Part shown: positions 1 to 64,000 of the stretch, in pieces
How the letters are laid out: each line of letters begins with the position of its first letter
How positions within the stretch are numbered: the stretch's first letter is position 1
DNA from: an uncultured Candidatus Saccharibacteria bacterium
GTDB taxonomy: Bacteria > Patescibacteriota > Dojkabacteria > GCA-002793355
Reading direction: 5' to 3'
Length of the DNA: 64,000 nucleotides
NCBI GenBank assembly: GCA_964525295.1
Contig: CAZGEO010000001.1
Span: 312,662-376,661, forward strand
Notes under the pieces: generated by a model
Seen by the model: only the letters and a program-made list of their open reading frames with translations
What the model was told of the DNA's origin: nothing
The model's database searches: none
Made by a program: the position numbers and the translations under genes

Positions 1-1309
1 ATCTAGCGTATAAATCAAGACCATCGGTGCTCGTAAAAACCTTGAAATATTGCACATCAGCAGGGATTTCGAATGAATCGACTGCAACATGTACATTCCG
101 TTGCTTAGAATAGGGTTCATTACGATCAAATAATCTATTCTCGCCGAAGACTGCTACTGTTCCAACACCTCCGTCATATTTATCCCTATACGAATTTTTA
201 TACCACTCGTAAAGAATTTTTCTCACTTTTGCAAATCCTTTGTGCTCTGCTCTCGCATATCCTGAAGAAATTTGATCAAATTCTTTATTAGTCGGACTTG
301 TTAGTGATCTAACATGAATTTCCCCTTTCTTGTCTACCCAAATAGCCGTTGAACGAGCATCACCAACAACAGCACTCGTAATTCTCTTTCTTCCATCACT
401 CAAAATTCTTGTAACGGTAAATGCACCAGTAGCATGAGGATTATCTAACGAAGCATCTTTTTTTGATTCAGAGACTTTTTCGGTAAAAAATAAATTAAAA
501 GTATCAACGGCTTCTAACATCTCATCAACTGAATTAACGTTTGCAAATTTCCTTTGCACCTCTTCATTCTTATAAGCTTCAAGTGCAGCATCACGTGCAA
601 TTATGTCTGCATTCTCAATACCAGGAACGGTCACTCCATCAGTTGAGATATTAACTACAACAGATTCTTTTGTATCTTCATTGGTTGCAAAAATTTCTGC
701 GCCGCTGTCGGCAGATTGATTAAAATTTGATTGACACTTTGCCCCATTCTTTACAATCCTAGGAATTTGCAATTGCGTTGTTGTTATTCCATTTTTAAGT
801 TTTTGCTTCTTTATTGATTGACAGACTTCTAACGAAGACAACCAAGGCGGTGGAGGAGAATCTACTTCAGCGTCTTCTTTGATTAATACATCATTAAGTA
901 TCGCAAGAGTTTCAATAACGTACGGGTTACCCACAAAACCTAAAGGGACATCCAGTCGTTGTTCTACGAGAAAATTCAATCGAGCTTGCAATTCAAATAT
1001 TTGCTCAGTTGTTCCACTTGCAAGACCAATTACTTCGCCATTAAGCATTAAGGTAACTCGTTGCTTAACCCCTGCTAACCAATCTCTTTCGGGTGCTAAT
1101 ATATCTTCTAACGTCAAAGGTAATTCTTTTTTTGCAATTTCTTCGATCTGTAATGAAATTTCTCTCATTTCTGAAACCATATAAGCCATACGTAGCAATG
1201 GAATAGCTTCTAGATCACCTGAAGTTAAACCGTGAGTAATCTCAATCAAAGCATTACCATCACGAATAGTATTGCTATACGCTTTTATTTCCCCCTTTTT
1301 CGGGTTCAT
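1..1309 (-). CDS. Hypothetical protein, partial. The N-terminus is in the window and the C-terminus runs off the window start.
   Basis: My manual reverse-complement translation from ATG (1309..1307) gives an uninterrupted frame to position 1, at least 436 codons: MNPKKGEIKAYSNTIRDGNALIEITHGLTSGDLEAIP... No minus-strand ORF appears in the provided track for this region, which fits a frame open to the window edge. The segment SAVVGDARSTAIW weakly resembles the PP2C phosphatase GDSR motif. That resemblance is unverified. Confidence 0.5.
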   Translation of the reverse strand, partial: MNPKKGEIKAYSNTIRDGNALIEITHGLTSGDLEAIPLLRMAYMVSEMREISLQIEEIAKKELPLTLEDILAPERDWLAGVKQRVTLMLNGEVIGLASGTTEQIFELQARLNFLVEQRLDVPLGFVGNPYVIETLAILNDVLIKEDAEVDSPPPPWLSSLEVCQSIKKQKLKNGITTTQLQIPRIVKNGAKCQSNFNQSADSGAEIFATNEDTKESVVVNISTDGVTVPGIENADIIARDAALEAYKNEEVQRKFANVNSVDEMLEAVDTFNLFFTEKVSESKKDASLDNPHATGAFTVTRILSDGRKRITSAVVGDARSTAIWVDKKGEIHVRSLTSPTNKEFDQISSGYARAEHKGFAKVRKILYEWYKNSYRDKYDGGVGTVAVFGENRLFDRNEPYSKQRNVHVAVDSFEIPADVQYFKVFTSTDGLDLYAR

Positions 1310-1320
1310 GCTTGTTGATT

Positions 1321-1692
1321 CTAGACCTGTGTTCCCAAGTCGACATATGGCAACAATGCCAAATATCGTGCTCGGTGAATAGCTTCTTTGAGTGAGCGTT
1401 GATGCCCTGCACAAACGCCAGACTTAATTCGTGGAATAATTTTTCCACGAACAGACATAAATTTCTTTAACAATGCGACATCGTAATACTTGATATCTGC
1501 ACGAGAAAGTTTCATATCGCACATTGGGCAGGTATCAGGAACCATCGCCTGTTGTGAGTGGTGTCTATCGTCTGATTCTGTTTCGATAGATGAAAGAGTG
1601 TCGATGCTTGCTACATCAGACAAAACTCGCTTTGTATCTGCTTTGACATCGCCAATTACGGCCTCTGTCATATCTTTTACTCGTTTAACCAT
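1321..1692 (-). CDS. rpsR: 30S ribosomal protein S18, with an N-terminal extension of about 45 aa.
   Basis: C-terminal [48 protein letters not shown] matches the conserved S18 core. The gene lies directly downstream of ssb, as in the canonical rpsF-ssb-rpsR operon. Confidence 0.85.
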
Positions 1693-1716
1693 ATTTCTTT
1701 ATTCAATAAGTTATTA

Positions 1717-2229
1717 CTAAAAAGGTAGATCGTCGTCAGCAACAGGTGCATTTTTTGCTGCGGATGAAGAAGGTTTTGCTTCTTCAAGACCTTGCGCAAT
1801 TGCATCAAGATCAAACTCACCATCATTGCCCTTTGATTCTGGCTCGCCCGGTGTTGCTGCCATATCATCATGAGCTGCTGGTTTGCCTGCTCTATCTAAA
1901 ATTGTTACGACATCTGCTTGAATTCTTGCATCTTTGCTTACCAATTTTCCAGAATCGTCACGATTCTCGCGATACGTTAAAAAGCCTTCGATGTACACTT
2001 GCAACCCTTTAGTAAGATATTTTGCAAGGTTCTCGTAGAATTTCCCCCACGCACTAACTCGGTGAAAAGTTGCTTCTTCATGCATTTCGCCATTAGCATT
2101 CTTCCATGCGCGATTGGTTGCAACAGTAAATCCGCAAACTGGAGTACCCGAGGCGGTGTAATTAACTTCTGCATCACGGGTAAGATTCCCGATGAGCATT
2201 ACTTTGTTGAGAGATCTTCTTGCTGGCAT
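1717..2229 (-). CDS. ssb: Single-stranded DNA-binding protein.
   Basis: N-terminal OB-fold sequence MLIGNLTRDAEVNYTASGTPVCGFTVATNRAW plus the acidic C-terminal tail ending DDDLPF, which is the SSB hallmark. It sits between rpsF and rpsR. Confidence 0.9.
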   Translation of the reverse strand: MPARRSLNKVMLIGNLTRDAEVNYTASGTPVCGFTVATNRAWKNANGEMHEEATFHRVSAWGKFYENLAKYLTKGLQVYIEGFLTYRENRDDSGKLVSKDARIQADVVTILDRAGKPAAHDDMAATPGEPESKGNDGEFDLDAIAQGLEEAKPSSSAAKNAPVADDDLPF

Positions 2230-2263
2230 CTGTTACTTGATAAGCTTAGTTGTATTACTATAC

Positions 2264-2677
2264 CTATTTCTTTGATTTTTTGCTATCAGATTCCTCTTTG
2301 GTAACTGTTCGCTTAACTTTGATTTTTGGAGCTGCAATATCTTTAACGTCTTTTCTCAAAATCAAGTAGCGTAAGATTTCAGGGTGTCGGTTCATGAGTT
2401 TCTTGATATTGTCCATTTCAGCTGACAATGCTTCGAATTGATACATGACGTAATAACCTTCGACATGTGTGTCGATTTCATAAGCTAAATATCGCTTTCC
2501 CCAAATGTCACGAACGGTCACAGTTCCTTTTGCATCGTTGATAATTTGTTCAACTCTTGCATCTGCTTCGTTGCGAACTTTATCTGGTAAAAATGGCTTG
2601 AAAACTACGACCATTTCGTAAGGCACTGGTTTTCGGGCCACGGTTAAGATTGTTTCTTCTGTTTTTCTCTTTGCCAT
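2264..2677 (-). CDS. rpsF: 30S ribosomal protein S6.
   Basis: The S6 core VPYEMVVVFKPFLPDKV...GKRYLAYEI...YYVMYQFEA is present. I chose the internal ATG at 2677 (MAKRK...) because an extended -10 box sits 7 nt upstream of it. The track ORF extends to 2740. Confidence 0.8.
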   Translation of the reverse strand: MAKRKTEETILTVARKPVPYEMVVVFKPFLPDKVRNEADARVEQIINDAKGTVTVRDIWGKRYLAYEIDTHVEGYYVMYQFEALSAEMDNIKKLMNRHPEILRYLILRKDVKDIAAPKIKVKRTVTKEESDSKKSKK

Positions 2678-2684
2678 AGTGGGA

Positions 2685-2693
2685 ATTATAACA
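2685..2693 (-). promoter_or_regulatory. Extended -10 promoter element TGTTATAAT, 7 nt upstream of the rpsF ATG. Implies a leaderless transcript.
   Basis: Minus-strand sequence is TGTTATAATTCCCACTATG. The same TGnTATAATTCCaCC-ATG arrangement is seen at rpsT. Confidence 0.45.
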
Positions 2694-2742
2694 CAGTTAC
2701 CGTAAAGCGCAACGGTATTTGAGCCATCATTCAAGGTCAAAA

Positions 2743-3183
2743 TTACTTAACTACCCTAAATGAGATTGTCTTATTTAAAAAATATTGCATTACCGCAACT
2801 ATTACAATTGAAATAATTTTGACCGGTAATAATTCTATTTTTAAAAGATCATGCAATAACCATATAATTATACTGCTGACAAAAATTCCAAAAAGACCGA
2901 CAAGATAAAACGATAATAATCTAACCAACAAGTTATCTGTTTGCCTAAAATTGAGATAAGCATTGAGGAAAAAATTCGTAACAATACCAAGAGACATTGA
3001 TATTGCGTTAACAATAACGACGTAAGCCGTATAAGGAATGCCAAAAGGTGCAGATACGTTATTGATTACCAAAAACAAGAAAACTGTATCAACTGTTAAC
3101 CCACAAAAACCGATTAAAATATAATTAAAAAATGAACTATGCTTATTGTAATATTCAACCAACTTCTCAATAAACGGTGACAT
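2743..3183 (-). CDS. GtrA-family small polytopic membrane protein. Putative flippase or accessory partner for the adjacent GT2.
   Basis: 146 aa with four predicted TM helices. It ends 2 nt before the upstream GT2 gene, in a GtrA/GtrB-like pairing. Confidence 0.6.
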   Translation of the reverse strand: MSPFIEKLVEYYNKHSSFFNYILIGFCGLTVDTVFLFLVINNVSAPFGIPYTAYVVIVNAISMSLGIVTNFFLNAYLNFRQTDNLLVRLLSFYLVGLFGIFVSSIIIWLLHDLLKIELLPVKIISIVIVAVMQYFLNKTISFRVVK

Positions 3184-3184
3184 A

Positions 3185-3919
3185 TTATGATTTTGACAAA
3201 TTGTAGTGAATGATTTCGCGTAGCGCCTTGAAACCGTCTTGAAAAGCTTTCATGTGTTTTCCTTCAGCCATAGTTCTAGGATAATACTTAATCGGCAATT
3301 GCGCAAAGCGTAATCCCTTCTGTTTTGAAAATTTTGCGGTAATTTCGGGTTCAAAACCAAAGTTCGAGGTTGCAGTTAACGAAGCTGCTAGATTGCGAAA
3401 CATATCACCTTTTGCCATCTTATAACAAACTTCCATATCTCGAGGCCACATACCTGAGCGCAAACCTGTAAATATCGCAGAAATGAAACTGAGAAGCGTA
3501 TTCCCTAGCCAATTTTGGATGTAAACAACTTCATTTTTAATGCCAAATCGATTACCGTAAACGACATCTAATTGTTCAGCCACAATTTTCTGATATAAAC
3601 GTACTAAATCGGCTGGTTCATATTCTAGGTCAGCATCTTGAATTACCACATATTCCCCTTTTGTTGCGAGAATACCTTTTTTGACTGCTTGCGACTTCCC
3701 TGCTGCGGTATTGTTAGTCAATATGGTGATATTTTCGTATTTTCTTGATAAGAATTCAGCAACTTGCGCAGTTGAATCGGTTGAGCCATCATTTACAATA
3801 ATGATCTCAAAGGTCACTACATCCCCTAAAGAAGCAACTACCTTCTCTACGATCGATTGCAATGTTTTCTCCTCATTTTTTGCCGGAATAACCAACGATA
3901 AATTCATACCAGGTATCAT
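3185..3919 (-). CDS. Family 2 glycosyltransferase (DPM1/GtrB-like polyprenol-phosphate sugar transferase).
   Basis: LSLVIPAKNEE...IIIVNDGSTDST...VVIQDADLEYEP shows the GT-A fold with a DxD motif. Confidence 0.75.
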   Translation of the reverse strand: MIPGMNLSLVIPAKNEEKTLQSIVEKVVASLGDVVTFEIIIVNDGSTDSTAQVAEFLSRKYENITILTNNTAAGKSQAVKKGILATKGEYVVIQDADLEYEPADLVRLYQKIVAEQLDVVYGNRFGIKNEVVYIQNWLGNTLLSFISAIFTGLRSGMWPRDMEVCYKMAKGDMFRNLAASLTATSNFGFEPEITAKFSKQKGLRFAQLPIKYYPRTMAEGKHMKAFQDGFKALREIIHYNLSKS

Positions 3920-3951
3920 AACACATATAATGAAAAAGAGTTATCTAAAAG

Positions 3952-4887
3952 ATGATAGAATTGCGCATGCTAAAAACTCCAATTTTATTCACCATATTTA
4001 ATCGTGAAGATACTGCATCTCAGGTTTTCGCCCAAATAAAGGCGATTAAACCGCAAAAACTATACATTGCATCAGATGGCCCAAGACAAAATAAAGAAAA
4101 GGAAGCTGAAATTGTTGAGAAGATTCGCAAAAACATACTCTCAGCAATTGATTGGAAATGTGAAGTAAAAACTCTATTTAGGGAAACTAATCTCGGTTGC
4201 AAAAATGCTCTCAGTTCTGGCATAACATGGTTTTTTGAGCAGGAAGAAGATGGCATCATACTCGAAGATGATTGCGTACCACACCCTACTTTCTTTGAAT
4301 ACGCAGAAAAAATGCTTGAGAAATACAGAAATGATGATCGAATTATGGTTATTTCAGGCACCAACTACCTACCAAACAATACAGAAACTGCAGACGAGGC
4401 ATACTTCATTCGCTATTTTGCCATCTGGGGTTGGGCTACCTGGCGTCGAGCTTGGCAAAAATATGACATCTCTATGAAGGATTGGCCCGCACAGAAAAAA
4501 TCGAAAATTCTCTACAAATATTTCGAAGAACCGCAAATTGCAAGACATTTTGAATCACTGTTCGATGATCTTTATCAAAATAATAACAACACCTGGGATA
4601 TACAATGGGTACATACCTGCTTATTCAATAACGCACTAGCGGTAGTCCCAAGCAAGAATTTAATATCTAATGTAGGTACCACTTCTGGAACTCACACAAC
4701 AACCAAAAAATCATGGGTTAGCGAAATGCCTACGTACTCACTTAATTGTGATCAACTGCAAATTCCAGACAGAGTATTTCCTGATGTTCAAAAAGAAACT
4801 GAATTATTCACACGAATTGGGGCAATAAAACCATTCGGGCGATTGCGATTAACGCTCCGTACAATTAAAAATGCTATCATACGTTAA
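3952..4887 (+). CDS. Putative glycosyltransferase, GT13/GNT-I-like nucleotide-diphospho-sugar transferase.
   Basis: ILEDDCVPHPTFFEYAEKM resembles the GnT-I EDD motif (xEDDLEVAPDFFEYF). The N-terminal TIFNREDT is also GnT-I-like. The gene is embedded in the glycosyltransferase cluster. Confidence 0.5.
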   Translation: MIELRMLKTPILFTIFNREDTASQVFAQIKAIKPQKLYIASDGPRQNKEKEAEIVEKIRKNILSAIDWKCEVKTLFRETNLGCKNALSSGITWFFEQEEDGIILEDDCVPHPTFFEYAEKMLEKYRNDDRIMVISGTNYLPNNTETADEAYFIRYFAIWGWATWRRAWQKYDISMKDWPAQKKSKILYKYFEEPQIARHFESLFDDLYQNNNNTWDIQWVHTCLFNNALAVVPSKNLISNVGTTSGTHTTTKKSWVSEMPTYSLNCDQLQIPDRVFPDVQKETELFTRIGAIKPFGRLRLTLRTIKNAIIR

Positions 4888-4890
4888 CAT

Positions 4891-5640
4891 ATGAACCAGA
4901 AAATATCGATAATCTGTGCTGTTTTCAATAACGCTAGTGGACTGAAAACAACATTAGAAAACATTGCTCAACAAACATACGACAACTACGAAGTCATTGT
5001 TATCGACGCTGCCTCAACCGATAATACCAAAGATGTAATATCGCAATTCTCAAATTTAATTACCTACTCTAGTAGCGAACCAGACCGCGGTATCTACGAT
5101 GGAATGAATAAAGGAATAGCGAAAGCAACTGGCGAATGGACTGTTTTCATGAATGGTGGTGATATTTTCTATAGTAATGAAACCCTTAGTAATGTCGCAA
5201 GAGAATTTGATGAATCAACAGATGTTATTTACGGCCAAAATATTCATGCATTCCCTGACGGAGTAAAAAAATTGCGAAAGCATAACGGCATTAAACATAT
5301 TTGGAAAGGGTTACAATTTTCCCATCAATCGATGTACGCTCGCAGGCAACTTTTTGTAGATTATCCCTATAAATTTGAGTACAAATTAGCAGCTGACTAC
5401 GATTTTATTATGCACTGCGTTTATGCTGGTAAACAATTCAAAAAACTCGATTTTCCGCTATCTATTACTGAGCCAGGAGGACGTTCAGATAAAAAACGAG
5501 TGCAATTATTTGAAGAACAGCTCAAAATTTATCGTTCATATGAAAGGAATATACTTCGCGAAATAGCACTTCTCACTCGACTTTTTCTTGCAAAGTTATT
5601 AAACTTTTCTCTTCTGCAAAAACTCTTCAATAAGGGCTAG
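4891..5640 (+). CDS. Family 2 glycosyltransferase.
   Basis: ISIICAVFNNASGLKTTLENIAQQTYDNYEVIVIDAASTDNT is a GT2 signature. It is paralogous to the 9253-10053 gene. Confidence 0.75.
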   Translation: MNQKISIICAVFNNASGLKTTLENIAQQTYDNYEVIVIDAASTDNTKDVISQFSNLITYSSSEPDRGIYDGMNKGIAKATGEWTVFMNGGDIFYSNETLSNVAREFDESTDVIYGQNIHAFPDGVKKLRKHNGIKHIWKGLQFSHQSMYARRQLFVDYPYKFEYKLAADYDFIMHCVYAGKQFKKLDFPLSITEPGGRSDKKRVQLFEEQLKIYRSYERNILREIALLTRLFLAKLLNFSLLQKLFNKG

Positions 5641-6954
5641 ACGCACGCCATATCTAGTAAAAATTCCTTGCCCTTTAATCGCACCTAACAACAAACTACC
5701 GATGAAATCAGGTTCATAAAGCAACATACTGAAAATCATTGATACTGTTAAAGAACCCAAATTAACCCAAGCTGCTCCTACTGCTCCGAACATCGGAATT
5801 ACTAATAAATTACCGAGCGTATTTGTTACCGCGTTGACGAGACTTACCCAAAGAATTTTATTTTGCTTATCTTCAATAATGACGAAGTTATTCCAGATAG
5901 AACCCCAGAAAATTGGAATATTACTCCAGGCATAGATTCTAAGAATTTCACCCGCCAATTGATACTTTTCTCCAAATACCACAGCTATCAACCAAGGGGC
6001 AAATAACGATAGACCAATTGTTACGATGAAGCCCAACCAGAAAACAGTCGTTGTTATCAACTGCATGCGATATTTGTACAATTCTTCTGATTCTTTCTTT
6101 GCTTGTACAACACTCGGAAAAGCAGAATTCGAGAGCGCACTCGATAAAACGATTGCGATTTCTGCAATCATTACAGCAGTGGCGTATTGTCCTAAGGCCG
6201 CTTTACTAAGGATTAGCAAACCTAGTAAAAGCTGATCAACGCGAGCTCCAAGCATCGCAATAAATGAATTGGTAAGAAGTGGAATACCACTTTTTAGATT
6301 GTCAAAAATATATTTCGTATCAATTTGCCATGCGACTTTTCTTTCACGAATTCGTAGATAAAAAGGCCATAACAAACCCCACCCTAACGCAAGCTCCAAC
6401 CCACCCAAAGCAACAAAGACCAATACATTTTGCATTTGATATATAGCTACGAGTTTCGCAAGAGCAATTACTATCGCAGCAATATTACGTGCAATTACAG
6501 GATATTTTGACTGCACTCTCGACTGAAACCAGTCATCAAAGATGATAAATGAGTTAAAAACATATGCTATCGATAAAATACCAACCGCCATTGTTTGAAT
6601 ACTCCATCCTGATTGCAGGTAAGCAATCAACAAAGCCATTGCCGAAGTTATTGATGCTGCGGCAAATTTTAATGAAAAAGCGGTACCAATGATTTTTTCT
6701 TCTGGAACTTCTTTTTTAGCAAAATCTCGAATGAGAAGTTGATCGATACCGAGCGAACCAATTACCGAAAAAAAGGAAATGAATACAAAGCCATAGTTAT
6801 ATATTCCCCAATTTTCATCACCCAAGTAACGTGCGACTTGCACACCAACTAATAACCCAACAAGCTTCTTTACAAACACATCTAAAAGCAACCAAATTGT
6901 ATTTTTGCCTGCAGAAAAAAGTGTGGCACGCTGTTTTAAACTTTCTAGAGCCAT
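5599..6954 (-). CDS. Wzx-type polysaccharide flippase (MOP superfamily, polysaccharide biosynthesis protein).
   Basis: About 450 aa with roughly 12-14 TM helices. The typical N-terminus MALESLKQRATLFSAGKN is present, so I chose the internal ATG at 6954. The 3' end overlaps the convergent GT2 gene by 42 bp. Confidence 0.7.
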   Translation of the reverse strand: MALESLKQRATLFSAGKNTIWLLLDVFVKKLVGLLVGVQVARYLGDENWGIYNYGFVFISFFSVIGSLGIDQLLIRDFAKKEVPEEKIIGTAFSLKFAAASITSAMALLIAYLQSGWSIQTMAVGILSIAYVFNSFIIFDDWFQSRVQSKYPVIARNIAAIVIALAKLVAIYQMQNVLVFVALGGLELALGWGLLWPFYLRIRERKVAWQIDTKYIFDNLKSGIPLLTNSFIAMLGARVDQLLLGLLILSKAALGQYATAVMIAEIAIVLSSALSNSAFPSVVQAKKESEELYKYRMQLITTTVFWLGFIVTIGLSLFAPWLIAVVFGEKYQLAGEILRIYAWSNIPIFWGSIWNNFVIIEDKQNKILWVSLVNAVTNTLGNLLVIPMFGAVGAAWVNLGSLTVSMIFSMLLYEPDFIGSLLLGAIKGQGIFTRYGVRLALIEEFLQKRKV

Positions 6955-6986
6955 AGGTGATTGTAGCACGCGTGGTACAATCAGTA

Positions 6987-8162
6987 ATGAAACGATTTTT
7001 AACGTTTTTGAAAAATGAATATCGCCATTGGAAAGCATATTTCAAATATCGACCACTCTTCAATGTCAATAAAACTGCCCATGCCCAAAATGCACTTGTC
7101 TCATACATAACTGAGCCATTTGTAAATGCGCCTTCTGTCGCACACACAAACTTGCAAGAAGCTCTGGCTTTAGCAAAAATTTTGGATGAATTGAAGTTTA
7201 ATGTAGATGTTATGCAATATGACGACAATTCATTAATTGATTATTCCAAATATTCTTTCATTATTGGATTTGGCGAACCATTAATTAATTCGTATTACGC
7301 ACCAGAAACTCCCAAAAATTGCATTCGTGTTTTTTATGGAACTGGAATGCACATTAATGACCAAAATCATGCGACATTAAAACGGGTAAAAGAAGTTTTT
7401 GAAAAAACTGGAAAATGGTTTCCCTCTGCGGGCAGAATCGTAGATAAAGCCTGGACGATTCAAACAACACTTGTCGACGCTATCATAACGTTCGGTGAAG
7501 ATAAACTAATTGAAGGTTATCGAAAATTTTATTCAGGCCCAATATTGAAAATTCCGGTGACTTCCTACGAAACATTCTCCGGAGATGATTTCATCGACAC
7601 AAAAGACTTCTCGCAAGCAAAAAATCACTTTTACTTTCAAGGTGGAACTCAGGGCAGTATTCACCGTAGTCTCGACCTCTTGTTAGAGTATTTCGACAAG
7701 CATCCAGCAAAACATCTTCATATCGCAACTTCTTTTAAGATGGAAAAAGGATTTGAAGAGGCATATCATGAACAACTCTATAATCGTCCAAATATTCATA
7801 CCTATGGGTTTATTTCGCACAAATCAGAAACTGCACGCAACATTCTCAATACCTGCGCATTCTTAATTTTCCCTTCTTGCTCTGAAGGTACTTCTACTTC
7901 AGTTATAAACCTTATGCGAGGAGGGCTAATTCCACTTGTCACAGAGCAAACTGGATTACCTAAAAAGGACTTCATTATTTCAATTGATGAAATCTCTGCA
8001 AAAGGCATTGAAAATACAATAGCACAAACAGAAACGTTGACTGCGACAGAGCTCAAAAAGATGAGTAAAGAAAGTTACACTTTCACAAGAGCAACATACA
8101 CACTTGAAGAGCACACAAAGAAAATGAAAGAAGCTATTAAGACAGTCTTACAACATGAATAA
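6987..8162 (+). CDS. Glycosyltransferase, probably GT4 (group 1).
   Basis: IFPSCSEGTSTSVINLMRGGLIPLVTEQTG resembles the GT-B EX7E/nucleotide-binding region. The start is ambiguous between GTG at 6957 and ATG at 6987. Confidence 0.5.
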   Translation: MKRFLTFLKNEYRHWKAYFKYRPLFNVNKTAHAQNALVSYITEPFVNAPSVAHTNLQEALALAKILDELKFNVDVMQYDDNSLIDYSKYSFIIGFGEPLINSYYAPETPKNCIRVFYGTGMHINDQNHATLKRVKEVFEKTGKWFPSAGRIVDKAWTIQTTLVDAIITFGEDKLIEGYRKFYSGPILKIPVTSYETFSGDDFIDTKDFSQAKNHFYFQGGTQGSIHRSLDLLLEYFDKHPAKHLHIATSFKMEKGFEEAYHEQLYNRPNIHTYGFISHKSETARNILNTCAFLIFPSCSEGTSTSVINLMRGGLIPLVTEQTGLPKKDFIISIDEISAKGIENTIAQTETLTATELKKMSKESYTFTRATYTLEEHTKKMKEAIKTVLQHE

Positions 8163-9249
8163 GATATTTTTTGATCATCAAACATTTTCATTACACCGAT
8201 TTGGTGGAGTATCAAGAGTATTTACTCGCGAAATTGAGGGATTACAAAAATATTCCGATTTACAAATCGAATTAGGAATCGTCAAATCTGAAAACGAAAA
8301 TCTACTCAATTCGACACTCAAACATTACTATTACAAATTTCCGTTTCAATTTAAGGGAAAAACGAAACTTACCTATTTTCTTAATGGACTTTATTCACGT
8401 TTCAGATTGGCAACAAACAGCTACGATATCATCCATCCAACGTTAACTGATACTTATTTTTTACCTTATTTGAAGAAAAGTAAGCTGGTTATTACTATCC
8501 ACGATCTCGTGCCCATACTCTACCCCGAAATGATGGGAAAAAGTAACGAAAAAATTGGCGATCAGATGAAATTACTAGCTCCAAAAGCAGATCATATTAT
8601 TGCGGTATCTCATGCAACAAAAGCCGATATTATCGAACACCTAAGAATACCAGAAGAACGAATAACTGTGGCTCAACTTGGAGGTATCGATAATACTGAA
8701 CCAATTGCTCCGACGCAAAAACTTCCTGCGAAGTATATTTTGTATGACGGGGTAAGAGATGGTTATAAAAATTTCAAGAAAATGCTACATGCGATAGTGC
8801 CAATACTCAAAACCGAAGACATTTATCTCATTTGTATGGGCAAAACATTTACAGATTTTGAAAAAGCTCTTTTTAGTGAATTAGGTGTTAGCGAAAAAAT
8901 TCTTCATCAACACGTTCCTAATGACAATGTTCTTCTCTATATGTTCAAAAACGCGACTCTTTTTGTATATCCTTCATTTAAGGAAGGATTTGGAATTCCC
9001 TTACTACAAGCATTTTCTTTCGGTACAACTGTAGCTGCTAGCGATATCGCCATATTTAAGGAAGTTGCTCAAGATCAGGCGTTTTATTTTGACCCAAACT
9101 CAGAAGAGAGTATTCTTGCAACAGTAAGAAATGCTCTTAATGCGCCAAAAACTGAGATAATCCAAGAACGCAGAAAGTCAATTTATCGATCTTTCAGCTG
9201 GAAAAGGCATGTTGATACATTATATCAAGCATATAAATCACTTCTATAA
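8155..9249 (+). CDS. Group 1 (GT4) glycosyltransferase.
   Basis: LFVYPSFKEGFGIPLLQAFSFGTTVAASD is the canonical GT4 C-terminal motif. Confidence 0.7.
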   Translation: MNKIFFDHQTFSLHRFGGVSRVFTREIEGLQKYSDLQIELGIVKSENENLLNSTLKHYYYKFPFQFKGKTKLTYFLNGLYSRFRLATNSYDIIHPTLTDTYFLPYLKKSKLVITIHDLVPILYPEMMGKSNEKIGDQMKLLAPKADHIIAVSHATKADIIEHLRIPEERITVAQLGGIDNTEPIAPTQKLPAKYILYDGVRDGYKNFKKMLHAIVPILKTEDIYLICMGKTFTDFEKALFSELGVSEKILHQHVPNDNVLLYMFKNATLFVYPSFKEGFGIPLLQAFSFGTTVAASDIAIFKEVAQDQAFYFDPNSEESILATVRNALNAPKTEIIQERRKSIYRSFSWKRHVDTLYQAYKSLL

Positions 9250-9252
9250 ACC

Positions 9253-10053
9253 ATGACATTACCAAAAATTACCGTAGCTACCGTTTGCAGAAATACTGCA
9301 AATACAATAGAAGAAACACTACAAAATATTCTTTCTCAGAATTATGAGAACCTTGAATTCATCGTAATCGATGGAGCTTCTACTGATGGCACGTTAAAAA
9401 TTTTAGAAAAATATAAAAAGCATTTTACAAAATTTGTCAGTGAACCAGACAAAGGCACGTATGATGCAATGAACAAAGCAATCTCAATGGCCACAGGTGA
9501 ATGGATTATATTCATGAATGCGCAAGATCGATTTGTCTCTGCAGATACTCTGCAGACTATTGCACAATATTTAACTAACCAATACGACGTTGTTTACGGT
9601 GGATACTACTTTGAGCATGTCTTTGGCGTAACTGAATATAGACCGCCAATTTCAATAGAACAACTTTGGAAAGGTATGAATATTTGCCATCAAGCCGTGT
9701 TTACCAGACTGTCATTTTTGAAGGAATATCCCTACAATTTGGATTATAGAATTGTTGCAGATTATGATGCGATTCTACATCAATACTACGTGCAGAATGC
9801 GAGATTTTTAGCAGCAGAAATTCCTGTTTCGATTCTTCGCGGAGGTGGTATTTCTGATAAAAAGAGAATTCAATCAATACAGCAACAAATTCTTGTTGCT
9901 GAAAAATATGACCACTCGATATCTCACAAAATTTGGCGTAGGTTCAACCTACTTAATCGTATGTTTCGAGTTTTCATTCGAGATTTAGTACCAAAATCAC
10001 TTGTAAAGCGATACCTCGAAGTTACGAGGAATACAAAGAGAGCCGGCAAATAA
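9253..10053 (+). CDS. Family 2 glycosyltransferase.
   Basis: ITVATVCRNTANTIEETLQNILSQNYENLEFIVIDGASTDGT. It is paralogous to the 4891-5640 gene. Confidence 0.75.
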   Translation: MTLPKITVATVCRNTANTIEETLQNILSQNYENLEFIVIDGASTDGTLKILEKYKKHFTKFVSEPDKGTYDAMNKAISMATGEWIIFMNAQDRFVSADTLQTIAQYLTNQYDVVYGGYYFEHVFGVTEYRPPISIEQLWKGMNICHQAVFTRLSFLKEYPYNLDYRIVADYDAILHQYYVQNARFLAAEIPVSILRGGGISDKKRIQSIQQQILVAEKYDHSISHKIWRRFNLLNRMFRVFIRDLVPKSLVKRYLEVTRNTKRAGK

Positions 10054-11478
10054 GGTGAAAAAGCTCACTTGTAACGAAAAAATATTTTCTTGAAAAAGTC
10101 CCGACAAAAGGAAACTCCACATTGCACAAATTGCGAAAGCTGCCAAGAGCGGAGAAATGGACTTATTAATGAAAATTTTTCGCGCAGCATAATAAACAAT
10201 TAGAAAGTAAAGTATTAGCCAAACTCCCCCCAGTTCTACAAAGGTAACTGCTAACGCACTTTCTCGAATTTCTCCTGCTGCAGTAAAATTGCCATTGGTA
10301 CCAAGCCCTTCACCAACAATTGCGATTTCAGGAACTGCTGAAACTATCGTAGATAACTGCTCTACTGGTTCAGTATGCCCAAGAGTAGCTTTGCTTAACA
10401 ACGGTGCAATCGCAAAAACAAATAGCGCAAAAGTAGAGATAATAACAACCCACAAAGGATATTTAGCTGGAAATTTTTGTGGCAATACTCTTAAGTAAAT
10501 ATACGTGAAAAAGATAATAATCACAAATAAAAGGGCGCCTTTCCCCATATTTAGCACAAACAATACTGCTGTTACTAATAACAACAGAAAGTCGACTTGT
10601 TTACGGTACTTTACAACTGCACAGATGAGCCAAAACAGTAGAAACGCTATGACATATCCATAATTTACTGGCTCCAAATAAATTCCTCCCGTTCTTATAA
10701 AATTGATTCCTAACAGATCAGTGTAGAACCTGCCCTCTGTTGCTGTTTGAGGAAGTAACGTCTCAAAAAAGAGTTTTGCAAAATATAAATATCTCGTTCC
10801 AACGTATTCTTGCCACCAAAAAATACTATGATTAAATATCATAATTGTTCCTACATGTACGACAGATAACAACGAAATCAACGGAACCATGAAGCTTCGC
10901 GCAAAAATTGCCTCCCAGGGGTTTGGCAATTTTTGCGCGACCCAACTTCCGAATACTCCAATAAATAGTACCGTACTATAGTTTCGGAAACTCCCTAATA
11001 ATGACATGGCTGAATCGCCAGCTAAATATTGACTAATTACTAGAAGTGTCAGCCACCCGAAGAGTACATACAAACAAGTTCTCATCACATTCACTGTTTT
11101 TACCTTCACAAATTGCTGCAAATCTCGAGAAAAAATGAAAACTACTGCAAATCCGAGCAATAATAATTTCCACTCTAAAAAGATCAGTGAATATATGCGC
11201 CCCCAATTAGTGGTAACTTGCTCGACAAAATATTCTTCTCCGAATAATCGTACAAAAAATGACGAGATTAATGCATATGAAATGTTTTGTACCAAAATTA
11301 CCATCAACAAACTGCGGATAAGTGCAGGGAGCCGATTCTGCCAGAGAAGAATGACAAAAGCGGTGGCACTAACCAGCAAGAACATTCCCATTATTGGCCA
11401 TATAATCCCCAGAGCTGCAAACAAATACGAAACAATCAAAATCGCTGGTAGATATTGTGAAAGCTTCGCAGAGTTCAT
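9997..11478 (-). CDS. Wzy-like polysaccharide polymerase / O-antigen ligase family membrane protein.
   Basis: About 490 aa polytopic membrane protein with a larger loop region. The chosen ATG at 11478 lies 4 nt after the TAG stop of the upstream Wzz-like gene. The 3' end overlaps the convergent GT2 gene by 57 bp. Confidence 0.55.
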   Translation of the reverse strand: MNSAKLSQYLPAILIVSYLFAALGIIWPIMGMFLLVSATAFVILLWQNRLPALIRSLLMVILVQNISYALISSFFVRLFGEEYFVEQVTTNWGRIYSLIFLEWKLLLLGFAVVFIFSRDLQQFVKVKTVNVMRTCLYVLFGWLTLLVISQYLAGDSAMSLLGSFRNYSTVLFIGVFGSWVAQKLPNPWEAIFARSFMVPLISLLSVVHVGTIMIFNHSIFWWQEYVGTRYLYFAKLFFETLLPQTATEGRFYTDLLGINFIRTGGIYLEPVNYGYVIAFLLFWLICAVVKYRKQVDFLLLLVTAVLFVLNMGKGALLFVIIIFFTYIYLRVLPQKFPAKYPLWVVIISTFALFVFAIAPLLSKATLGHTEPVEQLSTIVSAVPEIAIVGEGLGTNGNFTAAGEIRESALAVTFVELGGVWLILYFLIVYYAARKIFINKSISPLLAAFAICAMWSFLLSGLFQENIFSLQVSFFTLFAGSLCIPRNFEVSLYK

Positions 11479-11482
11479 AATA

Positions 11483-12208
11483 CTACTTCTTTTTGTTGAA
11501 CACCGCAGGCAGAAGTACCGCAATGCCTGCAAAACCGCCCAGAAATATTGCCCCAATTAGCGCATAAATTACGGCATTTCTAGGTTGCTTTTGCGCAATT
11601 ACGCCAGGAGAAGTGACCCATGCAAGACTTTCTGTTGTGGCCGTTAACTGCTCAAGTGTTGCCAATTCTTTATAGTAATCACTTATTTCAGAAGTCATTG
11701 AAGCGTAATCTTTTGCAAATGTTTCTTTTGCAAGAGTAATTTCTGAAATTTTTTCAGCAACTTTTCGCTGAGCTTCTGCATTAGTTTGTGCTGTTGCTGA
11801 ATAATTACGTAATCCATCAAGAATTTCATTTAAGCGTTTTGTTCCAATTTCGACTGAAGATGTTTTCAAATCTATAGCAACAAGGGCATTCATCATATTT
11901 CCTTTCTCATTTATTGGACGAGAAATCCATACAACTGATGCATCTGAAGCAGATTCTGCAAGATATTGACGAGCCAACTGGTACATCACACTATCGGGAT
12001 ATTCTGCAAGATATTGCCAACTTCGAGGAATACTCAACGTTGCCTGCATCTCATACTGAGGAGTTCTGGTATTTCCCCAAACCCACCCCACTACTCCGCC
12101 TACAATTCCTGCAATTACTAATATATACCAGGAATTCAATAAATATTTCATTACTACCGTAAAATCTACATCATCGTTTGTGATGATTTCTCCAAAATAC
12201 TTCTTCAT
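11483..12208 (-). CDS. Wzz-like chain-length determinant (polysaccharide co-polymerase family).
   Basis: Topology is an N-terminal TM helix, then a hydrophilic coiled-coil-like region of about 170 aa, then a C-terminal TM helix (AVIYALIGAIFLGGFAGIAVLL). It sits adjacent to the Wzy-like gene. Confidence 0.5.
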   Translation of the reverse strand: MKKYFGEIITNDDVDFTVVMKYLLNSWYILVIAGIVGGVVGWVWGNTRTPQYEMQATLSIPRSWQYLAEYPDSVMYQLARQYLAESASDASVVWISRPINEKGNMMNALVAIDLKTSSVEIGTKRLNEILDGLRNYSATAQTNAEAQRKVAEKISEITLAKETFAKDYASMTSEISDYYKELATLEQLTATTESLAWVTSPGVIAQKQPRNAVIYALIGAIFLGGFAGIAVLLPAVFNKKK

Positions 12209-12223
12209 ATTCGTGTTAATAAT

Positions 12224-13204
12224 TTAGTACTCTTTTTTTGTTATTCTCTTTAATAAGTTTACCAATTTTCTTGGTAAAAACGAATAAAGCAACGCAGCAA
12301 AAACTTTGTAGTTAAACCCATATTTTTTCAAATACTGCGTTGATTCAATTCTAACTGCAGAAGAATGATTGGCACGAAGTGCAGTTCGAATTGTTTGCCA
12401 CGACAATTCAGCCGGCGATAATGATTCTGCAAGTTTCTTAAAAATTTTTGGATCAAATGAATCGTACGAATCACTCCCCTTTTCTATACGTTCCTGATAC
12501 CAAATCCGAATTAACTCTAGCATTTGTTTTTGAATTTCCCAAGAATATTCCGTAAAAGTTACTGAACTCAATGAAGTTCGATACTTGACTAAAGGTTCTG
12601 CAATATTGGCTAAAAGATAGCCATCGGTGACGAGTCGTAAAAACAAATCGTAATCTTCACCATAAAATATTTTTTCACGATAATGAATGCTGTCAACATT
12701 CCTTGACATAATGGTGGAGTGCGTGAACTGGTTACTCTTCGGTAACGTCTCTACTATTTCGCGGTGCGTCAACTTATCTTGACATACTTCTCGCTGTACT
12801 GCGCCATCCCAATCTATGCGAATTATTCCGCTTCCTACAAGGAAAATATCAGGGTGGGAAACTAAAAACTTAACTTGCTTTTCAAGCCGCGTAGGTAAAG
12901 CGATATCATCGGCATCAAGAACAGCGACAAATTCCCCCCGTGCTTCACGCAAGCCCTTGTTACGATTGGCAGCTATACCGAGTTGTTTCTCATTTGAAAA
13001 TAGCCTAATTCTATCATCGAGAGCAGAAAGGCGTTGTGCAATCTGTAATGAATTGTCAGTCGATGGCTCAATCAAAAGTAACAATTCCCAATTCTCATAC
13101 GTTTGTAACAAAATTGAATTGACCGCCTCTTCGAGAGTTGCTGCTGCATTGTAAGCTGGCATAATCACCGAAACCAAAGGATTCTCAGCAGCTTTATTAC
13201 TCAT
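12224..13204 (-). CDS. Family 2 glycosyltransferase.
   Basis: VSVIMPAYNAAATLEEAVNSILLQTYENWELLLLIEPSTDNS...VAVLDADDIA shows GT2 with a DxD motif. Confidence 0.75.
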   Translation of the reverse strand: MSNKAAENPLVSVIMPAYNAAATLEEAVNSILLQTYENWELLLLIEPSTDNSLQIAQRLSALDDRIRLFSNEKQLGIAANRNKGLREARGEFVAVLDADDIALPTRLEKQVKFLVSHPDIFLVGSGIIRIDWDGAVQREVCQDKLTHREIVETLPKSNQFTHSTIMSRNVDSIHYREKIFYGEDYDLFLRLVTDGYLLANIAEPLVKYRTSLSSVTFTEYSWEIQKQMLELIRIWYQERIEKGSDSYDSFDPKIFKKLAESLSPAELSWQTIRTALRANHSSAVRIESTQYLKKYGFNYKVFAALLYSFLPRKLVNLLKRITKKEY

Positions 13205-13223
13205 ATGCCCATTATAGCATTCT

Positions 13224-13718
13224 ATGCTACACTACCCTATGCCAAAAAAGGTTCATTTACTCCTCATTGCGTCAGCAGGTGGTCACCTCAAAGAGCTCTA
13301 CAACTTAAAAGGATTTTGGCAGAATTATGAAAGAACTTGGGTTACTTTTCCAACTGGCAATGCTCCTGATCAGTTGAAAGATGAAAAAAACGTAATATTT
13401 GCAGCCTGGCCCACACAATACCCAAATCTTCCAAACAATATTCGCAATTCTTTTCAAGCCCTTTTCATGATTCTTAGCGGAAAATACACGCATATTATCA
13501 CGACAGGTGCAGGAGTTGGCGTTCCCTTTATCTGGATGGGATGGCTATTTTCACCAATTTTAAGGACAAAAACTATTTTTATTGACTCGCTGACACGAAC
13601 AAACAATATGTCTTTTGCAATGAAACTTGTTTACTTTTTTTCTCATATTAGATTGACACAATGGGAACATTTAACAAAGAAATACCCAAGATTAACCTAT
13701 AAAGGCCGTGTAATATGA
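13224..13718 (+). CDS. Alg14-like membrane-anchoring subunit of a split UDP-sugar glycosyltransferase (EpsF/PssD/Cps14F-like).
   Basis: VHLLLIASAGGHLKEL is a glycine-rich Alg14/GT28 N-terminal-domain motif. The gene is paired with the Alg13-like gene through an overlapping ATGA junction. Confidence 0.6.
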   Translation: MLHYPMPKKVHLLLIASAGGHLKELYNLKGFWQNYERTWVTFPTGNAPDQLKDEKNVIFAAWPTQYPNLPNNIRNSFQALFMILSGKYTHIITTGAGVGVPFIWMGWLFSPILRTKTIFIDSLTRTNNMSFAMKLVYFFSHIRLTQWEHLTKKYPRLTYKGRVI

Positions 13719-14191
13719 TACTTGTTGCATTAGGTACTGAACAATTTCCTTTTCCAAGACTACTCGATTGGATTGATCAGGCCATTGAAGAAGGCGTTAT
13801 TCCGAAAGAAGAGGAAGTATTCATTCAGGCTGGCAATACCGAATATAAAACTCACCATCAAAACGTAACTATTCGTCAACTCATTCCCTACAATGAGTTA
13901 TACAAGAAATATGGTGAGGCACGCATCAGCATCGTACATGCCGGCATTGGCACATTTCTTGATATTTTAGAGCAAGAAAAAACACCACTATTGGTTCCGC
14001 GCAACCCAGCATTACGTGAACACAAAGACAATCACCAGCAAGAATTCGCGGAATTAGTGCAAAAAGAACTCGGCATTCCCGTAGCCTTCGGCTACGAGGA
14101 ATTCAAAAAGTTGATTGCGAATTTTGCACAAAAGTGCAAAATTCGCTCCACCAAAGAAAATCTGGTCAACTTTCTTAAAGAACAGATTTAA
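13715..14191 (+). CDS. Alg13-like catalytic subunit of a split glycosyltransferase (GT28 C-terminal domain; EpsE/PssE/Cps14G-like).
   Basis: MILVALGTEQFPFPRLLDWIDQ...ISIVHAGIGTF is the typical Alg13 / GT28-C motif pattern. Confidence 0.65.
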   Translation: MILVALGTEQFPFPRLLDWIDQAIEEGVIPKEEEVFIQAGNTEYKTHHQNVTIRQLIPYNELYKKYGEARISIVHAGIGTFLDILEQEKTPLLVPRNPALREHKDNHQQEFAELVQKELGIPVAFGYEEFKKLIANFAQKCKIRSTKENLVNFLKEQI

Positions 14192-14492
14192 CCTTTTTAG
14201 TGTATTCCCCCAACTTTAAATTGTAAGCGAGACGGCCGTCAGTATGTTTGTGCAATGTCGCAAGAATATTGCCACAGTTTCTGCATGACAAAGAAGCAGT
14301 TGCATCGTCATTTGCAATTTTATAAACAAGTTCTTGTGGGCCATGTATTCTATTCAAGTAACACCGATGAAGCCCCCCAATGCCATCTTTCTGATAGAGA
14401 AAAGCATATTCGCCACAGCGAAAACAGCTTATCTCCAAGATCTTCGCTTTTCCTCCTCGAACTGCAAAGTACTTATCTTTTTTTAATTTCAT
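14175..14492 (-). CDS. Hypothetical small zinc-ribbon protein (two CxxC pairs).
   Basis: The 105-aa ORF contains CFRCGE...CRNCGN. A TATACT -10 box lies 9 nt upstream of its ATG. It overlaps the 3' end of the Alg13-like gene by 17 bp. Confidence 0.35.
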   Translation of the reverse strand: MKLKKDKYFAVRGGKAKILEISCFRCGEYAFLYQKDGIGGLHRCYLNRIHGPQELVYKIANDDATASLSCRNCGNILATLHKHTDGRLAYNLKLGEYTKKVKSVL

Positions 14493-14544
14493 GGAAGGTT
14501 GAGTATAGCACGATACAAAGAGGCCTGTCCTCTTTATTACTGAA

Positions 14545-15684
14545 CTAACTCACGAGAACATTAATATAGTCCCCATCTTGCATTACATACGTCTTCCCTA
14601 CAGTTTGCAGCTTTCCGGCTGCTTTCACTTCATTAAAGCCACCTAATTCAAGAATATCTTTAACGTTCGCGATTTGTGCTCGCACAAATCGCTCTGCAAT
14701 ACTCGTATGAATGCACGCAGCTGCATCAACCGCAGTATCACCGTTCGTTAAGAACCAGCTGCGAGTGTCTTTCTCATTGCCAACGTAAAAATTGATGTAA
14801 TTCAATTTCTCTTTAGCTAATTCGATCAAGGTCTGCACATCGCAAAAATATGAAAGATCTTTACGCATCTCTTCGACTTCAGCTTCAGTAAAACTTTGAA
14901 TTTCTGATAAGAATCTTGAATCAATCAAGCCGATCTTCCCCATTGCATCAGACCCATACGTGTGCGCCATATATTCTGCCACCTCTTTCTTCCAACCTTC
15001 GATCATTTCGAGATACTTTGCATCTCCCATATCCATATACGAAACATTCAGCACCACTAAAAAGGGCTTTGAAGAAAGAAGGAATAAATCATGTAATATC
15101 TCTTGCACCACTTCAACAGATTTCTGCTCTGGTTCATTTCCAAATCGATATGCGCTTTTACCTTCATTCAAATACGTTAACAATTTTTGTAAAGCCTGTT
15201 GTTGAATCTTTGCCTTTTCGTCTTTTCCTGAGCGAACATCTTTATCAAGCGCATGAATTTTTTTCTCGACAGTTTCTACGTCGCGAAGCATAAGCTCCAT
15301 AACTACATCTTCTAGATCGCGTTTGGGGTCTAATCTATCGTATACATGGGTTACATTTTTATCTGGAAATGCGCGAAGCAGATACATGATTAAGTCGACT
15401 TCACGGATATGTGACAAGAACTGATTTCCCAACCCTTCACCTTTTGATGCACCCTTTACTAAACCTGCAATGTCAACGAATTGGATAACTGCCGGAAAAA
15501 CCTCGTTCGACTGGAATAACGCTGCAAGCTTTTTTATTCGCTCGTCATGATATTCAACAATTCCAACGTTTTTATCTATCGTACAAAATGGAAAATTTTC
15601 TGCAGGAACTGCAAGTTTTGTAATAACATTAAAAAGCGTTGATTTTCCAACATTAGGAAGCCCGACAATACCGATTGATTTCAT
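14545..15684 (-). CDS. ychF: Ribosome-binding ATPase YchF (Obg-family GTPase).
   Basis: MKSIGIVGLPNVGKSTLFN is the P-loop, and the C-terminal TGS-like region ends YVMQDGDYINVLVS. Confidence 0.85.
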   Translation of the reverse strand: MKSIGIVGLPNVGKSTLFNVITKLAVPAENFPFCTIDKNVGIVEYHDERIKKLAALFQSNEVFPAVIQFVDIAGLVKGASKGEGLGNQFLSHIREVDLIMYLLRAFPDKNVTHVYDRLDPKRDLEDVVMELMLRDVETVEKKIHALDKDVRSGKDEKAKIQQQALQKLLTYLNEGKSAYRFGNEPEQKSVEVVQEILHDLFLLSSKPFLVVLNVSYMDMGDAKYLEMIEGWKKEVAEYMAHTYGSDAMGKIGLIDSRFLSEIQSFTEAEVEEMRKDLSYFCDVQTLIELAKEKLNYINFYVGNEKDTRSWFLTNGDTAVDAAACIHTSIAERFVRAQIANVKDILELGGFNEVKAAGKLQTVGKTYVMQDGDYINVLVS

Positions 15685-15698
15685 AGTGAATTATAGCA

Positions 15699-16565
15699 TT
15701 AATCTTTGTATGGCGAATATGAAGTATTGTCAAAATCCTTGTCTGGCGGGACCAAATAACTTGAACGCAATAATCCAGCAACACGATTTGCTATATGTAA
15801 TCTAACATTCTCACTCGCTGGTGATATTTGCACGCTAGTACCGAAAGCACGGTTGTTACGAATATTTCTTGCCGAACCAATAGATGATGATTTTGCTGAA
15901 TAATAATCCTCTAGGTATTGAATAGAATCTTCATTTACATGAGAGTACCAATCTCTCCATACATTTTTTTCTGCCAAAATCACAGGAAATTGAATAACCT
16001 CCTGTTTTTTACTAATTTGAACTTTTCCTGCCAACGAAACCGCAATAAGTGAACGTTCTGGCCCCCAATCATTCGTCTTTGAAATAGCGATTACATCTAA
16101 AATTGCAACAGGAATAAACTTTTCACCAACTTTTAGTAACTCATACCCAAGAACTTTTATCGAAGTATTACAATTATGTTTATTGCCGTCAGTAACGTAT
16201 CTATAAGCGAATTCATCACCTTCTTTACTAAAAATTCCGCTTGATTCAATGCCACGATGTAGCCATTTTGGTTGCGTTTTTTCAATCTCTGAGAATAACT
16301 TATCCATTACTGCTCGAAAAGCATTACCAAAAGGTTCTTCTGACTTCTTACTTACTTCTAACCAATCTATATAAGCGTAATCTTCACCAGAAAAATCCAG
16401 CGAAACTCTGTATGCTCCGTTTTTATCAGTTTGCCAGGTTAACGAGACAATATTTTTTTCACCTACTGAAGTACTATATACATTCCCACCCTTGCCTTTT
16501 GATTCTTTAACCTGAATCCCATCATTATTAATCGGCCACTGCTCTGAACTAGTTTTTCTCGCCAT
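15699..16565 (-). CDS. Hypothetical protein.
   Basis: 288-aa ORF, co-directional and tightly packed between ychF and the isomerase gene. I recognise no motif. Confidence 0.5.
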   Translation of the reverse strand: MARKTSSEQWPINNDGIQVKESKGKGGNVYSTSVGEKNIVSLTWQTDKNGAYRVSLDFSGEDYAYIDWLEVSKKSEEPFGNAFRAVMDKLFSEIEKTQPKWLHRGIESSGIFSKEGDEFAYRYVTDGNKHNCNTSIKVLGYELLKVGEKFIPVAILDVIAISKTNDWGPERSLIAVSLAGKVQISKKQEVIQFPVILAEKNVWRDWYSHVNEDSIQYLEDYYSAKSSSIGSARNIRNNRAFGTSVQISPASENVRLHIANRVAGLLRSSYLVPPDKDFDNTSYSPYKD

Positions 16566-16623
16566 GCATAATTATACCCCATAATACAACACTAATACCT
16601 CTTTGCGAACTCCTAATTGACCA

Positions 16624-17571
16624 CTAACTCACCCACTCGTAGTTTCTTCGTACCGTATCTTCAATTTCTTCTGGTTTTACTAAACCGAATTCTGTAATGT
16701 ATCCAGTAATAAATTGATGTGGAACCAAATCAAAGGCAGGATTAATAATTTTTAATTCCTTCGGAGCTTCAGGCCAAATTTCATGGGATTCTCGTAATTC
16801 AATTTTTATCGGATTATAGATTGTCGTCAAATCGAGTTTTAAACTCGGCGTTACAATATAAAGCGGTTTACTCGCAAAATACGAGGCGAGCCCCATACTA
16901 AAACTGCCAACTTTGTTGAGTGCATCTCCGGTAACTGACACTTGATCGGCCCCCAAGAAAACGACATCAACTGGTAAAAAGCTATCATCTTTAATAAAGT
17001 AAGACGCTGCAGAATCAACGATCATTGCTGTTTCTACCCCTGCTTTCAACAAATTCTTCGAGGTAATTCGACCTTGATAAAGTGGTCTTGTTTCTGTATT
17101 AATTGCCTTAACCTTATGATGTTTGTTAAGCCCTGCAATAATCGATTCAGCTGTACTTGAATGACAATGAGTGAAGACAACATTCGCATGCGCACAAATT
17201 TTCAGTCCATGTTCAATAATTTTCTTTTTTGAGTCTTCAATCAACTTTATGTACTCATTTGCCAATTTCACAACTGCTTTTGCTGCCTCAGCGCCATCTT
17301 TTACTTCTGGATATTGCAATACCAACTGCGTTAGTACATAACGAATACCGTTTTTTGCTAATGGTTCATTTGGTCGTGCGTTAGCAAGTAACGTCATGTA
17401 TTTCTCGAGATACTCTCGAAACATTGCATAATCTTTAAATTCTGCGGTTTTTGCCCACTCAGCTATAGTGATAAAGGTTGCCAAAGCAACATTTGTAGCG
17501 CCTTGGATTTTTATCGCAACAATATCATCGATTGTTTTCTGAATTACAGCTGGAATAGTTTGTTCACTCAT
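16624..17571 (-). CDS. eIF-2B alpha/beta/delta-family sugar-phosphate isomerase. Likely a ribose-1,5-bisphosphate isomerase; an MtnA-like enzyme is the alternative.
   Basis: 315 aa, with the family-typical N-terminus ...IKIQGATNVALATFITIAEWAK and a Rossmann-like C-terminal half (VFLGADQVSVTGDALNKVGSFSMGLAS). The size fits R15P isomerase (~320 aa) better than MtnA (~350 aa). Confidence 0.6.
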   Translation of the reverse strand: MSEQTIPAVIQKTIDDIVAIKIQGATNVALATFITIAEWAKTAEFKDYAMFREYLEKYMTLLANARPNEPLAKNGIRYVLTQLVLQYPEVKDGAEAAKAVVKLANEYIKLIEDSKKKIIEHGLKICAHANVVFTHCHSSTAESIIAGLNKHHKVKAINTETRPLYQGRITSKNLLKAGVETAMIVDSAASYFIKDDSFLPVDVVFLGADQVSVTGDALNKVGSFSMGLASYFASKPLYIVTPSLKLDLTTIYNPIKIELRESHEIWPEAPKELKIINPAFDLVPHQFITGYITEFGLVKPEEIEDTVRRNYEWVS

Positions 17572-17630
17572 GGGCAGTTAATACAATATTACATTGTCAG
17601 TATAGCAAGACGAAATCAAATTCACAACAT

Positions 17631-20438
17631 TTACGAACTTTTCTTCGCTACAGCCACAATTCCTGCCCCCATTAACAGCAGTCCAATAATAGCCAAATAT
17701 ACCCACCAAGGAATCAAAAGAATTATGAATTGTAAACGGACATATAAAGCAAGAATCAAAAAGAGCAAACCACCCCAATGCAATACTTTTCTTGAATATA
17801 TCTGACCAAACAAGGTTATTCCTAACGACAATACAATGAGAATAAAGCCATACACCAACTGATTTGATTCGATGCCAACAGTTGACAGTTGCAATAGCGA
17901 AAATCCTTGTATTGCCACAGCAAATGCCTCAAATAGTTGAGTTTCCGTTTCGTTTTTATCAAGTGCTGACAAATACGCAAGCGTACCAATATACATTGTT
18001 GCAGGAACAACATACCATTGATTGGACACTTCTACCGTTGAGACGAGATTCCAAATCGCAAGCACCAAACCTATGCCCGCCAAGCGTTTATTTTTTGCCG
18101 AAATTGGAGCGAAAATCAAGCTTGCCGAAGAAAACAATAACCCAATTACCACCATCGCTGAATCGAACATTGTAGTTGCAAGTCCTTCAATCCCCGCGCC
18201 ACGAGCCCAGAAAAATGCTAACAAGTAGTGCAAAAACACCAAAAACGACATAACTCGCGAGAATGCAATAATACCTGGTCTAAAGTTTTCAGCAACATCT
18301 TTGTGTGAAAGTAGGTATCTAACTGCAATCTGAGACAACAATAGCAACAAAGAGATAAATAGCGCTTGCAAGCTGCCTGTAAAGTTAAAAATTTCTCCGA
18401 CATTAAATACCCAAACTATCGTAAACGCGCTCAAGAAGTAACCAATATACGGCTCTTTCGTTTCAACAAATACAGATAATAACGTTAATATAATTATTGC
18501 GCTCAAAAATACTGCTACCGATGAGGTCACTCCAATAGCCAAGAATGGCAAAACCGTCATCACAACTGCCAATAAAGTCGCATCCTTACGCATTGTTTTT
18601 AGATACTCACCAATATGCGGAATGGCTGCATATATGAGAAGCGGTAACAGCAATGCAATTCGCGACCATTCCAAATTAACCGTATCGGAGAAAATAACCG
18701 AATTCAAATAGTTAAAGAGTGTGCCTGTAGTTAAAAGCACAAACGGCAAGATAACAAAAGATACTTTTGTCCATTGTCGATGCGTCAATAGTATAGTCAA
18801 TCCAACAACCACAATTAAAAGTACCAAAACTCTCGCGAGGAGGTCTGGTTGAGAAAATACCATCCAACTGGCAAGAAGCAGAACTATTTCCACTATAGAA
18901 ACTACTCCCCAACGCTCATGTTCCACTTTCATGAAACCTGGACTGAGAACCGCATAAACTCCCAGAATGGCGAAGATAATACTGACAACCAAAAGGAGGT
19001 TTACCGGTAAAATTGCGTAGATAATTAGAAGTACTGGAAGAAGCGCAAAACCGTACAAGGGTTTTGCAGTATTTTTTAGCATTGGCAAGAGATGAACTAC
19101 CGTCAATAGTACTCCCGCAAGGAGTAATGTCATATCTTGTAGTTGAGATACCGCTTGCATAAATTCAAGCCCTGGGAACCGTCCCCAGGGTACTATAAAT
19201 ATCAGCACCAGAATGGCGATAATTGACGACCAGATTGTTTGAACCTGATAGTTTGCGGAATTCTTTGCAGCGTAGAAGAATTCCGCAAAGAGTACAGAGG
19301 CAACTAACGTCACGGCCACGCTCACTAACATGACAGTATCGCTTACAGCAAAGATTGTCAGAATGAACGCTAAGCGGGGAACGAACGATAATATCGCAAG
19401 CAATTCTTCAAGATGCTTTTTCGAATATATGGCGATTCCGATATCAAACAGGAAAGGAAGTAAAATCACTAGCAAAGCCACAATCCTATCAAATCCTACG
19501 AAATTACCCTGAAGAACTACTATAAATCCAATGAAATCAAGCAGGTGACCGATGCCTCGAGGAGTGTTTTCGAACAATGAATCTTTTTTCTCCCATAATG
19601 TCGTAATCAAGAAGAATGCGGTATTTAGCAACATTAGGAGTACAATCTGTAAAGTTGCTGACTCTGCATATGCAGACACAAAAGACAGTAACGCTGAGTA
19701 TAGTGACACGAGAAACAGGGTGACATATCTCCTCTGCTTCAGCGCTCCGAAAAGTAGAATATATACACCAGACAAGACAGCTCCATACCATAACCAATAC
19801 TTGGCGAAATCGATGCTTAACACCGAAAGATCCGCAAAATTCCAAATACCTAATCCTGCAAAACCTAACGAAATAGCGCCAACCAATGCGAATGTGGCTG
19901 AAGCTGCAGCAAATTTTTCTTTCGTTCTCAAAAAAAGGAATACTGCAAAAAATACGACAGGTACTAACAATATCAAGATGATTTTAAACATTGCAGAATA
20001 CATTTCCCACGTAAACGCTGCAAAAATAAATAGTGCAAACGAGAAGACAAACGCACCAAGATACAATAGAAAGGTCGAAGTATCTAGTGAGTTATGAGTT
20101 TTCACAACCGATGGCAACATGTCTGTTGCTTGCGCTGTCTTTTCTGTAATAGGCTGTACTTGATTACTCGACTCCCCTACTTTATTTTCAATATCAGCAA
20201 TTACTTCAGAAATGCTCGATTTTCCTTCTCTTTGAAGATTCTTTAAATAGCTTACAAACGATTTCAGCGAGAAATTTGTATTCCATTGATATTTTGATTC
20301 ACTCTTACGAGGTGAAACTTCGACAGTAGGAGTCTTTCTAAAAATCAAATAAATAACGCCTATAATTCCACCAAAACAGGCGATATTCCATAACAAACCT
20401 AACAAGAAAGTGGGCAGTTCCATTATCCATTTTAGCAA
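17631..20438 (-). CDS. Very large polytopic membrane protein (935 aa). Function unknown.
   Basis: A single uninterrupted ORF. The N-terminal ~120 aa are largely hydrophilic after one TM helix, followed by roughly 25-30 hydrophobic helices. I recognise no catalytic motif. Confidence 0.6.
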   Translation of the reverse strand: MLKWIMELPTFLLGLLWNIACFGGIIGVIYLIFRKTPTVEVSPRKSESKYQWNTNFSLKSFVSYLKNLQREGKSSISEVIADIENKVGESSNQVQPITEKTAQATDMLPSVVKTHNSLDTSTFLLYLGAFVFSFALFIFAAFTWEMYSAMFKIILILLVPVVFFAVFLFLRTKEKFAAASATFALVGAISLGFAGLGIWNFADLSVLSIDFAKYWLWYGAVLSGVYILLFGALKQRRYVTLFLVSLYSALLSFVSAYAESATLQIVLLMLLNTAFFLITTLWEKKDSLFENTPRGIGHLLDFIGFIVVLQGNFVGFDRIVALLVILLPFLFDIGIAIYSKKHLEELLAILSFVPRLAFILTIFAVSDTVMLVSVAVTLVASVLFAEFFYAAKNSANYQVQTIWSSIIAILVLIFIVPWGRFPGLEFMQAVSQLQDMTLLLAGVLLTVVHLLPMLKNTAKPLYGFALLPVLLIIYAILPVNLLLVVSIIFAILGVYAVLSPGFMKVEHERWGVVSIVEIVLLLASWMVFSQPDLLARVLVLLIVVVGLTILLTHRQWTKVSFVILPFVLLTTGTLFNYLNSVIFSDTVNLEWSRIALLLPLLIYAAIPHIGEYLKTMRKDATLLAVVMTVLPFLAIGVTSSVAVFLSAIIILTLLSVFVETKEPYIGYFLSAFTIVWVFNVGEIFNFTGSLQALFISLLLLLSQIAVRYLLSHKDVAENFRPGIIAFSRVMSFLVFLHYLLAFFWARGAGIEGLATTMFDSAMVVIGLLFSSASLIFAPISAKNKRLAGIGLVLAIWNLVSTVEVSNQWYVVPATMYIGTLAYLSALDKNETETQLFEAFAVAIQGFSLLQLSTVGIESNQLVYGFILIVLSLGITLFGQIYSRKVLHWGGLLFLILALYVRLQFIILLIPWWVYLAIIGLLLMGAGIVAVAKKSS

Positions 20439-20524
20439 GCATCAATAAAAATGCAATCTTTTCGCGACTTCATTTAATTCTATGAAAATAACGCCTACTT
20501 CAGTATTTTCGAAACATATGTAAA

Positions 20525-20553
20525 TTGAAAAGAATTCTTAAAAATGTTAAAAT
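20525..20553 (+). promoter_or_regulatory. Sigma70-like promoter: TTGAAA, 17-bp spacer, TAAAAT. The -10 box ends 6 nt before the ATG at 20560.
   Basis: ATTGAAAagaattcttaaaaatgtTAAAATccggtgATG. The geometry implies a leaderless femAB-family mRNA. Confidence 0.45.
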
Positions 20554-20556
20554 CCG

Positions 20557-21630
20557 GTGATGATTGAAATTCGCGAAGTTAATGATCAACAGAGCTGGGA
20601 CGTTGTTGCAGGCTCTACTCTATTACAACAATGGAAATGGGGTGAATTTCAACTTCGATATGGTAAAAAAGTCTGGCGATTAGGTGCCTACGAGAACGAC
20701 ACTCTTCTTGCAGTTGCTTTAGTTACCTTAGTGCGATCTAAACTTCGCTCACATCTATACATTTCAAACGGTCCAGTTATAGCTGGTACTACCCTTTACC
20801 AAGAAGATGCAGCCAATGTCGCCAAGTTAACGCAACAATTTTTGCATTACATTAAGAAAAAGATTGCAACTCTCGATACGCATTTTGTCAGAATCGATCC
20901 TCTCGTCGTTAATACTGACGAAAACATTAAAGAATTCAAAAAAATCGGAGTACGACTATCTTCAACATATGTACAGCCCGAAAAAACAATACTTATTGAC
21001 TTAACACAAAGCGAAGAAGAAATTCTTGCAGGGATGAGCACAACTACCCGCTATGGCGTCAAAAAGGGGGCAAAAGACGGCATTACCATCACCAAGTCAA
21101 CAAATGAACAAGACTTCGATGTTTTCTGGAAAATGTACGAAGAAACAGTTAAAGAAAAACAATTTGTTTCCTATTCAAAAAAATATTACAAGACTCAATT
21201 CGACACATTCAAAGATTCTGGAAATTACGCAGTATATCTCGCAAAAGAAGGTGACACTCCGTTAGTTGCATCACTCATCGCCTATGATACAAAATCTGCC
21301 TACTATCTTCACACCGGTAGACGTTATGTCGAAAGTAAAGCATCAAAACACGCTTCAAAAGTATTAGTATGGGAAGCGATCAAAGATGCCAAGGCGCTAG
21401 GGAAAGAATCTTTCAACTTATACGGCATCGCCAAAAATGATAATAGTTTATTAGACCCCTGGGCAGGATTAACCGAATTCAAAAAAGGATTTGGTGGCCA
21501 AATTATTGAATATGCTGGCGCATTTGATTATCCATTAACGCCAAATTACTGGTTTATTCGAATTTTAGAAAAAACTCGACGAATCTGGGGATATCCATAC
21601 TTTCTTCTCAAACAAATACTGAGAAAATAG
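20557..21630 (+). CDS. FemAB-family protein (peptidoglycan interpeptide-bridge aminoacyl transferase-like, GNAT fold).
   Basis: 357 aa. The N-terminus MIEIREVNDQQSWD...WGEFQ and the overall length are typical of FemX/FemAB family proteins. The probable true start is the ATG at 20560. Confidence 0.55.
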   Translation: MMIEIREVNDQQSWDVVAGSTLLQQWKWGEFQLRYGKKVWRLGAYENDTLLAVALVTLVRSKLRSHLYISNGPVIAGTTLYQEDAANVAKLTQQFLHYIKKKIATLDTHFVRIDPLVVNTDENIKEFKKIGVRLSSTYVQPEKTILIDLTQSEEEILAGMSTTTRYGVKKGAKDGITITKSTNEQDFDVFWKMYEETVKEKQFVSYSKKYYKTQFDTFKDSGNYAVYLAKEGDTPLVASLIAYDTKSAYYLHTGRRYVESKASKHASKVLVWEAIKDAKALGKESFNLYGIAKNDNSLLDPWAGLTEFKKGFGGQIIEYAGAFDYPLTPNYWFIRILEKTRRIWGYPYFLLKQILRK

Positions 21631-21644
21631 TAAAACTGTTTGTA

Positions 21645-22955
21645 TTACCCGCAGAACTTTGGCTCCAACATGTATGGGCCTGGATTTACTTCTTGTAATC
21701 GTCCTTTCTTCAAAAAACCACCGTGGTTCAATTGAAAGTGTAGGTGCGTGCCTGTAGAAGTACCTGTATTACCCATTTTTGCTATTATTTGCCCTCGTGT
21801 CACAACATCGCCTACTCCGACTTTCAATGAATTCGCCAATAAGTGACCATATAGCGTTGAATAACCATTCCCGTGATCAATTTCAACGACCCACGCATAA
21901 CCACCACAAGGAGATCCCCACATGCCCGGGGTACAGTGAACACCTGCGTAAGTTACTCTTCCTGGGGCCGAAGCAACGATGTCTGGATTACTCTTTCCAC
22001 CTGATGCTATGTCAATGCCATCGTGATAGGCAGAGAAACAACGACTAAATTGCCCCGCATACCCTGCAACTGGCCAAGAAAGGAACTTTGTGGCGGTGGG
22101 TGGAGTAAAAGTACCTGATTTATTCTTACTATAAATGACCGTACTCTTTTTAACAGGAACTGGCGTTGGCTTAAATGGTGCGACACCTGGAATGAATAAA
22201 ACCTGCCCTTCTGCAATTGCAAAAGGAGGCGCAAGAAAGTTCGTCTCTGCGATAGTTGCTTGATCTACTTTGAATTTTGCTGAAACAATTTCTAGGTTTT
22301 CACCCGACAAAACAGTATACTGACTCCCCGTTGCGGGAGGAATTTTAACAACAGAACCGGCTTTTGGTTGAAAACCTACCTGAAAATTATTTGCCCAGCG
22401 AATACTATCTGCGCTAACATCCCAAGCGACCGCAATATTTTGAATAGTATCACCCCCAATAGTGTCTCCGTAAGTAACAACATACTCTTCCATATCGATT
22501 CTTTTTACATCTTTTGGCAACAATGTTGTTAAGGAACCTGCCTCAATTGCAATATCTACCTGATTAGATGCAAAAACGACCTGCTGTTCAACCGGCACAT
22601 ACTGTTCAACAACTCTTGGTGTTAATCCTTGCCCAACAATCCACGTAAAAAGAACTGAAACCACAATAAAAAATAGTATTGATTGCGCAAAAAGAGCAAA
22701 AACATTGCCTCTTCCCCAATAGAAAAGCTGTAATGTATCTACACGAAGGTTAATAAGCGCCTTTTCTATCTGCAATAGGAATGAAAGGAAACCTGAAATT
22801 AAACTCAAAAAACGGGTTATCAACCAACCGACAATCTGAACCAAGAAAGTTCCTGGACCTAATTTCTCTGTGTTTGGTAAATCGGTAAATAACTTACTCT
22901 GCTTTTTCGACTGAAGGATCTGCGTATAATCTGTACCTAGCAATTGCTCTGCCAA
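21645..22955 (-). CDS. M23-family metallopeptidase with an N-terminal membrane anchor and two LysM-like domains.
   Basis: The C-terminal HDGIDIASG...GYSTLYGHL...GNTGTSTGTHLHFQL is the M23 HxxxD/HxH signature. The LysM-like segments are YVVTYGDTIGGDTIQNIAVAW and YTVLSGENLEIVSAKFKV. The track start is TTG. Confidence 0.75.
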   Translation of the reverse strand: MAEQLLGTDYTQILQSKKQSKLFTDLPNTEKLGPGTFLVQIVGWLITRFLSLISGFLSFLLQIEKALINLRVDTLQLFYWGRGNVFALFAQSILFFIVVSVLFTWIVGQGLTPRVVEQYVPVEQQVVFASNQVDIAIEAGSLTTLLPKDVKRIDMEEYVVTYGDTIGGDTIQNIAVAWDVSADSIRWANNFQVGFQPKAGSVVKIPPATGSQYTVLSGENLEIVSAKFKVDQATIAETNFLAPPFAIAEGQVLFIPGVAPFKPTPVPVKKSTVIYSKNKSGTFTPPTATKFLSWPVAGYAGQFSRCFSAYHDGIDIASGGKSNPDIVASAPGRVTYAGVHCTPGMWGSPCGGYAWVVEIDHGNGYSTLYGHLLANSLKVGVGDVVTRGQIIAKMGNTGTSTGTHLHFQLNHGGFLKKGRLQEVNPGPYMLEPKFCG

Positions 22956-23111
22956 AATTTTCTTTTTTATACATTATGCCTTTTTTCGGAACTTTTAGTG
23001 TATAGGCGTTTATTATTATACCACAAACACTACTTGTTATTTAATTCGCAATTGTCAATTATCGATTCTCAATTTCTCTCAGTTTCTTCAGTTCTGTACC
23101 CAATATCGTGA

Positions 23112-24518
23112 CTAATCAAGAGTATATTCACTACCTGGTTCTGGAGTAACTGCATTTAACTGCAATTCATTTTTTACCAATTGCGCAAAAATTGTTCTAT
23201 TCGTTTGGTCTCCGTGAGTTACAAAAACTTCACGTGGAGAGTGACCAAAACTTCGTAACCAATAGAGTAAATCATGCTGATCGGCATGGGCAGAAAATCC
23301 GTTCAATGTATGCACTTTTGCGCGAACCGGAACATCAACTCCATGAATTCTTACCATATTTGCTCCATCAACAATACGTCTTCCAAGAGTACCTGGAACT
23401 TGAAAACCTACGAACACAATATGCGCATCTTTCATCGGCAATGTATTCATCAAATGGTGTAATACTCTACCGCCAGTACACATACCGCTCCCAGCCATAA
23501 TCAATGCACCGCGTTCACCAGCCAACCGCTTAGAATCATGCACATTCTCGGTATATTCTAAACCTCTGAATGAAAATGGATCATCGCCAGAACGGACCAA
23601 CGACATAGCGTCTTCATCATAATATTTCTTATACGCACGAAAAATTTCAGTTGCTTTGATTGCGAGTGGGCTATCTAGATATACTTTCAGCCCTTTCAGG
23701 AGCTTTCGTTCAATAAATAAGTTAATTTCGTACAAAAGTTCTTGAGTTCTTTCAACTGCGAAGGTTGGAATAATAACGCGAGATTTATCTTTTGCAGCTT
23801 CATTTAAGATTGAAAGTAATTCGAGCAATGTTTCATTCTTATCGCGGTGATTACGCCCTCCATAAGTACTTTCCATGACAACGTAATCTGCTTCTCGAAT
23901 AAAATCTGGATCACGAATAATTCTCGCTCCGGTTTGCCCGAGGTCTCCTGAAAGAACTAATTTTCTTTCACGACCTTGCGAGTTGTTATACCAAATTTCG
24001 AATGTTACTGAACCTAGAATGTGACCTGCTTCACGCATTCTGAAAGAAAAATCCCTCAGTTTTACTATTTCACCATACGGATACACCTCAAATTTCTGCA
24101 TAACTGCATCAATATCATCGCGGGTATAAATTGGTTCACCTCTAGAATAACCACTTTCTTCTGGGCTACTTCTTCCTGATGATTTCAAAAAATTTGCGTC
24201 TTCTTCTTGAATCTTTGCTGCGTCAAGCATTATGATTTCTGCAAGACTTTTGGTCGCATCAGTACAAATAATTTTGCCTGCAAACCCATGTTTCACTAAC
24301 TTCGGCAACAAACCAACATGGTCAAGGTGCGCATGGGTCAATAAAACGTAATCAATGCGAGCGGGATCGAATGGAAAAGGTTCATAATTTAAACGTTCTA
24401 CCTCAGCCTCTCCTTGGAACATACCACAGTCGACTATTGCCGAGGTACTATCAAATTCCAACAAATATGACGATCCTGTAACGATTCCTCCAGTTGCCCC
24501 TAGAAATTTAATTTTCAT
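23112..24518 (-). CDS. Metallo-beta-lactamase-fold beta-CASP family RNA-metabolising hydrolase (RNase J / CPSF-like).
   Basis: LTHAHLDHVG is the MBL motif. The ~468 aa length includes a beta-CASP-like middle region and a C-terminal RNA-specificity-domain-like region. Confidence 0.7.
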   Translation of the reverse strand: MKIKFLGATGGIVTGSSYLLEFDSTSAIVDCGMFQGEAEVERLNYEPFPFDPARIDYVLLTHAHLDHVGLLPKLVKHGFAGKIICTDATKSLAEIIMLDAAKIQEEDANFLKSSGRSSPEESGYSRGEPIYTRDDIDAVMQKFEVYPYGEIVKLRDFSFRMREAGHILGSVTFEIWYNNSQGRERKLVLSGDLGQTGARIIRDPDFIREADYVVMESTYGGRNHRDKNETLLELLSILNEAAKDKSRVIIPTFAVERTQELLYEINLFIERKLLKGLKVYLDSPLAIKATEIFRAYKKYYDEDAMSLVRSGDDPFSFRGLEYTENVHDSKRLAGERGALIMAGSGMCTGGRVLHHLMNTLPMKDAHIVFVGFQVPGTLGRRIVDGANMVRIHGVDVPVRAKVHTLNGFSAHADQHDLLYWLRSFGHSPREVFVTHGDQTNRTIFAQLVKNELQLNAVTPEPGSEYTLD

Positions 24519-24539
24519 TAGATTCTCCTGACAAATAAA

Positions 24540-26048
24540 CTACTTCACTTCAACCCAGGCATCTTGTTTGCCATCGAGTTGTTTAATTGCTAAGTCTAAT
24601 CGCACCTGAGCCTCACTATAAATGGTTGCAACCGTGTCACCAATGTTTAATCTGTCACCAACTTGATGATGAAGATAAATTCCCGCACCCTTAGAATACG
24701 GTGCACCTAATGCTCGAGTTATTTGCACAATCTGCTGATTGTGGAATAACGAAATAATACCCGATTTCGTTGATTTAATTTCATAAGAAAAGGCCCCTGG
24801 TTTCATATCATCACCTTTAACTATCTTGACTGCGCCTTGCGCCTTAGCTATCTGCCAGAATTTTTTATACGCTTCACCAGACTCAAGGTTTTCTCGCAAA
24901 ATTTCATGAGCGCCCTGATAGGTATACTTACCCGTAAGAGCGATCAGTTGGGCTGCCATATCGATAGTTAGATTTTCGAGGCCGACTGGTCGGCGTTTGT
25001 CTCGTTCAAGAATCCAAAGAATATCGCGAGCTTCGAGAATTGGACCAATTCCATTTCCATCAGGGCCTTTTGCCTGACGTTTATACACATGTACTTTAAT
25101 ATTGAATTTTTCAAACAATTCCTCGAAATGTGATGCGACTTCAGGGACATCTTCTACGGGGACTTTTGCAGTTTCTCCATATGGAAGATCAAGAAGTACG
25201 TGAGTTACGCCAGCTGCAATCTTTTTAGCAATGATACTGACAATAAATTTGTCATACGATTCGATATGAAGTGGTTTCTCAATCTGAATCAGAATATCGT
25301 CTGCTGGAGCTAAATCAAGCCCACCACCCCACACTAAACACCCATTTGTTTCTGTTACAACTCGGCGAATTTCCTCTTCGGTAAGAGCCACGGGCATCAT
25401 TGTTTCGAGTACGTCAGAAGTACCTGCAGGAGTGGTGATAGCACGAGTACTTGTATTTGGAATAACAAACCCCAATGATGCCATCATTGAAACTAATACA
25501 GGCGTAACTCCTTTGGCGGGAAGCCCACCAATTGAGTGTTTGTCTACTACAATTTTGCCTTTATTTGCACCAAAATCAAGCATTACTCCTGTTTCAGCCA
25601 TTGCCTTAGCCAAAAAGTACATTTCTTCTTCATCGAAGCCTGGATTATACGAAGCTGAAGCGAAATAAGTCATTTCAATAGGGGTAACCCGTCGCTTTGC
25701 AATATCAAACATTATCTCTTTGATTTCTTCGTAGGTAAGTTTACTACCAAGAATCTTCTTACGAATGAATTTTACAGACTGCGCCTGCCCCTGCACTTCA
25801 ACCGCAACACGATCGAGTTCTGATATCGGATAACTTCCCCACAACGCTGCAGGTAACCCGATATGGCCATCATCAACCATAGTATCAGAAATGACAGCTA
25901 GCGCACCGGTTTCATATCCAACAAAAAACAAATCAATCAAATCACCTTCTTTGATACCGAACTGATCAGCTGTAAAACGATTTAAATAGACTTCCAGGGA
26001 TATATTGTCACCTAGGATATCTAACTTCTTGGGGCGTAGATAAATCAT
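24540..26048 (-). CDS. AMP phosphorylase / thymidine phosphorylase family (archaeal-type long form, 502 aa).
   Basis: Pyrimidine-nucleoside-phosphorylase family glycine-rich segments: SIGGLPAKGVTPVLVSMMASLG, the phosphate-binding region, and a C-terminal alpha/beta domain. The N-terminal extension of about 60 aa matches archaeal AMP phosphorylases rather than the bacterial ~440-aa thymidine phosphorylase. Confidence 0.7.
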   Translation of the reverse strand: MIYLRPKKLDILGDNISLEVYLNRFTADQFGIKEGDLIDLFFVGYETGALAVISDTMVDDGHIGLPAALWGSYPISELDRVAVEVQGQAQSVKFIRKKILGSKLTYEEIKEIMFDIAKRRVTPIEMTYFASASYNPGFDEEEMYFLAKAMAETGVMLDFGANKGKIVVDKHSIGGLPAKGVTPVLVSMMASLGFVIPNTSTRAITTPAGTSDVLETMMPVALTEEEIRRVVTETNGCLVWGGGLDLAPADDILIQIEKPLHIESYDKFIVSIIAKKIAAGVTHVLLDLPYGETAKVPVEDVPEVASHFEELFEKFNIKVHVYKRQAKGPDGNGIGPILEARDILWILERDKRRPVGLENLTIDMAAQLIALTGKYTYQGAHEILRENLESGEAYKKFWQIAKAQGAVKIVKGDDMKPGAFSYEIKSTKSGIISLFHNQQIVQITRALGAPYSKGAGIYLHHQVGDRLNIGDTVATIYSEAQVRLDLAIKQLDGKQDAWVEVK

Positions 26049-26053
26049 TTGTC

Positions 26054-26082
26054 AGTATAGCAAGACAATTGTGATTTCTCAA
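26054..26082 (-). promoter_or_regulatory. Sigma70-like promoter: TTGAGA, 17-bp spacer, TATACT. It lies 5 nt upstream of the AMP phosphorylase ATG.
   Basis: Minus-strand sequence is TTGAGAaatcacaattgtcttgcTATACTgacaaATG. Confidence 0.45.
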
Positions 26083-26242
26083 TAATAATCCTCGGTATAA
26101 ATGCCACGTCACCATTGTGACATGCAGGTTTTCAACCTGCGGGGAAGTGTATTTCTTGCAATATATGCATTCTCAAACGTTCTCATCACCGCGCTAAAGC
26201 ACGGCGTTTCTCGCAATCAAATAAACTACAATCAAAGAATAG

Positions 26243-26905
26243 CTATTGTAGAAGATATTTACTTGAAAATTCATACTCTAGATACACACTCCAATTTTTG
26301 CGAAGTATACAGAAATCCACTTCGGGCCAGCAATTCTGCAATTTACAAATTTCGTTAATGCCGTACAATTCATAGACCTCATTCTGCTTCGGAGGTTGCC
26401 CCAAATTATACGAATATACGACAAAGACATCATCAAAAATAAGTTCTTTTGCAGGCGTAAGAATTCGCTTCATGTGAAGACTGTCAAATACAAATTGTTC
26501 AGCGTCTAAATTCCCACCCGTAATCATATCTGCACTTCTCTTCAATTCATCTCGAATAGAATATTCGCGAAACAGTTGAGAACTAGGTAAGTTATAAAAT
26601 ATTCCAGAATCAGTTTCATGCCTTTTCAAAACGTATTTATTCTGAAACTTCAGTATAAATCCAACTATTAAACTCTTAACTGGAAATTCTAGCAAAGTTT
26701 CGTGTTCGAAAGACTCAGCTTTTTTGATTCCTTGCAACGTGATGAAGTACTTATCATCTCGTTTCTCAATCAAATCTTCGGCAATCAACTTGTTAAGGTG
26801 AAACAAAAAATTATCTTCTTGCGTATAGTTTTTTGCTACTGTCGTATATTTACTACCGTTTTTTCGCAACAATCTCGCCAATATTTCTCGTTGAATGTAA
26901 TGCAT
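26243..26905 (-). CDS. Hypothetical protein with an N-terminal winged-helix-like segment.
   Basis: 220 aa. MHYIQREILARLLRKNGSKYTTVAKN resembles a wHTH. I tested the C-terminal region for a Nudix box and it is not convincing. Confidence 0.4.
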   Translation of the reverse strand: MHYIQREILARLLRKNGSKYTTVAKNYTQEDNFLFHLNKLIAEDLIEKRDDKYFITLQGIKKAESFEHETLLEFPVKSLIVGFILKFQNKYVLKRHETDSGIFYNLPSSQLFREYSIRDELKRSADMITGGNLDAEQFVFDSLHMKRILTPAKELIFDDVFVVYSYNLGQPPKQNEVYELYGINEICKLQNCWPEVDFCILRKNWSVYLEYEFSSKYLLQ

Positions 26906-27000
26906 TACCTTTATGATACCTTAGTTTTTAGGGTATTACACTACCCTAGTTAAATTCTAAGAATAAGCGAAAATAGAGAATTAAATTAAATATTTCTATA

Positions 27001-27378
27001 GTGAAAAAAATAACAAAGCTATTTGCCACGTGCTTACTAGTTACTGATTTAGAAAAATCTCTTAATTTTTACGAGAAAAAATTGGGACTACAGAAAAAAT
27101 TTGAAAATGATGGATTTGTTGACTTCGAATTGGGTGAAACTGGGCTTGCATTATTTCAACAGAACAAGGCAACTGCAATGTTTCCGATAGAACATATGAA
27201 ACCAACCGGTGGAAGTTTTCTTATCGGATTTCAAGTTTCAGATCTTTACGCATATTGTAAATCACTTGGAGAAATTGGAGTCAAAGTTTTTGAAGGACCA
27301 AAAACAACCACATGGGGGCAAAAAGTCGCATATATCAAGGATCCCGATGAGAATATTATTGAAATTTCAGAAGAATAA
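27001..27378 (+). CDS. VOC-family protein (glyoxalase / bleomycin-resistance fold). GTG start.
   Basis: ITKLFATCLLVTDLEKSLNFYEKKLGLQ is the typical VOC N-terminal beta-alpha-beta-beta-beta module. 125 aa. Confidence 0.6.
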   Translation: MKKITKLFATCLLVTDLEKSLNFYEKKLGLQKKFENDGFVDFELGETGLALFQQNKATAMFPIEHMKPTGGSFLIGFQVSDLYAYCKSLGEIGVKVFEGPKTTTWGQKVAYIKDPDENIIEISEE

Positions 27379-27415
27379 AGATTGAAAAGATTACTACAGG
27401 ATAGTATAATACCAC

Positions 27416-28516
27416 ATGTCAGGAACCGTTCCCCTTGAAAAAGAATATACAAAAGAAAGAGGTGGCCCTGGCAATTCAATAATCACCATAGGTCCAAGAG
27501 AAAAAAATACTTCTGCTCCGAATGACATAGCTACTTACCTAAAAAACAGCCCTGTAGATTTTTTAGACAGTACAAGTACTTTTACTGCCAAAAAGATGAC
27601 CGAAGAACGTGCCATTTATTCACAAGCAAAAGAAAGAACCCTTGGTTTTATAACCCATTTGTTCGGAAAATACTTTCCGGAGCCAAAGACATCAGAACAA
27701 ACAATTCAAGATTTTGCTGCTCGAATTCCCTCTGAAGACAACGTTTTTATCGTTCTTGATAAACGTTATCAGGGCTTGACTCAATTGAAAGCGCTCAATA
27801 AACACCACCTCGAAATAAGAACTGCTCCATATGTTCCCTTGAAACTATCAGAACAATTGTTTTATCACGAAATATTCCACTTTTTTACTCCCATTACATT
27901 CAAATACTCTCAGCAAAGAAATCGATTCGAACTCATTCGACATGGCTTCGATACTTACAACCAAGAAGATCAAAAAAGTCGCGGTTTTGATACAGAAGCG
28001 AGCGCTGAACTTTTTTCTCTTGCCTGTGCGATTCATAACAAGGAAACTCATTTTTACCCTAGTGTCACTTATGCTCGTGAAACTGCTTTAATGTTAACTA
28101 TTCTCGAGGAAATCGCAAAATCAAAAGGAATAACAATAAAAGAGGCATTAAATCAATATCTTTACAAAAATCTTACGAGTAACCCAACCTGGCTAAAAGA
28201 TATTGTCAATGCACGTCAACATGCTGATAGTGCACGTGGAACTCCTCGTTATACAAGAGATCGATTAAAAGAACTATTTCGATTTGAAAGAAAACCCTAT
28301 ACGGTATTTGACCCACAAACACAACAGTTTATACATGATAGAGATGCAGTTAACCGAGTTGAGTATCTCGCTCTCTCATTATTTAACACTGCTCCCGAAA
28401 GTGCAGAAACCTATCGTCAATATGCGAATGCACTAACGAATTTCAACGTTACTGAAGAATTTACCAAAAAATTTCAAGAAAACTTTGGTATAGAACTTGC
28501 ATTCAAAAGTACATAG
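27416..28516 (+). CDS. Hypothetical protein with an HExxH motif (possible zinc metallopeptidase-like).
   Basis: 366 aa. It contains YHEIFHFF (HExxH). No other family signature is recognised. Confidence 0.45.
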   Translation: MSGTVPLEKEYTKERGGPGNSIITIGPREKNTSAPNDIATYLKNSPVDFLDSTSTFTAKKMTEERAIYSQAKERTLGFITHLFGKYFPEPKTSEQTIQDFAARIPSEDNVFIVLDKRYQGLTQLKALNKHHLEIRTAPYVPLKLSEQLFYHEIFHFFTPITFKYSQQRNRFELIRHGFDTYNQEDQKSRGFDTEASAELFSLACAIHNKETHFYPSVTYARETALMLTILEEIAKSKGITIKEALNQYLYKNLTSNPTWLKDIVNARQHADSARGTPRYTRDRLKELFRFERKPYTVFDPQTQQFIHDRDAVNRVEYLALSLFNTAPESAETYRQYANALTNFNVTEEFTKKFQENFGIELAFKST

Positions 28517-28586
28517 ATATCCCTGGCCTTACTGACGCGGGACTTACACTCCGAAATAGTATTCGCGAATTTGCTACAATTTCCAA

Positions 28587-29075
28587 GTGAACCTCGAAAC
28601 CAACAAAATACTCATTTACACTTTTTTCGTTTGGAGCAAAACCAGCTTTAAATTTCTCCGAAACGCCGAATTACCAGGCTGCAACAAAATATACATAAAG
28701 AGTATTCAAGAGGCACATCGACTTGCAAAGCACATTTTCTACCGAAAATACGATATTGTCTTAGGCATAGCAGACCATAACAAAAACGCAACTAAACACA
28801 AAATCGAAACAGAATTCGTTAATTTTTATGGCAAAAGAAAGATCATTGAAAATGCACCAGATTCGTATCATCCAACACTCAATCTCAAGCCTGATGAAAC
28901 CAGTTATTTAGCTAATCACACAACATCGGGCCCCTGCAATCGTTCTGCGTATCTAATCTCAAAAATGATTGCAGAAAATGATTTGCCGACTAAGCTTGGA
29001 TTCGTGCACATCAACAAGAATACAACTTTTACTGATCTACAAGCAACAATTAGCAACTGGATTCAAACGCATTAA
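28587..29075 (+). CDS. Divergent peptidase C15-like (pyroglutamyl-peptidase I-like) protein.
   Basis: Glu, Cys and His occur in order in Pcp-like contexts: IETEFVN (like ERVAIN), TSGPCNRSAYLI (like AGTFVCNHLMY), and LGFVHINK (like GFIHVP). At 162 aa it is shorter than typical Pcp, so this is tentative. Confidence 0.45.
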   Translation: MNLETNKILIYTFFVWSKTSFKFLRNAELPGCNKIYIKSIQEAHRLAKHIFYRKYDIVLGIADHNKNATKHKIETEFVNFYGKRKIIENAPDSYHPTLNLKPDETSYLANHTTSGPCNRSAYLISKMIAENDLPTKLGFVHINKNTTFTDLQATISNWIQTH

Positions 29076-29092
29076 GCATTACGTATTACACT

Positions 29093-30355
29093 CTACTCCC
29101 TCAAACTCTTCATGAAATCAGCATTGTTCTTGGTAGTCTTCATACGTTCGATAAGTACTTCTGAGGCATTTTCGCCATTTTTCTCGATATTGTCGAGCAT
29201 TCTGCGAATTAACCACGATAATTGCAAGGTTTCTTGACCAAGTAAGAGATCTTCACGACGAGTTCCTGAACGAACGACATCGATTGCCGGATAAATACGC
29301 TTCTCACCAAGACTTCTGTCAAGATGAAGTTCCATGTTACCAGTACCTTTGAATTCTTCGTAAATAAGGTCATCCATCTTGCTACCTGTATTAACAAGCG
29401 CAGTTGCAATAATAGTCAAGCTACCGCCTTCTTCAAAATTACGTGCAGCACCAAAGAATCGCTTTGGTGGATACAACGCAGCAGGATCAAAACCACCTGA
29501 CAAGGTACGACCAGAACTTGGAATAACCAAGTTATAAGCACGTGCCAATCGGGTAATACTATCCATTAAGATTACAACATCTTTATTCCATTCAACCAAT
29601 CGTTTTGCTCTTTCGAGTGCCATTTCAGCGACAGTTACGTTGTTTTGTGGATGTTCATCGAAGTTCGAGGCATACACCTCACCCTTGATAGAACGCTGCA
29701 TATCGGTAACTTCTTCAGGTCGTTCACCAACTAACACTACAATAATTTGTACATCTGGATGATTTGCCGAAATACCGTTTGCAATTTCTTTCAATATCGT
29801 CGTTTTACCTGCTTTAGGTGGTGAAACTACCATTGATCGTTGACCGTGCCCAATTGGCGAGAGTAAATCGATGATTCTTGTAGAAAGAATATCTGGTGAA
29901 GTTTCAAGATGCAATTGTCTATTGGGGAAAATCGCAGTTCTTTTCTCGAAAGGTACTCGTTTCTGATTTTCTGCTGCTCCAAGGCCGCTAACATAATCGA
30001 CTTTAAGCATATTGCGGTATTTTTCACCTTCTTTTAAAGGACGCACAACACCTTCTACAACATCCCCTGTTCTGAGGCTAAATTTCTGAATTTGTGTACT
30101 CGATACATAAATATCTCGTGAGCTAGGAAGAACACCTTCGACACGAACAAAGCCGTGATTACCATTATTTACTACTTCGAGAAAACCTTTCTCGTATTCG
30201 AAACCGCCTTTTATGGCTGAGGCCCGCAATATATCGTAAATAAGTTGCTCTTTGTCTTTGGCTGTGTAGTTTGCGACGTCTTTAACGTCGTATTCACCGG
30301 CCATTTTCTTTAAGGCAACGAGTGTTTCTTCTTGAAGTTTTTGAACAGTTAACAT
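29093..30355 (-). CDS. rho: Transcription termination factor Rho.
   Basis: The N-terminal domain, RNA-binding OB region, P-loop [16 protein letters not shown] and the C-terminal ATPase region with [13 protein letters not shown] are all present. 420 aa. Confidence 0.9.
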
Positions 30356-30417
30356 GAAAAATGATGATTATTTTAAGACTCTTCGGCTTAATTCACGCGA
30401 GAGGATGATTTTCATTA

Positions 30418-30426
30418 ATTATATCA
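30418..30426 (-). promoter_or_regulatory. Extended -10 element TGATATAAT, about 60 nt upstream of the rho ATG. Proposed as the proximal rho promoter.
   Basis: Minus-strand sequence is TAGACA-16 bp-TGATATAAT. The identical TGATATAAT element is also found upstream of the S1 gene. Confidence 0.4.
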
Positions 30427-30505
30427 CAGGAACGTACTCTGTCTATTCAGTTAGTTACTTCTGAATATTAGGTATGTTCTAAAGATTTTAATGTGGGAGA
30501 TTTTT

Positions 30506-30546
30506 AAAAAAGGAGAGGGGATCGGCACTGCCCCAAACCGATCCCG
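30506..30546 (-). terminator. Rho-independent terminator.
   Basis: Minus-strand RNA is GGGAUCGG-UUUGGGGCAGUG-CCGAUCCC-CUCUCC-UUUUUU. The stem is a perfect 8 bp and GC-rich, followed by a U6 tract. Confidence 0.6.
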
Positions 30547-30649
30547 AGGAAAACTCACTTTTATGAACTTTCCTCGAGATAGTGCCCGAGTAATGTCTCC
30601 TTATCCTCTGGCCCAGAACTTCCAGACCAAGGGATAAAAATACATTTCT
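30506..30649 (-). ncRNA. Candidate ~140-nt small RNA or attenuator-type leader transcript upstream of rho. Promoter and terminator are defined. It contains a 14-codon mini-ORF, MYFYPLVWKFWARG.
   Basis: It is bounded by a perfect consensus promoter (30656-30684) and an intrinsic terminator (30506-30546). No protein-coding ORF of 60 aa or more is present. Three alternative hairpins are described in the findings. Confidence 0.5.
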
Positions 30650-30655
30650 GAGTTA

Positions 30656-30684
30656 ATTATACTCTAGTGCATACCGCATGTCAA
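30656..30684 (-). promoter_or_regulatory. Perfect sigma70 consensus promoter: TTGACA, 17-bp spacer, TATAAT.
   Basis: Minus-strand sequence is TTGACAtgcggtatgcactagagTATAAT. Both hexamers match consensus 6/6 and the spacer is exactly 17 bp. It drives transcription toward rho. Confidence 0.6.
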
Positions 30685-30843
30685 TAGCAATACAGTATAT
30701 AGGCAATAGTATTGCAGAACTGGCTTTCGCCCCTATCAACGGGGGCTTTGTACACATCCGTGATTTAGCTATGGTACGTGAAACATCTAAATTATAAGAC
30801 AGGAAAACGGACAGTTTAATGCACAAAACGATGTGAAATGTAA

Positions 30844-32136
30844 CTATCCTAACGCTGCAATGTTTGGAATGCTCTTATGAGCATAAATATTCTCGAATGT
30901 AAGCTTCTTTGCCTCTTTATAGCGCTGATCGAACGCATTCCCTGGCTTAACCTCGCCAAGAAGCCCCACCTCACCAATAAACAATGAATTTGTCCACACT
31001 TTACCAGTTAACGATGAAATCATTGCTGCAACAATAGCCAAATCAGCACCAGAATCTTTGATCGTGATGCCACCATTTACCTTAATAAATATATCTTTAT
31101 GATCTAAATGCAGCTTAGGTAGCTTCTTCGCGATTACTGCAGCTAAAACTTCAACACGATTCTTTGAAACCCCCTCAACTACCCTTCTAGGTACTGCAAA
31201 TGGCGAATCATTGACCAATGCTTGAACTTGCACAACCATTGGACGAGTTCCTTGCAATGTCATGGCAAGCGCACTTCCTGGTTCATTTGAAGAAAGTGAC
31301 GAAACCAGCATCGTGGCAAAGTCCTGCTTGTCAGACATTCCCTGCACATGCATATCAAGAAAACCAACTTCACCGGTATCACCGTAACGATTTTTCAAAG
31401 TTCTAATCATACGGGTATTTTCACTCCCGACCTTTTCTAGGTATACAACAACGTCAACGATATGCTCAACCGTTTTAGGGCCAGCAACGTAACCTTCTTT
31501 AGTTACCTGCGCAATCAAAAATACTATTGTGTCATTCTTTTTTGCCCACGTCGTTAATGCACCAGTTACTGCTTTTAATTGACTCATTCCACCTGACAAT
31601 CCATCAAGACCTGAATCTTGCAATGAATGGATTGAGTCAATAACAACTGCATCGAATGATTGCCCCGAAAGTCCAGAAACAATCACTTCCAGATCTTGCT
31701 CTGACAGCAGATATAAATTTTCTGGGGCATTTTTTGCTACACGTTCTAATCGCTCTGAAACCTGCTCTAACGACTCTTCACCCGACACATACGCTACCTG
31801 CTTACCTTGCATGGCAAATTGAGCCAAAATCTGAAGCAAGAGCGTAGACTTTCCTATACCTGGGTCGCCACCAACTAGAACCACCGTCCCACGCGAAATC
31901 CCCCCACCTAAAACTCGATCTACTTCAGAAAATCCCGTTTTCAATCTTTCCTTAAATTTTCTTTCAACTTTATGCGCCTGTACGAAGCTGGCAGACGTTC
32001 CGAATTTCGCAATCAAACCTTTCTTAGCCGCCTTAGGGGCATCTGCTGTTTCTTCAAAAGAGCCCCATTTTTCGCACTGAGGGCATTTTCCTGACCACTT
32101 CGATTGATTAAAACCACAACTATTACAAACGTACAT
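30844..32136 (-). CDS. radA: DNA repair protein RadA (Sms).
   Basis: N-terminal zinc ribbon MYVCNSCGF...CPQCEKWGSF, the RecA-like P-loop GGDPGIGKSTLLLQ, and a C-terminal Lon-protease-like domain. I chose the ATG at 32136 (MYVCNSCGF), which has a TATAAT box 6 nt upstream. The track start is TTG at 32154. Confidence 0.85.
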   Translation of the reverse strand: MYVCNSCGFNQSKWSGKCPQCEKWGSFEETADAPKAAKKGLIAKFGTSASFVQAHKVERKFKERLKTGFSEVDRVLGGGISRGTVVLVGGDPGIGKSTLLLQILAQFAMQGKQVAYVSGEESLEQVSERLERVAKNAPENLYLLSEQDLEVIVSGLSGQSFDAVVIDSIHSLQDSGLDGLSGGMSQLKAVTGALTTWAKKNDTIVFLIAQVTKEGYVAGPKTVEHIVDVVVYLEKVGSENTRMIRTLKNRYGDTGEVGFLDMHVQGMSDKQDFATMLVSSLSSNEPGSALAMTLQGTRPMVVQVQALVNDSPFAVPRRVVEGVSKNRVEVLAAVIAKKLPKLHLDHKDIFIKVNGGITIKDSGADLAIVAAMISSLTGKVWTNSLFIGEVGLLGEVKPGNAFDQRYKEAKKLTFENIYAHKSIPNIAALG

Positions 32137-32264
32137 GTTTATATTATATATCAAGCGTTAATTTATTCGGTAACAGAAAGCCCAGAGCATCAACCCGCAT
32201 GACGCAATCGTGCTTGCTAAACATAAAAAGAACGAACGTTGAAACGTCAGTATATTGTGGCAAG

Positions 32265-32311
32265 TGTGGTGCGGTGGTACTTTTCTAAAAATAATTAACC
32301 ACCGCACCACA
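32265..32311. repeat. Perfect 13-bp inverted repeat (TGTGGTGCGGTGG / CCACCGCACCACA) around a 21-nt AT-rich loop.
   Basis: Read directly from the sequence between the four-helix-bundle gene stop (32318) and the radA start. There is no flanking U-tract on either strand, so it is not a canonical intrinsic terminator. Confidence 0.6.
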
Positions 32312-32317
32312 AAATAA

Positions 32318-32692
32318 TTACGCCTCTTTTTGAGATTCTTCTCTCTTCTTGGTTACTGTTGCAATTGATGCAGATAACATCTTTGCAAGCTCAACCAAAA
32401 GACCATCTACTTCTGCGCGATAATCTGAATTAATCAAACCAACACCTTCAAGAAGCTCTACCCAACATTGGCAACGAATAACTCCACGTCGTGCAACATA
32501 CAACTTAATGACGAAGGTTTTTGTTGAGCCATATTCTCGCATCGAATACAGCTGCACCGCGACTGAGGCAGCATCTTGCATAATTGCCTGCAACAGGTAA
32601 TTATCTTTCTCTTTCTTCGAAAGTTCGGCGACCTTTTTGTACACCGAGTAAAACAAATCTTGCGATTTGTCATAGAGTAAGTTTTTTTCCAT
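32318..32692 (-). CDS. Four-helix-bundle protein (the family formerly called 23S rRNA intervening-sequence protein).
   Basis: 124 aa. AIMQDAASVAVQLYSMREYGSTKTFVIKLYVARRGVIRCQCWVELL matches the family pattern xIxSNIAEGxGRxSxKEFxxFLxIARGSxxELxTxL. Confidence 0.5.
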   Translation of the reverse strand: MEKNLLYDKSQDLFYSVYKKVAELSKKEKDNYLLQAIMQDAASVAVQLYSMREYGSTKTFVIKLYVARRGVIRCQCWVELLEGVGLINSDYRAEVDGLLVELAKMLSASIATVTKKREESQKEA

Positions 32693-32761
32693 GCACTATT
32701 CTGCAACGGAAAAAATGATTACCATAACTGATCAATAAAATATCTAGATACTGTACTTTTC

Positions 32762-35311
32762 TTATGCTATAACTAATTTCTTCCCTTTCAAGTCTAGTTG
32801 CAATGCTAGTTGAGAAGCCTTTTTCTGGGCATCAAGTAGATTATTCTCAAGAACATAATCTGCGACAAGGTTCTCAATTTCATGTTGCAACACTCTACGT
32901 AGTGGTCTTGCCCCGTATTCTGTACTAAATCCTTTTTCAAGTAGATGTTTTTTAGCTTTTTCGGAAATATTAACTGCAATATTCATTTCTGTTAAACGTT
33001 TATTGAGCTCGCTAATCAGAATTTCAAGTACTTGTGCAGCATCCTCTTTGGTTAATCCTTTGAAAATAATGACATCATCGAGTCTGTTAAGCAATTCTGG
33101 ACGTAACTTCTTGCGAAGTTCTCGCAATAACTTTTCTTTCATCTCATCATATGCTTGGGAACTCAACTCAACAAGATTTCGCTGTTTTTGCTCACGATAA
33201 AAGCCCAAGACTTTATCTTCAGCAATTTGCTCTGCGCCAATGTTTGAAGTCAAAATGATTATGGTATTTTGGAAACTAACTCTATTCCCTTTGGCATCCA
33301 TCAGGTGTCCGTCTTCCAAAATTTGTAAAAGGATATTTAATACGTCAGAATGCGCCTTTTCAATTTCGTCAAAGAGTACTACACTGTACGGATTTTCGGC
33401 AATTTTTTCGGTTAACCACCCACCTTGTTCAAATCCAACATATCCCGGAGGGGAACCAATTAATTTTGATACACTATGCTGCTCCATATATTCAGACATA
33501 TCGATCTGAATGAGCCTATCTTCATCATTACCGAACAGATTCTTTGCTAAAACCTTGGCGAGTTCTGTCTTTCCGACACCAGTTGGTCCGAGAAAGAGTA
33601 AGCTTGCCCACGGTCGCTTCTTACTGCTTACCCCTACTCTTCCCCGCTTTACCGCATTGGCAACCTGTTTAATTGCATCTTCCTGACTAATAATCTCAGT
33701 CTTAATTTTCTCTTCTAACTTCAACAACATCGAAGTTTCATCTGCACTTACCGTTGACATCGGAAGCTTTGTCCAGGTCGATACAATATCTCTGATATCT
33801 TCATCGGTAATTGAAACCTTTGAATTCTGCAAATCTTTACGGTGTTTTTCTTGCAATTCCTTAATTTGCTTCGAAATAGCAACAATTTCACTCTGCAATT
33901 TTTCTGCCAATGAGTAATCGCCTAGGTTCACCAATCTATCTTTCTTGTCAGCCAATTCTTTTTTAATTTTCAATAATTCACCCAAACCACGATACTTGTA
34001 CTCGCGTGCGAATTTTTTCTTGCTTGCAGCAAGATCTAAGATTTCTAGTGCTTTTTCGGGCAATACACGATCAGGAATATATTGCGATGTTAAGCGAATA
34101 ACCGATTCTACTGCTCCTGGCTGAATTACAATATTGTGCTCCTTCTCTAATGCTTTAACCGCATCTTTAAGGAGGGTTGTCGCATTTTCTACTTCAGGTT
34201 CTTCAATTTCGATTACAGAGAAAAATCGTAAAAGACTCTTATTAGTTTCGTATAATTGATGCATTTCTTCGGGAGTCATTGCAGCAATTATGCTTAGACC
34301 ATTTTTTTCTAAAAAGGCTTTGAAGGTACTCCCCATATTCATACCACCACGGATAGGTGAAGCAAGCAAAGTTGCAAAGTCATCAATATACAAGACCAAT
34401 TCTTCAGAGCCGTAGGCATCATTTAACACCGCCATCACCTGCTTTTCAACCTCATTTGGAAATTTCGAAAGTGCAATTATTGCAGGTAAATTCAGTCTTA
34501 ACAATTTTTTATGATTAATTGATACTGGAACATCACCGTTAATTAAACGATAGGCCAATTCATCAACAATGTGTGACTTTCCAACGCCACTTGGACCAAC
34601 CAAGAGTACATTGCGATTTCTTGAACGCAACAAGATCGTAAGTATTTGATCAGTAAATTCGTGTCGTTGCCCTTTGGCAATAACTTGCTCGAATTGTCTA
34701 AATTTGTTTGTAAGGTGCTCCGTAAATAACGTAATTGCGGGTTCACCATTCTCCTGCATCAAAGTAGGCAATGGTTTTGCGAGTGGTAATGAGACATCTT
34801 CGGCTTGCCGAAGAATTTCAAAAGGCATAGCAACTGCACGCAAAACATCTTGTGCAAAATTTGTAAGTGAAGGAATGTGCGTTAAGAGTTCCTTAACAAA
34901 TGGTAATTCTTTAGTATTGCCCTTAAATAATGCCAACAATACATGTTCTGTTCCGACATAATACCCTGCAGCTTCTCTCGCAATTCTAACGCTTTCTAAT
35001 ATAAGTTCTTGCGAATCGGGAGATAATGATAGTGATGAATTTTTTAGTAATCTGGTTTTTGCAATTTCTGCACCAGTTAGTGAACTTAATCGCTTTGTTG
35101 TTTCAGCACTATCTAAGCCAAATTTTTCTAACAAAAAATATCCGAGTGAATCTTTATTTTGTAGTATTCCGATAAACAAGTGCTTAGGCTCAACAGCGGT
35201 CGCTTTCGATTTTTGCGCTACTTTGAATGCATACTCGATCATAAAATGAAATGCCTGAGTGAATCTTGAGACAGGCAATTGCTTATTTCTCTGTATTTTG
35301 ACTGTTGGCAT
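32762..35311 (-). CDS. ClpC/ClpB-family AAA+ chaperone ATPase with two nucleotide-binding domains.
   Basis: Clp_N-like N-terminus. NBD1 Walker A is LLVGPSGVGKS and NBD2 Walker A is LFLGPTGVGKTELAK. There is a coiled-coil middle region and a C-terminal D2-small domain. Start is uncertain between 35311 (MPTVKIQ...) and the track start at 35356. Confidence 0.8.
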   Translation of the reverse strand: MPTVKIQRNKQLPVSRFTQAFHFMIEYAFKVAQKSKATAVEPKHLFIGILQNKDSLGYFLLEKFGLDSAETTKRLSSLTGAEIAKTRLLKNSSLSLSPDSQELILESVRIAREAAGYYVGTEHVLLALFKGNTKELPFVKELLTHIPSLTNFAQDVLRAVAMPFEILRQAEDVSLPLAKPLPTLMQENGEPAITLFTEHLTNKFRQFEQVIAKGQRHEFTDQILTILLRSRNRNVLLVGPSGVGKSHIVDELAYRLINGDVPVSINHKKLLRLNLPAIIALSKFPNEVEKQVMAVLNDAYGSEELVLYIDDFATLLASPIRGGMNMGSTFKAFLEKNGLSIIAAMTPEEMHQLYETNKSLLRFFSVIEIEEPEVENATTLLKDAVKALEKEHNIVIQPGAVESVIRLTSQYIPDRVLPEKALEILDLAASKKKFAREYKYRGLGELLKIKKELADKKDRLVNLGDYSLAEKLQSEIVAISKQIKELQEKHRKDLQNSKVSITDEDIRDIVSTWTKLPMSTVSADETSMLLKLEEKIKTEIISQEDAIKQVANAVKRGRVGVSSKKRPWASLLFLGPTGVGKTELAKVLAKNLFGNDEDRLIQIDMSEYMEQHSVSKLIGSPPGYVGFEQGGWLTEKIAENPYSVVLFDEIEKAHSDVLNILLQILEDGHLMDAKGNRVSFQNTIIILTSNIGAEQIAEDKVLGFYREQKQRNLVELSSQAYDEMKEKLLRELRKKLRPELLNRLDDVIIFKGLTKEDAAQVLEILISELNKRLTEMNIAVNISEKAKKHLLEKGFSTEYGARPLRRVLQHEIENLVADYVLENNLLDAQKKASQLALQLDLKGKKLVIA

Positions 35312-35361
35312 GTAGCAATTATAGCAGGTGACTGCTAATATGCAAACTGTAAACAATCCAT

Positions 35362-35814
35362 TTAGAGGCTTTTTTCTGCACTATTCGCAAGTATTTCGCG
35401 AAATACTAAAATTACTCCATCAGGATCTCGTAAAACTAACTCTTTCGTTCCCCATGGAAATTCTCTAATTGGAACAGCAATTGTTAGGTCATTTTCATTA
35501 GCACATTGGAAAATATTTTCGATTGAGTCTACGTCAAACATCAATGAGATTTTGGAGCTTTTGACTTCTTCCAGAAAGACTTCTGGTTTTACTGCAATAT
35601 GTCCATCGGCGATCTCAAATAGTGCATTTCCTATGCCAAAAGTTACGCCACAATATTTTTCGCTAGCAGTAGGACAAGTAAATTTTTCTATAAATTCAGA
35701 AAATCCATACGCAAAGATAGGCTCGAATCCTAATTTCTGATAGAAATCTAATGATCTTTGCATTGACTTAACTTTAATATGTGCGCCCATTCTCGTTATT
35801 GCAAATTTTTTCAT
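35362..35814 (-). CDS. VOC-family protein (glyoxalase-like).
   Basis: 150 aa. MGAHIKVKSMQRSLDFYQKLGFEP is the VOC N-terminal module. It is the second VOC gene in the window. Confidence 0.55.
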   Translation of the reverse strand: MKKFAITRMGAHIKVKSMQRSLDFYQKLGFEPIFAYGFSEFIEKFTCPTASEKYCGVTFGIGNALFEIADGHIAVKPEVFLEEVKSSKISLMFDVDSIENIFQCANENDLTIAVPIREFPWGTKELVLRDPDGVILVFREILANSAEKSL

Positions 35815-35870
35815 ATTGATACAAAATTATTATGTATTAATACTCATATTTTCCCAGGAGACTTCCTCTA

Positions 35871-36458
35871 TTGAAAGCTTTTGATATACGTATATACTTA
35901 CTTATGACCATTTTTTACACAGTACCATTTCGTGGTAAAGAAAAATATCAAAAAGAATATGACGCAATTCTGTCACTTTTAGAAAGAACCGGAGCGACAG
36001 TTATTTCTCCTGAAAAAGGGAACTATTTAAATAGCATCTCCCCTAACGAGCCCGTGAGTAAAGATACACCAAAACATATTCATTATGAAGCAATCAAGCG
36101 TGGAATTCTTGCAGCAGATGCCGTCGTTTTTGAAATTTCCCATGAATCATTTCAAATTGGTCATGAAATGACGCTCGCAATTCAAGCAAAAAAACATGTT
36201 TTATGCTTGTCGCTATTTGAAAATTTTGAACGTAAAATCTACTCGAAATTTTTCCATGGAGCGAGATACTCTCTTGGTACAGTAGAACAAGAAATTGAAC
36301 GTTTTCTGCATATTTGTGCTCAAGAAAAACTTCCTAATCGCTTTAACTTTTTTCTCTCAAATTCTCATTTACAATTTTTAGAAAAGCAAGCGGAACTATA
36401 CGATATGAGCATCTCCGAGTATATACGACAATTGATAGACAAAGACAAAACCTCATAG
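35871..36458 (+). CDS. Hypothetical protein. The N-terminal domain is nucleoside 2-deoxyribosyltransferase-like and the C-terminal tail is ribbon-helix-helix-like.
   Basis: AADAVVFEISHESFQIGHEMTLAIQAKKHV resembles the NDT-fold catalytic Glu region (DSGTAFEIGYAYALGKPV). The C-terminal MSISEYIRQLIDKDK resembles RHH/CopG-type segments. Confidence 0.4.
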   Translation: MKAFDIRIYLLMTIFYTVPFRGKEKYQKEYDAILSLLERTGATVISPEKGNYLNSISPNEPVSKDTPKHIHYEAIKRGILAADAVVFEISHESFQIGHEMTLAIQAKKHVLCLSLFENFERKIYSKFFHGARYSLGTVEQEIERFLHICAQEKLPNRFNFFLSNSHLQFLEKQAELYDMSISEYIRQLIDKDKTS

Positions 36459-36524
36459 ACATCCCCGGCCTTACGGACGTGTTACTCGCGCTTGTCGCAA
36501 TAAATCGCACCAAGAAAGCAAAAG

Positions 36525-37433
36525 TTACTGAATCACAGCTACGACAAAAGGATACAACAATACCATAAAGAAGGTGTTTACAATCGCCCATTGTGCAGTA
36601 AACTCTTTATCCAATTTGTACTGCTCTGCATACATAACTGGGAATAGCCCTACGGGAGCACTAATCGACATTATAATGGCTTGTTTTGTAATAAGAGGCA
36701 GTGGTAATTGCATGAGTACGATACTGAGAATAATCCATATTGCAATTTTTATAATTGTCATAGAAGCGACATTTTTCAACTGCTCTCTTGTCGGAATGGT
36801 AACAACAAAACCAAGAATTACCGCAGACAAAAAAGAAAATCCTGAACCGGCAAAAGTGAATATTTTCATAACTTCTGAAGGTAATTGAATTCCAAACAAA
36901 CTAACCCCGATACCAAGATATACTGACCAAAGAATAGGATCAGTGAGCAATAATTTTCCTACCGATTTTGCGTCTACACGACCTACTGCAAAAATTGGCG
37001 CTGCAAGCATGAATAGTATTACCAAAGTCAAATCTATCACTACTACTTGTGCAAAAACTTCAGAAGCAAACGCGCTTTGAATTATCGGATAGGCGACTGT
37101 TCCGATTGCAAATGAAACTCCTCCGACTAGTGCAGCACGTTGAGTTTTTGAATCATTACCAGCGAATTTCTTAAAAAAGCTGAAAATTATCACGAAAAAT
37201 ACAAAGAAAATTACGGCGTAGCCCAATAATGCCAAAGTACCAAAATCAATTGTTGTTTGTGCAAGTATCGAAAATATTAGCGCAGGAGCGACAATTTTGA
37301 ACAATATCGGTGTTAAATAAACTGAAGAATCATTAGAAAGAATCTTCTTTGCCTTGAGTATTGCGACCAGAAAAGCGAGCAAATATACAGGGAGTAATGC
37401 CAACATAATTTCCATAAGTGAATTATCTTGCAA
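36525..37433 (-). CDS. AEC-family (auxin-efflux-carrier-like) membrane transporter.
   Basis: 302 aa with about 10 TM helices arranged as two 5-TM repeats. The start MEIMLALLPVYLLAFLVAIL is family-typical. Confidence 0.5.
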   Translation of the reverse strand: MQDNSLMEIMLALLPVYLLAFLVAILKAKKILSNDSSVYLTPILFKIVAPALIFSILAQTTIDFGTLALLGYAVIFFVFFVIIFSFFKKFAGNDSKTQRAALVGGVSFAIGTVAYPIIQSAFASEVFAQVVVIDLTLVILFMLAAPIFAVGRVDAKSVGKLLLTDPILWSVYLGIGVSLFGIQLPSEVMKIFTFAGSGFSFLSAVILGFVVTIPTREQLKNVASMTIIKIAIWIILSIVLMQLPLPLITKQAIIMSISAPVGLFPVMYAEQYKLDKEFTAQWAIVNTFFMVLLYPFVVAVIQ

Positions 37434-37451
37434 ATCAAGAAATTTAGCAAC

Positions 37452-37485
37452 AAAAAAGGGCGCTCAGGCTTTCGCCTTCGCGCCC
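37452..37485 (-). terminator. Rho-independent terminator downstream of the S1 gene.
   Basis: Minus-strand RNA is GGGCGCGAAGGCGAAAGCCUGAGCGCCC followed by UUUUUUGUUGCU. The plus-strand side is preceded by an A6 tract. Confidence 0.65.
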
Positions 37486-37509
37486 TTTCTTACTAGAGTT
37501 CCTTAAGCT

Positions 37510-38673
37510 CTATTTTGTTTTTACTCTTTTCAAACTCAAGCTCAAGTGTCGTTCTGTCTCAGAAATTGAGAGAATTACAACTTTAACTTCTTGCCCTGGC
37601 GAGACAATGTCTGCAGGATTTCGAACGAGTTTGTCTGAAAGTTCAGAAATGTGAATAAGACCGTTAATACCGTCATCAATGCGTACGAATGCACCGTATT
37701 CAACGACACCTTCAATAACGCCTTCGACGATTTCACCAATCTTGTATTTACGAATTCTGTTCTTCCAAGGATCATCAATCAATCGCTTGATTGAGTAAGC
37801 GATACGACGACCGCCTTCCTTGATTTCAAGAACCATAACCTTCACATCATCACCGACGTTGTACAACTTACCAACATCAGTAACTTTGTCCCAAGACAAT
37901 TCTGAAAGGTGGACCAATCCTTCAAGACCTGAAGTATTAACGAAAATACCGTATGGTGTGATCGCAGTGACCTTACCATCTAATATATCGCCTTCTTTGA
38001 TCTTTTTGAGAAGTTTCTCTTTTGCTGCCATATCGGAACCAAAAGTAACTTGCTTCTCTGAAAGAATGATTCTACTTCTCTCGCGATCAAGTTCAATAAT
38101 CTTGACCTTGATTTGCTCACTCAAGAGTTGTGTTAAGCGTTGCTGAACGACCGAGGTAACATCCTTGCCGTACATTTTGCGACCGCTTTCGAAAATTCTT
38201 GCTGGATCAAGCTGAGAAGTTGGAATAAATCCGCGAATACCTTCATGAAGTTCACAGATTACCCCACCCGTATTAACCTCGACAACAACTGCATCGATGA
38301 CATCACCGCTACGAGCTGCCTTTTCAAGATCAAACCAGATACGAACATCTTCTGTTCGTTTGAGTGAAAGTACTAAACTTCCATCTCTACTTTCTGGGTA
38401 AACAACATAGACGAGAATTGGATCGCCGATTTTGATGCCTTCGACATCAACAACCTTACTTTTCAATTCACGACCAGAAATTAACCCTTCACTACGACCA
38501 CCGACATCGACAACGAGTGAACTCGCATCTTTGCTGATTACCGTACCTTCGACGATATCGCCCGTTTTAAGTTGTTTATACGAACGAACTACGCCTGCAA
38601 TTTGCTCATCAAATTTTGCCGAAACAGGAAGCTGAGCTGACTTGTCTGCAACGGATTTCTTTGTACTTGACAT
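37510..38673 (-). CDS. rpsA: Ribosomal protein S1-like, with four S1 domains.
   Basis: Repeated S1-domain motifs, for example GDIVEGTVISKDASSLVVDVGGRSEGLISGRE, GDVIDAVVVEVNTGGVICEL and GEIVEGVIEGVVEYGAFVRI. I chose the start at 38673 because a canonical SD (AAGGAGA) lies 8 nt upstream. An extended -10 TGATATAAT lies at 38708-38716. Confidence 0.75.
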   Translation of the reverse strand: MSSTKKSVADKSAQLPVSAKFDEQIAGVVRSYKQLKTGDIVEGTVISKDASSLVVDVGGRSEGLISGRELKSKVVDVEGIKIGDPILVYVVYPESRDGSLVLSLKRTEDVRIWFDLEKAARSGDVIDAVVVEVNTGGVICELHEGIRGFIPTSQLDPARIFESGRKMYGKDVTSVVQQRLTQLLSEQIKVKIIELDRERSRIILSEKQVTFGSDMAAKEKLLKKIKEGDILDGKVTAITPYGIFVNTSGLEGLVHLSELSWDKVTDVGKLYNVGDDVKVMVLEIKEGGRRIAYSIKRLIDDPWKNRIRKYKIGEIVEGVIEGVVEYGAFVRIDDGINGLIHISELSDKLVRNPADIVSPGQEVKVVILSISETERHLSLSLKRVKTK

Positions 38674-38768
38674 AAGAAAATTCTCCTTGTGTGTTTTTGT
38701 TTCTGGAATTATATCATAGGCGCGTGAAACATAAAAGATTACAGGACAGCCCAAATGACTATAGTTTT

Positions 38769-40166
38769 CTACTCTCTAATTGGCACACTACCTTGAGGAG
38801 TATCGATTATTCGGATTCCTTGACGTGTCAAGAGTTCACGAATTTCGTCTGCTCGGGCAAAATTCTTCTCTTTCTTTGCCTCGTTGCGCTCAGTTATAAG
38901 GTCATAAATTTCTTGTGAAAACTTTTCAGTTTCTAACAATTTCAGACCGAGCACTTGATCAAACTTTTCGATAAGAACGAGTTTACTTTTTGGTGCAATC
39001 TCTTTATCTTTCAATGCCTCCCACAGAATTGACAATGCGCCCGGAACATTCAAATCATTCGCTAAATGTTCGGCGAATTTCTCTTCATACTTCAGTACGT
39101 CACTCTCAGCATCTGTTGCTAACGATCTCAATTTCTCGACTTCTTCCTTAATCGATTTTCTAGCACTTCTTGCTGCTTCCATGGCCTCCCAGGTAAAATT
39201 CTGCGGATAACGATAATGTGCCTGCAAATAGAAATATCGTAAATCAAGTGGATCAAAACCTCGCTCAACTATGTCTCTTAAGATGTAGAATGTTCCAGCA
39301 CTTTTCGCCATTTTTTTACCATCAACTTTGAGGAATTCGCCATGCAACCAATACCGTGCAAATGGCTTCCCAGTTGCAGCTTCCGATTGAGCAATTTCGT
39401 TTGTATGATGGACTGGAATGTGATCTACGCCGCCCGTATGAATATCTATCGTCTCACCAAGATATTTCATTGCCATAGCAGAACATTCGATATGCCAACC
39501 AGGAAATCCTTTTCCCCAAGGGGATTCCCATTGAAGAATAGCTTCTTGATCAAGTTGCCACAGTCTGAAGTCGGCTGGATTTCTTTTTTCTTCATCAATT
39601 ACTACCTCATCGCGAACACCTACCTGATTCTCATCAAGTTTTTGACGTGAAAGTTTTGTATAGTCAGGAAATTTTGAGACATCAAAATATACCGCAGCTT
39701 TTGTAACATAGGCATATCCAGAATCTACCAATCTTGCGATCAAATCGATCATTGTCTGAATATCATGCGATGCTGGGGTAATTTTCCAAGGTCGCTCAAT
39801 ATTAAGTGAATCTGAATCTTGCAAGAAAAGTTCCGTATAAAGGTCTGCAATTTGCTGAGCAGTCATCTCACGACCTTTTTCACGTTCGCGCTTAACCGCT
39901 TTTGCCATCTTATCTTCACCGAGATCTGCGTCAGAGGTCATTTGCCCTACGTCTGTTGTATTCATAACTCGGTGTACGTCGTAACCAAAGTATTTTAGCG
40001 TTCTAGTCAACAAATCCCATTCGATGTAAATTTTTAAATTCCCAATATGCGCATCGTAATAAACCGTTGGACCGCAGGTATAAAGAGATACTAGTGGAGG
40101 ATTAAGTGGAACAAACTCATCAAGTTTTCGAGTAAGTGTATTATAGAAATGTAATTTTGCTTTCAT
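38769..40166 (-). CDS. cysS: Cysteine--tRNA ligase.
   Basis: Class I HIGH motif region (DAHIGN), the KMSKS-like KMAKS, and zinc-binding Cys residues. The N-terminus [14 protein letters not shown] matches the CysRS consensus start. The track start TTG at 40181 is less likely. Confidence 0.85.
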
Positions 40167-40225
40167 TATCGTAATTATCAAACATTATTTAGTAATTTTC
40201 AATGGTAAAATGGAAGAAAAGTTCT

Positions 40226-40726
40226 TTACAACTTTGTAAAGATAACTTTTTTTGATTCCTTGGTGATTCGACAGGATGGTTTGACTTCACGCAAAAGTTT
40301 TTCACTGTATTCCTTTTGAATACCTAATAATTTGCATGTTGTCTCGCCGCTTACCTCTACGCGGTAATTAAAACGAAATATTTTCCTATTTTTTTTATCT
40401 ACAAACACTGTTAACCCTGTATTGGGTTTATATGTTTTAATTACGTCCCTAACGTCAAATTCGACAATTTCTAGTCTGCTATCTATTGCTAATACTGTCT
40501 GCATATACTCGTCGGAAGGTACCCAGACGAATGCGAAATCTGTGTGTTCAGGGATTGTTACCCCATTTTCGAAGATGCCAGGGGCTGGTGGCGTAACACG
40601 TTTCGGAACTTGAATTACTGCAATTATGCCCAGCCCGCGTAAATAACAAAGTTTTTTCTCTTTCAAAACTTTAAGCAAAAAATCATCACGTTCAAGAGGT
40701 AATTTGATTTTTTGCTCGTCGTTCAT
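40226..40726 (-). CDS. Hypothetical protein.
   Basis: 166-aa ORF co-directional with the cysS operon. No motif recognised. Confidence 0.45.
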   Translation of the reverse strand: MNDEQKIKLPLERDDFLLKVLKEKKLCYLRGLGIIAVIQVPKRVTPPAPGIFENGVTIPEHTDFAFVWVPSDEYMQTVLAIDSRLEIVEFDVRDVIKTYKPNTGLTVFVDKKNRKIFRFNYRVEVSGETTCKLLGIQKEYSEKLLREVKPSCRITKESKKVIFTKL

Positions 40727-40770
40727 GTATTTTTTTTGAGAAAAACTACTAGATAAACCAAATTATACAC

Positions 40771-41316
40771 CTATAAACTTACGAGTAATAGCCAAAAACG
40801 CATAAATAAATCGACAATTGGCGATAAGATTGAACTGATTCCTAAGAGCAACAGTAAACTTGACCGATCCTCTTTACGTTTACTCGCATTAAGCAAGAAA
40901 TAGCTCATACCCACATATAGTAACAAAACAACAATTTTGACAACAAAACTTGCATGTAACAAGAAAGTGTAATCTTTATTATTTGCGAATAGTATTATTT
41001 CATACAAGGCAGTGACGCTATTTGCAACCGCATTAGCTGTAAAAACGTTAACAAAAATTGCAACAAAATTCCTTATTGCGACAAAGGTTGAATTTGAAGC
41101 GAATTTTCGACTAATTGCGCCATACAAAAAATATAGAATAATTAAAATTACTGAAACTGAAATGTGAACAATAGTAACCAAAACAAGTGAAAACTGGTCA
41201 AAGAAAAATGGAAAAAAAGGAATGAAACCTGAGAAGAAACCATCAATTAACCTCCAAAGCAACAAAGGAATTACTACCAATGGTGCGAAAATAATTATCT
41301 TGTTACTGATGTTCAT
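40771..41316 (-). CDS. Hypothetical small polytopic membrane protein.
   Basis: 181 aa with about 5 hydrophobic helices. Confidence 0.45.
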   Translation of the reverse strand: MNISNKIIIFAPLVVIPLLLWRLIDGFFSGFIPFFPFFFDQFSLVLVTIVHISVSVILIILYFLYGAISRKFASNSTFVAIRNFVAIFVNVFTANAVANSVTALYEIILFANNKDYTFLLHASFVVKIVVLLLYVGMSYFLLNASKRKEDRSSLLLLLGISSILSPIVDLFMRFWLLLVSL

Positions 41317-41321
41317 ACAGT

Positions 41322-42176
41322 TTACGGTGTTACCGTTGGTGTTGCCACTCCGAGATCGATGTAACCCGCAGTATTTGTACCACTTTTCAAGAACAATGCT
41401 CCTAATTGTGAACCATCTGTGGTGGGTGCGATAGCTTCAAAAGTTGCAGCTTTGTCAATTCCTGTAAAGGTTTTCGTCCATTGAGTAGTGCTTGATTTCA
41501 CATACATTGCAGATGGCTCGTATTTTGCCGATAAACTTTGCATCGCAATATAAAAGCCGCTCGCAGTATCATTGCTAGAAGGCACAGCAAATTGCGTAAA
41601 TTCATATTTGCTTGTGTAGTATTTGAAAAGATTTGCTTTGGCTCCTGATGGGATATACATACGAATCAATTTCGTTTCTGTTGTAGTTGCATCTCGCTTA
41701 ACCACAACATAAATATAATTGCCAATTACAGCAAAAGATCCGATTTCGCCTGCGGTATCACTTGTGTAAACTGCTTGTGCACTCGAATCTGTTTTTGATG
41801 AACCTTTTTTGATAACTTTTTTATCAGTTGTGTCAATAAAATATACCTGAGAACCAACTGTTTGCTCTGATTTCCCGTAAACCCAGCTGGTACTCAATTT
41901 TCCTAATAGCGTTGAACTTACCGAATTGGTAACAGTTGGTGTTGGAGTTGCAGTTACTGTTGTAGTTGGCGTTATTGTTGGGGTAGCGGTAGTTGTTACC
42001 GTTGGTGTTGCCGTTGCCGTGACAGAAAAAGGATCTGTTACGGTTGGCGTTGCCGTTGCGGTAATCGTTGGCGTTGGGGTCGGCGTAAGTGTTCCTGAAG
42101 GGGCCTTCCATGAAACTATAATGAAGGTTGCCGCTGCAATCAAAACTATAATTACAATTAATGCTTTATTGCTCAT
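41322..42176 (-). CDS. Secreted or anchored protein with a long Thr/Pro-rich repeat linker.
   Basis: N-terminal signal anchor (LIVIIVLIAAATFIIVS), then a PTPTPTITATATPTVT... low-complexity linker of about 70 aa, then a C-terminal domain rich in Tyr/Ser/Thr. Confidence 0.55.
   Translation of the reverse strand: MSNKALIVIIVLIAAATFIIVSWKAPSGTLTPTPTPTITATATPTVTDPFSVTATATPTVTTTATPTITPTTTVTATPTPTVTNSVSSTLLGKLSTSWVYGKSEQTVGSQVYFIDTTDKKVIKKGSSKTDSSAQAVYTSDTAGEIGSFAVIGNYIYVVVKRDATTTETKLIRMYIPSGAKANLFKYYTSKYEFTQFAVPSSNDTASGFYIAMQSLSAKYEPSAMYVKSSTTQWTKTFTGIDKAATFEAIAPTTDGSQLGALFLKSGTNTAGYIDLGVATPTVTP
41930..42110. repeat. Degenerate tandem GTTGSY codon-level repeat that encodes the Thr/Pro/Ala/Val linker.
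   Basis: Read directly: GTTGGCGTTGCCGTTGCG... periodicity. The antisense ORF 41926-42183 in the track is an artefact of this repeat. Confidence 0.5.
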
Positions 42177-42244
42177 GATTTAGTATACACTTTTACTATG
42201 TTTGCAACAATAGCGTCAAAAGATATGATTTAACAAGATTTTCT

Positions 42245-42661
42245 CTACTGAGCTCGCGACATATTCTCTACCGAAAGTTTTACCGTTGCCTGTTCACTTG
42301 CTGTGAAATTGCCTTGATAATTGTAATCGGTAATCATTTGAACGCACATAACCGAAGGTGACGGCGGTTCTACGGTAACTTTAATCGTAACTTGTTCAGG
42401 ATAACTTTCAGCAACCAAAGTCTCTACCTGTACTTGTGTACAAGGGTCAGGTAATTGAGAAGTAATAACATACTCCCAAGAAGAGTTACCTAAATATTTT
42501 GCAACCAGATCAAAGCCTTCAACTGAATCTTTTCGAATACTGGTAGTCGTCTGAGGTTGTGCTTTTTGGGATGCTGCATTATTTAGATAATTAACAAGAA
42601 TTATGCTACCAACTAGGAGTGCTCCAATTACCGCAACAATTAATGTTTTTTTCTTATCCAT
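42245..42661 (-). CDS. Hypothetical secreted or anchored small protein.
   Basis: 138 aa with an N-terminal TM/signal anchor (TLIVAVIGALLVGSIIL). Confidence 0.45.
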   Translation of the reverse strand: MDKKKTLIVAVIGALLVGSIILVNYLNNAASQKAQPQTTTSIRKDSVEGFDLVAKYLGNSSWEYVITSQLPDPCTQVQVETLVAESYPEQVTIKVTVEPPSPSVMCVQMITDYNYQGNFTASEQATVKLSVENMSRAQ

Positions 42662-42700
42662 TCACAATTTTAACACAAAAGCTTTTTCCTGTTTACTTTC

Positions 42701-43228
42701 ATGAATTCTGCCCTTATAATACGCATTATGAACTCGGATATACAAAAAAAATTAGAGACTTTTGTCTCACAGATTGTTAAAGATCTTGGATTTACTCCAG
42801 AATCAATTACTGTAACTGGCGAGGAAACAGCCGAAAAAACTGACATTCAAGTCATCGTCAAAGGTACTGATCTTGAATTGCTCATTGGTTATCATGGCAA
42901 GAATTTACAAGCTCTCCATCACCTAACTGTCGCTACACTCAAGAGAATGTTCCCTCCAGAAACCAGAGTGTCATTATTCTTAGATGTTGGTGATTATTTC
43001 GAGAAACAGAATGATAAAATTCGTCAGCAGGTTACTCAGGCAGTTGAAGAAGTTAAACTCCTTGATGAAGCATACGAGTTTCCACCAATGCCACCTCGTT
43101 TGCGTAGGGTTGTACACTTAGAAGCGGAAAAGCATACCGACGTGAAAACCGAAAGTAAAGGTGAAGGTATGAATCGCCGAGTAGTTATTTACCCAAAAAA
43201 TGCACTCGAAACTACACCAACTGCGTAA
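42701..43228 (+). CDS. Jag/KhpB-like RNA-binding protein with a KH domain and an R3H domain.
   Basis: IGYHGKNLQALHHL is a KH-like GxxG region. The C-terminal RRVVHLEAEKHTDVKTESKGEGMNRRVVIYPK is R3H-like. Confidence 0.55.
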   Translation: MNSALIIRIMNSDIQKKLETFVSQIVKDLGFTPESITVTGEETAEKTDIQVIVKGTDLELLIGYHGKNLQALHHLTVATLKRMFPPETRVSLFLDVGDYFEKQNDKIRQQVTQAVEEVKLLDEAYEFPPMPPRLRRVVHLEAEKHTDVKTESKGEGMNRRVVIYPKNALETTPTA

Positions 43229-44450
43229 TTTCGTACTAACCAATACTCTTTTTACAATTAGCCTCGCATTTGTTTTTTTATTACCATTTTTCGCAGGCAA
43301 AATTATTAGCGACTCGCAAGCATACATCTTTGGGCAATATATCAATTATCTACAAATTCGCATTACCTTGCATTTCTTGCTTGCGTTACTAACGATATTC
43401 GTTGCCTACAAAGAGAAACTATCAATTATTAAAGATTTACGACCACTTTCGATTATATTTCTTATAATAATTATTGTTGCAAGCATTCATGGTGCAAGAA
43501 TTGGGCAAACAACAGGACAAGAATTACTTTACGCAATTACTGGATTAAGCAATGCATTCATATGGGGTGTCACTTTCATTGGATTTATTATCGCGCTACA
43601 TACACTGTTAAGCGACACGCAACGACATTTGGCGATTGCGGCAGCAATCGCCATTATTGCGACATTTCAAACAATGTTGGGGGCATTACAATCATTTTTT
43701 GCTTCACCAATTTTTCCGAGTATTCTATCTAAACTTGGTCAACCTCTTGAGTTCACTAGTTTTTCTTACATCGGAACGACAATATTTTCACGTGCTTACG
43801 GAACAACGCCACATCCAAATTTTCTCGGAGCAATATTCGTACTTTTATTCATACTTTTGCTAGGGTTGCAGATCGACAAGTACAAAAAGCTGGCAATCTC
43901 TATCGTTTTATTTATTGGAACAATACTGACACTTTCAAAAATTTCTGTATTCGCAATTTTTATAACTCTCCTACTCTATATATCTCGCAATGTATTGGCC
44001 AAAGTTAATATAAAAATTGCATTTATCGCAATATTTTCGCTTGCTACGTTAGTAGCAACTATATTCATCACGCCAAATTTTTCGAGCTCCGATGAATCAT
44101 TTTTAGCATCAAGAGGCATCATTACGACCATTTACTTGAAGTTACTAGAATTGCGCCCAGAATTACTACTCATGGGAACAGGTTTCAAATTCAGTATTCC
44201 GACCTTTTTGGCAAATGCCTCACAACTAGAAACAACAATAATCTATATAAACAGGATATTAGCGGAACCTCCACACAATGTACTTCTTTTGCTAGTTGTT
44301 GAGTTTGGCATTCCACTGACAATACTTTTATTAGCAGCTTTGTACTTTTTTGTTCAGAAAAATTTCAATTTTTTACCGCAATGGCAGAAAATGGCACTAC
44401 TTTCTATTATCACAATATTTGGAGCTTTCGATCACCTACTTATCTACTGA
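43200..44450 (+). CDS. Polytopic membrane protein, possibly O-antigen ligase / Wzy_C-like.
   Basis: 416 aa with about 10-12 TM helices and a larger loop. The start overlaps the preceding gene by 29 bp, so the true start may be downstream. Confidence 0.4.
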   Translation: MHSKLHQLRNFVLTNTLFTISLAFVFLLPFFAGKIISDSQAYIFGQYINYLQIRITLHFLLALLTIFVAYKEKLSIIKDLRPLSIIFLIIIIVASIHGARIGQTTGQELLYAITGLSNAFIWGVTFIGFIIALHTLLSDTQRHLAIAAAIAIIATFQTMLGALQSFFASPIFPSILSKLGQPLEFTSFSYIGTTIFSRAYGTTPHPNFLGAIFVLLFILLLGLQIDKYKKLAISIVLFIGTILTLSKISVFAIFITLLLYISRNVLAKVNIKIAFIAIFSLATLVATIFITPNFSSSDESFLASRGIITTIYLKLLELRPELLLMGTGFKFSIPTFLANASQLETTIIYINRILAEPPHNVLLLLVVEFGIPLTILLLAALYFFVQKNFNFLPQWQKMALLSIITIFGAFDHLLIY

Positions 44451-46630
44451 CACTGAGTAAACAATTCGCCAGAAGTTTGACAAATCCACATATTTTGCCA
44501 GATTTCTGTGTTTATTGAATTGGTTGATTCTGAAATTGTATCTGCTGAACAGTCAATCTTAAAATCATCGAGTGGTAAAATGTAGTGTCTTTTGAAGTAA
44601 TTTCTTATCATTTGGTTCAAAGATACAGGTTTGGCATTTTTCGCAACAGGAGCTTCAGTATTAGCGCCAGCATAAGCATCGCTTAACTTAATGTTCATTA
44701 AGGTTGGGACGTATTTCTCAGGAATATCTACTTTTTCTACACAAAGAGAAGGATTAAAAGTTGAATCACAATTTCTGAATACTGCGGGAATAAACGCTGG
44801 AGCAACCAATTTCAAAAATGCCAAGAGTTCATTATTTGGCTTATAATCATTAAATGCAACAGCACTAACTCTAGTCGGAATCGCTAATGCTCCTTGATTC
44901 CAATATGTTTCTCTTTTCCAATACGTTGTCAACGACTTAAATCCATCTTCATTGACGCCGAGTGGTTTACTCAAAGATCTTTGTTTTGCAATTGTGTTTT
45001 GTAAGTATTCTGCACAGGTGGCTGTCGCCCGACCAGAGGCCAAAACAACCTGCTCTACTGTTGCTTGATCAAGCACGGAAGGGCCTCTTGTAATGCCACC
45101 CTGAAATGAATCACCTGCGCGATTAAATGCATATGATACAGCAGTATCTCCTTTTTGAACTGCTTTTGCGTATTCTTGCAAGTCAGGGCCAGAAAGATAA
45201 AGACCTTCCACCTCGGCACTTGCCGAGAGACTAAAGCTTCGGCAATTAGATTGCGATGCCACAAGATGACACATAGAAGGATTATTCGAACTGCAATATG
45301 CTGTATTAGTGCTTCTTGTCTTCGGGTTGAAACTTAAAAATGATGCTTTATCTGGGCTACTATATAATTTCTCATCAACTTTCCAAAGTCCACCGGTAAC
45401 AGCGCTTAATATTGTTTCACGTGAAGTTTCCATTTGTTTTTTATCATCATCCTTTGGGACTGTTAATAGACTCCCTTCTTTTGCAGCAGTATCAGTTTTG
45501 CCTACGAATCCTGTTGAATATTGAGGTGCAGCAGCAAGCATATCGTAAAGCATAGTTATTGCAATCCCAATATTTTTCATCTTTCTATAATCTGCTTCCT
45601 CTTCAGGCTGCCACGCATATAATTGAAATAGCCTAGAGCCTGCGAATTGAATCGTACCAGACAAATCGAGTTTCTTTACCGCGAGTTCGCGCCCTTCAAA
45701 TTGATCTTCCTTAACATTGTCTGGGAGAATCAACTTGAATGTTACCGATTTTTCATCTTTATGACCTTTGAGGTACTCTTTCGAAAATACGTTAACATCA
45801 CCGATCCCTATACCTGGGGAGCGTGTACTACAGCGACCGACGATATAGTCAAGAACCGCTTTGCTTGCATTCGCCGCACCACCGCCGGCTTTACCGATTT
45901 GACCACTCCACATTTGATTGTAATCTTCAGTATCAGGATCACTAAATGCATCACATAATTCTTCAGCTCTCTCTGGAGATAGATTGTTAAACCAAACTGC
46001 AGAAACAGCTACATACAACTCATCATTCGTCATCTGACGCATTCCAGCAACGTCTGGTTCAGTTAAATATGGAGGTAAGACCAATGGCTTAACAATTAAT
46101 TGCGCAACTCCTTTATTTGTTTCGCTATTCGGTTCACATATTGAAAAAGTCTTAACTTCAGGCTTTACGGTAGAATTTGACGGTGTCGGAGGTTGATATT
46201 CATACTTCATATTTGCCGCAGCTGCAAGTTTCAACCCTTGACCATTTTTCTCACTGAGAATTTTATCCAGTCGTACTGAATCAGGAACTTGCTCAAGTAA
46301 TTTTCCATTAATCACGTGACCTACTGCTAGGCTACAATCGCCCGGAATCCCATTCGCAACGCATGTCGCCCCACCTTTAGATGTATTCGAGGTAGTCGTC
46401 GCAGCGAGCTTTACTGCGACTTGAGTCGCTTCATTGTCAATTAAAAGATTCTCAATAACTGGTTTATCAAACGCAAACTTTGGAGTTGTATTTTCTTGAG
46501 TAACAGTAGACGGAACAATAGAAGAAGGCTTAATTGTTGGTAAAATGTACGAATAAACAGAAAAGGTAAGTGATACAAATACCCCAATGAGTAAGACTCT
46601 ATTTAGTGTTCTTCTGGTACTCCTTCTCAT
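44444..46630 (-). CDS. Large secreted or anchored hypothetical protein (728 aa).
   Basis: An N-terminal TM anchor, then a long hydrophilic Cys-containing domain. No motif recognised. Confidence 0.55.
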   Translation of the reverse strand: MRRSTRRTLNRVLLIGVFVSLTFSVYSYILPTIKPSSIVPSTVTQENTTPKFAFDKPVIENLLIDNEATQVAVKLAATTTSNTSKGGATCVANGIPGDCSLAVGHVINGKLLEQVPDSVRLDKILSEKNGQGLKLAAAANMKYEYQPPTPSNSTVKPEVKTFSICEPNSETNKGVAQLIVKPLVLPPYLTEPDVAGMRQMTNDELYVAVSAVWFNNLSPERAEELCDAFSDPDTEDYNQMWSGQIGKAGGGAANASKAVLDYIVGRCSTRSPGIGIGDVNVFSKEYLKGHKDEKSVTFKLILPDNVKEDQFEGRELAVKKLDLSGTIQFAGSRLFQLYAWQPEEEADYRKMKNIGIAITMLYDMLAAAPQYSTGFVGKTDTAAKEGSLLTVPKDDDKKQMETSRETILSAVTGGLWKVDEKLYSSPDKASFLSFNPKTRSTNTAYCSSNNPSMCHLVASQSNCRSFSLSASAEVEGLYLSGPDLQEYAKAVQKGDTAVSYAFNRAGDSFQGGITRGPSVLDQATVEQVVLASGRATATCAEYLQNTIAKQRSLSKPLGVNEDGFKSLTTYWKRETYWNQGALAIPTRVSAVAFNDYKPNNELLAFLKLVAPAFIPAVFRNCDSTFNPSLCVEKVDIPEKYVPTLMNIKLSDAYAGANTEAPVAKNAKPVSLNQMIRNYFKRHYILPLDDFKIDCSADTISESTNSINTEIWQNMWICQTSGELFTQCQ

Positions 46631-46637
46631 GCACTAA

Positions 46638-46898
46638 TTATAGAGCATTGACGAGCTTTTGTACACGAGATTTTCTTCTTGCTGCGCTATTTGCGGTAAT
46701 AACATTTTCTTTTGCAGCTTTATCGAGCAATTTAGTCAAGAATGAAAATGACTTAACTGCATCTTCTTTTGCTTTATTCTTCACGGCCAATTTGGTTTTG
46801 TTCAACCATCGGGTGATTCGGTCTTTTACTCTACGGTTAGTATCGTAGCGGGCTTCAGTTTTTCTTACTGCTTTTTTTGCATTTCTCAGATTTGGCAT
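46638..46898 (-). CDS. rpsT: 30S ribosomal protein S20.
   Basis: MPNLRNAKKAVRKTEARYDTNRRVKDRITRWLNK... is a basic, alpha-helical S20 pattern. I chose the ATG at 46898, which has the extended -10 TGCTATAAT ending 6 nt upstream. Confidence 0.8.
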   Translation of the reverse strand: MPNLRNAKKAVRKTEARYDTNRRVKDRITRWLNKTKLAVKNKAKEDAVKSFSFLTKLLDKAAKENVITANSAARRKSRVQKLVNAL

Positions 46899-46904
46899 GG
46901 TGGA

Positions 46905-46913
46905 ATTATAGCA
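46905..46913 (-). promoter_or_regulatory. Extended -10 TGCTATAAT, 6 nt upstream of the rpsT ATG. Implies a leaderless transcript.
   Basis: Minus-strand sequence is GTGCTATAATTCCACCATG. Confidence 0.45.
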
Positions 46914-47013
46914 CAATATCAATCATGCGCAATAGTTCTAGCTTGCAATTGTTCTACGTACCTGTCGTATAAGCAATTACCTCACGCTTTTCGTAAACAT
47001 GGTACAATAACTC

Positions 47014-47133
47014 ATGGATTTAAATGTCAAAATCATGGCTATTATTGTTGCGATAGTTACCGTCATAATGACACTTATTCTCTTTTTGTTGAGCGTCATT
47101 TTTGGCGTTGATATTTCAAGAACATTCTTTTAA
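47014..47133 (+). CDS. Candidate 39-aa single-TM mini-protein, 3 nt upstream of cca.
   Basis: MDLNVKIMAIIVAIVTVIMTLILFLLSVIFGVDISRTFF. The TGGTACAAT extended -10 ends 5 nt before its ATG. Its stop codon lies 2 nt before the cca ATG. Confidence 0.25.
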   Translation: MDLNVKIMAIIVAIVTVIMTLILFLLSVIFGVDISRTFF

Positions 47134-47135
47134 AT

Positions 47136-48653
47136 ATGCAAATTGACTTACCACATTATGTTATTTCTATTGCGCGAGTACTCATCAAAGAGGGGTATAA
47201 AGCATACCTAGTCGCAGGTGCTATTCGTGATACACAGCTTGGAATGGAACCGCACGATTATGACGTTGCTACCGATGCTCTTCCAGAAGAATTACTCAAA
47301 CTCTTTCCGAAATCACTTGCTGTTGGTGCACAATTTGGAACAGTAGTTGTTGTTCAACAAGACTCCTCTGGCGAAAATTTCATGGTTGAAGTTACAACAT
47401 TGCGAAATGAAGAAGATTACCTTAAAGGTCGCTGGCCATCAAAGGTGAATTTCGTGCGAAATCTCGAAGAAGATTTACAAAGAAGAGACTTCACTATCAA
47501 TGCAATGGCCCTAGATTTAGGTGAGAAAGGAATTTCATATTTATCGCAATATCCAGAAATCGAAGCCCCGCAAAGTATTTCACACAAACACACATACGAA
47601 TTCACGCTTATTGATTATTACGGAGGAATGAATGATTTAGACCAAAAAGTGATTCGCACCGTAGGTGACCCAATTGCGCGATTCACAGAAGATGGATTAC
47701 GACCATATCGAGCCTGTAGATTCGCCTCACAATTAAACTTTACTATTGAAGAACAGACATTTAAGGCTATCACCGTTTGCCTTAATGTATCGAATATGGT
47801 TTCGCAAGAACGAATTCGCGATGAATTCATGAAATTATTACTTAAATCTCCGAAACCTTCAGTAGGAATCGAACTTTTGCGAACATCGGGCTTACTTGCC
47901 CAATTTCTTCCCGAATTGGCTGAAACTTATGGAATTAAACAAGATATTGGCCACGCATTTGATGTTTATACTCATCTTTTGCGAACAGTTGACCTAGCTC
48001 CAGATCGTGTAAAACTTGCTGCTCTCCTGCACGATATCGCCAAGCCAGAAACTGCGACCGGTGATGGGCATTTCTATGGTCACGATCAAGCAGGGGCAAA
48101 ACTCGCAGGAAAAATAATGCGTCGTCTTCGTTTTTCAAAGGCTGAAATTAAACAAGTCGAAAACTTAGTTCGCTGGCATATGTTTTATTACCCGTACACT
48201 CAAGAAGAGATACAAGCACTACAAGATGGAAAAATGACAAAAGAAGAGCCTGAAATTAGTGAGACTATAAAAGAAGCAAAGTTTTGGTCTGATGGTGCAG
48301 TCAGGCGCTTTATTAAACGAGTTGGATTAGAAAATATTGAAGATCTGTTTGCTCTACGCATCGCAGATGCAACAAGTGAACCTGTCAGTATGTGGCAACC
48401 TGAAGAAATCATTGCTTTACAAGCAAGAATTTCTCGAATTCTCGAAGAAGATACTGCACTTAAACTTTCAGATCTTGTGATTGACGGGAAAACATTGATG
48501 AAAAATTTTGCATTGAAACCTGGTCCAGCAATCGGCAAGACATTAAATTTCTTATTAGAACAGGTCATTGAGAATCCAAACCTTAACGGCAAAGAAGAAC
48601 TACTGACTTTATCAAAGAATTTCCTTGAGAAGGAAGGTTTGTTAACCGATTAA
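47136..48653 (+). CDS. cca: CCA-adding tRNA nucleotidyltransferase with a C-terminal HD domain.
   Basis: The Pol-beta-type NTase head is GGAIRDTQLG...DYDVAT and the HD motif is LLHDIAKP. 505 aa. Confidence 0.8.
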   Translation: MQIDLPHYVISIARVLIKEGYKAYLVAGAIRDTQLGMEPHDYDVATDALPEELLKLFPKSLAVGAQFGTVVVVQQDSSGENFMVEVTTLRNEEDYLKGRWPSKVNFVRNLEEDLQRRDFTINAMALDLGEKGISYLSQYPEIEAPQSISHKHTYEFTLIDYYGGMNDLDQKVIRTVGDPIARFTEDGLRPYRACRFASQLNFTIEEQTFKAITVCLNVSNMVSQERIRDEFMKLLLKSPKPSVGIELLRTSGLLAQFLPELAETYGIKQDIGHAFDVYTHLLRTVDLAPDRVKLAALLHDIAKPETATGDGHFYGHDQAGAKLAGKIMRRLRFSKAEIKQVENLVRWHMFYYPYTQEEIQALQDGKMTKEEPEISETIKEAKFWSDGAVRRFIKRVGLENIEDLFALRIADATSEPVSMWQPEEIIALQARISRILEEDTALKLSDLVIDGKTLMKNFALKPGPAIGKTLNFLLEQVIENPNLNGKEELLTLSKNFLEKEGLLTD

Positions 48654-50480
48654 ATTGGTTGGGGTTTGCAAAGCTTTTCGTTTTCTAATCGTTTTTGTGA
48701 TGAACGTTACAATTACTACTAACAACACGTAAATTACAAAAGCAAACATAATAATAAGTCCTTGTGTGCTTAGCAGAATTCTTCCAAGTCGCGATGAGCG
48801 CAAATATGAAATAATTTCAGAAGAGTATTTTGCCATTCCTGATTTTTGCTCCTGAGCCAATTTTGCTTTAACATCTTCAATCGTAAAAAGTGATTCAATT
48901 GCAGGAAACGCGTTAATCGATTCTGTATTAATTTGTAGTGCATCATCACAAGGATAAGCATTGTCTTCAGAATAACAGTTAAATCCATTTGGCTCATATA
49001 CAGATTTTGAAGCTACATACCAAACGAAATGGTCAAAATCGAAACCAATATACTCATCACCACGATCACTCCAGGTAGGATCAACCGAAACCCAGCCCGC
49101 GTCTGGAAACCAAACACCCACCCACTGATGCCCCACCCCGCTTAACTGCCTATCAACGCGTGCTCCAAGACCATCTCCAAAAACAGTTCTTGTTGGAATC
49201 TTCTGAGCTCGTAATACAGAAAGGAGCAAATCTGAATACTCCATACATACCCCATTCTTACTTTCTAATGCTCCTAATGCACCTTTTCTAAACAAGTCTT
49301 CTCTACTCGACACATCTTGATATGAAATCAAATTCGATACGAATCGCAGCGATTTTTGCACCGTTTCATATACCTGGCCACTTTTGGATAGGTTCTCAGT
49401 TGCAATTTTTTGAATTTCTGGCGCTTCAACCTGCCAATAGCGCGGTTCAGAACCAAGGTAATTTTTCATTGAATTCGGTAAATCTTCAAATTTTGTTGAC
49501 TGAATTGTTTTTGGTATTTCTCCTTTTACAATTTTTGCATATCCCTCAATGACAATTTCACTTTCACTAGTCGCGGAGATTGGCAACCTTGCAATAACAT
49601 TTCCATCCTGATCAATTCTAAGTGATTCAGGATACGGAGAGATTTTTGAGTAATAAACCACTTGGTTTGCGAATTCAGTCGCATCTTGTTGAGTTGGGAG
49701 TGCGATTTCAACATAATTAACTAATAAATCCTTAACAAAATTTGGAGAGTTCTGATTGGTAGCTTTAACTTTTCCCGTCAAAGAAAATTTAATAAGACGT
49801 TCACTTCCCACCATAATACGAACTGATTTGTCACGTAATTCATTGTGTGAATAGCGAATCTTAGTTTGTGTGCCGGCATCTTCAACTTGAGCTGGATTTG
49901 GCGTAGTCAATGATATTTCGCCAAGACTTTTTGCCACAAGCAACGTTAAATCATAAGTCGTTTTTTCAGAATAATCTACTGTTGGATCTTTGAAATCTAC
50001 AGAAAAATCAGCGGGCAACCCTGGATACGATATCTCTAGAATTCCACCTTCATTAAGAATATTCAAATCCGTTTGATAAGAAATTTTGAATTCAAGTGGA
50101 GAACCATTTTTTAAATCTCGATAATAAGGAATTCTAATTTTATAGAACCCGTCTTCTACACTCGTTGCAAAAGTTATTGAATTATTATTGGCATCCTTAA
50201 CTTGAACATTCGATATTTTGGTGTTCAAATCGATCCCTGCATCGCCATACGGAGGAACAACATATACAATTAAAGCATTTTTTTTGGCTGGAAAATACGT
50301 TTTTTTGTCATCCCAAGAAATCTTTTGCGTCTGCGTTACCAAAACCTTTTCGGTATTTGCAATTTGCATAGTTGTTGCAATATTCCTTGAGATTGTTACT
50401 GCAAAAACCTGCGATTCTAACAATAATGAAAACGCAAAACTCAGTATAAGTACGAAGAATAGGTTGAAAATTCTCTTCAT
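48642..50480 (-). CDS. Transglutaminase-like cysteine-protease-domain protein, with an N-terminal signal and a C-terminal TM anchor.
   Basis: The transglutaminase-core Cys-His-Asp context is GVCMEYSDLLLSVLRAQKIPTR...GHQWVGVWFPDAGWVSVDPT. The start ATG overlaps the dnaA stop codon (ATGA). Confidence 0.6.
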   Translation of the reverse strand: MKRIFNLFFVLILSFAFSLLLESQVFAVTISRNIATTMQIANTEKVLVTQTQKISWDDKKTYFPAKKNALIVYVVPPYGDAGIDLNTKISNVQVKDANNNSITFATSVEDGFYKIRIPYYRDLKNGSPLEFKISYQTDLNILNEGGILEISYPGLPADFSVDFKDPTVDYSEKTTYDLTLLVAKSLGEISLTTPNPAQVEDAGTQTKIRYSHNELRDKSVRIMVGSERLIKFSLTGKVKATNQNSPNFVKDLLVNYVEIALPTQQDATEFANQVVYYSKISPYPESLRIDQDGNVIARLPISATSESEIVIEGYAKIVKGEIPKTIQSTKFEDLPNSMKNYLGSEPRYWQVEAPEIQKIATENLSKSGQVYETVQKSLRFVSNLISYQDVSSREDLFRKGALGALESKNGVCMEYSDLLLSVLRAQKIPTRTVFGDGLGARVDRQLSGVGHQWVGVWFPDAGWVSVDPTWSDRGDEYIGFDFDHFVWYVASKSVYEPNGFNCYSEDNAYPCDDALQINTESINAFPAIESLFTIEDVKAKLAQEQKSGMAKYSSEIISYLRSSRLGRILLSTQGLIIMFAFVIYVLLVVIVTFITKTIRKRKALQTPTNLIG

Positions 50481-51865
50481 TTCATCAGTCCGTTTTTAAT
50501 ACCAACTATCTGCGTTCTGAGTAGATGATCGTTCTGCATAAGTTTACTGACCTTATCAACGGCATGAATTACCGTTGTATGATCAGTTCTTTTTAGCGAT
50601 CTAGCTACCCTTTCTAGCGGATAATTAAGTATATCACGAACCAGGTACATTGCGATTTGTCGAGGAAGTGCAACTGCAGCAGCGCGAGTTGAAGATTTCA
50701 TTTGCCCTACAGTAACACCAAATGAATCAGCTACTCGTTCAAGTATATCTTCCACTTTTATTTTTTTTCGTGCAGCTTCTTGGTCGACACCTACTATTTT
50801 TTCGACCGTGGCTTTATCCATTGCTGTGTTCGTAATTTTCGCATAAGTGTATACCTTATTGTACGCACCAATTAGTTGCCGAATATTGTCTTCTACCAAG
50901 AATGCGATACTCTCAAGACATTCAAGCGAAAGCGGTGGACTATGCTCTTTATTATAATTAGCCAAAATAGCGACTCTTGTTTCGTAATCAGGTGGAATAA
51001 TATCAATGATCATGCCTCCTTCAAATCGTGAGCGCAATCTGTCTGCTAAATTATTAATTTGAGCAGGTGGCCTATCTGAAGCAAAAATAATTTGCTTGTT
51101 TGCACCATGAAGCATGTTAAATGTATGAAATAACTCTTCTTGTGCACCTTCCCATTTTGAAATGAACTGAATGTCATCAATCATAAGGATATCCAACTTT
51201 CTATATTTTTCGCGGAATTCAGCTGTCTTTTTGTTGCGAATGGAATCGACCATTTCATTTAGAAAGGTTTCACTTGAGCAGTAAAAAATCTTCTTTGTCG
51301 GATCATTTTGCAGAACAGACATGCCAACTGCCTGCATAAGGTGCGTTTTACCGACGCCAACACTTCCATAAATAAATAATGGATTGTAATCTTGCCCTAA
51401 GTGCTGTGAAACTGCCTGTGCTGCAGCATGAGCAATTTGATTATTGTTGCCAACAACAAATGTATCAAATGTGTATTTTTCATTAAGGAATGAATCTTTT
51501 ACCGCCTTTTCAAATTTTGATTTCTTCTCTTCAACTTGTGTTAGTAAATCGCCGACTTTCGGAATAGTACTTTTTATTGGAACTTTTGTTGACTCAAATA
51601 CTTCTTGCTGAACTTCAAGTAAAACGCCATTTCCTTCACCAAGTACATCACGAAATATGGTTTGCAACTGATCTTTTGCATTTTTTTCTAACCATTGCAA
51701 AGTCAGATTATTTCTTACTGCAATTTTTATACTCCCGTCTACGACATCGGAAAGTTTTGTTGAATGCTCGATCCACGCTTTATACGATTCTGGCGAGAAT
51801 TTCTTTGATAGTGAAAATTTGACTAGCTCCCACAGTTTTTGCATTTCTTGAGTTGAGATAGTCAT
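50477..51865 (-). CDS. dnaA: Chromosomal replication initiator DnaA.
   Basis: AAA+ Walker A is GSVGVGKTHLMQA and Walker B is ILMIDDIQF. The C-terminal DnaA-box-binding helix-turn-helix is present. I chose the N-terminus MTISTQEMQKLWELV (ATG at 51865), which is DnaA-typical. The track start at 51931 is probably too long. Confidence 0.9.
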   Translation of the reverse strand: MTISTQEMQKLWELVKFSLSKKFSPESYKAWIEHSTKLSDVVDGSIKIAVRNNLTLQWLEKNAKDQLQTIFRDVLGEGNGVLLEVQQEVFESTKVPIKSTIPKVGDLLTQVEEKKSKFEKAVKDSFLNEKYTFDTFVVGNNNQIAHAAAQAVSQHLGQDYNPLFIYGSVGVGKTHLMQAVGMSVLQNDPTKKIFYCSSETFLNEMVDSIRNKKTAEFREKYRKLDILMIDDIQFISKWEGAQEELFHTFNMLHGANKQIIFASDRPPAQINNLADRLRSRFEGGMIIDIIPPDYETRVAILANYNKEHSPPLSLECLESIAFLVEDNIRQLIGAYNKVYTYAKITNTAMDKATVEKIVGVDQEAARKKIKVEDILERVADSFGVTVGQMKSSTRAAAVALPRQIAMYLVRDILNYPLERVARSLKRTDHTTVIHAVDKVSKLMQNDHLLRTQIVGIKNGLMK

Positions 51866-51884
51866 ACGTGAAGTAATATCATAT

Positions 51885-51903
51885 TGTGGATAGGTTGTCC
51901 ACA
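51885..51903. promoter_or_regulatory. Inverted pair of near-consensus DnaA boxes, TGTGGATAG and TTGTCCACA, about 20 nt upstream of the dnaA ATG.
   Basis: Read directly as ATTGTGGATAGGTTGTCCACAG. Each box has one mismatch to TTATCCACA. Confidence 0.5.
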
Positions 51904-52023
51904 GACCTGTAAAATTACCGACACAAAGCAAAAACTATACGACATCTTTTTTCAATCACCTCATGATTCCGTTGTAACCTTTGTTTCCCGAACGAATAAT
52001 TGAAAAACAACCTTGATGAATTT

Positions 52024-55000
52024 TTAATTATTCTCACTCACGTCCCCAAATCTTCGCAATGTTTTTTTGATATCAAAGGAATATGCAATTCCACCTTTAT
52101 ACGCAACGAGTTTAAAGCCTTGCGCTGCGGGGACCTCAAAGGTCAATTTAACATCACCAGGATTTGCAGCAATAAACGCCTTCAAGGCATCCAAGTCATC
52201 TTTTGCAAGATTCTGATGTAATCTAATCTTAATGTTCTTCACAACCCTATCCGTTTTAGTAGATTCAGGGGTAATTAATTCGAAGTTGGAAATAACAAAA
52301 CTTACTTTATCAAGGCGTTTGTCTATTCGCCCTTTGAAGATAAACGCCTCATTTAGGGCATCAGGGTTTTCAAGCAGGAGCTTGGCAAAAACCTGATACG
52401 TTCGTGGGAATAAGACAGCGCTAACCGTCGAGGTTGTATCTTCGAGATCAAGAAATGCCATCATATCACCATTTTTAGTATTCAATTTTTTCATTCGCGA
52501 AATAGAGGCACCGATAAATATCTCTTCTGCAGGTAGTTCAGCTATTGCTTCATCCAGAGATTTTGCCCCAATTGACATGAAATAATCAGTGTATTGATGC
52601 AACGGATGAGAAGTTAGGTAGATACCGAATAAATCTCTTTCCCATTTAAGAATCTGCATAATTGAGGCAGGTTCTACTACTGGCAAAGGTGTCTGTTGCA
52701 CCATCTTTTGTTTATTTTCTTCACTTCCACCAAAGCTGAAAAGACTCATTTGCTCAACAACTTCTTTCTTTATTTCCGCCTTATGACGGTCATAAATTAT
52801 TGGAATTAATGTAATTAGTGCATTACGCTCGCCCCAATCATTCATAGCTCCAGCCTGCGCAAGTAACAACAAAGTTTTCTTATCGACTCGATCTAAATCA
52901 ACACGAGATATCAAATCATCGAGGTGTTGAAATTCTCCACCTTTACCGCGTTCTTCGATTAATGCTTCAAGGGCCTTCTGTGAGGCGCCTTTTATTCCCT
53001 TCAATCCATAACGAATTGAACCAATATAATGATATTCACCTTTTGCTTTACGCTTGGCCAACTGTTCAGAAAAATCATCATCGAGCCAATGCTTTTCTAG
53101 CTCGTCATCATGATATTCAATTGAAAATTCCAAATTACTTTGGTTAATTTGTGGAGGTAAGACCTGCACGTGCATTGCTACCGCTTGAGACAAATCGTTT
53201 TCGAGTTTATCAGTATGCCCCATGTCTGCTTGCATAAGACCTACAACGAACTCAATTGGATGATGCGCTTTAAGATATGCTGTTCTATACGCTACGACTG
53301 CGTAACATGCTGAGTGCGATTTGTTGAAACCATAGTCTGCGAAGGGCAACATGTACGCGAAAACCTGATCTGCTAATTCCTGGGTATATCCCTTTTTCAA
53401 CATGCCGTCGATGAATTTGGGCTTTTCTGCATCGAGAATCTCTTTCTTCTTCTTACCCATAGCACGACGGAGAAGATCTGCTTCACCAATTGAATATCCA
53501 GCCATTTCTACGGCAATCGCCATAACCTGCTCCTGGTAAATTGCATAACCCATTGTTTCGCCAAGTAACCCTTTCATATCTGGGTGAAGATATTCAATAT
53601 CTTTTCGACCATGCTTTCTTTCAATATAATCTGGAATATATCCCATTGGCCCAGGTCGATATGCTGCACACATAAAACAAATGTCAAGAATTGTCGTCGG
53701 CACTAGATCAATGAGATATTTCTTCATCCCTTGACTTTCGAATTGGAAGATACCGTCTGTTAATGCTTTTTGAAATAAGACATAGGATTTCTTATCTTCA
53801 ACACCAAGCTTGTCCCAATCGATCGTTTCACCATGCTGTCTAAATATCGCATTTTCGACATTCTTGATAATAGTCAACGTTCGCAGCCCCAAGAAGTCAT
53901 ATTTCATAAGCCCAACATCTTCAAGATGAGCACCTTCTACTTGAGTAATTACCAATTCTGTATCTTGTGGGGCTCTGCGAAGGGGCACGTATTCTGAAAT
54001 TGGATCTGGTGTAATGACGTAACCACAGGCATGTACCGAAACGTTTCTTGCAATCTTTTTAATTCTCTTAACAGCATTTACCATTTCGACCAATTTTGGA
54101 TCTGACTCTACAAACTGCCTGAACTCAGGCATAGTTTCCATAGCCTCAGAAACGGGCATCGGTTTTCCTCTCTTTACAGGAATCATCTTTGCTACTTTAT
54201 CTGCTTGATCAAGAGGAATTGCTAATGCGCGAGAAACATCGCGAATTGCAGCCTTGGTATCCATTCTACCGATTGCACAAATTGCTGATACATTATCATG
54301 CCCGTATTTGTGTTCAATATACTTGATAACTTCTCCTCGACGGTCATCCTGAAAATCGATATCGAAGTCTGGTGGCGAAGGTCGATAAGGGTTCAAGAAT
54401 CTTTCAAACTGCAGCCCCCACCAAAATGGATCAATATCAGTAATACTGTTGCAGTATGCAACCACACTACCCGCACCAGAACCACGCCCTGGACCAACGA
54501 GAATTCCTTGACTTTTCGCCCATTTAATATAGTCAGATACAATCAAAAAATAATCGTTATACCCTTTATCATTAATAACTTTCAATTCGTAATCAAGTCG
54601 CTCACGTATTTCATCGGTAATTTCTCCATAACGAGCGACCGCTCCTTCATAGGTGAATTTTCGCAAGAGTGTTTCAGCAGTTTCTCCTTCAGGAACATCG
54701 AGATATTTCGGCTGTACACGGTCAAAGAAAATGCTGTATTTTTCTATCATATCAGCAATCATCAGCGTATTGGCTGGCGCTTCAGGGATATCAGAAAAAA
54801 GCTCGTACATCTCTTCTGCTGATTTAAAATACAGTTCGTCAGTATGCATCTTCATGTGCTTGGGATCGTATATCGTTCGTCCCTCATGAATCGCCCAAAA
54901 TATGTCTTGAATCTTTGCGTCTTCGTGTAATAGATAATGTACATCTCCTGATGCTACCAATGGTTTATTGACACGTTTTGCGAGTTCTCTCAATAACGGA

Positions 55001-55602
55001 TCCATATACTCTTCACTCGCCTTGTCAGAGGTATGACGCTGAATCTCAACAAAGAAATTACCTTTAAAGATTGAATCGTACTCTTCGACCAATTTCATCG
55101 CCTGTTGCATACCTTTTTCGGTGTCACCACGATTTTTCCAGAACGCACCCGGAACCTCACCTCCATAACATCCACTAAGGCCAATTAATCCTTCACTATG
55201 TTGCGCCAATAATTGTTTGTCGATTCTCGGTTTATAATAAAAACCTTCAGTATTTGCGATACTCACTAATTTCAGTAAATTTTTATATCCAGTAAAATCT
55301 TTTGCTAAGAGGGTTAAGTGATAATACAACTTGTCTTCGTCATCTCCTGCGCGAAAATTCCCTTCTTTCAAACGATAATCTTTAGAAATATATGTTTCGA
55401 CTCCGAAAATAGGTTTGAATTCATTCTCTTTTGCAACTTTTTGGAATTCGGCAACTCCGTGCATTACTCCGTGATCGGTAACTGCAACGGCAGGCATTCC
55501 CAATTCTTTAACTTTGTATCCTAATTCTTTCAGCTTGACTAAACCATCAAGCATTGAATATTCCGAGTGTAAATGTAAGTGAACAAAGGATTGGTCAGCC
55601 AT
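52024..55602 (-). CDS. dnaE: DNA polymerase III alpha subunit.
   Basis: N-terminal PHP domain (VHLHLHSEYSMLDG), the polymerase core, and an OB fold. 1192 aa. Confidence 0.9.
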   Translation of the reverse strand: MADQSFVHLHLHSEYSMLDGLVKLKELGYKVKELGMPAVAVTDHGVMHGVAEFQKVAKENEFKPIFGVETYISKDYRLKEGNFRAGDDEDKLYYHLTLLAKDFTGYKNLLKLVSIANTEGFYYKPRIDKQLLAQHSEGLIGLSGCYGGEVPGAFWKNRGDTEKGMQQAMKLVEEYDSIFKGNFFVEIQRHTSDKASEEYMDPLLRELAKRVNKPLVASGDVHYLLHEDAKIQDIFWAIHEGRTIYDPKHMKMHTDELYFKSAEEMYELFSDIPEAPANTLMIADMIEKYSIFFDRVQPKYLDVPEGETAETLLRKFTYEGAVARYGEITDEIRERLDYELKVINDKGYNDYFLIVSDYIKWAKSQGILVGPGRGSGAGSVVAYCNSITDIDPFWWGLQFERFLNPYRPSPPDFDIDFQDDRRGEVIKYIEHKYGHDNVSAICAIGRMDTKAAIRDVSRALAIPLDQADKVAKMIPVKRGKPMPVSEAMETMPEFRQFVESDPKLVEMVNAVKRIKKIARNVSVHACGYVITPDPISEYVPLRRAPQDTELVITQVEGAHLEDVGLMKYDFLGLRTLTIIKNVENAIFRQHGETIDWDKLGVEDKKSYVLFQKALTDGIFQFESQGMKKYLIDLVPTTILDICFMCAAYRPGPMGYIPDYIERKHGRKDIEYLHPDMKGLLGETMGYAIYQEQVMAIAVEMAGYSIGEADLLRRAMGKKKKEILDAEKPKFIDGMLKKGYTQELADQVFAYMLPFADYGFNKSHSACYAVVAYRTAYLKAHHPIEFVVGLMQADMGHTDKLENDLSQAVAMHVQVLPPQINQSNLEFSIEYHDDELEKHWLDDDFSEQLAKRKAKGEYHYIGSIRYGLKGIKGASQKALEALIEERGKGGEFQHLDDLISRVDLDRVDKKTLLLLAQAGAMNDWGERNALITLIPIIYDRHKAEIKKEVVEQMSLFSFGGSEENKQKMVQQTPLPVVEPASIMQILKWERDLFGIYLTSHPLHQYTDYFMSIGAKSLDEAIAELPAEEIFIGASISRMKKLNTKNGDMMAFLDLEDTTSTVSAVLFPRTYQVFAKLLLENPDALNEAFIFKGRIDKRLDKVSFVISNFELITPESTKTDRVVKNIKIRLHQNLAKDDLDALKAFIAANPGDVKLTFEVPAAQGFKLVAYKGGIAYSFDIKKTLRRFGDVSENN

Positions 55603-55622
55603 ATCGGGTCATACTACTTAAT

Positions 55623-57305
55623 TTACGCAAGAGTTTCAACATCTGCTCCTAATACTGAATCAAATGCGGATTCGAGAGGCGACTCTGCTGATTTTGCTTC
55701 AACCTTAACCGATTGAACCGCAGGGGCGACTACATTGTCGTCAATTTCTCGTGGGGCAGTTTTCTTAAATACCAACTCTTCTTTGCTAATAACACAAATA
55801 AACTGCAATGGCGAGTTATAGATTTTTTTTGCAGCGTTGAGTAAAACCATCTGATTTTTTGCATTCTCTAATTGCTTCTTATGAAAATCATAGGGAACTT
55901 TCAATTCAACTTTTGTAACCTGAACTTGCTGATCAAACTGCGCTGCGCTTGGGCTAGCTGCCATGATAAACGTATATAGTTGCTTATGTTCGAGCTGAAC
56001 AGCACGAATAAAAGCAGTCCAATCTGCTTGAATTTCATCTAATGAAAGATTTCGAGCCGGAACTTCTTTCGCTTTTTTCTTTACTTTCTTTTTTTTGACA
56101 ACCATTTTTTTCTCGGGATCTGTTGAAGTAGTTTCGATTTCAGAGGGTACTTGTTCGGCAACTGACGTTGATATTTTAGTTTCTGCTTTGATTACTGTGT
56201 CAGAAATTTCTGGCTTCGGTTTTGGCGTTACTTCTTGTTTTATAACGACAGGTAGATCACCTTTTTCTTGGACCATTTGCACCGTCGCAAGTTGTAATGG
56301 CAAGCGATGGTCAAATGCCAATCGTTGAGAACTATACGCATCTAGTAAAAGCTTTATTAGTTCGGTCAAGCGAGCACGAGATACAGCTACAACAGGCTCA
56401 CCTATCTCTTCAGCAACAGACTTATCGAGCAAACAATCGCGCAATGTAAGAATAACCGATTTAGTAAATTGTGGAATGTTTGTTCCACGCGAGAAAACCT
56501 CTTCTAAGGTTGATAATGCTTCAGAAACTTTCCCTTCTGCAATCGCCAGGATGTACGAATTGACAACGGTATCGTCGGGTAATCCGAGTGATTCCTGCAC
56601 TTCCTCAAAAGTTAATTCTTTATCTCCCGTCGCAGCTACAATTGTATCGAGCAATGAAACTGCATCTCTATAACTACCACCTGAGTGAGTCACTAGTAAA
56701 TCTAGCCCTTTCTTATCAACTTTCACTCCTTCGGATTCCATAATTTTTTTCAACGCCGTGTTTATGTCTCTTTGATTTCCCAAGCGAAACTCAAACTTTT
56801 CACAACGAGACATTATGGTTGCTGGAATTTTATGCGGTTCTGTTGTTGCCAAAATAAAGGTAACATATTCTGGTGGCTCTTCGAGTGTTTTGAGGAGCGC
56901 ATTAAAGGCCTCTTTCGTTAACATATGCACTTCATCAACGATATACACCTTCTGTTTACCCATTGCTGGATTATATTCAATTCTTTCTTTTAATTCGCGA
57001 ATTTCATCTATACCTCGATTAGAAGCTGCATCTATTTCAATCAAATCAATAAACTTACCTTCATCAAAAGCTTTGCAAGTATGACATTCACCACAAGGTT
57101 CACCATTTTTTAGCGCTTCACAGTTGAGTGCCCGAGCAAGAATTCGTGCTGTTGTTGTTTTACCTGTTCCTCTAGGACCTATAAAAAGATACGCATGCCC
57201 TGTTAAACCTTTGGATAATTCGGCTTTTAATAATCTTACTATGTGTGTTTGACCAACCAGTTCGGAAAATTCTTTAGGTCTATATGTGCTGTACAACGAT
57301 GGCAT
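55623..57305 (-). CDS. dnaX: DNA polymerase III gamma/tau subunit.
   Basis: AAA+ clamp-loader N-terminus with GPRGTGKTTTARILARALNCE and zinc-module cysteines. 560 aa. Confidence 0.9.
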   Translation of the reverse strand: MPSLYSTYRPKEFSELVGQTHIVRLLKAELSKGLTGHAYLFIGPRGTGKTTTARILARALNCEALKNGEPCGECHTCKAFDEGKFIDLIEIDAASNRGIDEIRELKERIEYNPAMGKQKVYIVDEVHMLTKEAFNALLKTLEEPPEYVTFILATTEPHKIPATIMSRCEKFEFRLGNQRDINTALKKIMESEGVKVDKKGLDLLVTHSGGSYRDAVSLLDTIVAATGDKELTFEEVQESLGLPDDTVVNSYILAIAEGKVSEALSTLEEVFSRGTNIPQFTKSVILTLRDCLLDKSVAEEIGEPVVAVSRARLTELIKLLLDAYSSQRLAFDHRLPLQLATVQMVQEKGDLPVVIKQEVTPKPKPEISDTVIKAETKISTSVAEQVPSEIETTSTDPEKKMVVKKKKVKKKAKEVPARNLSLDEIQADWTAFIRAVQLEHKQLYTFIMAASPSAAQFDQQVQVTKVELKVPYDFHKKQLENAKNQMVLLNAAKKIYNSPLQFICVISKEELVFKKTAPREIDDNVVAPAVQSVKVEAKSAESPLESAFDSVLGADVETLA

Positions 57306-57311
57306 GCGAAC

Positions 57312-57340
57312 AGTTTACGACACGAATAACCGTACATCAA
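57312..57340 (-). promoter_or_regulatory. Sigma70-like promoter: TTGATG, 17-bp spacer, TAAACT. It ends 6 nt upstream of the dnaX ATG.
   Basis: Minus-strand sequence is TTGATGtacggttattcgtgtcgTAAACTgttcgcATG. Confidence 0.4.
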
Positions 57341-57416
57341 GTGTTTCACGAAACAGATAAATTGTTACTTTTTTTAGCTATTTACGTCTTAGCAACAATT
57401 AGATTATTATAGTTAT

Positions 57417-58226
57417 ATGAAAAAAATATTTTCGATCGCAAAAGATATTGCGAAAAAGATAAAAGAGGCATTTGCTAGAGTTTTTGCAAACGCTACAGCA
57501 CGACGTATTAGTATTGTATTAGTACTACTAATAATAGGATTTGGCCTATACCTTGGATTTCTCTACGTCAGATACAGTATTCAAGAATTGAATTCGCCCG
57601 AACCTCAAGCAACCGCTCAACCAACCATCTCTACCACACCAGCTCCCACAATGACAGAAAGCACACCAACACCTACACGAGAGTTGTCTATAAAAGAAAT
57701 TGAAGATCAATTAATGGTAGATGAACTTAAAAAGTTTACGTCTGGTTCAGAAAAGAAACAGATAACACTTCCACTAAGTAACCACAAGATCACCGTTCCC
57801 TCTAAAGCAGCAGTTACCTCAGTAATTCAAAAAATTACGCCAAGCAAGTATGGTGATATAACCTCAGACAGCGAAGGTACCTGCCTATCTCTTGGCAAAG
57901 ATCTTACCATTGATACCACATCAGTCCCTTGTCGCTATGATCGAGTTGAATTCGATTTCTGGACACGAACACGTTTAACAAGGAAATTTGGAAGCATCAC
58001 CGTTTACTACGATACCTACCCATCAGATTTAACAAATCTTAGTGATTCGCAAAAAGCATCATTAACGGCGAAAGAGATCACCTTCATGGGACGTACTGTG
58101 AAGCACACAATCATCGACAACAAAGGCTTCATAATAACAACGATTAATAGCACTCCCGTGACCATCTTAACCTCAGGAAATGAAACTTTGTCAGAAGTGT
58201 TACATACCATCCTAGCAACATTCTAA
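57417..58226 (+). CDS. Hypothetical secreted or anchored protein. Paralogous C-terminal domain shared with the next gene.
   Basis: N-terminal TM anchor (ISIVLVLLIIGFGLYLGFLYV), a Thr/Pro-rich linker, and a C-terminal domain TCLSLGKDLTIDTTSVPCRYDRVEFDFWTRTRL. Confidence 0.5.
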   Translation: MKKIFSIAKDIAKKIKEAFARVFANATARRISIVLVLLIIGFGLYLGFLYVRYSIQELNSPEPQATAQPTISTTPAPTMTESTPTPTRELSIKEIEDQLMVDELKKFTSGSEKKQITLPLSNHKITVPSKAAVTSVIQKITPSKYGDITSDSEGTCLSLGKDLTIDTTSVPCRYDRVEFDFWTRTRLTRKFGSITVYYDTYPSDLTNLSDSQKASLTAKEITFMGRTVKHTIIDNKGFIITTINSTPVTILTSGNETLSEVLHTILATF

Positions 58227-58241
58227 TTCACTCAACGAAAT

Positions 58242-59396
58242 ATGAAGAACAGCAAACAAACAAAAGCTACCGTTCTAACAGACGTGAAAGCATACGGCAA
58301 TAGATTTCTTACGATTATCTTCCTGATCACCCTACTCATTGCCTTAGCATTCGTTGCGAGCCTCAACGCAGTTAAGCTTCCCTTTATGCAAGGTAGAGGA
58401 ACAGCAACCGTGCAAACGATCAAACCTCTAAATATTAGGCTTGACATACCAAAGGCAGAATGGGTTACAGAATTAACAAAAGAAGAATTGCGAATAACAT
58501 TTACCCTTGTAAACGATTCCGATAAAACGTTAAAGTTACTTCAAGAGAACATTCACATAGTCGCGCTTACCAACGATAACGAGCAAATCACTTTCTCACC
58601 GACACTCGAACAAGGAAACATTGTTGATATTCCCACAAAATGGGGAAGGCAGAACCAACTTTCAGTGATTGTTCCTCACAAAGAGAGGAATATTCATCAC
58701 TATTTAGCAATGCGGATTTTTTCAGATAACCAAACTCAACCATTCGAAGGGCAATATGCTCAATTCAATCTCATGGCACAATATCGAATGATGCCAGAAG
58801 ATGCTCAAAAAGGAGTCAGTTATTCTGGAACACTAACCGCAACCACACAAGACAAATCACTACAAGCGTCCATAGACAGATTCCTTCAAAATAAAGAAGT
58901 TAACAAGGTTAAACTTTCACTTCTCAATTCCGCAATAAATGCACCGGTGAAGGCAACTGTTACCGAAATCAACCAACAAGTTTTTGAAGTACCAGATGAG
59001 ATGGGCGAAGGTACCTACGAACAAACCTCTGATTACGGTGCGCGCTGTTACAAACTTAACAGCGACTTGTCGATTGATATTGAAAAAGAAATTGACTGTC
59101 ACTACAACTCTGTTGAATATACCCTATGGAGCGATGATCGTTTGAGTAAAGTAAGTGGAAAAATGGATTTCTACGCTGGCACTCATCCACTAAACCTCAC
59201 TAATTTTCACCAACAACAGATTGAAAAAGCCATTACTACTAAAGTTTTCATTAAAGGAAAAGAATACACTCTAATTTCATTTGACATCTTTTCATTTGTA
59301 ACCATAAACGTTAATGGCAAACCAACGACCGTAAGATTTGAAAACGATGAAAAGACGAACACTATCTCATTGAAGATCTTACAAAGCCTTGAGTAA
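58242..59396 (+). CDS. Hypothetical secreted or anchored protein. Paralog of the preceding gene.
   Basis: N-terminal TM anchor. The C-terminal domain RCYKLNSDLSIDIEKEIDCHYNSVEYTLWSDDRL aligns with the 57417-58226 protein, sharing the pattern C..L...L.ID......C.Y..VE...W...RL. Confidence 0.5.
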   Translation: MKNSKQTKATVLTDVKAYGNRFLTIIFLITLLIALAFVASLNAVKLPFMQGRGTATVQTIKPLNIRLDIPKAEWVTELTKEELRITFTLVNDSDKTLKLLQENIHIVALTNDNEQITFSPTLEQGNIVDIPTKWGRQNQLSVIVPHKERNIHHYLAMRIFSDNQTQPFEGQYAQFNLMAQYRMMPEDAQKGVSYSGTLTATTQDKSLQASIDRFLQNKEVNKVKLSLLNSAINAPVKATVTEINQQVFEVPDEMGEGTYEQTSDYGARCYKLNSDLSIDIEKEIDCHYNSVEYTLWSDDRLSKVSGKMDFYAGTHPLNLTNFHQQQIEKAITTKVFIKGKEYTLISFDIFSFVTINVNGKPTTVRFENDEKTNTISLKILQSLE

Positions 59397-59627
59397 GTTG
59401 AATTCTCTGAGTTTGCGTTCTCTGTTCCAACTTTTGATTTCGATTTCACGTTTCAAGGCTGCACTTTTTGATTCGTGTGCTTCAGAATAGACAAGAATAA
59501 ACGGCAAATGCGCACGCACGTATTTTGAACCTTTGCCCTCTGCATGAGTTTTTAACCGTGCCCTAAGATCATTTGTTATTCCTGTATACAAGGTCCCCTC
59601 GGCACATCTCAAAACGTAAACGAAATA
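59379..59627 (-). CDS. GIY-YIG-domain nuclease (small stand-alone UPF0213-like).
   Basis: MYFVYVLRCAEGTLYTGITNDLRARLKTH is the GIY-YIG motif. It is 83 aa from the ATG at 59627. Confidence 0.65.
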   Translation of the reverse strand, partial: YFVYVLRCAEGTLYTGITNDLRARLKTHAEGKGSKYVRAHLPFILVYSEAHESKSAALKREIEIKSWNRERKLREFNLLKAL

Positions 59628-59683
59628 CATACTGTCATAATACAATGAATTACATTTTCTGTATTTGCTAAAATATCCGTTAC

Positions 59684-61450
59684 ATGAAAAACATTTTTAA
59701 AATTTTACGTCTAACAAAGCCCTTGCACGGTCTGATGTTACTAATTATCTCTATCACCATAATTGGGGCTGTTTTTGAATTAACCACTCCACTACTTTCA
59801 GGAAGAATACTCGATGAAGTAATACACCAGGTCGCTAGCCAATCAAAAGATTACAACTATTTACTAATGTTAATCGGTATATCGCTTTTAGCAACAATTG
59901 GATATTTAATACTGCGCAGCCTAGGTCAACGATTAGGCGACCACTTAGCAGCCAAAGTTAGGAAATTTCTTACAGAGAAGTTTTACGACAAGGCTTTTAA
60001 ATTGTCGCAGTCCTACTACGATTCAGAAGTTTCAGGGAAACTAGTGAATCAACTTAACCGAGGTATTAATTCAATCCAGGACTTCTCAAATACCGCAACA
60101 AATTTCATAATCCCAATTTTCTTGCAAGCCATCATCGTAATTGGAATCCTTTTTTACTACAACGTGTTCCTTGGTTTGCTTATGATAATTATCTTACCTG
60201 TTTATCTTGGCATCAGCTCAATTTCTACGAAGAGATGGGGAATTAAGGAAGAAGCTCGAAACAAAATTGAAGACAAAAACCGAGGAAGAATCCAAGAGGT
60301 GATGTCAAACATCAAACTAGTTAAAGGCTATAATTCTGAAAAAAATGAATATGCCCTAGTATCCCAAAACCTAACAGATATAAATAAAATTCAATGGAAA
60401 CAAAGTACCGAATATCATATTTTTGATTTTCTAAGAGAATTCATACTCCACCTTATACTTTTTGGAACAAGCTCCATAATTTTCTACAATACGCTGATTG
60501 GCCTTATTTCAGTTGGAACGGTCATTGTACTCATTCAATTGGTTGAACGTGCAAGATCCTCACTCTTTGGAATGTCTTACATTTTGACCCAAATTCAGCA
60601 AGCAGAGTCAGGTTCAAAAGAATACTTAGAGATCCTTGACCTTCCTGAATCAGAAGATTACACCAAAGAAGAAAAAGTTGAAAAAATAACTTCTCCAGAA
60701 CTTACTTTCGAAAACGTTACTTTTAAATATGACTCGTCAGAAAATGTTCTTGAAGATATTTCCTTCACAATTGGGCAAAACGAAATGGTTGCAATTGTTG
60801 GCCCAAGCGGCGCAGGAAAATCTACAGTGAGCAACTTAATTGTCAAATTTTATGACCCAACCTCGGGCAAAATATCACTGAATGGCAAAGATTATTCAAA
60901 ACTGAGCCACAGTTTCGTAAGAAACAATATTGCACTAGTGTTCCAGGAAAACGAGCTGTTTTCAACAACAGTCAAAGAGAATGTAGCATACGGAGCAGCT
61001 GTAAACGAAGAAAAAGTTATTGAAGCTCTCAAAAAAGCCAATGCCTGGGAATTCGTTTCTGCAATGGAATCAGGAATGAACACAGAGGTTGGCGAACGGG
61101 GGATAAAATTATCTGGCGGACAAAAACAAAGAATCCAAATCGCACGCGCAATTTACAAAGACGCCCCAATTCTCATTCTTGACGAGGCGACCTCAAGTCT
61201 TGACGCAAAATCTGAGAGTGAGGTAAGCGAGGCAATCGATAACCTTGTTAAAAACCGTTTAGTCATCGTTATTGCACACCGTTTTTCAACAATCCAAAAT
61301 GCGAGCAAAGTGATCGTTTTAAACGAAAAGAAGATTGAGGCAATAGGAACACCACAAGAACTTTCTGTAAGGCCAGGTATTTATGCAGAACTTCTGAAAT
61401 ATCAAATCGAAGGTAATAAAAAACTTTTAAAGAAATTCGAATTGTACTAA
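59684..61450 (+). CDS. ABC exporter, a fused permease and ATPase (MsbA/type I exporter-like).
   Basis: Six N-terminal TM helices. Walker A is GPSGAGKST, the signature is LSGGQKQRIQIARAI, and Walker B is ILILDEATSSLD. Confidence 0.85.
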   Translation: MKNIFKILRLTKPLHGLMLLIISITIIGAVFELTTPLLSGRILDEVIHQVASQSKDYNYLLMLIGISLLATIGYLILRSLGQRLGDHLAAKVRKFLTEKFYDKAFKLSQSYYDSEVSGKLVNQLNRGINSIQDFSNTATNFIIPIFLQAIIVIGILFYYNVFLGLLMIIILPVYLGISSISTKRWGIKEEARNKIEDKNRGRIQEVMSNIKLVKGYNSEKNEYALVSQNLTDINKIQWKQSTEYHIFDFLREFILHLILFGTSSIIFYNTLIGLISVGTVIVLIQLVERARSSLFGMSYILTQIQQAESGSKEYLEILDLPESEDYTKEEKVEKITSPELTFENVTFKYDSSENVLEDISFTIGQNEMVAIVGPSGAGKSTVSNLIVKFYDPTSGKISLNGKDYSKLSHSFVRNNIALVFQENELFSTTVKENVAYGAAVNEEKVIEALKKANAWEFVSAMESGMNTEVGERGIKLSGGQKQRIQIARAIYKDAPILILDEATSSLDAKSESEVSEAIDNLVKNRLVIVIAHRFSTIQNASKVIVLNEKKIEAIGTPQELSVRPGIYAELLKYQIEGNKKLLKKFELY

Positions 61451-61518
61451 TCAACAAATTCAGTTGCTCGATTGGTCGCGTAACCGAGGCACAGTTTGCG
61501 GTTCTGAAAGATAATGAC

Positions 61519-61548
61519 TAAAAAAAGAGGAGCCTTTCGACTCCTCTT
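61519..61548. terminator. Bidirectional intrinsic terminator between the ABC exporter (+) and rplL (-).
   Basis: AAAAAA-AAGAGGAG-CCTTTCGA-CTCCTCTT-CTGCTATCTTTT. An 8-bp perfect stem, with an A6 tract on one side and a T-rich tract on the other. Confidence 0.6.
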
Positions 61549-61601
61549 CTGCTATCTTTTCGATAGTGCAGGTTACGACATAAAGCCGTAACTTACTGCG
61601 A

Positions 61602-61988
61602 CTATTTCAAAGTAACGGTTGCGCCTGCTTCTTTGAGCTTGGCTGCCATTTCATCGGCTTCTGCCTTTGCGACACCTTCCTTAACGGTTTTTGGTGCTGC
61701 TTCGACGAATTCCTTTGCTTCGGTCAATCCGAGTCCTGTAAGATCTTTAACAACCTTAATTACTCCGATTTTGTTTGACCCTGCATTTTCGAGAACAACG
61801 TCAAAGATTGACTTCTCTTCTGCTGGAGCTGCCGCTGCTGCTGGTGCTGCTGCGACTGCAACTGCTGGAGCTGCTGCACTGACGCCGAACTTCTCTTCCA
61901 TTGCCTTGACTAAGTCTGCAAGTTCGAGAACGCTCATCTCGGAAACGAGGTCGAGAACCTGTTGCTGTGTTTTGCTGAGTTCTGCCAT
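61602..61988 (-). CDS. rplL: 50S ribosomal protein L7/L12.
   Basis: N-terminal dimerisation domain, an Ala/Pro hinge ([22 protein letters not shown]), and the C-terminal domain ending ...[11 protein letters not shown]. Confidence 0.9.
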
Positions 61989-62032
61989 GTTTCTTGTATA
62001 TATATTATGTTCCTAAAAAAGCCTAACCGAAG

Positions 62033-62599
62033 TTATGCCTTCTTATTCTGTAGATCAGTTAATGCGTACACAAGCTTTCGTGGAACGCCATTCATTACGT
62101 TCATGAAGCTGGTAAGCGGTGCTGCAAGAGTACCAACGAACATTGCGAGTACGGTCTTCTTGTCTGGTAATTGTGACAAACGAACAATATCGTTGTCATT
62201 CAAAATAGTTCCGTTGATGAAACCCATTTTGTAAGCAAACGGTGAATATGAAGCAACTGTTTTATCATCTGCGCCTGTAAGTGCAAGTGCTGCTTTGGCT
62301 TCTTTAGTTGCAGCTTCAAGTTGCTTGACTGCAGTAACGACATCGTTGCCACCTTCAATAACAGCGAGCTGACCGACTAAATTGACCTCAGTGAGCTTTT
62401 CATTCTTGTTTGCTGCTTTAGTAAAAACAGTATCTTTGATGACATAAAGCTTTGCGTCAACACCTGCAAGAAGTTTACGAAGATTCGAAACAACTGCTGC
62501 AGGTACTTTATTAGTTTCAATTACGATGAAGTTTGCTTTAGAAACAACTTCTTCGTAAGTCTTCATCAGTTCTGCCTTTTGTGCTTTGTTTTTTGGCAT
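62033..62599 (-). CDS. rplJ: 50S ribosomal protein L10.
   Basis: 188 aa, immediately upstream of rplL. The sequence is L10-typical (…FIVIETNKVPAAVVSNLRKLL…). Confidence 0.9.
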   Translation of the reverse strand: MPKNKAQKAELMKTYEEVVSKANFIVIETNKVPAAVVSNLRKLLAGVDAKLYVIKDTVFTKAANKNEKLTEVNLVGQLAVIEGGNDVVTAVKQLEAATKEAKAALALTGADDKTVASYSPFAYKMGFINGTILNDNDIVRLSQLPDKKTVLAMFVGTLAAPLTSFMNVMNGVPRKLVYALTDLQNKKA

Positions 62600-62741
62600 T
62601 GTCTATATGACAAATTTATCTGACGACAAGACTTGAGAAAAGAAAGTGAAATTTCTGATCTCGGCCGGATTATTAAGCTTCTTAAGCCCCGACTGTCTAT
62701 GATCGATGGAGAATTATACCGCAATAAATATGAATTATCAA
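62600..62741 (-). promoter_or_regulatory. rplJ promoter (TTGATA, 17-bp spacer, TATAAT) plus a ~105-nt untranslated leader. Candidate L10-leader-type autoregulatory RNA.
   Basis: Minus-strand sequence is TTGATAattcatatttattgcggTATAAT. The structured leader follows, containing palindromic GCUUAAGAAGCUUAA and GGCCGG elements. There is no Shine-Dalgarno before the ATG. Confidence 0.45.
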
Positions 62742-62769
62742 TCTACACTCGTAAACTACCGAATCACAG

Positions 62770-63582
62770 TTATTCTTGGGGGTCTTTACCATCCCCACCG
62801 CCAAGTCGGCCGTACATTTTCCAAGTTTTCTTTATAATTTTTGAACCTGCATAAATACCAGTCCCCAATAGTAAAGAACCTATCGCCATATAGCCAATAA
62901 TATTTAACATTTTCTTTGGATTGTTATATCGCCGTGTAGACGTAACGATTTCGACTTCGAGATTACGATATTTGTAGCCATTTTTTACCGCTCGCTGAAA
63001 CAAATCTTGATCTTCACCTATTGTTAAATTTTCATCAAACCCTGATAAATGGTCAAACTTATTTTTCTTAATCATAATAAACGCCCCACCTTCCCAATTT
63101 GGATGTTGAAAAACATTCTGGGTATGACGTATAGAATTTGTTATTGGAAACAAGATTTTTCCAATAGAAACCCCAAACTTCGATTCATTTTCTTTATTAT
63201 TTTCATCAACAGCATATTTAGCAGAAGCAATATCTACTTCATTTCTCAAATATTCTAGAAATGCATCTGCCAAAGTCATTGGGTGTGGCAATTGCGTATC
63301 TGCATCCAAAAATAATAAATACTCCGATTTTGCTACTTTTGCACCGGCATTTCGACCAAAGGCGATTTTTCCGCCTTCAACTACGATTGCTCCATATTGC
63401 TTCGCAATCTCTCGGGTCTTGTCTGGAGATTTTGCATCCGCAACAATTACCTCAGCAGGCTTGAAGACCTGATTCGAAATACTTTCAAGAAGAAGTGGTA
63501 ATAGTTTTTCTTCTGAGTACGTCGGAATTACTACTGAGATTGGCAATATCACCTCAGCATTTTCCTGTTTATTTTTTTGCAT
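62770..63582 (-). CDS. Family 2 glycosyltransferase with a C-terminal TM helix.
   Basis: ISVVIPTYSEEKLLPLLLESISNQVF...LFLDADTQL is GT2 with a DxD motif. I chose the ATG at 63582. It overlaps the upstream paralog's stop by 14 bp and is preceded by GGAGGGAAG 9 nt upstream. Confidence 0.65.
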   Translation of the reverse strand: MQKNKQENAEVILPISVVIPTYSEEKLLPLLLESISNQVFKPAEVIVADAKSPDKTREIAKQYGAIVVEGGKIAFGRNAGAKVAKSEYLLFLDADTQLPHPMTLADAFLEYLRNEVDIASAKYAVDENNKENESKFGVSIGKILFPITNSIRHTQNVFQHPNWEGGAFIMIKKNKFDHLSGFDENLTIGEDQDLFQRAVKNGYKYRNLEVEIVTSTRRYNNPKKMLNIIGYMAIGSLLLGTGIYAGSKIIKKTWKMYGRLGGGDGKDPQE

Positions 63583-64000
63583 CTTTTGACTTCCCTCCAA
63601 GATCACCATATAACTTGTGCACAATTTTTACTAATTTCTCACGATTATACAAACCAAAAGCGAACATCGCCCCCATCAATGCTGAACCTAGCAACACTTT
63701 TGTAGCTTTTGCTGGGTTTGCGACGCGACGCCCAGAAGCGATCACTTTTGGTACGTACACCTGATATTTATATCCTTTATCAATGGCTTTCTTAGTAAAG
63801 TGATAATCTTCGCCATACATTCCATGAGTTTCGATAAAGCCTTCAACATGCTTAAACACCGCGTATTTAACAAAAATCGCTCCACCATACTCCGCAAAAA
63901 GGCGTTTTGTAACTTTGTATAAACGTCTTAAGCCATTCCACCCATGAAAGTATAATTCTGAAGCGAATTTCTGAAATATTGTGCCTTCAGATTTATCTGG
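63569..64000 (-). CDS. Family 2 glycosyltransferase paralog, partial. The N-terminus is beyond the window end.
   Basis: The reading frame is open from 64000 down to the TAA stop at 63569. The C-terminal region (…EYGGAIFVKYAVFKHVEGF…EDYHFTKKAIDKGYKYQVYVPKV…) aligns with the C-terminal half of the 62770-63582 protein (…GGAFIMIKK…EDQDLFQRAVKNGYKYRNLEVEIV…). Confidence 0.55.
   Translation of the reverse strand, partial: PDKSEGTIFQKFASELYFHGWNGLRRLYKVTKRLFAEYGGAIFVKYAVFKHVEGFIETHGMYGEDYHFTKKAIDKGYKYQVYVPKVIASGRRVANPAKATKVLLGSALMGAMFAFGLYNREKLVKIVHKLYGDLGGKSKDAKK

Follow-up and report, generated by a model that had tools for sequence, protein, structure and literature searches.

The question raised by this 64,000-nucleotide stretch of DNA (the window) is whether the -10-like hexamers that recur just before its start codons are promoters, placed so that the mRNA would begin at the start codon itself. 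A sequence-only reading had proposed this for nine genes. All nine boxes were confirmed in place and about 20 more genes display the same layout (Table 1), so that the set-up covers far more than nine genes and extends to about half of the genes. We propose, with a probability of about 0.8, that this is a Candidatus Dojkabacteria genome (WS6, candidate phyla radiation, CPR) in which leaderless mRNAs would be the main form for promoter-proximal genes, through the mechanism given below.

Table 1. Candidate leaderless sites and leadered or operon-internal comparators in the window. The gap is the nucleotide count from the last T of the hexamer to the A of ATG.
Feature	Span	Strand	Box	Gap (nt)	Start	Remark
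rpsF	2675..2693	-	TGTTATAAT	7	ATG 2677	
rpsT	46896..46913	-	TGCTATAAT	6	ATG 46898	independent call, 86 aa
radA	32134..32151	-	TATAAT	6	ATG 32136	
dnaX	57303..57340	-	TTGATG-17-TAAACT	6	ATG 57305	
AMP phosphorylase	26046..26082	-	TTGAGA-17-TGCTATACT (hexamer TATACT)	5	ATG 26048	
FemAB-family gene	20525..20562	+	TTGAAA-17-TGTTAAAAT (hexamer TAAAAT)	6	ATG 20560	
Zn-ribbon ORF	14490..14533	-	TGCTATACT	9	ATG 14492	terminator-like hairpin AGAGGacaggCCTCTTTGT before box
Mini-ORF	47000..47133	+	TGGTACAAT	5	ATG 47014	
Gene 57417	57402..57419	+	TATTAT	6	ATG	
Back-to-back pair	6952..6989	both	TGCTACAAT (-) / TGGTACAAT (+)	5 / 5	ATG 6954 / ATG 6987	32-nt spacer
Back-to-back pair	13202..13241	both	TGCTATAAT (-) / TGCTACACT (+)	6 / 5	ATG 13204 / ATG 13239	34-nt spacer
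Divergent pair	3905..3969	both	TGTTATGAT (-) / TGATAGAAT (+)	7 / 5	ATG 3907 / ATG 3967	starts chosen in this analysis; collection calls ATG 3919, ATG 3952
ychF	15682..15698	-	TGCTATAAT	5	ATG 15684	14 nt past upstream co-directional gene
288-aa gene	16563..16579	-	GGGTATAAT	5	ATG 16565	
930-aa gene	20421..20437	-	TGCTAAAAT	5	ATG 20423	
220-aa gene	26903..26921	-	TATCAT	7	ATG 26905	
366-aa gene	27402..27418	+	TATAAT	5	ATG 27416	
162-aa gene	28572..28589	+	TGCTACAAT	6	GTG 28587	sole non-ATG start of the set
clp ATPase	35309..35338	-	TGCTATAAT	6	ATG 35311	overlaps CIRCE-like element TTAGCAGTC-N9-AATTGCTAC
184-aa gene	35890..35906	+	TATACT	5	ATG 35904	
284-aa gene	42174..42190	-	TATACT	5	ATG 42176	
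Divergent pair (jag/khpB on +)	42659..42730	both	TGTTAAAAT (-) / TATAAT (+)	5 / 7	ATG 42661 / ATG 42728	
728-aa gene	46628..46645	-	TATAAT	6	ATG 46630	
Divergent pair (GIY-YIG / ABC transporter)	59628..59686	both	TATTAT (-) / TGCTAAAAT (+)	6 / 9	ATG 59630 / ATG 59684	
582-aa gene	1307..1326	-	TAGAAT	8	ATG 1309	weaker case
dnaE	55600..55619	-	TAGTAT	8	ATG 55602	weaker case
rpsA (S1), leadered	38671..38717	-	TATAAT	34, incl. AAGGAGA	ATG 38673	
rplJ, leadered	62597..62723	-	TGCGGTATAAT	113	ATG 62599	leader ~107 nt
beta-CASP RNase, operon-internal with SD	24516..24535	-	cAGGAGaatcta before ATG		ATG 24518	
rho, leadered	30353..30428	-	TGTGATATAAT	62	ATG 30355	no SD

An AT-rich genome (38% GC) will place TATAAT-like hexamers near many ATGs, from which favourable cases could have been picked; TANNNT occurs about 2500 times over both strands, and some 2% of all ATGs carry it at any one gap. 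Nevertheless, depending on the start set, TANNNT lies at a gap of 5-7 in 19 of 51 to 27 of 59 genes. The smaller set consists of a public collection's gene calls, which were not made in this analysis, and compares with 140 of the 2035 ATGs (6.9%; binomial p = 4.6e-10); the 59-gene table includes four starts that were chosen in knowledge of the motif (rpsF, 3907, 3967 and 6987). Gaps 5 and 6 hold 10 and 8 occurrences, whereas gaps 10-39 of these upstream regions average about 1.8 per position (Poisson p = 4e-6). The arrangement TGNTANNNT-N5-ATG is found 11 times, a number reached in none of 100 dinucleotide shuffles (3.2 +/- 1.8), and TGNTANNNT-N6-ATG 7 times against 3.3, while the control spacing TGNTANNNT-N12-ATG gives 3 against 3.3; of the 57 exact TATAAT hexamers in the window, 11 are followed 5-6 nt further on by an ATG. 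In a test free of gene calls (TAYAMT, then an ATG opening at least 80 codons) the window gives 9, 6 and 3 cases at gaps 5, 6 and 7 and five related Dojkabacteria loci (L085-L089) give 16, 11 and 4, over a background of about 0.5. The same test shows no peak in other phyla (3, 9 and 7 against a mean of about 8, in 80 loci from 80 other genomes, 1.24 Mb) or in low-GC controls (1, 3 and 1). The sequence-only reading had asked whether hexamers before ATG are commoner than AT-richness predicts, and at the scale of the window an excess is indeed found. This excess is five- to ten-fold and restricted to gaps 5-7; it is significant whether all ATGs, the flanking positions or dinucleotide shuffles serve as reference, is absent from the low-GC control genomes and goes with conservation of the box at orthologous genes. 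Chance as an explanation is thus already refuted.

The conservation was followed in relatives whose RadA identity falls from 77% to 44%. Before radA, clp, AMP phosphorylase, femAB, jag, cysS and two unknown genes the box is kept at a gap of 5-9 amid diverged flanks: TATAAT at gap 5-6 for radA in all five loci, TA(T/C)A(C/A)T at gap 5-9 for AMP phosphorylase, TAAAAT at gap 6 for femAB in L085 and L086, and TATAAT at gap 8-9 for jag. Orthologues of the 184-aa gene at 35904 share the identical pattern cgtaTATACTtayyt ATG, those of the 284-aa gene at 42176 have the box at gap 5-6, and the clp box and its CIRCE-like element are both conserved in L085-L089 and L091. Pooled over 96 genes, the relatives give 19, 12 and 6 boxes at gaps 5, 6 and 7 against about 3.9.

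These alignments also bear on the choice of starts. The peak could be an artefact if both the reader and a gene caller that learns upstream motifs had taken starts with a box while the true starts lie elsewhere; in about half of the leaderless-class genes another candidate start comes earlier in the ORF, and the collection's caller and this analysis differ at five genes. The collection's calls are not fully independent, because the caller may learn the upstream motif itself, but the gene-call-free test, which gives the same peak, and N-terminal conservation make up for this. In 13 genes no possible start lies between the in-frame stop and the ATG, and RadA, Clp, AMP phosphorylase, CysRS and two unknown proteins align across relatives from the proposed Met, often with an in-frame stop inside or just before the box. 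RadA residues M1, C4 and C7 are conserved in nearly all of 18 homologues, and AMP phosphorylase orthologues share the N-terminus M(I/V)YL.PKKLD. We consider such an artefact very improbable. The comparison of N-termini with orthologues thus bears out the corollary of the sequence-only reading that the box helps to choose the start codon. Some automatic calls translate across the promoter, as for AMP phosphorylase in L088 and for rpsF, which the collection starts at TTG 2734 (156 aa), a start that would read through the promoter; in a relative of at least 90% identity (P0122) rpsF is called from MAKRK, that is ATG 2677.

The anatomy of the motif indicates what the box may be. In 31 aligned sites, 30 of them with ATG starts, the bases not used for selection show TG at -15/-14 in 20-21, A at hexamer positions 4 and 5 in 26 and 25, and a -35 region T-T-G/T-A-C/A-A at a 17-bp spacing, giving the consensus TGnTAtAAT (an extended -10) with a weak TTGaca 17 bp upstream. 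To our knowledge the TG extension has no role in translation. The -35 evidence is weak, since a generic -35/-10 scan finds 52 sites against 61 in shuffles; this null result is in keeping with promoters relying on the extended -10. A pyrimidine at -1 gives no support, being equally frequent in leaderless-class (74%) and non-leaderless genes (76%). Ahead of S1 the same TATAAT stands at a distance of 34 nt and AAGGAG comes after it, in the window as in five relatives with identical leader layout; the hexamer also precedes a non-coding RNA, there with an invariant TTGACA-17; the motif thus appears to be a promoter in this lineage and not a start-codon signal. TANNNT could instead be a ribosome-binding or mRNA-unfolding signal within leadered mRNAs, of the Bacteroidetes type (GeneMarkS-2 group B), with promoters further upstream. 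Like a ribosome-binding site, the box keeps a constant short spacing to the start codon, the rarity of Shine-Dalgarno (SD) sequences across the window would call for another initiation signal, and the leaderless reading is drawn from sequence. However, besides the promoter anatomy and the boxes before S1 and the non-coding RNA, group B motifs stand before every gene, also within operons, and cannot be promoters (PMC6028130), whereas the box is found in only 1 of 10 genes that overlap or lie within 5 nt of the upstream gene (Fisher p = 0.011); moreover, the divergent spacers of 32-34 nt contain just the two boxes, with no room for another promoter. Such a signal is therefore unlikely, although SD sequences are rare genome-wide in group B as they are in the window. 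That the boxes are sigma-70 -10 elements placed for transcription to start at or beside the AUG is strongly supported.

The exact start point deserves a separate consideration. Most transcripts might carry a leader of 1-5 nt, if this polymerase starts nearer to the -10 than that of E. coli: the modal gap is 5-6 against 6-8 reported for Mycobacterium (PMC6028130), gaps of 7-9 occur too, and distances from -10 to transcription start site (TSS) are reported as more variable in N. lyticus, the one CPR species with data (PMC12641261). At gap 5-6, however, the A of ATG is the 6th-7th nucleotide past the box, the canonical start position, and a start further upstream would need an unusual discriminator of 2-4 nt; functionally, such mRNAs would still have no SD. 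We give this alternative a low probability; in box-bearing genes the mRNA very probably begins with the start codon itself, leaving no leader for ribosome binding. Where the gap is 8-9 (Zn-ribbon ORF, ABC transporter, dnaE and 582-aa gene), bare TANNNT is not individually enriched and UTRs of 1-3 nt may exist; a 5' UTR of this length is possible for the Zn-ribbon ORF because gap 9 falls outside the sharp 5-7 peak.

Operon context agrees with promoter function. The box lies at gap 5-7 in 16 of the 20 divergently transcribed genes (80%), as operon logic predicts, since such genes must have their own promoter; the boxes of the 6954/6987 pair together make up a near-palindrome (6960-6981). The description "operon-first genes" is too narrow, since the boxes of the genes at 46630, 15684, 1309 and 55602, which start 7-20 nt downstream of a co-directional gene, sit inside the 3' end of the upstream ORF; that of the 728-aa gene at 46630 lies within the last codons of rpsT, 7 nt past whose stop the gene starts. 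The mini-ORF at 47014, uncalled by the collection's caller, encodes a hydrophobic 39-aa peptide, and 2 nt separate its stop from the downstream ATG of cca (47136).

As the sequence-only reading had it, the leaderless-class genes lack SD sequences (none of at least 5 nt was found), S1 has AAGGAGA 8 nt before its ATG, the GT2 gene at 63582 has GGAGGGAAG before ATG, and the rplJ leader is about as long as given (~105 nt); this leader has no match to the Rfam L10-leader. Its contrast, that leadered or operon-internal genes carry strong SD sequences, was overstated: within the window, which does not include the 16S 3' end, only 3-4 of the ~27 remaining genes have one, clearly only S1, the beta-CASP gene at 24518 (21 nt past the AMP phosphorylase gene) and the alternative start at 63582, with a weak AAGG at Alg13, and ~23 other non-leaderless genes have none. 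The core of that reading and its start-codon corollary are supported, the former as a conclusion from sequence; its SD contrast and its restriction to operon-first genes do not stand in the form given.

Statistics, motif anatomy and relatives together make leaderless transcription well supported, and the following mechanism may be proposed. RNA polymerase with a sigma-70-type factor would recognise TGnTAtAAT, with the weak -35 helping. A -10 box usually ends 5-7 nt ahead of the point where transcription starts, and an element so placed before the ATG would let transcription begin on its A or no more than 1-2 nt away. The ribosome would then bind the 5'-terminal AUG of an mRNA with no SD directly, a form of translation established in Actinobacteria, Deinococcus and E. 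coli. Where a gene overlaps or directly adjoins a co-directional one upstream, it lacks the box and in nearly all cases an SD as well, and its translation would presumably rely on termination-reinitiation coupling. A minority of genes would have a leader of ~28-110 nt, with SD (S1) or without (rho, rplJ).

Actinobacteria and Deinococcus are well-known cases of such a set-up; GTG starts are common in mycobacteria, whereas the starts here are almost only ATG. The window's arrangement belongs with the leaderless transcriptomes of Actinobacteria (Mycobacterium tuberculosis, M. smegmatis, Streptomyces and Corynebacterium) and with the genomes of GeneMarkS-2 group C (PMC6028130): a Pribnow box a few nucleotides before the first-gene start with no SD, an mRNA that would likewise begin with AUG, leadered genes in the same genome and leaderless small ORFs, to which the 39-aa mini-ORF would correspond here. 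It differs in its low-GC, roughly 0.66-Mb CPR host, its shorter modal gap, its mostly extended -10 promoters, the high share of box-bearing genes and the rarity of SD among the remaining genes, whereas group C is described with ribosome-binding sites for leadered and internal genes. Deinococcus-Thermus, from another phylum and with another GC content, has a leaderless first-gene share about as high as the one predicted here and a -10 box adjoining the start codon; for Deinococcus deserti, where the mapping was experimental, PMC6028130 quotes 167 of 262 TSS-mapped genes as leaderless. In archaeal group D most transcription units are leaderless, as proposed here, and internal genes use other signals, but the TATA box lies ~26 nt upstream; here the element is a bacterial -10, and the TANNNT gap distribution of the window has no peak near 26. 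A full-text literature search of incomplete coverage found no paper describing a leaderless set-up in CPR or Dojkabacteria, in agreement with what the sequence-only reading had stated. The finding matters for the calling of gene starts in CPR genomes.

The nine -10 sites singled out in the sequence-only reading (before rpsF, rpsT, radA, dnaX, the genes for AMP phosphorylase and a FemAB-family protein, a zinc-ribbon ORF, the mini-ORF preceding cca and the gene at 57417) were all recovered at their exact positions, and once candidate starts had been listed for every long ORF the arrangement proved to be far commoner than these nine cases. Using only the independent gene calls of a public collection, which cover 1-20.4 kb and 29.4-64 kb of the window, a TANNNT hexamer is found at a gap of 5-7 nt (counted between its last T and the first base of the start codon) at 19 of 51 starts, against a share of 6.9% among the window's 2035 ATGs (p 4.6e-10). 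Gap 5 accounts for 10 genes and gap 6 for 8; gaps 10-39 of the same upstream regions hold a mean of 1.8 per position (Poisson p 4e-6). The string TGNTANNNT-N5-ATG occurs 11 times against 3.2 +/- 1.8 in dinucleotide shuffles, a count reached by 0 of 100 shuffles, TGNTANNNT-N6-ATG occurs 7 times against 3.3, and the control spacing TGNTANNNT-N12-ATG 3 times against 3.3. Exact TATAAT, taken on both strands, has an ATG 5-6 nt downstream in 11 of 57 instances. A pyrimidine at -1 of the ATG, considered as a possible mark of the start site, is just as common in non-leaderless genes.

We aligned 31 sites on the hexamer and read only the unselected positions as evidence. These spell TG-n-TA-t-A-A-T, with the T and the G of the extended -10 element present in 21/31 and 20/31 sites; the fourth and fifth bases of the hexamer are A in 26/31 and 25/31. 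A weak T-T-G/T-A-C/A-A lies exactly 17 bp upstream of the hexamer, its information content being at most 0.3 bit per position. Judged by its sequence, the box is a sigma-70 extended -10 promoter with a weak -35 element. A generic sigma-70 -35/-10 scan of positions 1-20000 gave 52 promoters against 61 +/- 10 in shuffles, a lack of enrichment that is expected because the -35 element is weak, and a terminator scan of the same region was only mildly enriched (22 against 14 +/- 4). Two further promoters serve as internal calibrators: in the window and five relatives the ribosomal protein S1 gene carries TATAAT at a distance of 34 nt, with AAGGAGA downstream of it, and a conserved non-coding RNA between radA and rho is preceded by an invariant TTGACA-17-TAtAAT. 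The lineage thus uses such promoters at other distances too.

The presence of the box varies with how a gene lies relative to its upstream neighbour. When 59 genes were classified on best-guess starts, four of which had been chosen with the motif in view, the box stood at gap 5-7 before 16 of the 20 genes divergent to their upstream neighbour, which must have a promoter of their own, before 8/21 co-directional genes lying at least 30 nt downstream, 2/8 of those at 6-29 nt, and 1/10 of those at 5 nt or less or overlapping, the single case being a weak TACGTT (Fisher p 0.011 for the first two classes combined against the last). The 32- and 34-nt spacers listed in the table contain two boxes each as their only promoter-like elements. 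The sequence-only reading had assigned the arrangement to operon-first genes, a wording that is slightly too narrow, since four boxes lie within the 3' end of an upstream co-directional gene. One of the two main residual alternatives is that the box is a translation signal inside leadered mRNAs; the TG extension, the lack of the box at coupled genes and the two calibrators, S1 and the non-coding RNA, all speak against it. The other is that these transcripts carry UTRs of 1-5 nt. We consider a leaderless mechanism to be most likely, with a probability of roughly 0.8: the extended -10 promoter would direct transcription to start at the A of the ATG, and the 5'-terminal AUG would then be translated independently of a Shine-Dalgarno (SD) sequence. 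The sequence shows directly the motif, where it stands, its lineage specificity, its conservation and the start codons; the transcription start at that A, deduced solely from the spacing between -10 box and ATG, and the way in which ribosomes are recruited are inferred. At the divergent pair 6954 (-) and 6987 (+) two extended -10 boxes form a near-palindrome, and the -35 region of each promoter falls within the first codons of the other gene, so that the two polymerases should be mutually exclusive.

No gene of the leaderless class, that is, with a box at a short gap, has a match of at least 5 nt to AAGGAGGTGA at -4 to -20; only three 4-mers with poor spacing were seen. Among the other ~27 genes an SD is present only at S1 (AAGGAG), the beta-CASP RNase gene at 24518 (AGGAG) and the alternative start 63582 (GGAGGGAAG), with a weak AAGG before Alg13, and none was found in the about 23 other non-leaderless genes of the window. 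The clean split proposed between leaderless and strong-SD genes is overstated, as only 3-4 of the ~27 carry an SD. Leadered SD-bearing genes are also seen in relatives. The 16S anti-SD lies outside the window. The majority of internal genes overlap the stop of the gene before them or lie directly next to it, and are probably translated by reinitiation. The leader of rplJ, of ~107 nt, lacks an SD and gave no match to the Rfam L10 leader; that of rho, also without SD, contains a conserved hairpin and a pyrimidine stretch, AUCCUCU, resembling an anti-SD.

The nearest named relatives of RadA are Candidatus Dojkabacteria (WS6, candidate phyla radiation, CPR), and synteny is kept in six loci of relatives (L085-L089 and L091), over a range of RadA identity from 77% down to 44%, the lowest being L091. 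In a test free of gene calls, ATGs opening at least 80 codons were counted at each distance downstream of TAYAMT. Gaps 5/6/7 gave 9/6/3 in the window (background per gap ~0.4) and 16/11/4 in the five loci L085-L089 (RadA identity 77-58%; background ~0.6), compared with 3/9/7 (background ~8) in 80 control loci from other phyla totalling 1.24 Mb, which were taken from the RadA alignment with no Dojkabacteria among the matches listed, and 1/3/1 (background ~4.7) in the 31 low-GC loci among them. The peak in the window and Dojkabacteria and its absence from low-GC controls indicate that AT-richness is not the cause; this explanation, raised as a refuting background in the sequence-only reading, is ruled out by the all-ATG, shuffle and low-GC comparisons together. 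In the six loci the box stands at gap 5-9 before radA, clp, the AMP phosphorylase gene, femAB, jag, cysS and two unknown genes, with differing surrounding bases. Pooling 96 called genes of relatives gave 19/12/6 boxes at gaps 5/6/7 against ~3.9 elsewhere, and a small second rise at 33-35 nt, which corresponds to the S1-type leader. In L092, a locus labelled "Patescibacteria group", five genes including radA have the box at gap 6-8 and their neighbours have clear SDs; the leaderless trait may therefore extend beyond Dojkabacteria. Promoter turnover is visible at two genes. The beta-CASP RNase gene, SD-led and operon-internal in the window, is preceded in L091 by a TATAAT of its own at gap 5. 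The window's cysS follows a near-consensus GATAAT at gap 7, and in L088 and L089 cysS shows stop/start coupling to the gene upstream.

As proposed earlier, the box helps to choose start codons, and the N-termini of orthologues are conserved from the proposed Met. RadA homologues start MYVC..., with M1, C4 and C7 shared by nearly all of the 18 compared, and the proposed Met is also the alignment start for Clp, AMP phosphorylase, CysRS, beta-CASP RNase, Rho and two unknown proteins. In many cases there is an in-frame stop within the box or just before it, and in 13 genes the ORF offers no possible start ahead of the ATG. In the collection rpsF is called from a TTG as a protein of 156 aa whose N-terminus (...NCVIIPT) is the translated promoter, and the call for a relative at >=90% identity begins with MAKRK, which corresponds to the ATG at 2677 (137 aa). 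In L088 the AMP phosphorylase is called 10 codons upstream of the conserved MIYLKPK, reading through TGTTACAAT (...TCYNEES), and a similar translated -10 box is found in L087. Automatic callers have thus likely extended ORFs through their own promoters, in rpsF, in up to 5/51 window calls and in the L088 AMP phosphorylase. Placing the true ATG 5-7 nt downstream of the box would give corrected N-termini in CPR genomes.

Features of the window and of related loci
Feature	Position (strand)	Observation
radA	30844-32136 (-)
Spacers with two boxes	6955-6986; 13205-13238	32 and 34 nt
Near-palindrome	6960-6981	ATTGTAgCAcgcgTGgTACAAT
Boxes within upstream co-directional gene	46630; 15684; 1309; 55602
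rpsF called start	TTG 2734	translated promoter 2678-2734
AMP phosphorylase extension, L088	16343-16372
Similar extension, L087	18462-18500
Leadered SD-bearing genes, L089	13285-14723
beta-CASP RNase gene	24518; L091 8044
cysS	40166; L088 2794; L089 4462
rho leader	30356-30428 (-)	~56 nt from TGTGATATAAT; hairpin CCTCTCGC...GCAGAG
radA-rho RNA	30506-30684 (-); L085 ~11450-11626	~145 nt
clp CIRCE-like operator	35312-35338 (-)	TTAGCAGTC-N9-AATTGCTAC
Perfect inverted repeat before HSP20 gene, L091	~11775-11805	TAGCAGTC-N9-GACTGCTA
dnaE-dnaA spacer	51866-52023	158 nt; dnaA ATG at 51865
DnaA-box-like 9-mers	51885-51903	TGTGGACAA, CTATCCACA; inverted, 20-38 nt upstream of dnaA ATG
Mini-ORF	47014-47133 (+)	39 aa, MDLNVKIMAIIVAIVTVIMTLILFLLSVIFGVDISRTFF; stop 2 nt before cca ATG at 47136
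Ribose-1,5-bisphosphate isomerase candidate (IF-2B family)	16624-17571
AMP phosphorylase	24540-26048

Several other elements were identified beside these promoters. The conserved RNA between radA and rho, structured and unannotated, also occurs in L085-L089 and L091, and copies of its promoter stand in tandem in L088, L089 and L091. In its predicted fold the 5' hairpin is long (CCCUUGG..GGAAGUUCU..CCAAAGG), the middle one is variable and the 3' one (GGGAUCGG-UUUGGGGCAGUG-CCGAUCCC, with a U tract after it) is invariant; compensatory changes occur at 19/43 predicted pairs across 7 genomes. The spacer matched no Rfam family at E<=1, and SRP, 6S and tmRNA were rejected as identities, there being no model or motif in support. 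The CIRCE-like operator of the clp ATPase gene overlaps the -10 box, reaches the ATG and is conserved in all relatives, which suggests that a repressor of the HrcA type acts on the leaderless promoter itself. The DnaA-box-like pair may serve in autoregulation or belong to oriC, and a TATGAT 12 nt before the dnaA ATG would give a very short leader. The mini-ORF, in a different frame from cca, encodes a hydrophobic, single-helix-like peptide; it may specify a small membrane protein from a leaderless mRNA, or act as an upstream ORF to which cca is coupled. The window (38% GC) also contains rpsF-ssb-rpsR, a large glycosyltransferase cluster, ychF, rho, rpsA, jag/khpB, rpsT, rplJL and the clustered dnaA, dnaE and dnaX. 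The isomerase candidate and AMP phosphorylase belong to the archaeal-type AMP/nucleoside salvage pathway, which fits the published metabolism of Dojkabacteria; no RuBisCO gene, tRNA gene or Rfam family at gathering threshold was found in the window. A search of genome contigs with a single protein, that of a 728-aa gene, returned no relatives.

Leaderless mRNAs as such are textbook knowledge, and novelty here is limited to the lineage of the host and the almost complete lack of SD. In group C of GeneMarkS-2, reported mainly for Actinobacteria and Deinococcus-Thermus, a Pribnow box lies a few nt (about 6-8) before the start of a sizeable share of first genes, which have no SD, and translation of leadered and operon-internal genes relies on an RBS, usually an SD (PMC6028130). 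The window matches this description in the peak at gaps 5-6, the 19/51 independent starts, the 16/20 divergent genes and the like behaviour of relatives, but differs from it in the CPR host, a modal gap of 5-6 nt, its dependence on the extended -10, starts that are nearly all ATG and how few other genes have an SD. Group B (Bacteroidetes type) has the same motif before first and internal genes alike, unlike the window, where tightly coupled genes mostly lack the box; the archaeal group D, with its box ~26 nt upstream, differs as well, since TANNNT shows no excess at gaps 20-30. For the saccharibacterium N. lyticus, transcription start site (TSS) data indicate variable -10-to-TSS distances, and leaderless genes are not discussed (PMC12641261). 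A full-text literature search found no published description of leaderless genes in CPR, Patescibacteria or Saccharibacteria.

The wider proposal, to which we give about even odds, is that all Dojkabacteria, and at least some further lineages of Patescibacteria/CPR, initiate translation without a leader by default, with SD pairing confined to a few genes. If true, CPR would be a third large bacterial clade of the group C type, with reduced ribosomes, N-termini would be systematically mis-annotated in CPR metagenome-assembled genomes, and the finding would bear on the idea of leaderless translation as ancestral. The promoter consensus (TGnTAtAAT, with the predicted TSS at the ATG) is a concrete one with which to design expression constructs for Patescibacteria, a group that has only recently begun to be tractable. 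A deep-branching, ribosome-reduced lineage would also be added to the few bacterial clades that translate most of their first genes without a leader.

Follow-up and report, generated by a model that had tools for sequence, protein, structure and literature searches.

Known control of rho acts through Rho-dependent terminators in the rho leader, by which the gene is autoregulated (PMC12360218, PMC11599450). In Bacillus subtilis, read-through from upstream promoters past intrinsic terminators adds to rho expression (PMC11599450), and the Salmonella small RNA (sRNA) SraL is reported to pair with the rho 5' untranslated region (UTR) and to block premature Rho-dependent termination (Silva et al. 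2019, cited in PMC12360218 and PMC11599450). The locus analyzed here is like the rho genes subject to autogenous attenuation in Escherichia coli, Salmonella, B. subtilis, and Caulobacter in having an untranslated, candidate regulatory RNA before rho, and like the rho leaders of model bacteria in having a G-poor stretch with more C than G before the ATG. As at the B. subtilis gene, transcripts from an upstream promoter must pass an intrinsic terminator. It differs from the model leaders in that a separate, conserved, structured RNA, with its own promoter and a GC-rich terminator, precedes the rho promoter; we know of nothing like its first and third hairpins (H1 and H3) in model rho leaders. 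The likeness to SraL is that of a small RNA tied to rho expression, here a candidate link made by position, but SraL is encoded elsewhere and acts by pairing, whereas the RNA described here adjoins rho and pairs with the rho leader no better than expected by chance. To our knowledge, few regulators and hardly any regulatory RNAs have been described from the very small genomes of bacteria of the candidate phyla radiation (CPR), and a literature search for an RNA upstream of rho in CPR, Dojkabacteria, or Microgenomates found none.

Three further kinds of regulatory RNA invite comparison. The amino acid attenuators (trp, his, leu, and pheA) likewise consist of a short transcript with a terminator before the gene and an alternative pairing that can pre-empt it. 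They differ from the RNA described here, in which no open reading frame (ORF) or start codon is conserved and a ribosome-binding site and regulatory codons are lacking. The strand that competes for its terminator is the linker joining two stable hairpins and not a segment covered by the ribosome, and a promoter lies between its terminator and the gene. Riboswitches and protein-dependent leaders share with it conserved nucleotides at the terminator hairpin (small riboswitch classes such as HMP-PP/thiS carry them inside that hairpin), mutually exclusive helices (here as predicted by folding), and an adjacent gene on the same strand. It departs from riboswitch leaders in matching no Rfam riboswitch, in having an alternative helix that is not universal, and in that rho has its own promoter. 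Finally, sRNAs of the CsrB/RsmZ type also carry conserved purine-rich loop motifs on variable stems, but the motif here is GGGCAG instead of GGA and is present in only one or two copies.

Judged by the rho loci closest to its own, the window, that is, the whole 64-kb stretch of DNA that was analyzed, belongs to Candidatus Dojkabacteria (WS6, Patescibacteria). It contains radA (positions 32154 to 30844) and rho (30355 to 29093; 420 aa; NF006886, 590 bits), both on the minus strand and separated by 488 nt. An exact-protein lookup of the window's Rho gave no match, and the 64-kb window holds no tRNA or tmRNA gene. All the features described below lie in the gap between the two genes and are read from the minus strand.

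We collected relatives of this locus in two ways. Rho-anchored genome retrieval yielded five (L001, L002, L003, L006, and L007) whose Rho proteins are 85 to 89% identical to that of the window, and exact-protein lookups of Rho homologues yielded further loci with 69 to 90% identity. The unit was found conserved from promoter to terminator before rho in 16 other Dojkabacteria loci, all belonging to one branch. When the whole intergenic region was compared by blastn with five relatives, similarity was confined to positions 30690 to 30515, which is the extent from promoter to terminator. We built a covariance model (R1) on 11 close sequences, and it scored 17 distinct loci at 42 to 157 bits on the rho strand and at 17 to 35 bits on the opposite strand; in the window it found exactly one copy (149 bits, against 25.5 on the opposite strand). 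The RNA lies directly upstream of rho and on the same strand in 17/17 members, rho being the downstream gene in each locus found to carry it. Locus L091 keeps this adjacency though its upstream neighbor is not radA, and an exact-match scan of metagenomes with the 29-nt H3 sequence, which was blind to rho, returned two loci, both adjoining rho.

Searching the whole 64-kb window against Rfam 15 gave zero matches at the gathering threshold, and relaxing the cutoff to an E value of ≤10 over positions 30300 to 30900 returned only chance snoRNA and U6atac matches. We conclude that the element is a real, conserved, noncoding, and strand-specific structured RNA unit of about 140 nt, that it represents a new family absent from Rfam, and that it is positionally locked to rho, the gene for the master factor that ends transcription. 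Two other candidates were tried and rejected. The 79 viral-contig matches to CGGNNNGGGGCAGTGCCG come from GC-rich contigs that lack the element, and they appear to be chance matches, not phage copies; a replication origin, suggested by a DnaA-like box, was ruled out, GC skew being monotonic across the window.

The promoter of the unit (P1) spans positions 30684 to 30656 and consists of TTGACA (30684 to 30679), a 17-bp spacer, and TATAAT (30661 to 30656). As originally predicted, it matches the sigma70 consensus perfectly (12/12), and we found it to be the sole perfect consensus in 64 kb, where 0.08 would be expected. It was also the lone 12/12 site across three 20-kb promoter scans, in which other promoter-like matches occurred at or below chance frequency. 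In 16/16 loci checked, TTGACA-N17/18-TAnnAT is found at a fixed spacing of 20 to 24 nt before the conserved core of H1. Transcription is predicted from the promoter sequence to start near position 30649. A direct repeat, ACTATT-N16-GCTATT (30683 to 30710), with a phasing of 22 bp, abuts the -35 box. It has a single match in the window and alone is not above chance; the same ACTATT...ACTATTGACA layout recurs in most relatives, and the repeat is possibly an UP element or a transcription factor site.

We then analyzed the structure of the RNA. The segment from 30650 to 30500 folds at -56.9 kcal/mol (z = -4.6), and 0/200 shuffled sequences were as stable. From a point almost at the predicted 5' end, the order of elements is H1 (30593 to 30645), a single-stranded, C-rich linker of 14 nt (UACUCGGGCACUAU; 30579 to 30592), H2 (30546 to 30575), and H3 (30518 to 30545). 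H1, supported by folding and covariation, has about 23 to 24 bp and a conserved core, UCCCUUGG...CCAGAGGA, with a conserved C.A mismatch. H2 has 12 to 15 bp, can be extended to 30543 to 30578 through a CUC:GGG pairing that overlaps H3, and corresponds to the hairpin of about 15 bp described in the original prediction. That prediction had proposed three mutually exclusive hairpins; we found instead that H1, H2, and H3 are consecutive and that H2 and H3, which adjoin each other, overlap only in GGG. A 6-bp CUCGGG/CUCGAG hairpin, the first of the three then proposed, can form in the window and is not conserved. H1, the largest structure of the RNA, had been overlooked.

In a model-guided alignment of the 17 sequences, 94.3% of the cells of the whole RNA were paired and 25/43 pairs had changed on both sides. 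This level of covariation was reached by 0/500 shuffles, slid controls gave 36 to 58%, and an alignment made with MAFFT only agreed with the result. The three hairpins contribute differently: H1 is 94.5% paired with changes on both sides in 12 of 23 pairs; H2, which varies in sequence and length among genomes, shows them in 11 of 12; and H3, almost invariant including its loop, shows them in only 2 of 8. G.U pairs accompany the compensatory changes in H1 and H2. In L091, H2 gives way to about 170 nt of additional structure that separates H1 from H3, and it is in this locus only that the H3 stem covaries (GGGGUUGG/CCAACCCC), with pairing kept. The block conservation and the strong covariation support what had been offered as a fallback, an independent small RNA.

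H3 has an 8-bp stem (GGGAUCGG/CCGAUCCC) and a 12-nt loop (UUUGGGGCAGUG; 30537 to 30526) that ends in GGGGCAGUG, loop variation being confined to its three 5'-most bases. A tail of CUCUCC and U6 (30506 to 30517) follows the hairpin, from which the rho ATG at 30355 is some 150 nt away. The hairpin and its distance from rho were thus as predicted, but to call it a textbook terminator goes too far for the window, where the loop is as long as 12 nt and the U6 run begins 6 nt past the stem. A generic terminator scan did not call H3 because of this loop and the offset U-run. In most relatives the U-run directly abuts the stem, and all relatives have pyrimidine- and U-rich tails 3' of H3. Across both strands of the 64-kb window, no perfect 8-bp GC-rich hairpin other than H3 has a run of at least five T's close by, and terminator-like sites in three 20-kb scans were no commoner than in shuffled sequences. 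The leader thus ends at its 3' side in a GC-rich hairpin with a U-tract, as an intrinsic terminator does.

The original prediction was right to expect competing structures before rho, but its 1:2/2:3/3:4 layout received no support, and the competitor that emerged from comparing folds was the linker instead of the hairpins it had named. The linker GCACU (30585 to 30581) is complementary to the AGUGC formed by the H3 loop and 3' arm. In the minimum free energy (MFE) fold of the window, which lacks H3, the linker GGCACU pairs with AGUGCC, which runs from the end of the H3 loop into the opening CC of the 3' arm; H2 is lengthened by AU:AU and CUC:GGG. This alternative fold (-56.4 kcal/mol) and the fold with H3 forced (-56.1 kcal/mol) are about equal in the window, the probability of H3 being 0.35. 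The helix between the linker and H3 is the MFE structure in 8/15 relatives (L001, L002, L003, L006, L007, L085, L086, and L089), whose linkers are complementary to as much as UUUGGGGCAGUGCCGAUC. There, the energy difference (ddG) runs from -0.9 to -6.2 kcal/mol, whereas shuffled linkers give +2.7 to +5.5 kcal/mol; linker-shuffle z scores are -3.4 to -8.2 except in L006 (-1.9), and the probability of H3 falls to between about 0 and 0.11. For the window and the other members of its subclade (L092, L082, and L083), the helix is indistinguishable from those of shuffled linkers, and it is absent in L084, L088, and L090. Duplex scans for another partner of H3 in L091, L088, and L090 gave nothing above shuffles.

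GCAC(U) is present in 13/17 linkers at shifting positions, which argues for selection on pairing rather than inheritance of alignment columns. If the loop and 3' arm serve in both folds, this would account for the near-invariance of H3. As modeled by equilibrium folding, which is blind to co-transcriptional choice, the helix between linker and H3 could act as an antiterminator, form a pseudoknot confined to the loop, or arise by refolding after release of the RNA.

Between H3 and the rho ATG lies a G-poor spacer followed by the rho 5' leader (30356 to 30505, from composition and promoter scan), which includes a second promoter, P2. Its -35 box is TAGACA (30445 to 30440), and we confirmed the extended -10 element that had been pointed out at 30426 to 30418 (TGATATAAT), the whole scoring 11/12 plus TG. 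An extended -10 of the form TGnTAnAAT is found 66 to 75 nt before the rho ATG in 11/16 loci; in the remaining loci, other -35/-10 pairs were seen by eye. The rho 5' leader is conserved and has no Shine-Dalgarno sequence. The distance from H3 to the ATG ranges from 84 to 298 nt among loci and the intervening sequence is not conserved. In 16/16 loci the spacer contains 6 to 15% G, against 21% strand-wide, with a C/G ratio of 1.1 to 2.5, against 0.8. Such a G-poor composition with C exceeding G is expected of Rho-utilization (rut) regions and of regions of Rho-dependent attenuation, and a C-rich, G-poor, untranslated rho leader is thus found in all 16 spacers. RNAduplex gave no signal for base pairing between this RNA and the rho 5' UTR (z scores of -2.1 to +1.6), and the rho loci contain no conserved complement of the H3 loop (CTGCCC). 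An apparent UAUCUU/AAGAUA covariation spotted by eye failed across genomes.

Outside the branch of the window, we found elements before rho that recall parts of this RNA. In the main Dojkabacteria clade (L004 and L005), where Rho is 63 to 65% identical, an equally strong promoter is located upstream of rho, followed by one or two hairpins of the H1-core type, CCCUGGG...CCCAAGGG, that have the same C.A mismatch and C-rich loops of 12 nt; no GGGGCAGUG hairpin occurs upstream of rho in these two loci. In WWE3 (L023, L024, and L052) and in about 16 Microgenomates-type loci, a long hairpin with a GGGCAG loop is present on the rho strand, usually 100 to 270 nt before the rho ORF. The Microgenomates hairpin has a 15-bp stem that is 95% paired, with 12/15 pairs changed on both sides, and an invariant AGGGCAG loop; it makes up the 3' portion of a larger conserved RNA, which carries another loop, UCAGGACAGGUGA, and the two loops have AGGRCAGG in common. 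One or two same-strand ORFs separate the GGGCAG hairpin from rho in four Microgenomates-type loci. R1 does not match L004, L005, or other CPR loci, and Rfam gave no match for the related CPR loci, including the larger Microgenomates RNA. Homology of these elements to the window's RNA is no more than plausible, on the basis of position and loop motif. An IRE-like reading of CAGUG in the H3 loop was dropped when the outgroup loops proved to be AGGGCAG without CAGUG.

We propose, tentatively and with a probability of about 45%, that H3 is a conditional terminator set by linker capture and a trans-acting factor, so that the unit would give both a small RNA and, under regulation, read-through into rho. 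The strong promoter P1 would launch the RNA of about 140 nt, and polymerases would usually stop at H3, freeing a small RNA. Capture of the H3 loop and 3' arm by the linker would create an antiterminator helix enclosing H2, and polymerases would then read through across the G-poor, rut-like spacer into rho, adding to the output of P2. The choice of fold would be set by a putative trans-acting protein or small ligand, not by the ribosome, and this putative factor may recognize the invariant surfaces of the RNA, either the H1 core or the GGGGCAGUG loop with the linker. The terminated RNA may also act by itself. If the terminator is conditional, the level of Rho would be controlled in a way distinct from both Rho-dependent autogenous attenuation and SraL pairing, and the invariant loop with the linker GCACU offers a concrete experimental handle.

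Several observations weigh against a conditional terminator. Downstream of H3, a place where an attenuator has no promoter, a conserved promoter and a 5' leader serve rho itself, so that rho can be expressed without read-through. The H3-ATG distance is variable, the linker helix is weak in the window's subclade, and ORFs intervene between the GGGCAG hairpin and rho in the four Microgenomates-type loci mentioned above.

In a second explanation, the RNA is a stand-alone, trans-acting sRNA that binds a protein or base pairs, H3 is a constitutive terminator, and adjacency to rho is inherited gene order without a function in cis. The helix between linker and loop would then be a pseudoknot or part of the refolded mature structure, and the invariant H3 loop a recognition surface. 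We hold this to be nearly as likely as the conditional terminator. The unit is discrete, with its own consensus promoter, its own intrinsic terminator, no ORF, and conservation that ends at its borders; the invariant loop and H1 core resemble recognition surfaces; and the RNA is kept even though the alternative helix is missing in 3/15 members and weak in four more. The independent promoter of rho, and the ORFs that part the related hairpin from rho in some Microgenomates loci, point the same way. Yet adjacency to rho on the same strand is found in 17/17 members and extends, with the related hairpin, over three classes, and a helix that in eight lineages is favored over the terminator, by as much as 6 kcal/mol, would be unexpected if termination were constitutive. 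Nor did the rho leader show target complementarity, or the rho loci a conserved complement of the loop, and this loop, as a candidate seed, may be taken up by the linker. Even as a stand-alone sRNA, this family would be a clean candidate for Rfam and for a search for binding partners.

The conditional-terminator reading has a broader form, in which an ancient riboregulator with a GGGCAG loop precedes rho across Microgenomates, WWE3, and Dojkabacteria and would work here as a ligand- or protein-sensing terminator/antiterminator switch. We regard this extension as doubtful. If true, it would define a new class of attenuator or riboswitch that controls the level of a general termination factor.

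That the unit is a diverged housekeeping RNA (signal recognition particle [SRP] 4.5S RNA or 6S RNA) beyond recognition by Rfam seems to us very unlikely. Its very strong promoter, single copy in the window, and length of about 140 nt would suit such an RNA, and the H1 apex, GGUUCGGAAG...AGCC, compared by eye, is what we take to be a loose likeness to the sequence of SRP helix 8. Against this, Rfam returned no such RNA at either of the thresholds given above, the covariation in H1 fits a different fold, without closure by a GNRA tetraloop, the AGCA symmetric-loop motif is lacking, and the 5' and 3' ends are unpaired, unlike the 6S rod; the SRP-like apex and the 6S-like rod were both rejected on these grounds. 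Moreover, R1 misses L004, L005, and other CPR loci, where a universal RNA would be expected.

An element acting as DNA (an operator palindrome or a recombination site), or a chance coincidence of promoter and hairpin, is highly improbable. GGGATCGG...CCGATCCC is indeed an inverted repeat in the DNA and promoter-like matches occur at chance frequency in this AT-rich genome, but the strand asymmetry of the model scores in the window, the G.U pairs and compensatory changes in H1 and H2, the asymmetric and conserved loop, and the preservation of the entire block in 17 loci all speak for an RNA.

A ribosome-mediated leader-peptide attenuator, the central proposal of the original prediction, or a small-protein gene hardly deserves credence, and comparison with the relatives effectively refutes the leader-peptide model. 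The window does contain a 14-codon ORF that starts with AUG and has two Trp codons (MYFYPLVWKFWARG and its stop codon; 30645 to 30601), as had been reported, and a terminator with a competing structure is present downstream. The ORF is judged nongenic: only the window has the AUG, and in the 15 relatives the corresponding triplet is UCG, UGA, UGG, AGG, GGG, UAG, AAG, or AAA; an in-frame UGA interrupts the region in five of them (L001, L002, L003, L006, and L007); and no alternative ORF in the element is shared across relatives. Both models are rejected on these grounds. A ribosome-binding site would not fit either, because the RNA is predicted to start about 4 nt before the AUG. The ORF is located wholly within H1, where substitutions are compensatory rather than synonymous and which, as a self-contained hairpin, stands outside the competition between terminator and antiterminator; the position of P2 between terminator and ATG further disfavors attenuation of this kind. 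The aromatic- and Trp-rich composition that had been read as a coding sign is a by-product of UGG and UUC strings conserved in the strands of H1: with the frame broken in the relatives, the Trp UGG triplets survive solely within the stem strands CUUGG and UCUGG of H1.

In the main Dojkabacteria clade (rho loci L005, positions 2434-2600, and L004, positions 2650-2860), the RNA upstream of rho is built from one or two long hairpins that carry the conserved core and C.A mismatch of H1, the first hairpin of the window's RNA, with a U-run 3' of the last hairpin. Their loops are pyrimidine rich (ACCCCUCGUCGYC) and contain several YC dinucleotides, the motif bound by the primary site of Rho. Microgenomates-type CPR genomes have a larger conserved RNA before rho, of roughly 200 to 300 nt as judged by eye, which we noted in L039, L040, L042-L045, L048, L050, L055, L056, L060, L062, L066, and L067 within a region reaching from ~330 nt upstream of each locus's GGGCAG position to 45 nt past it. 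It comprises a stem A (AAAGAGCAUUACUAUCGCU...ACGAAUAGCAAUGCUCUUU), the 3' strand of which resembles the boxA sequence UGCUCUUUAA, a hairpin B with the loop UCAGGACAGGUGA, two single-stranded stretches that are conserved (AAUAACA and UGUCAAGA), and a hairpin C with the loop AGGGCAG. No Rfam family matched this larger RNA.

On the minus strand of the window, a direct repeat, (A)ACTATT-N16-ACTATT (30683-30710), abuts the -35 box of the RNA promoter, P1, with a 22-bp phasing, and most relatives keep it at the same position (L001-L007 and L082-L092). Microgenomates promoters carry an analogous repeat, ttcYTATAGG...TATAGGCTTGACA. The ACTATT repeat is a possible transcription-factor or UP-element site. 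Farther upstream, 130 to 400 nt from the RNA and on the rho strand, lies a DnaA-box-like motif, which reads TGTTTCACG in the window (30777-30785, minus strand), TGTT(T/C)CAC(A/G) in the window's clade, and a perfect TTATCCACA in Microgenomates as well as in L004 and L005. It was located upstream of the RNA promoters of L004, L005, L039, L040, L042, L055, L056, L060, L062, and L067. Degenerate versions were found on the rho strand in 11/16 Dojkabacteria loci and on the opposite strand in none, the background in the window being 0.16 per kb per strand. A replication origin at this site was rejected since the GC skew is monotonic.

Downstream of the RNA, the 5' leader of rho (30356-30417, minus strand) is conserved in homologous rho leaders and reads AAUCCUCUCGC...GCAGAGAUCUUAAGAUAAUCAUC-U-rich-AUG, with no recognizable Shine-Dalgarno sequence in the window or in its homologs. 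In the public assemblies of three relatives (L082, 2207-2386; L086, 2291-2494, minus strand; L088, 2272-2481, minus strand), gene callers placed ORFs of 59 to 69 aa across the RNA or across the spacer. These ORFs are probably annotation artifacts, as none has a Pfam match and the only one encoded on the same strand as the RNA overlaps it.

Across the whole window (1-64000), we found no tRNA, tmRNA, rRNA, or other Rfam-recognizable RNA gene, and matches to sigma70-like promoters and intrinsic terminators did not exceed the shuffle expectation, which is consistent with a genome that depends little on canonical intrinsic terminators. At three loci (L085, L088, and L090), a second consensus-like promoter (TTGACA...TATAAT/TACTAT) is present ~80 to 100 nt upstream of P1, with AUACUACA(A/G)G...AAACUAUAAAC coming after this second promoter, which may represent a tandem promoter or drive a further tiny transcript.
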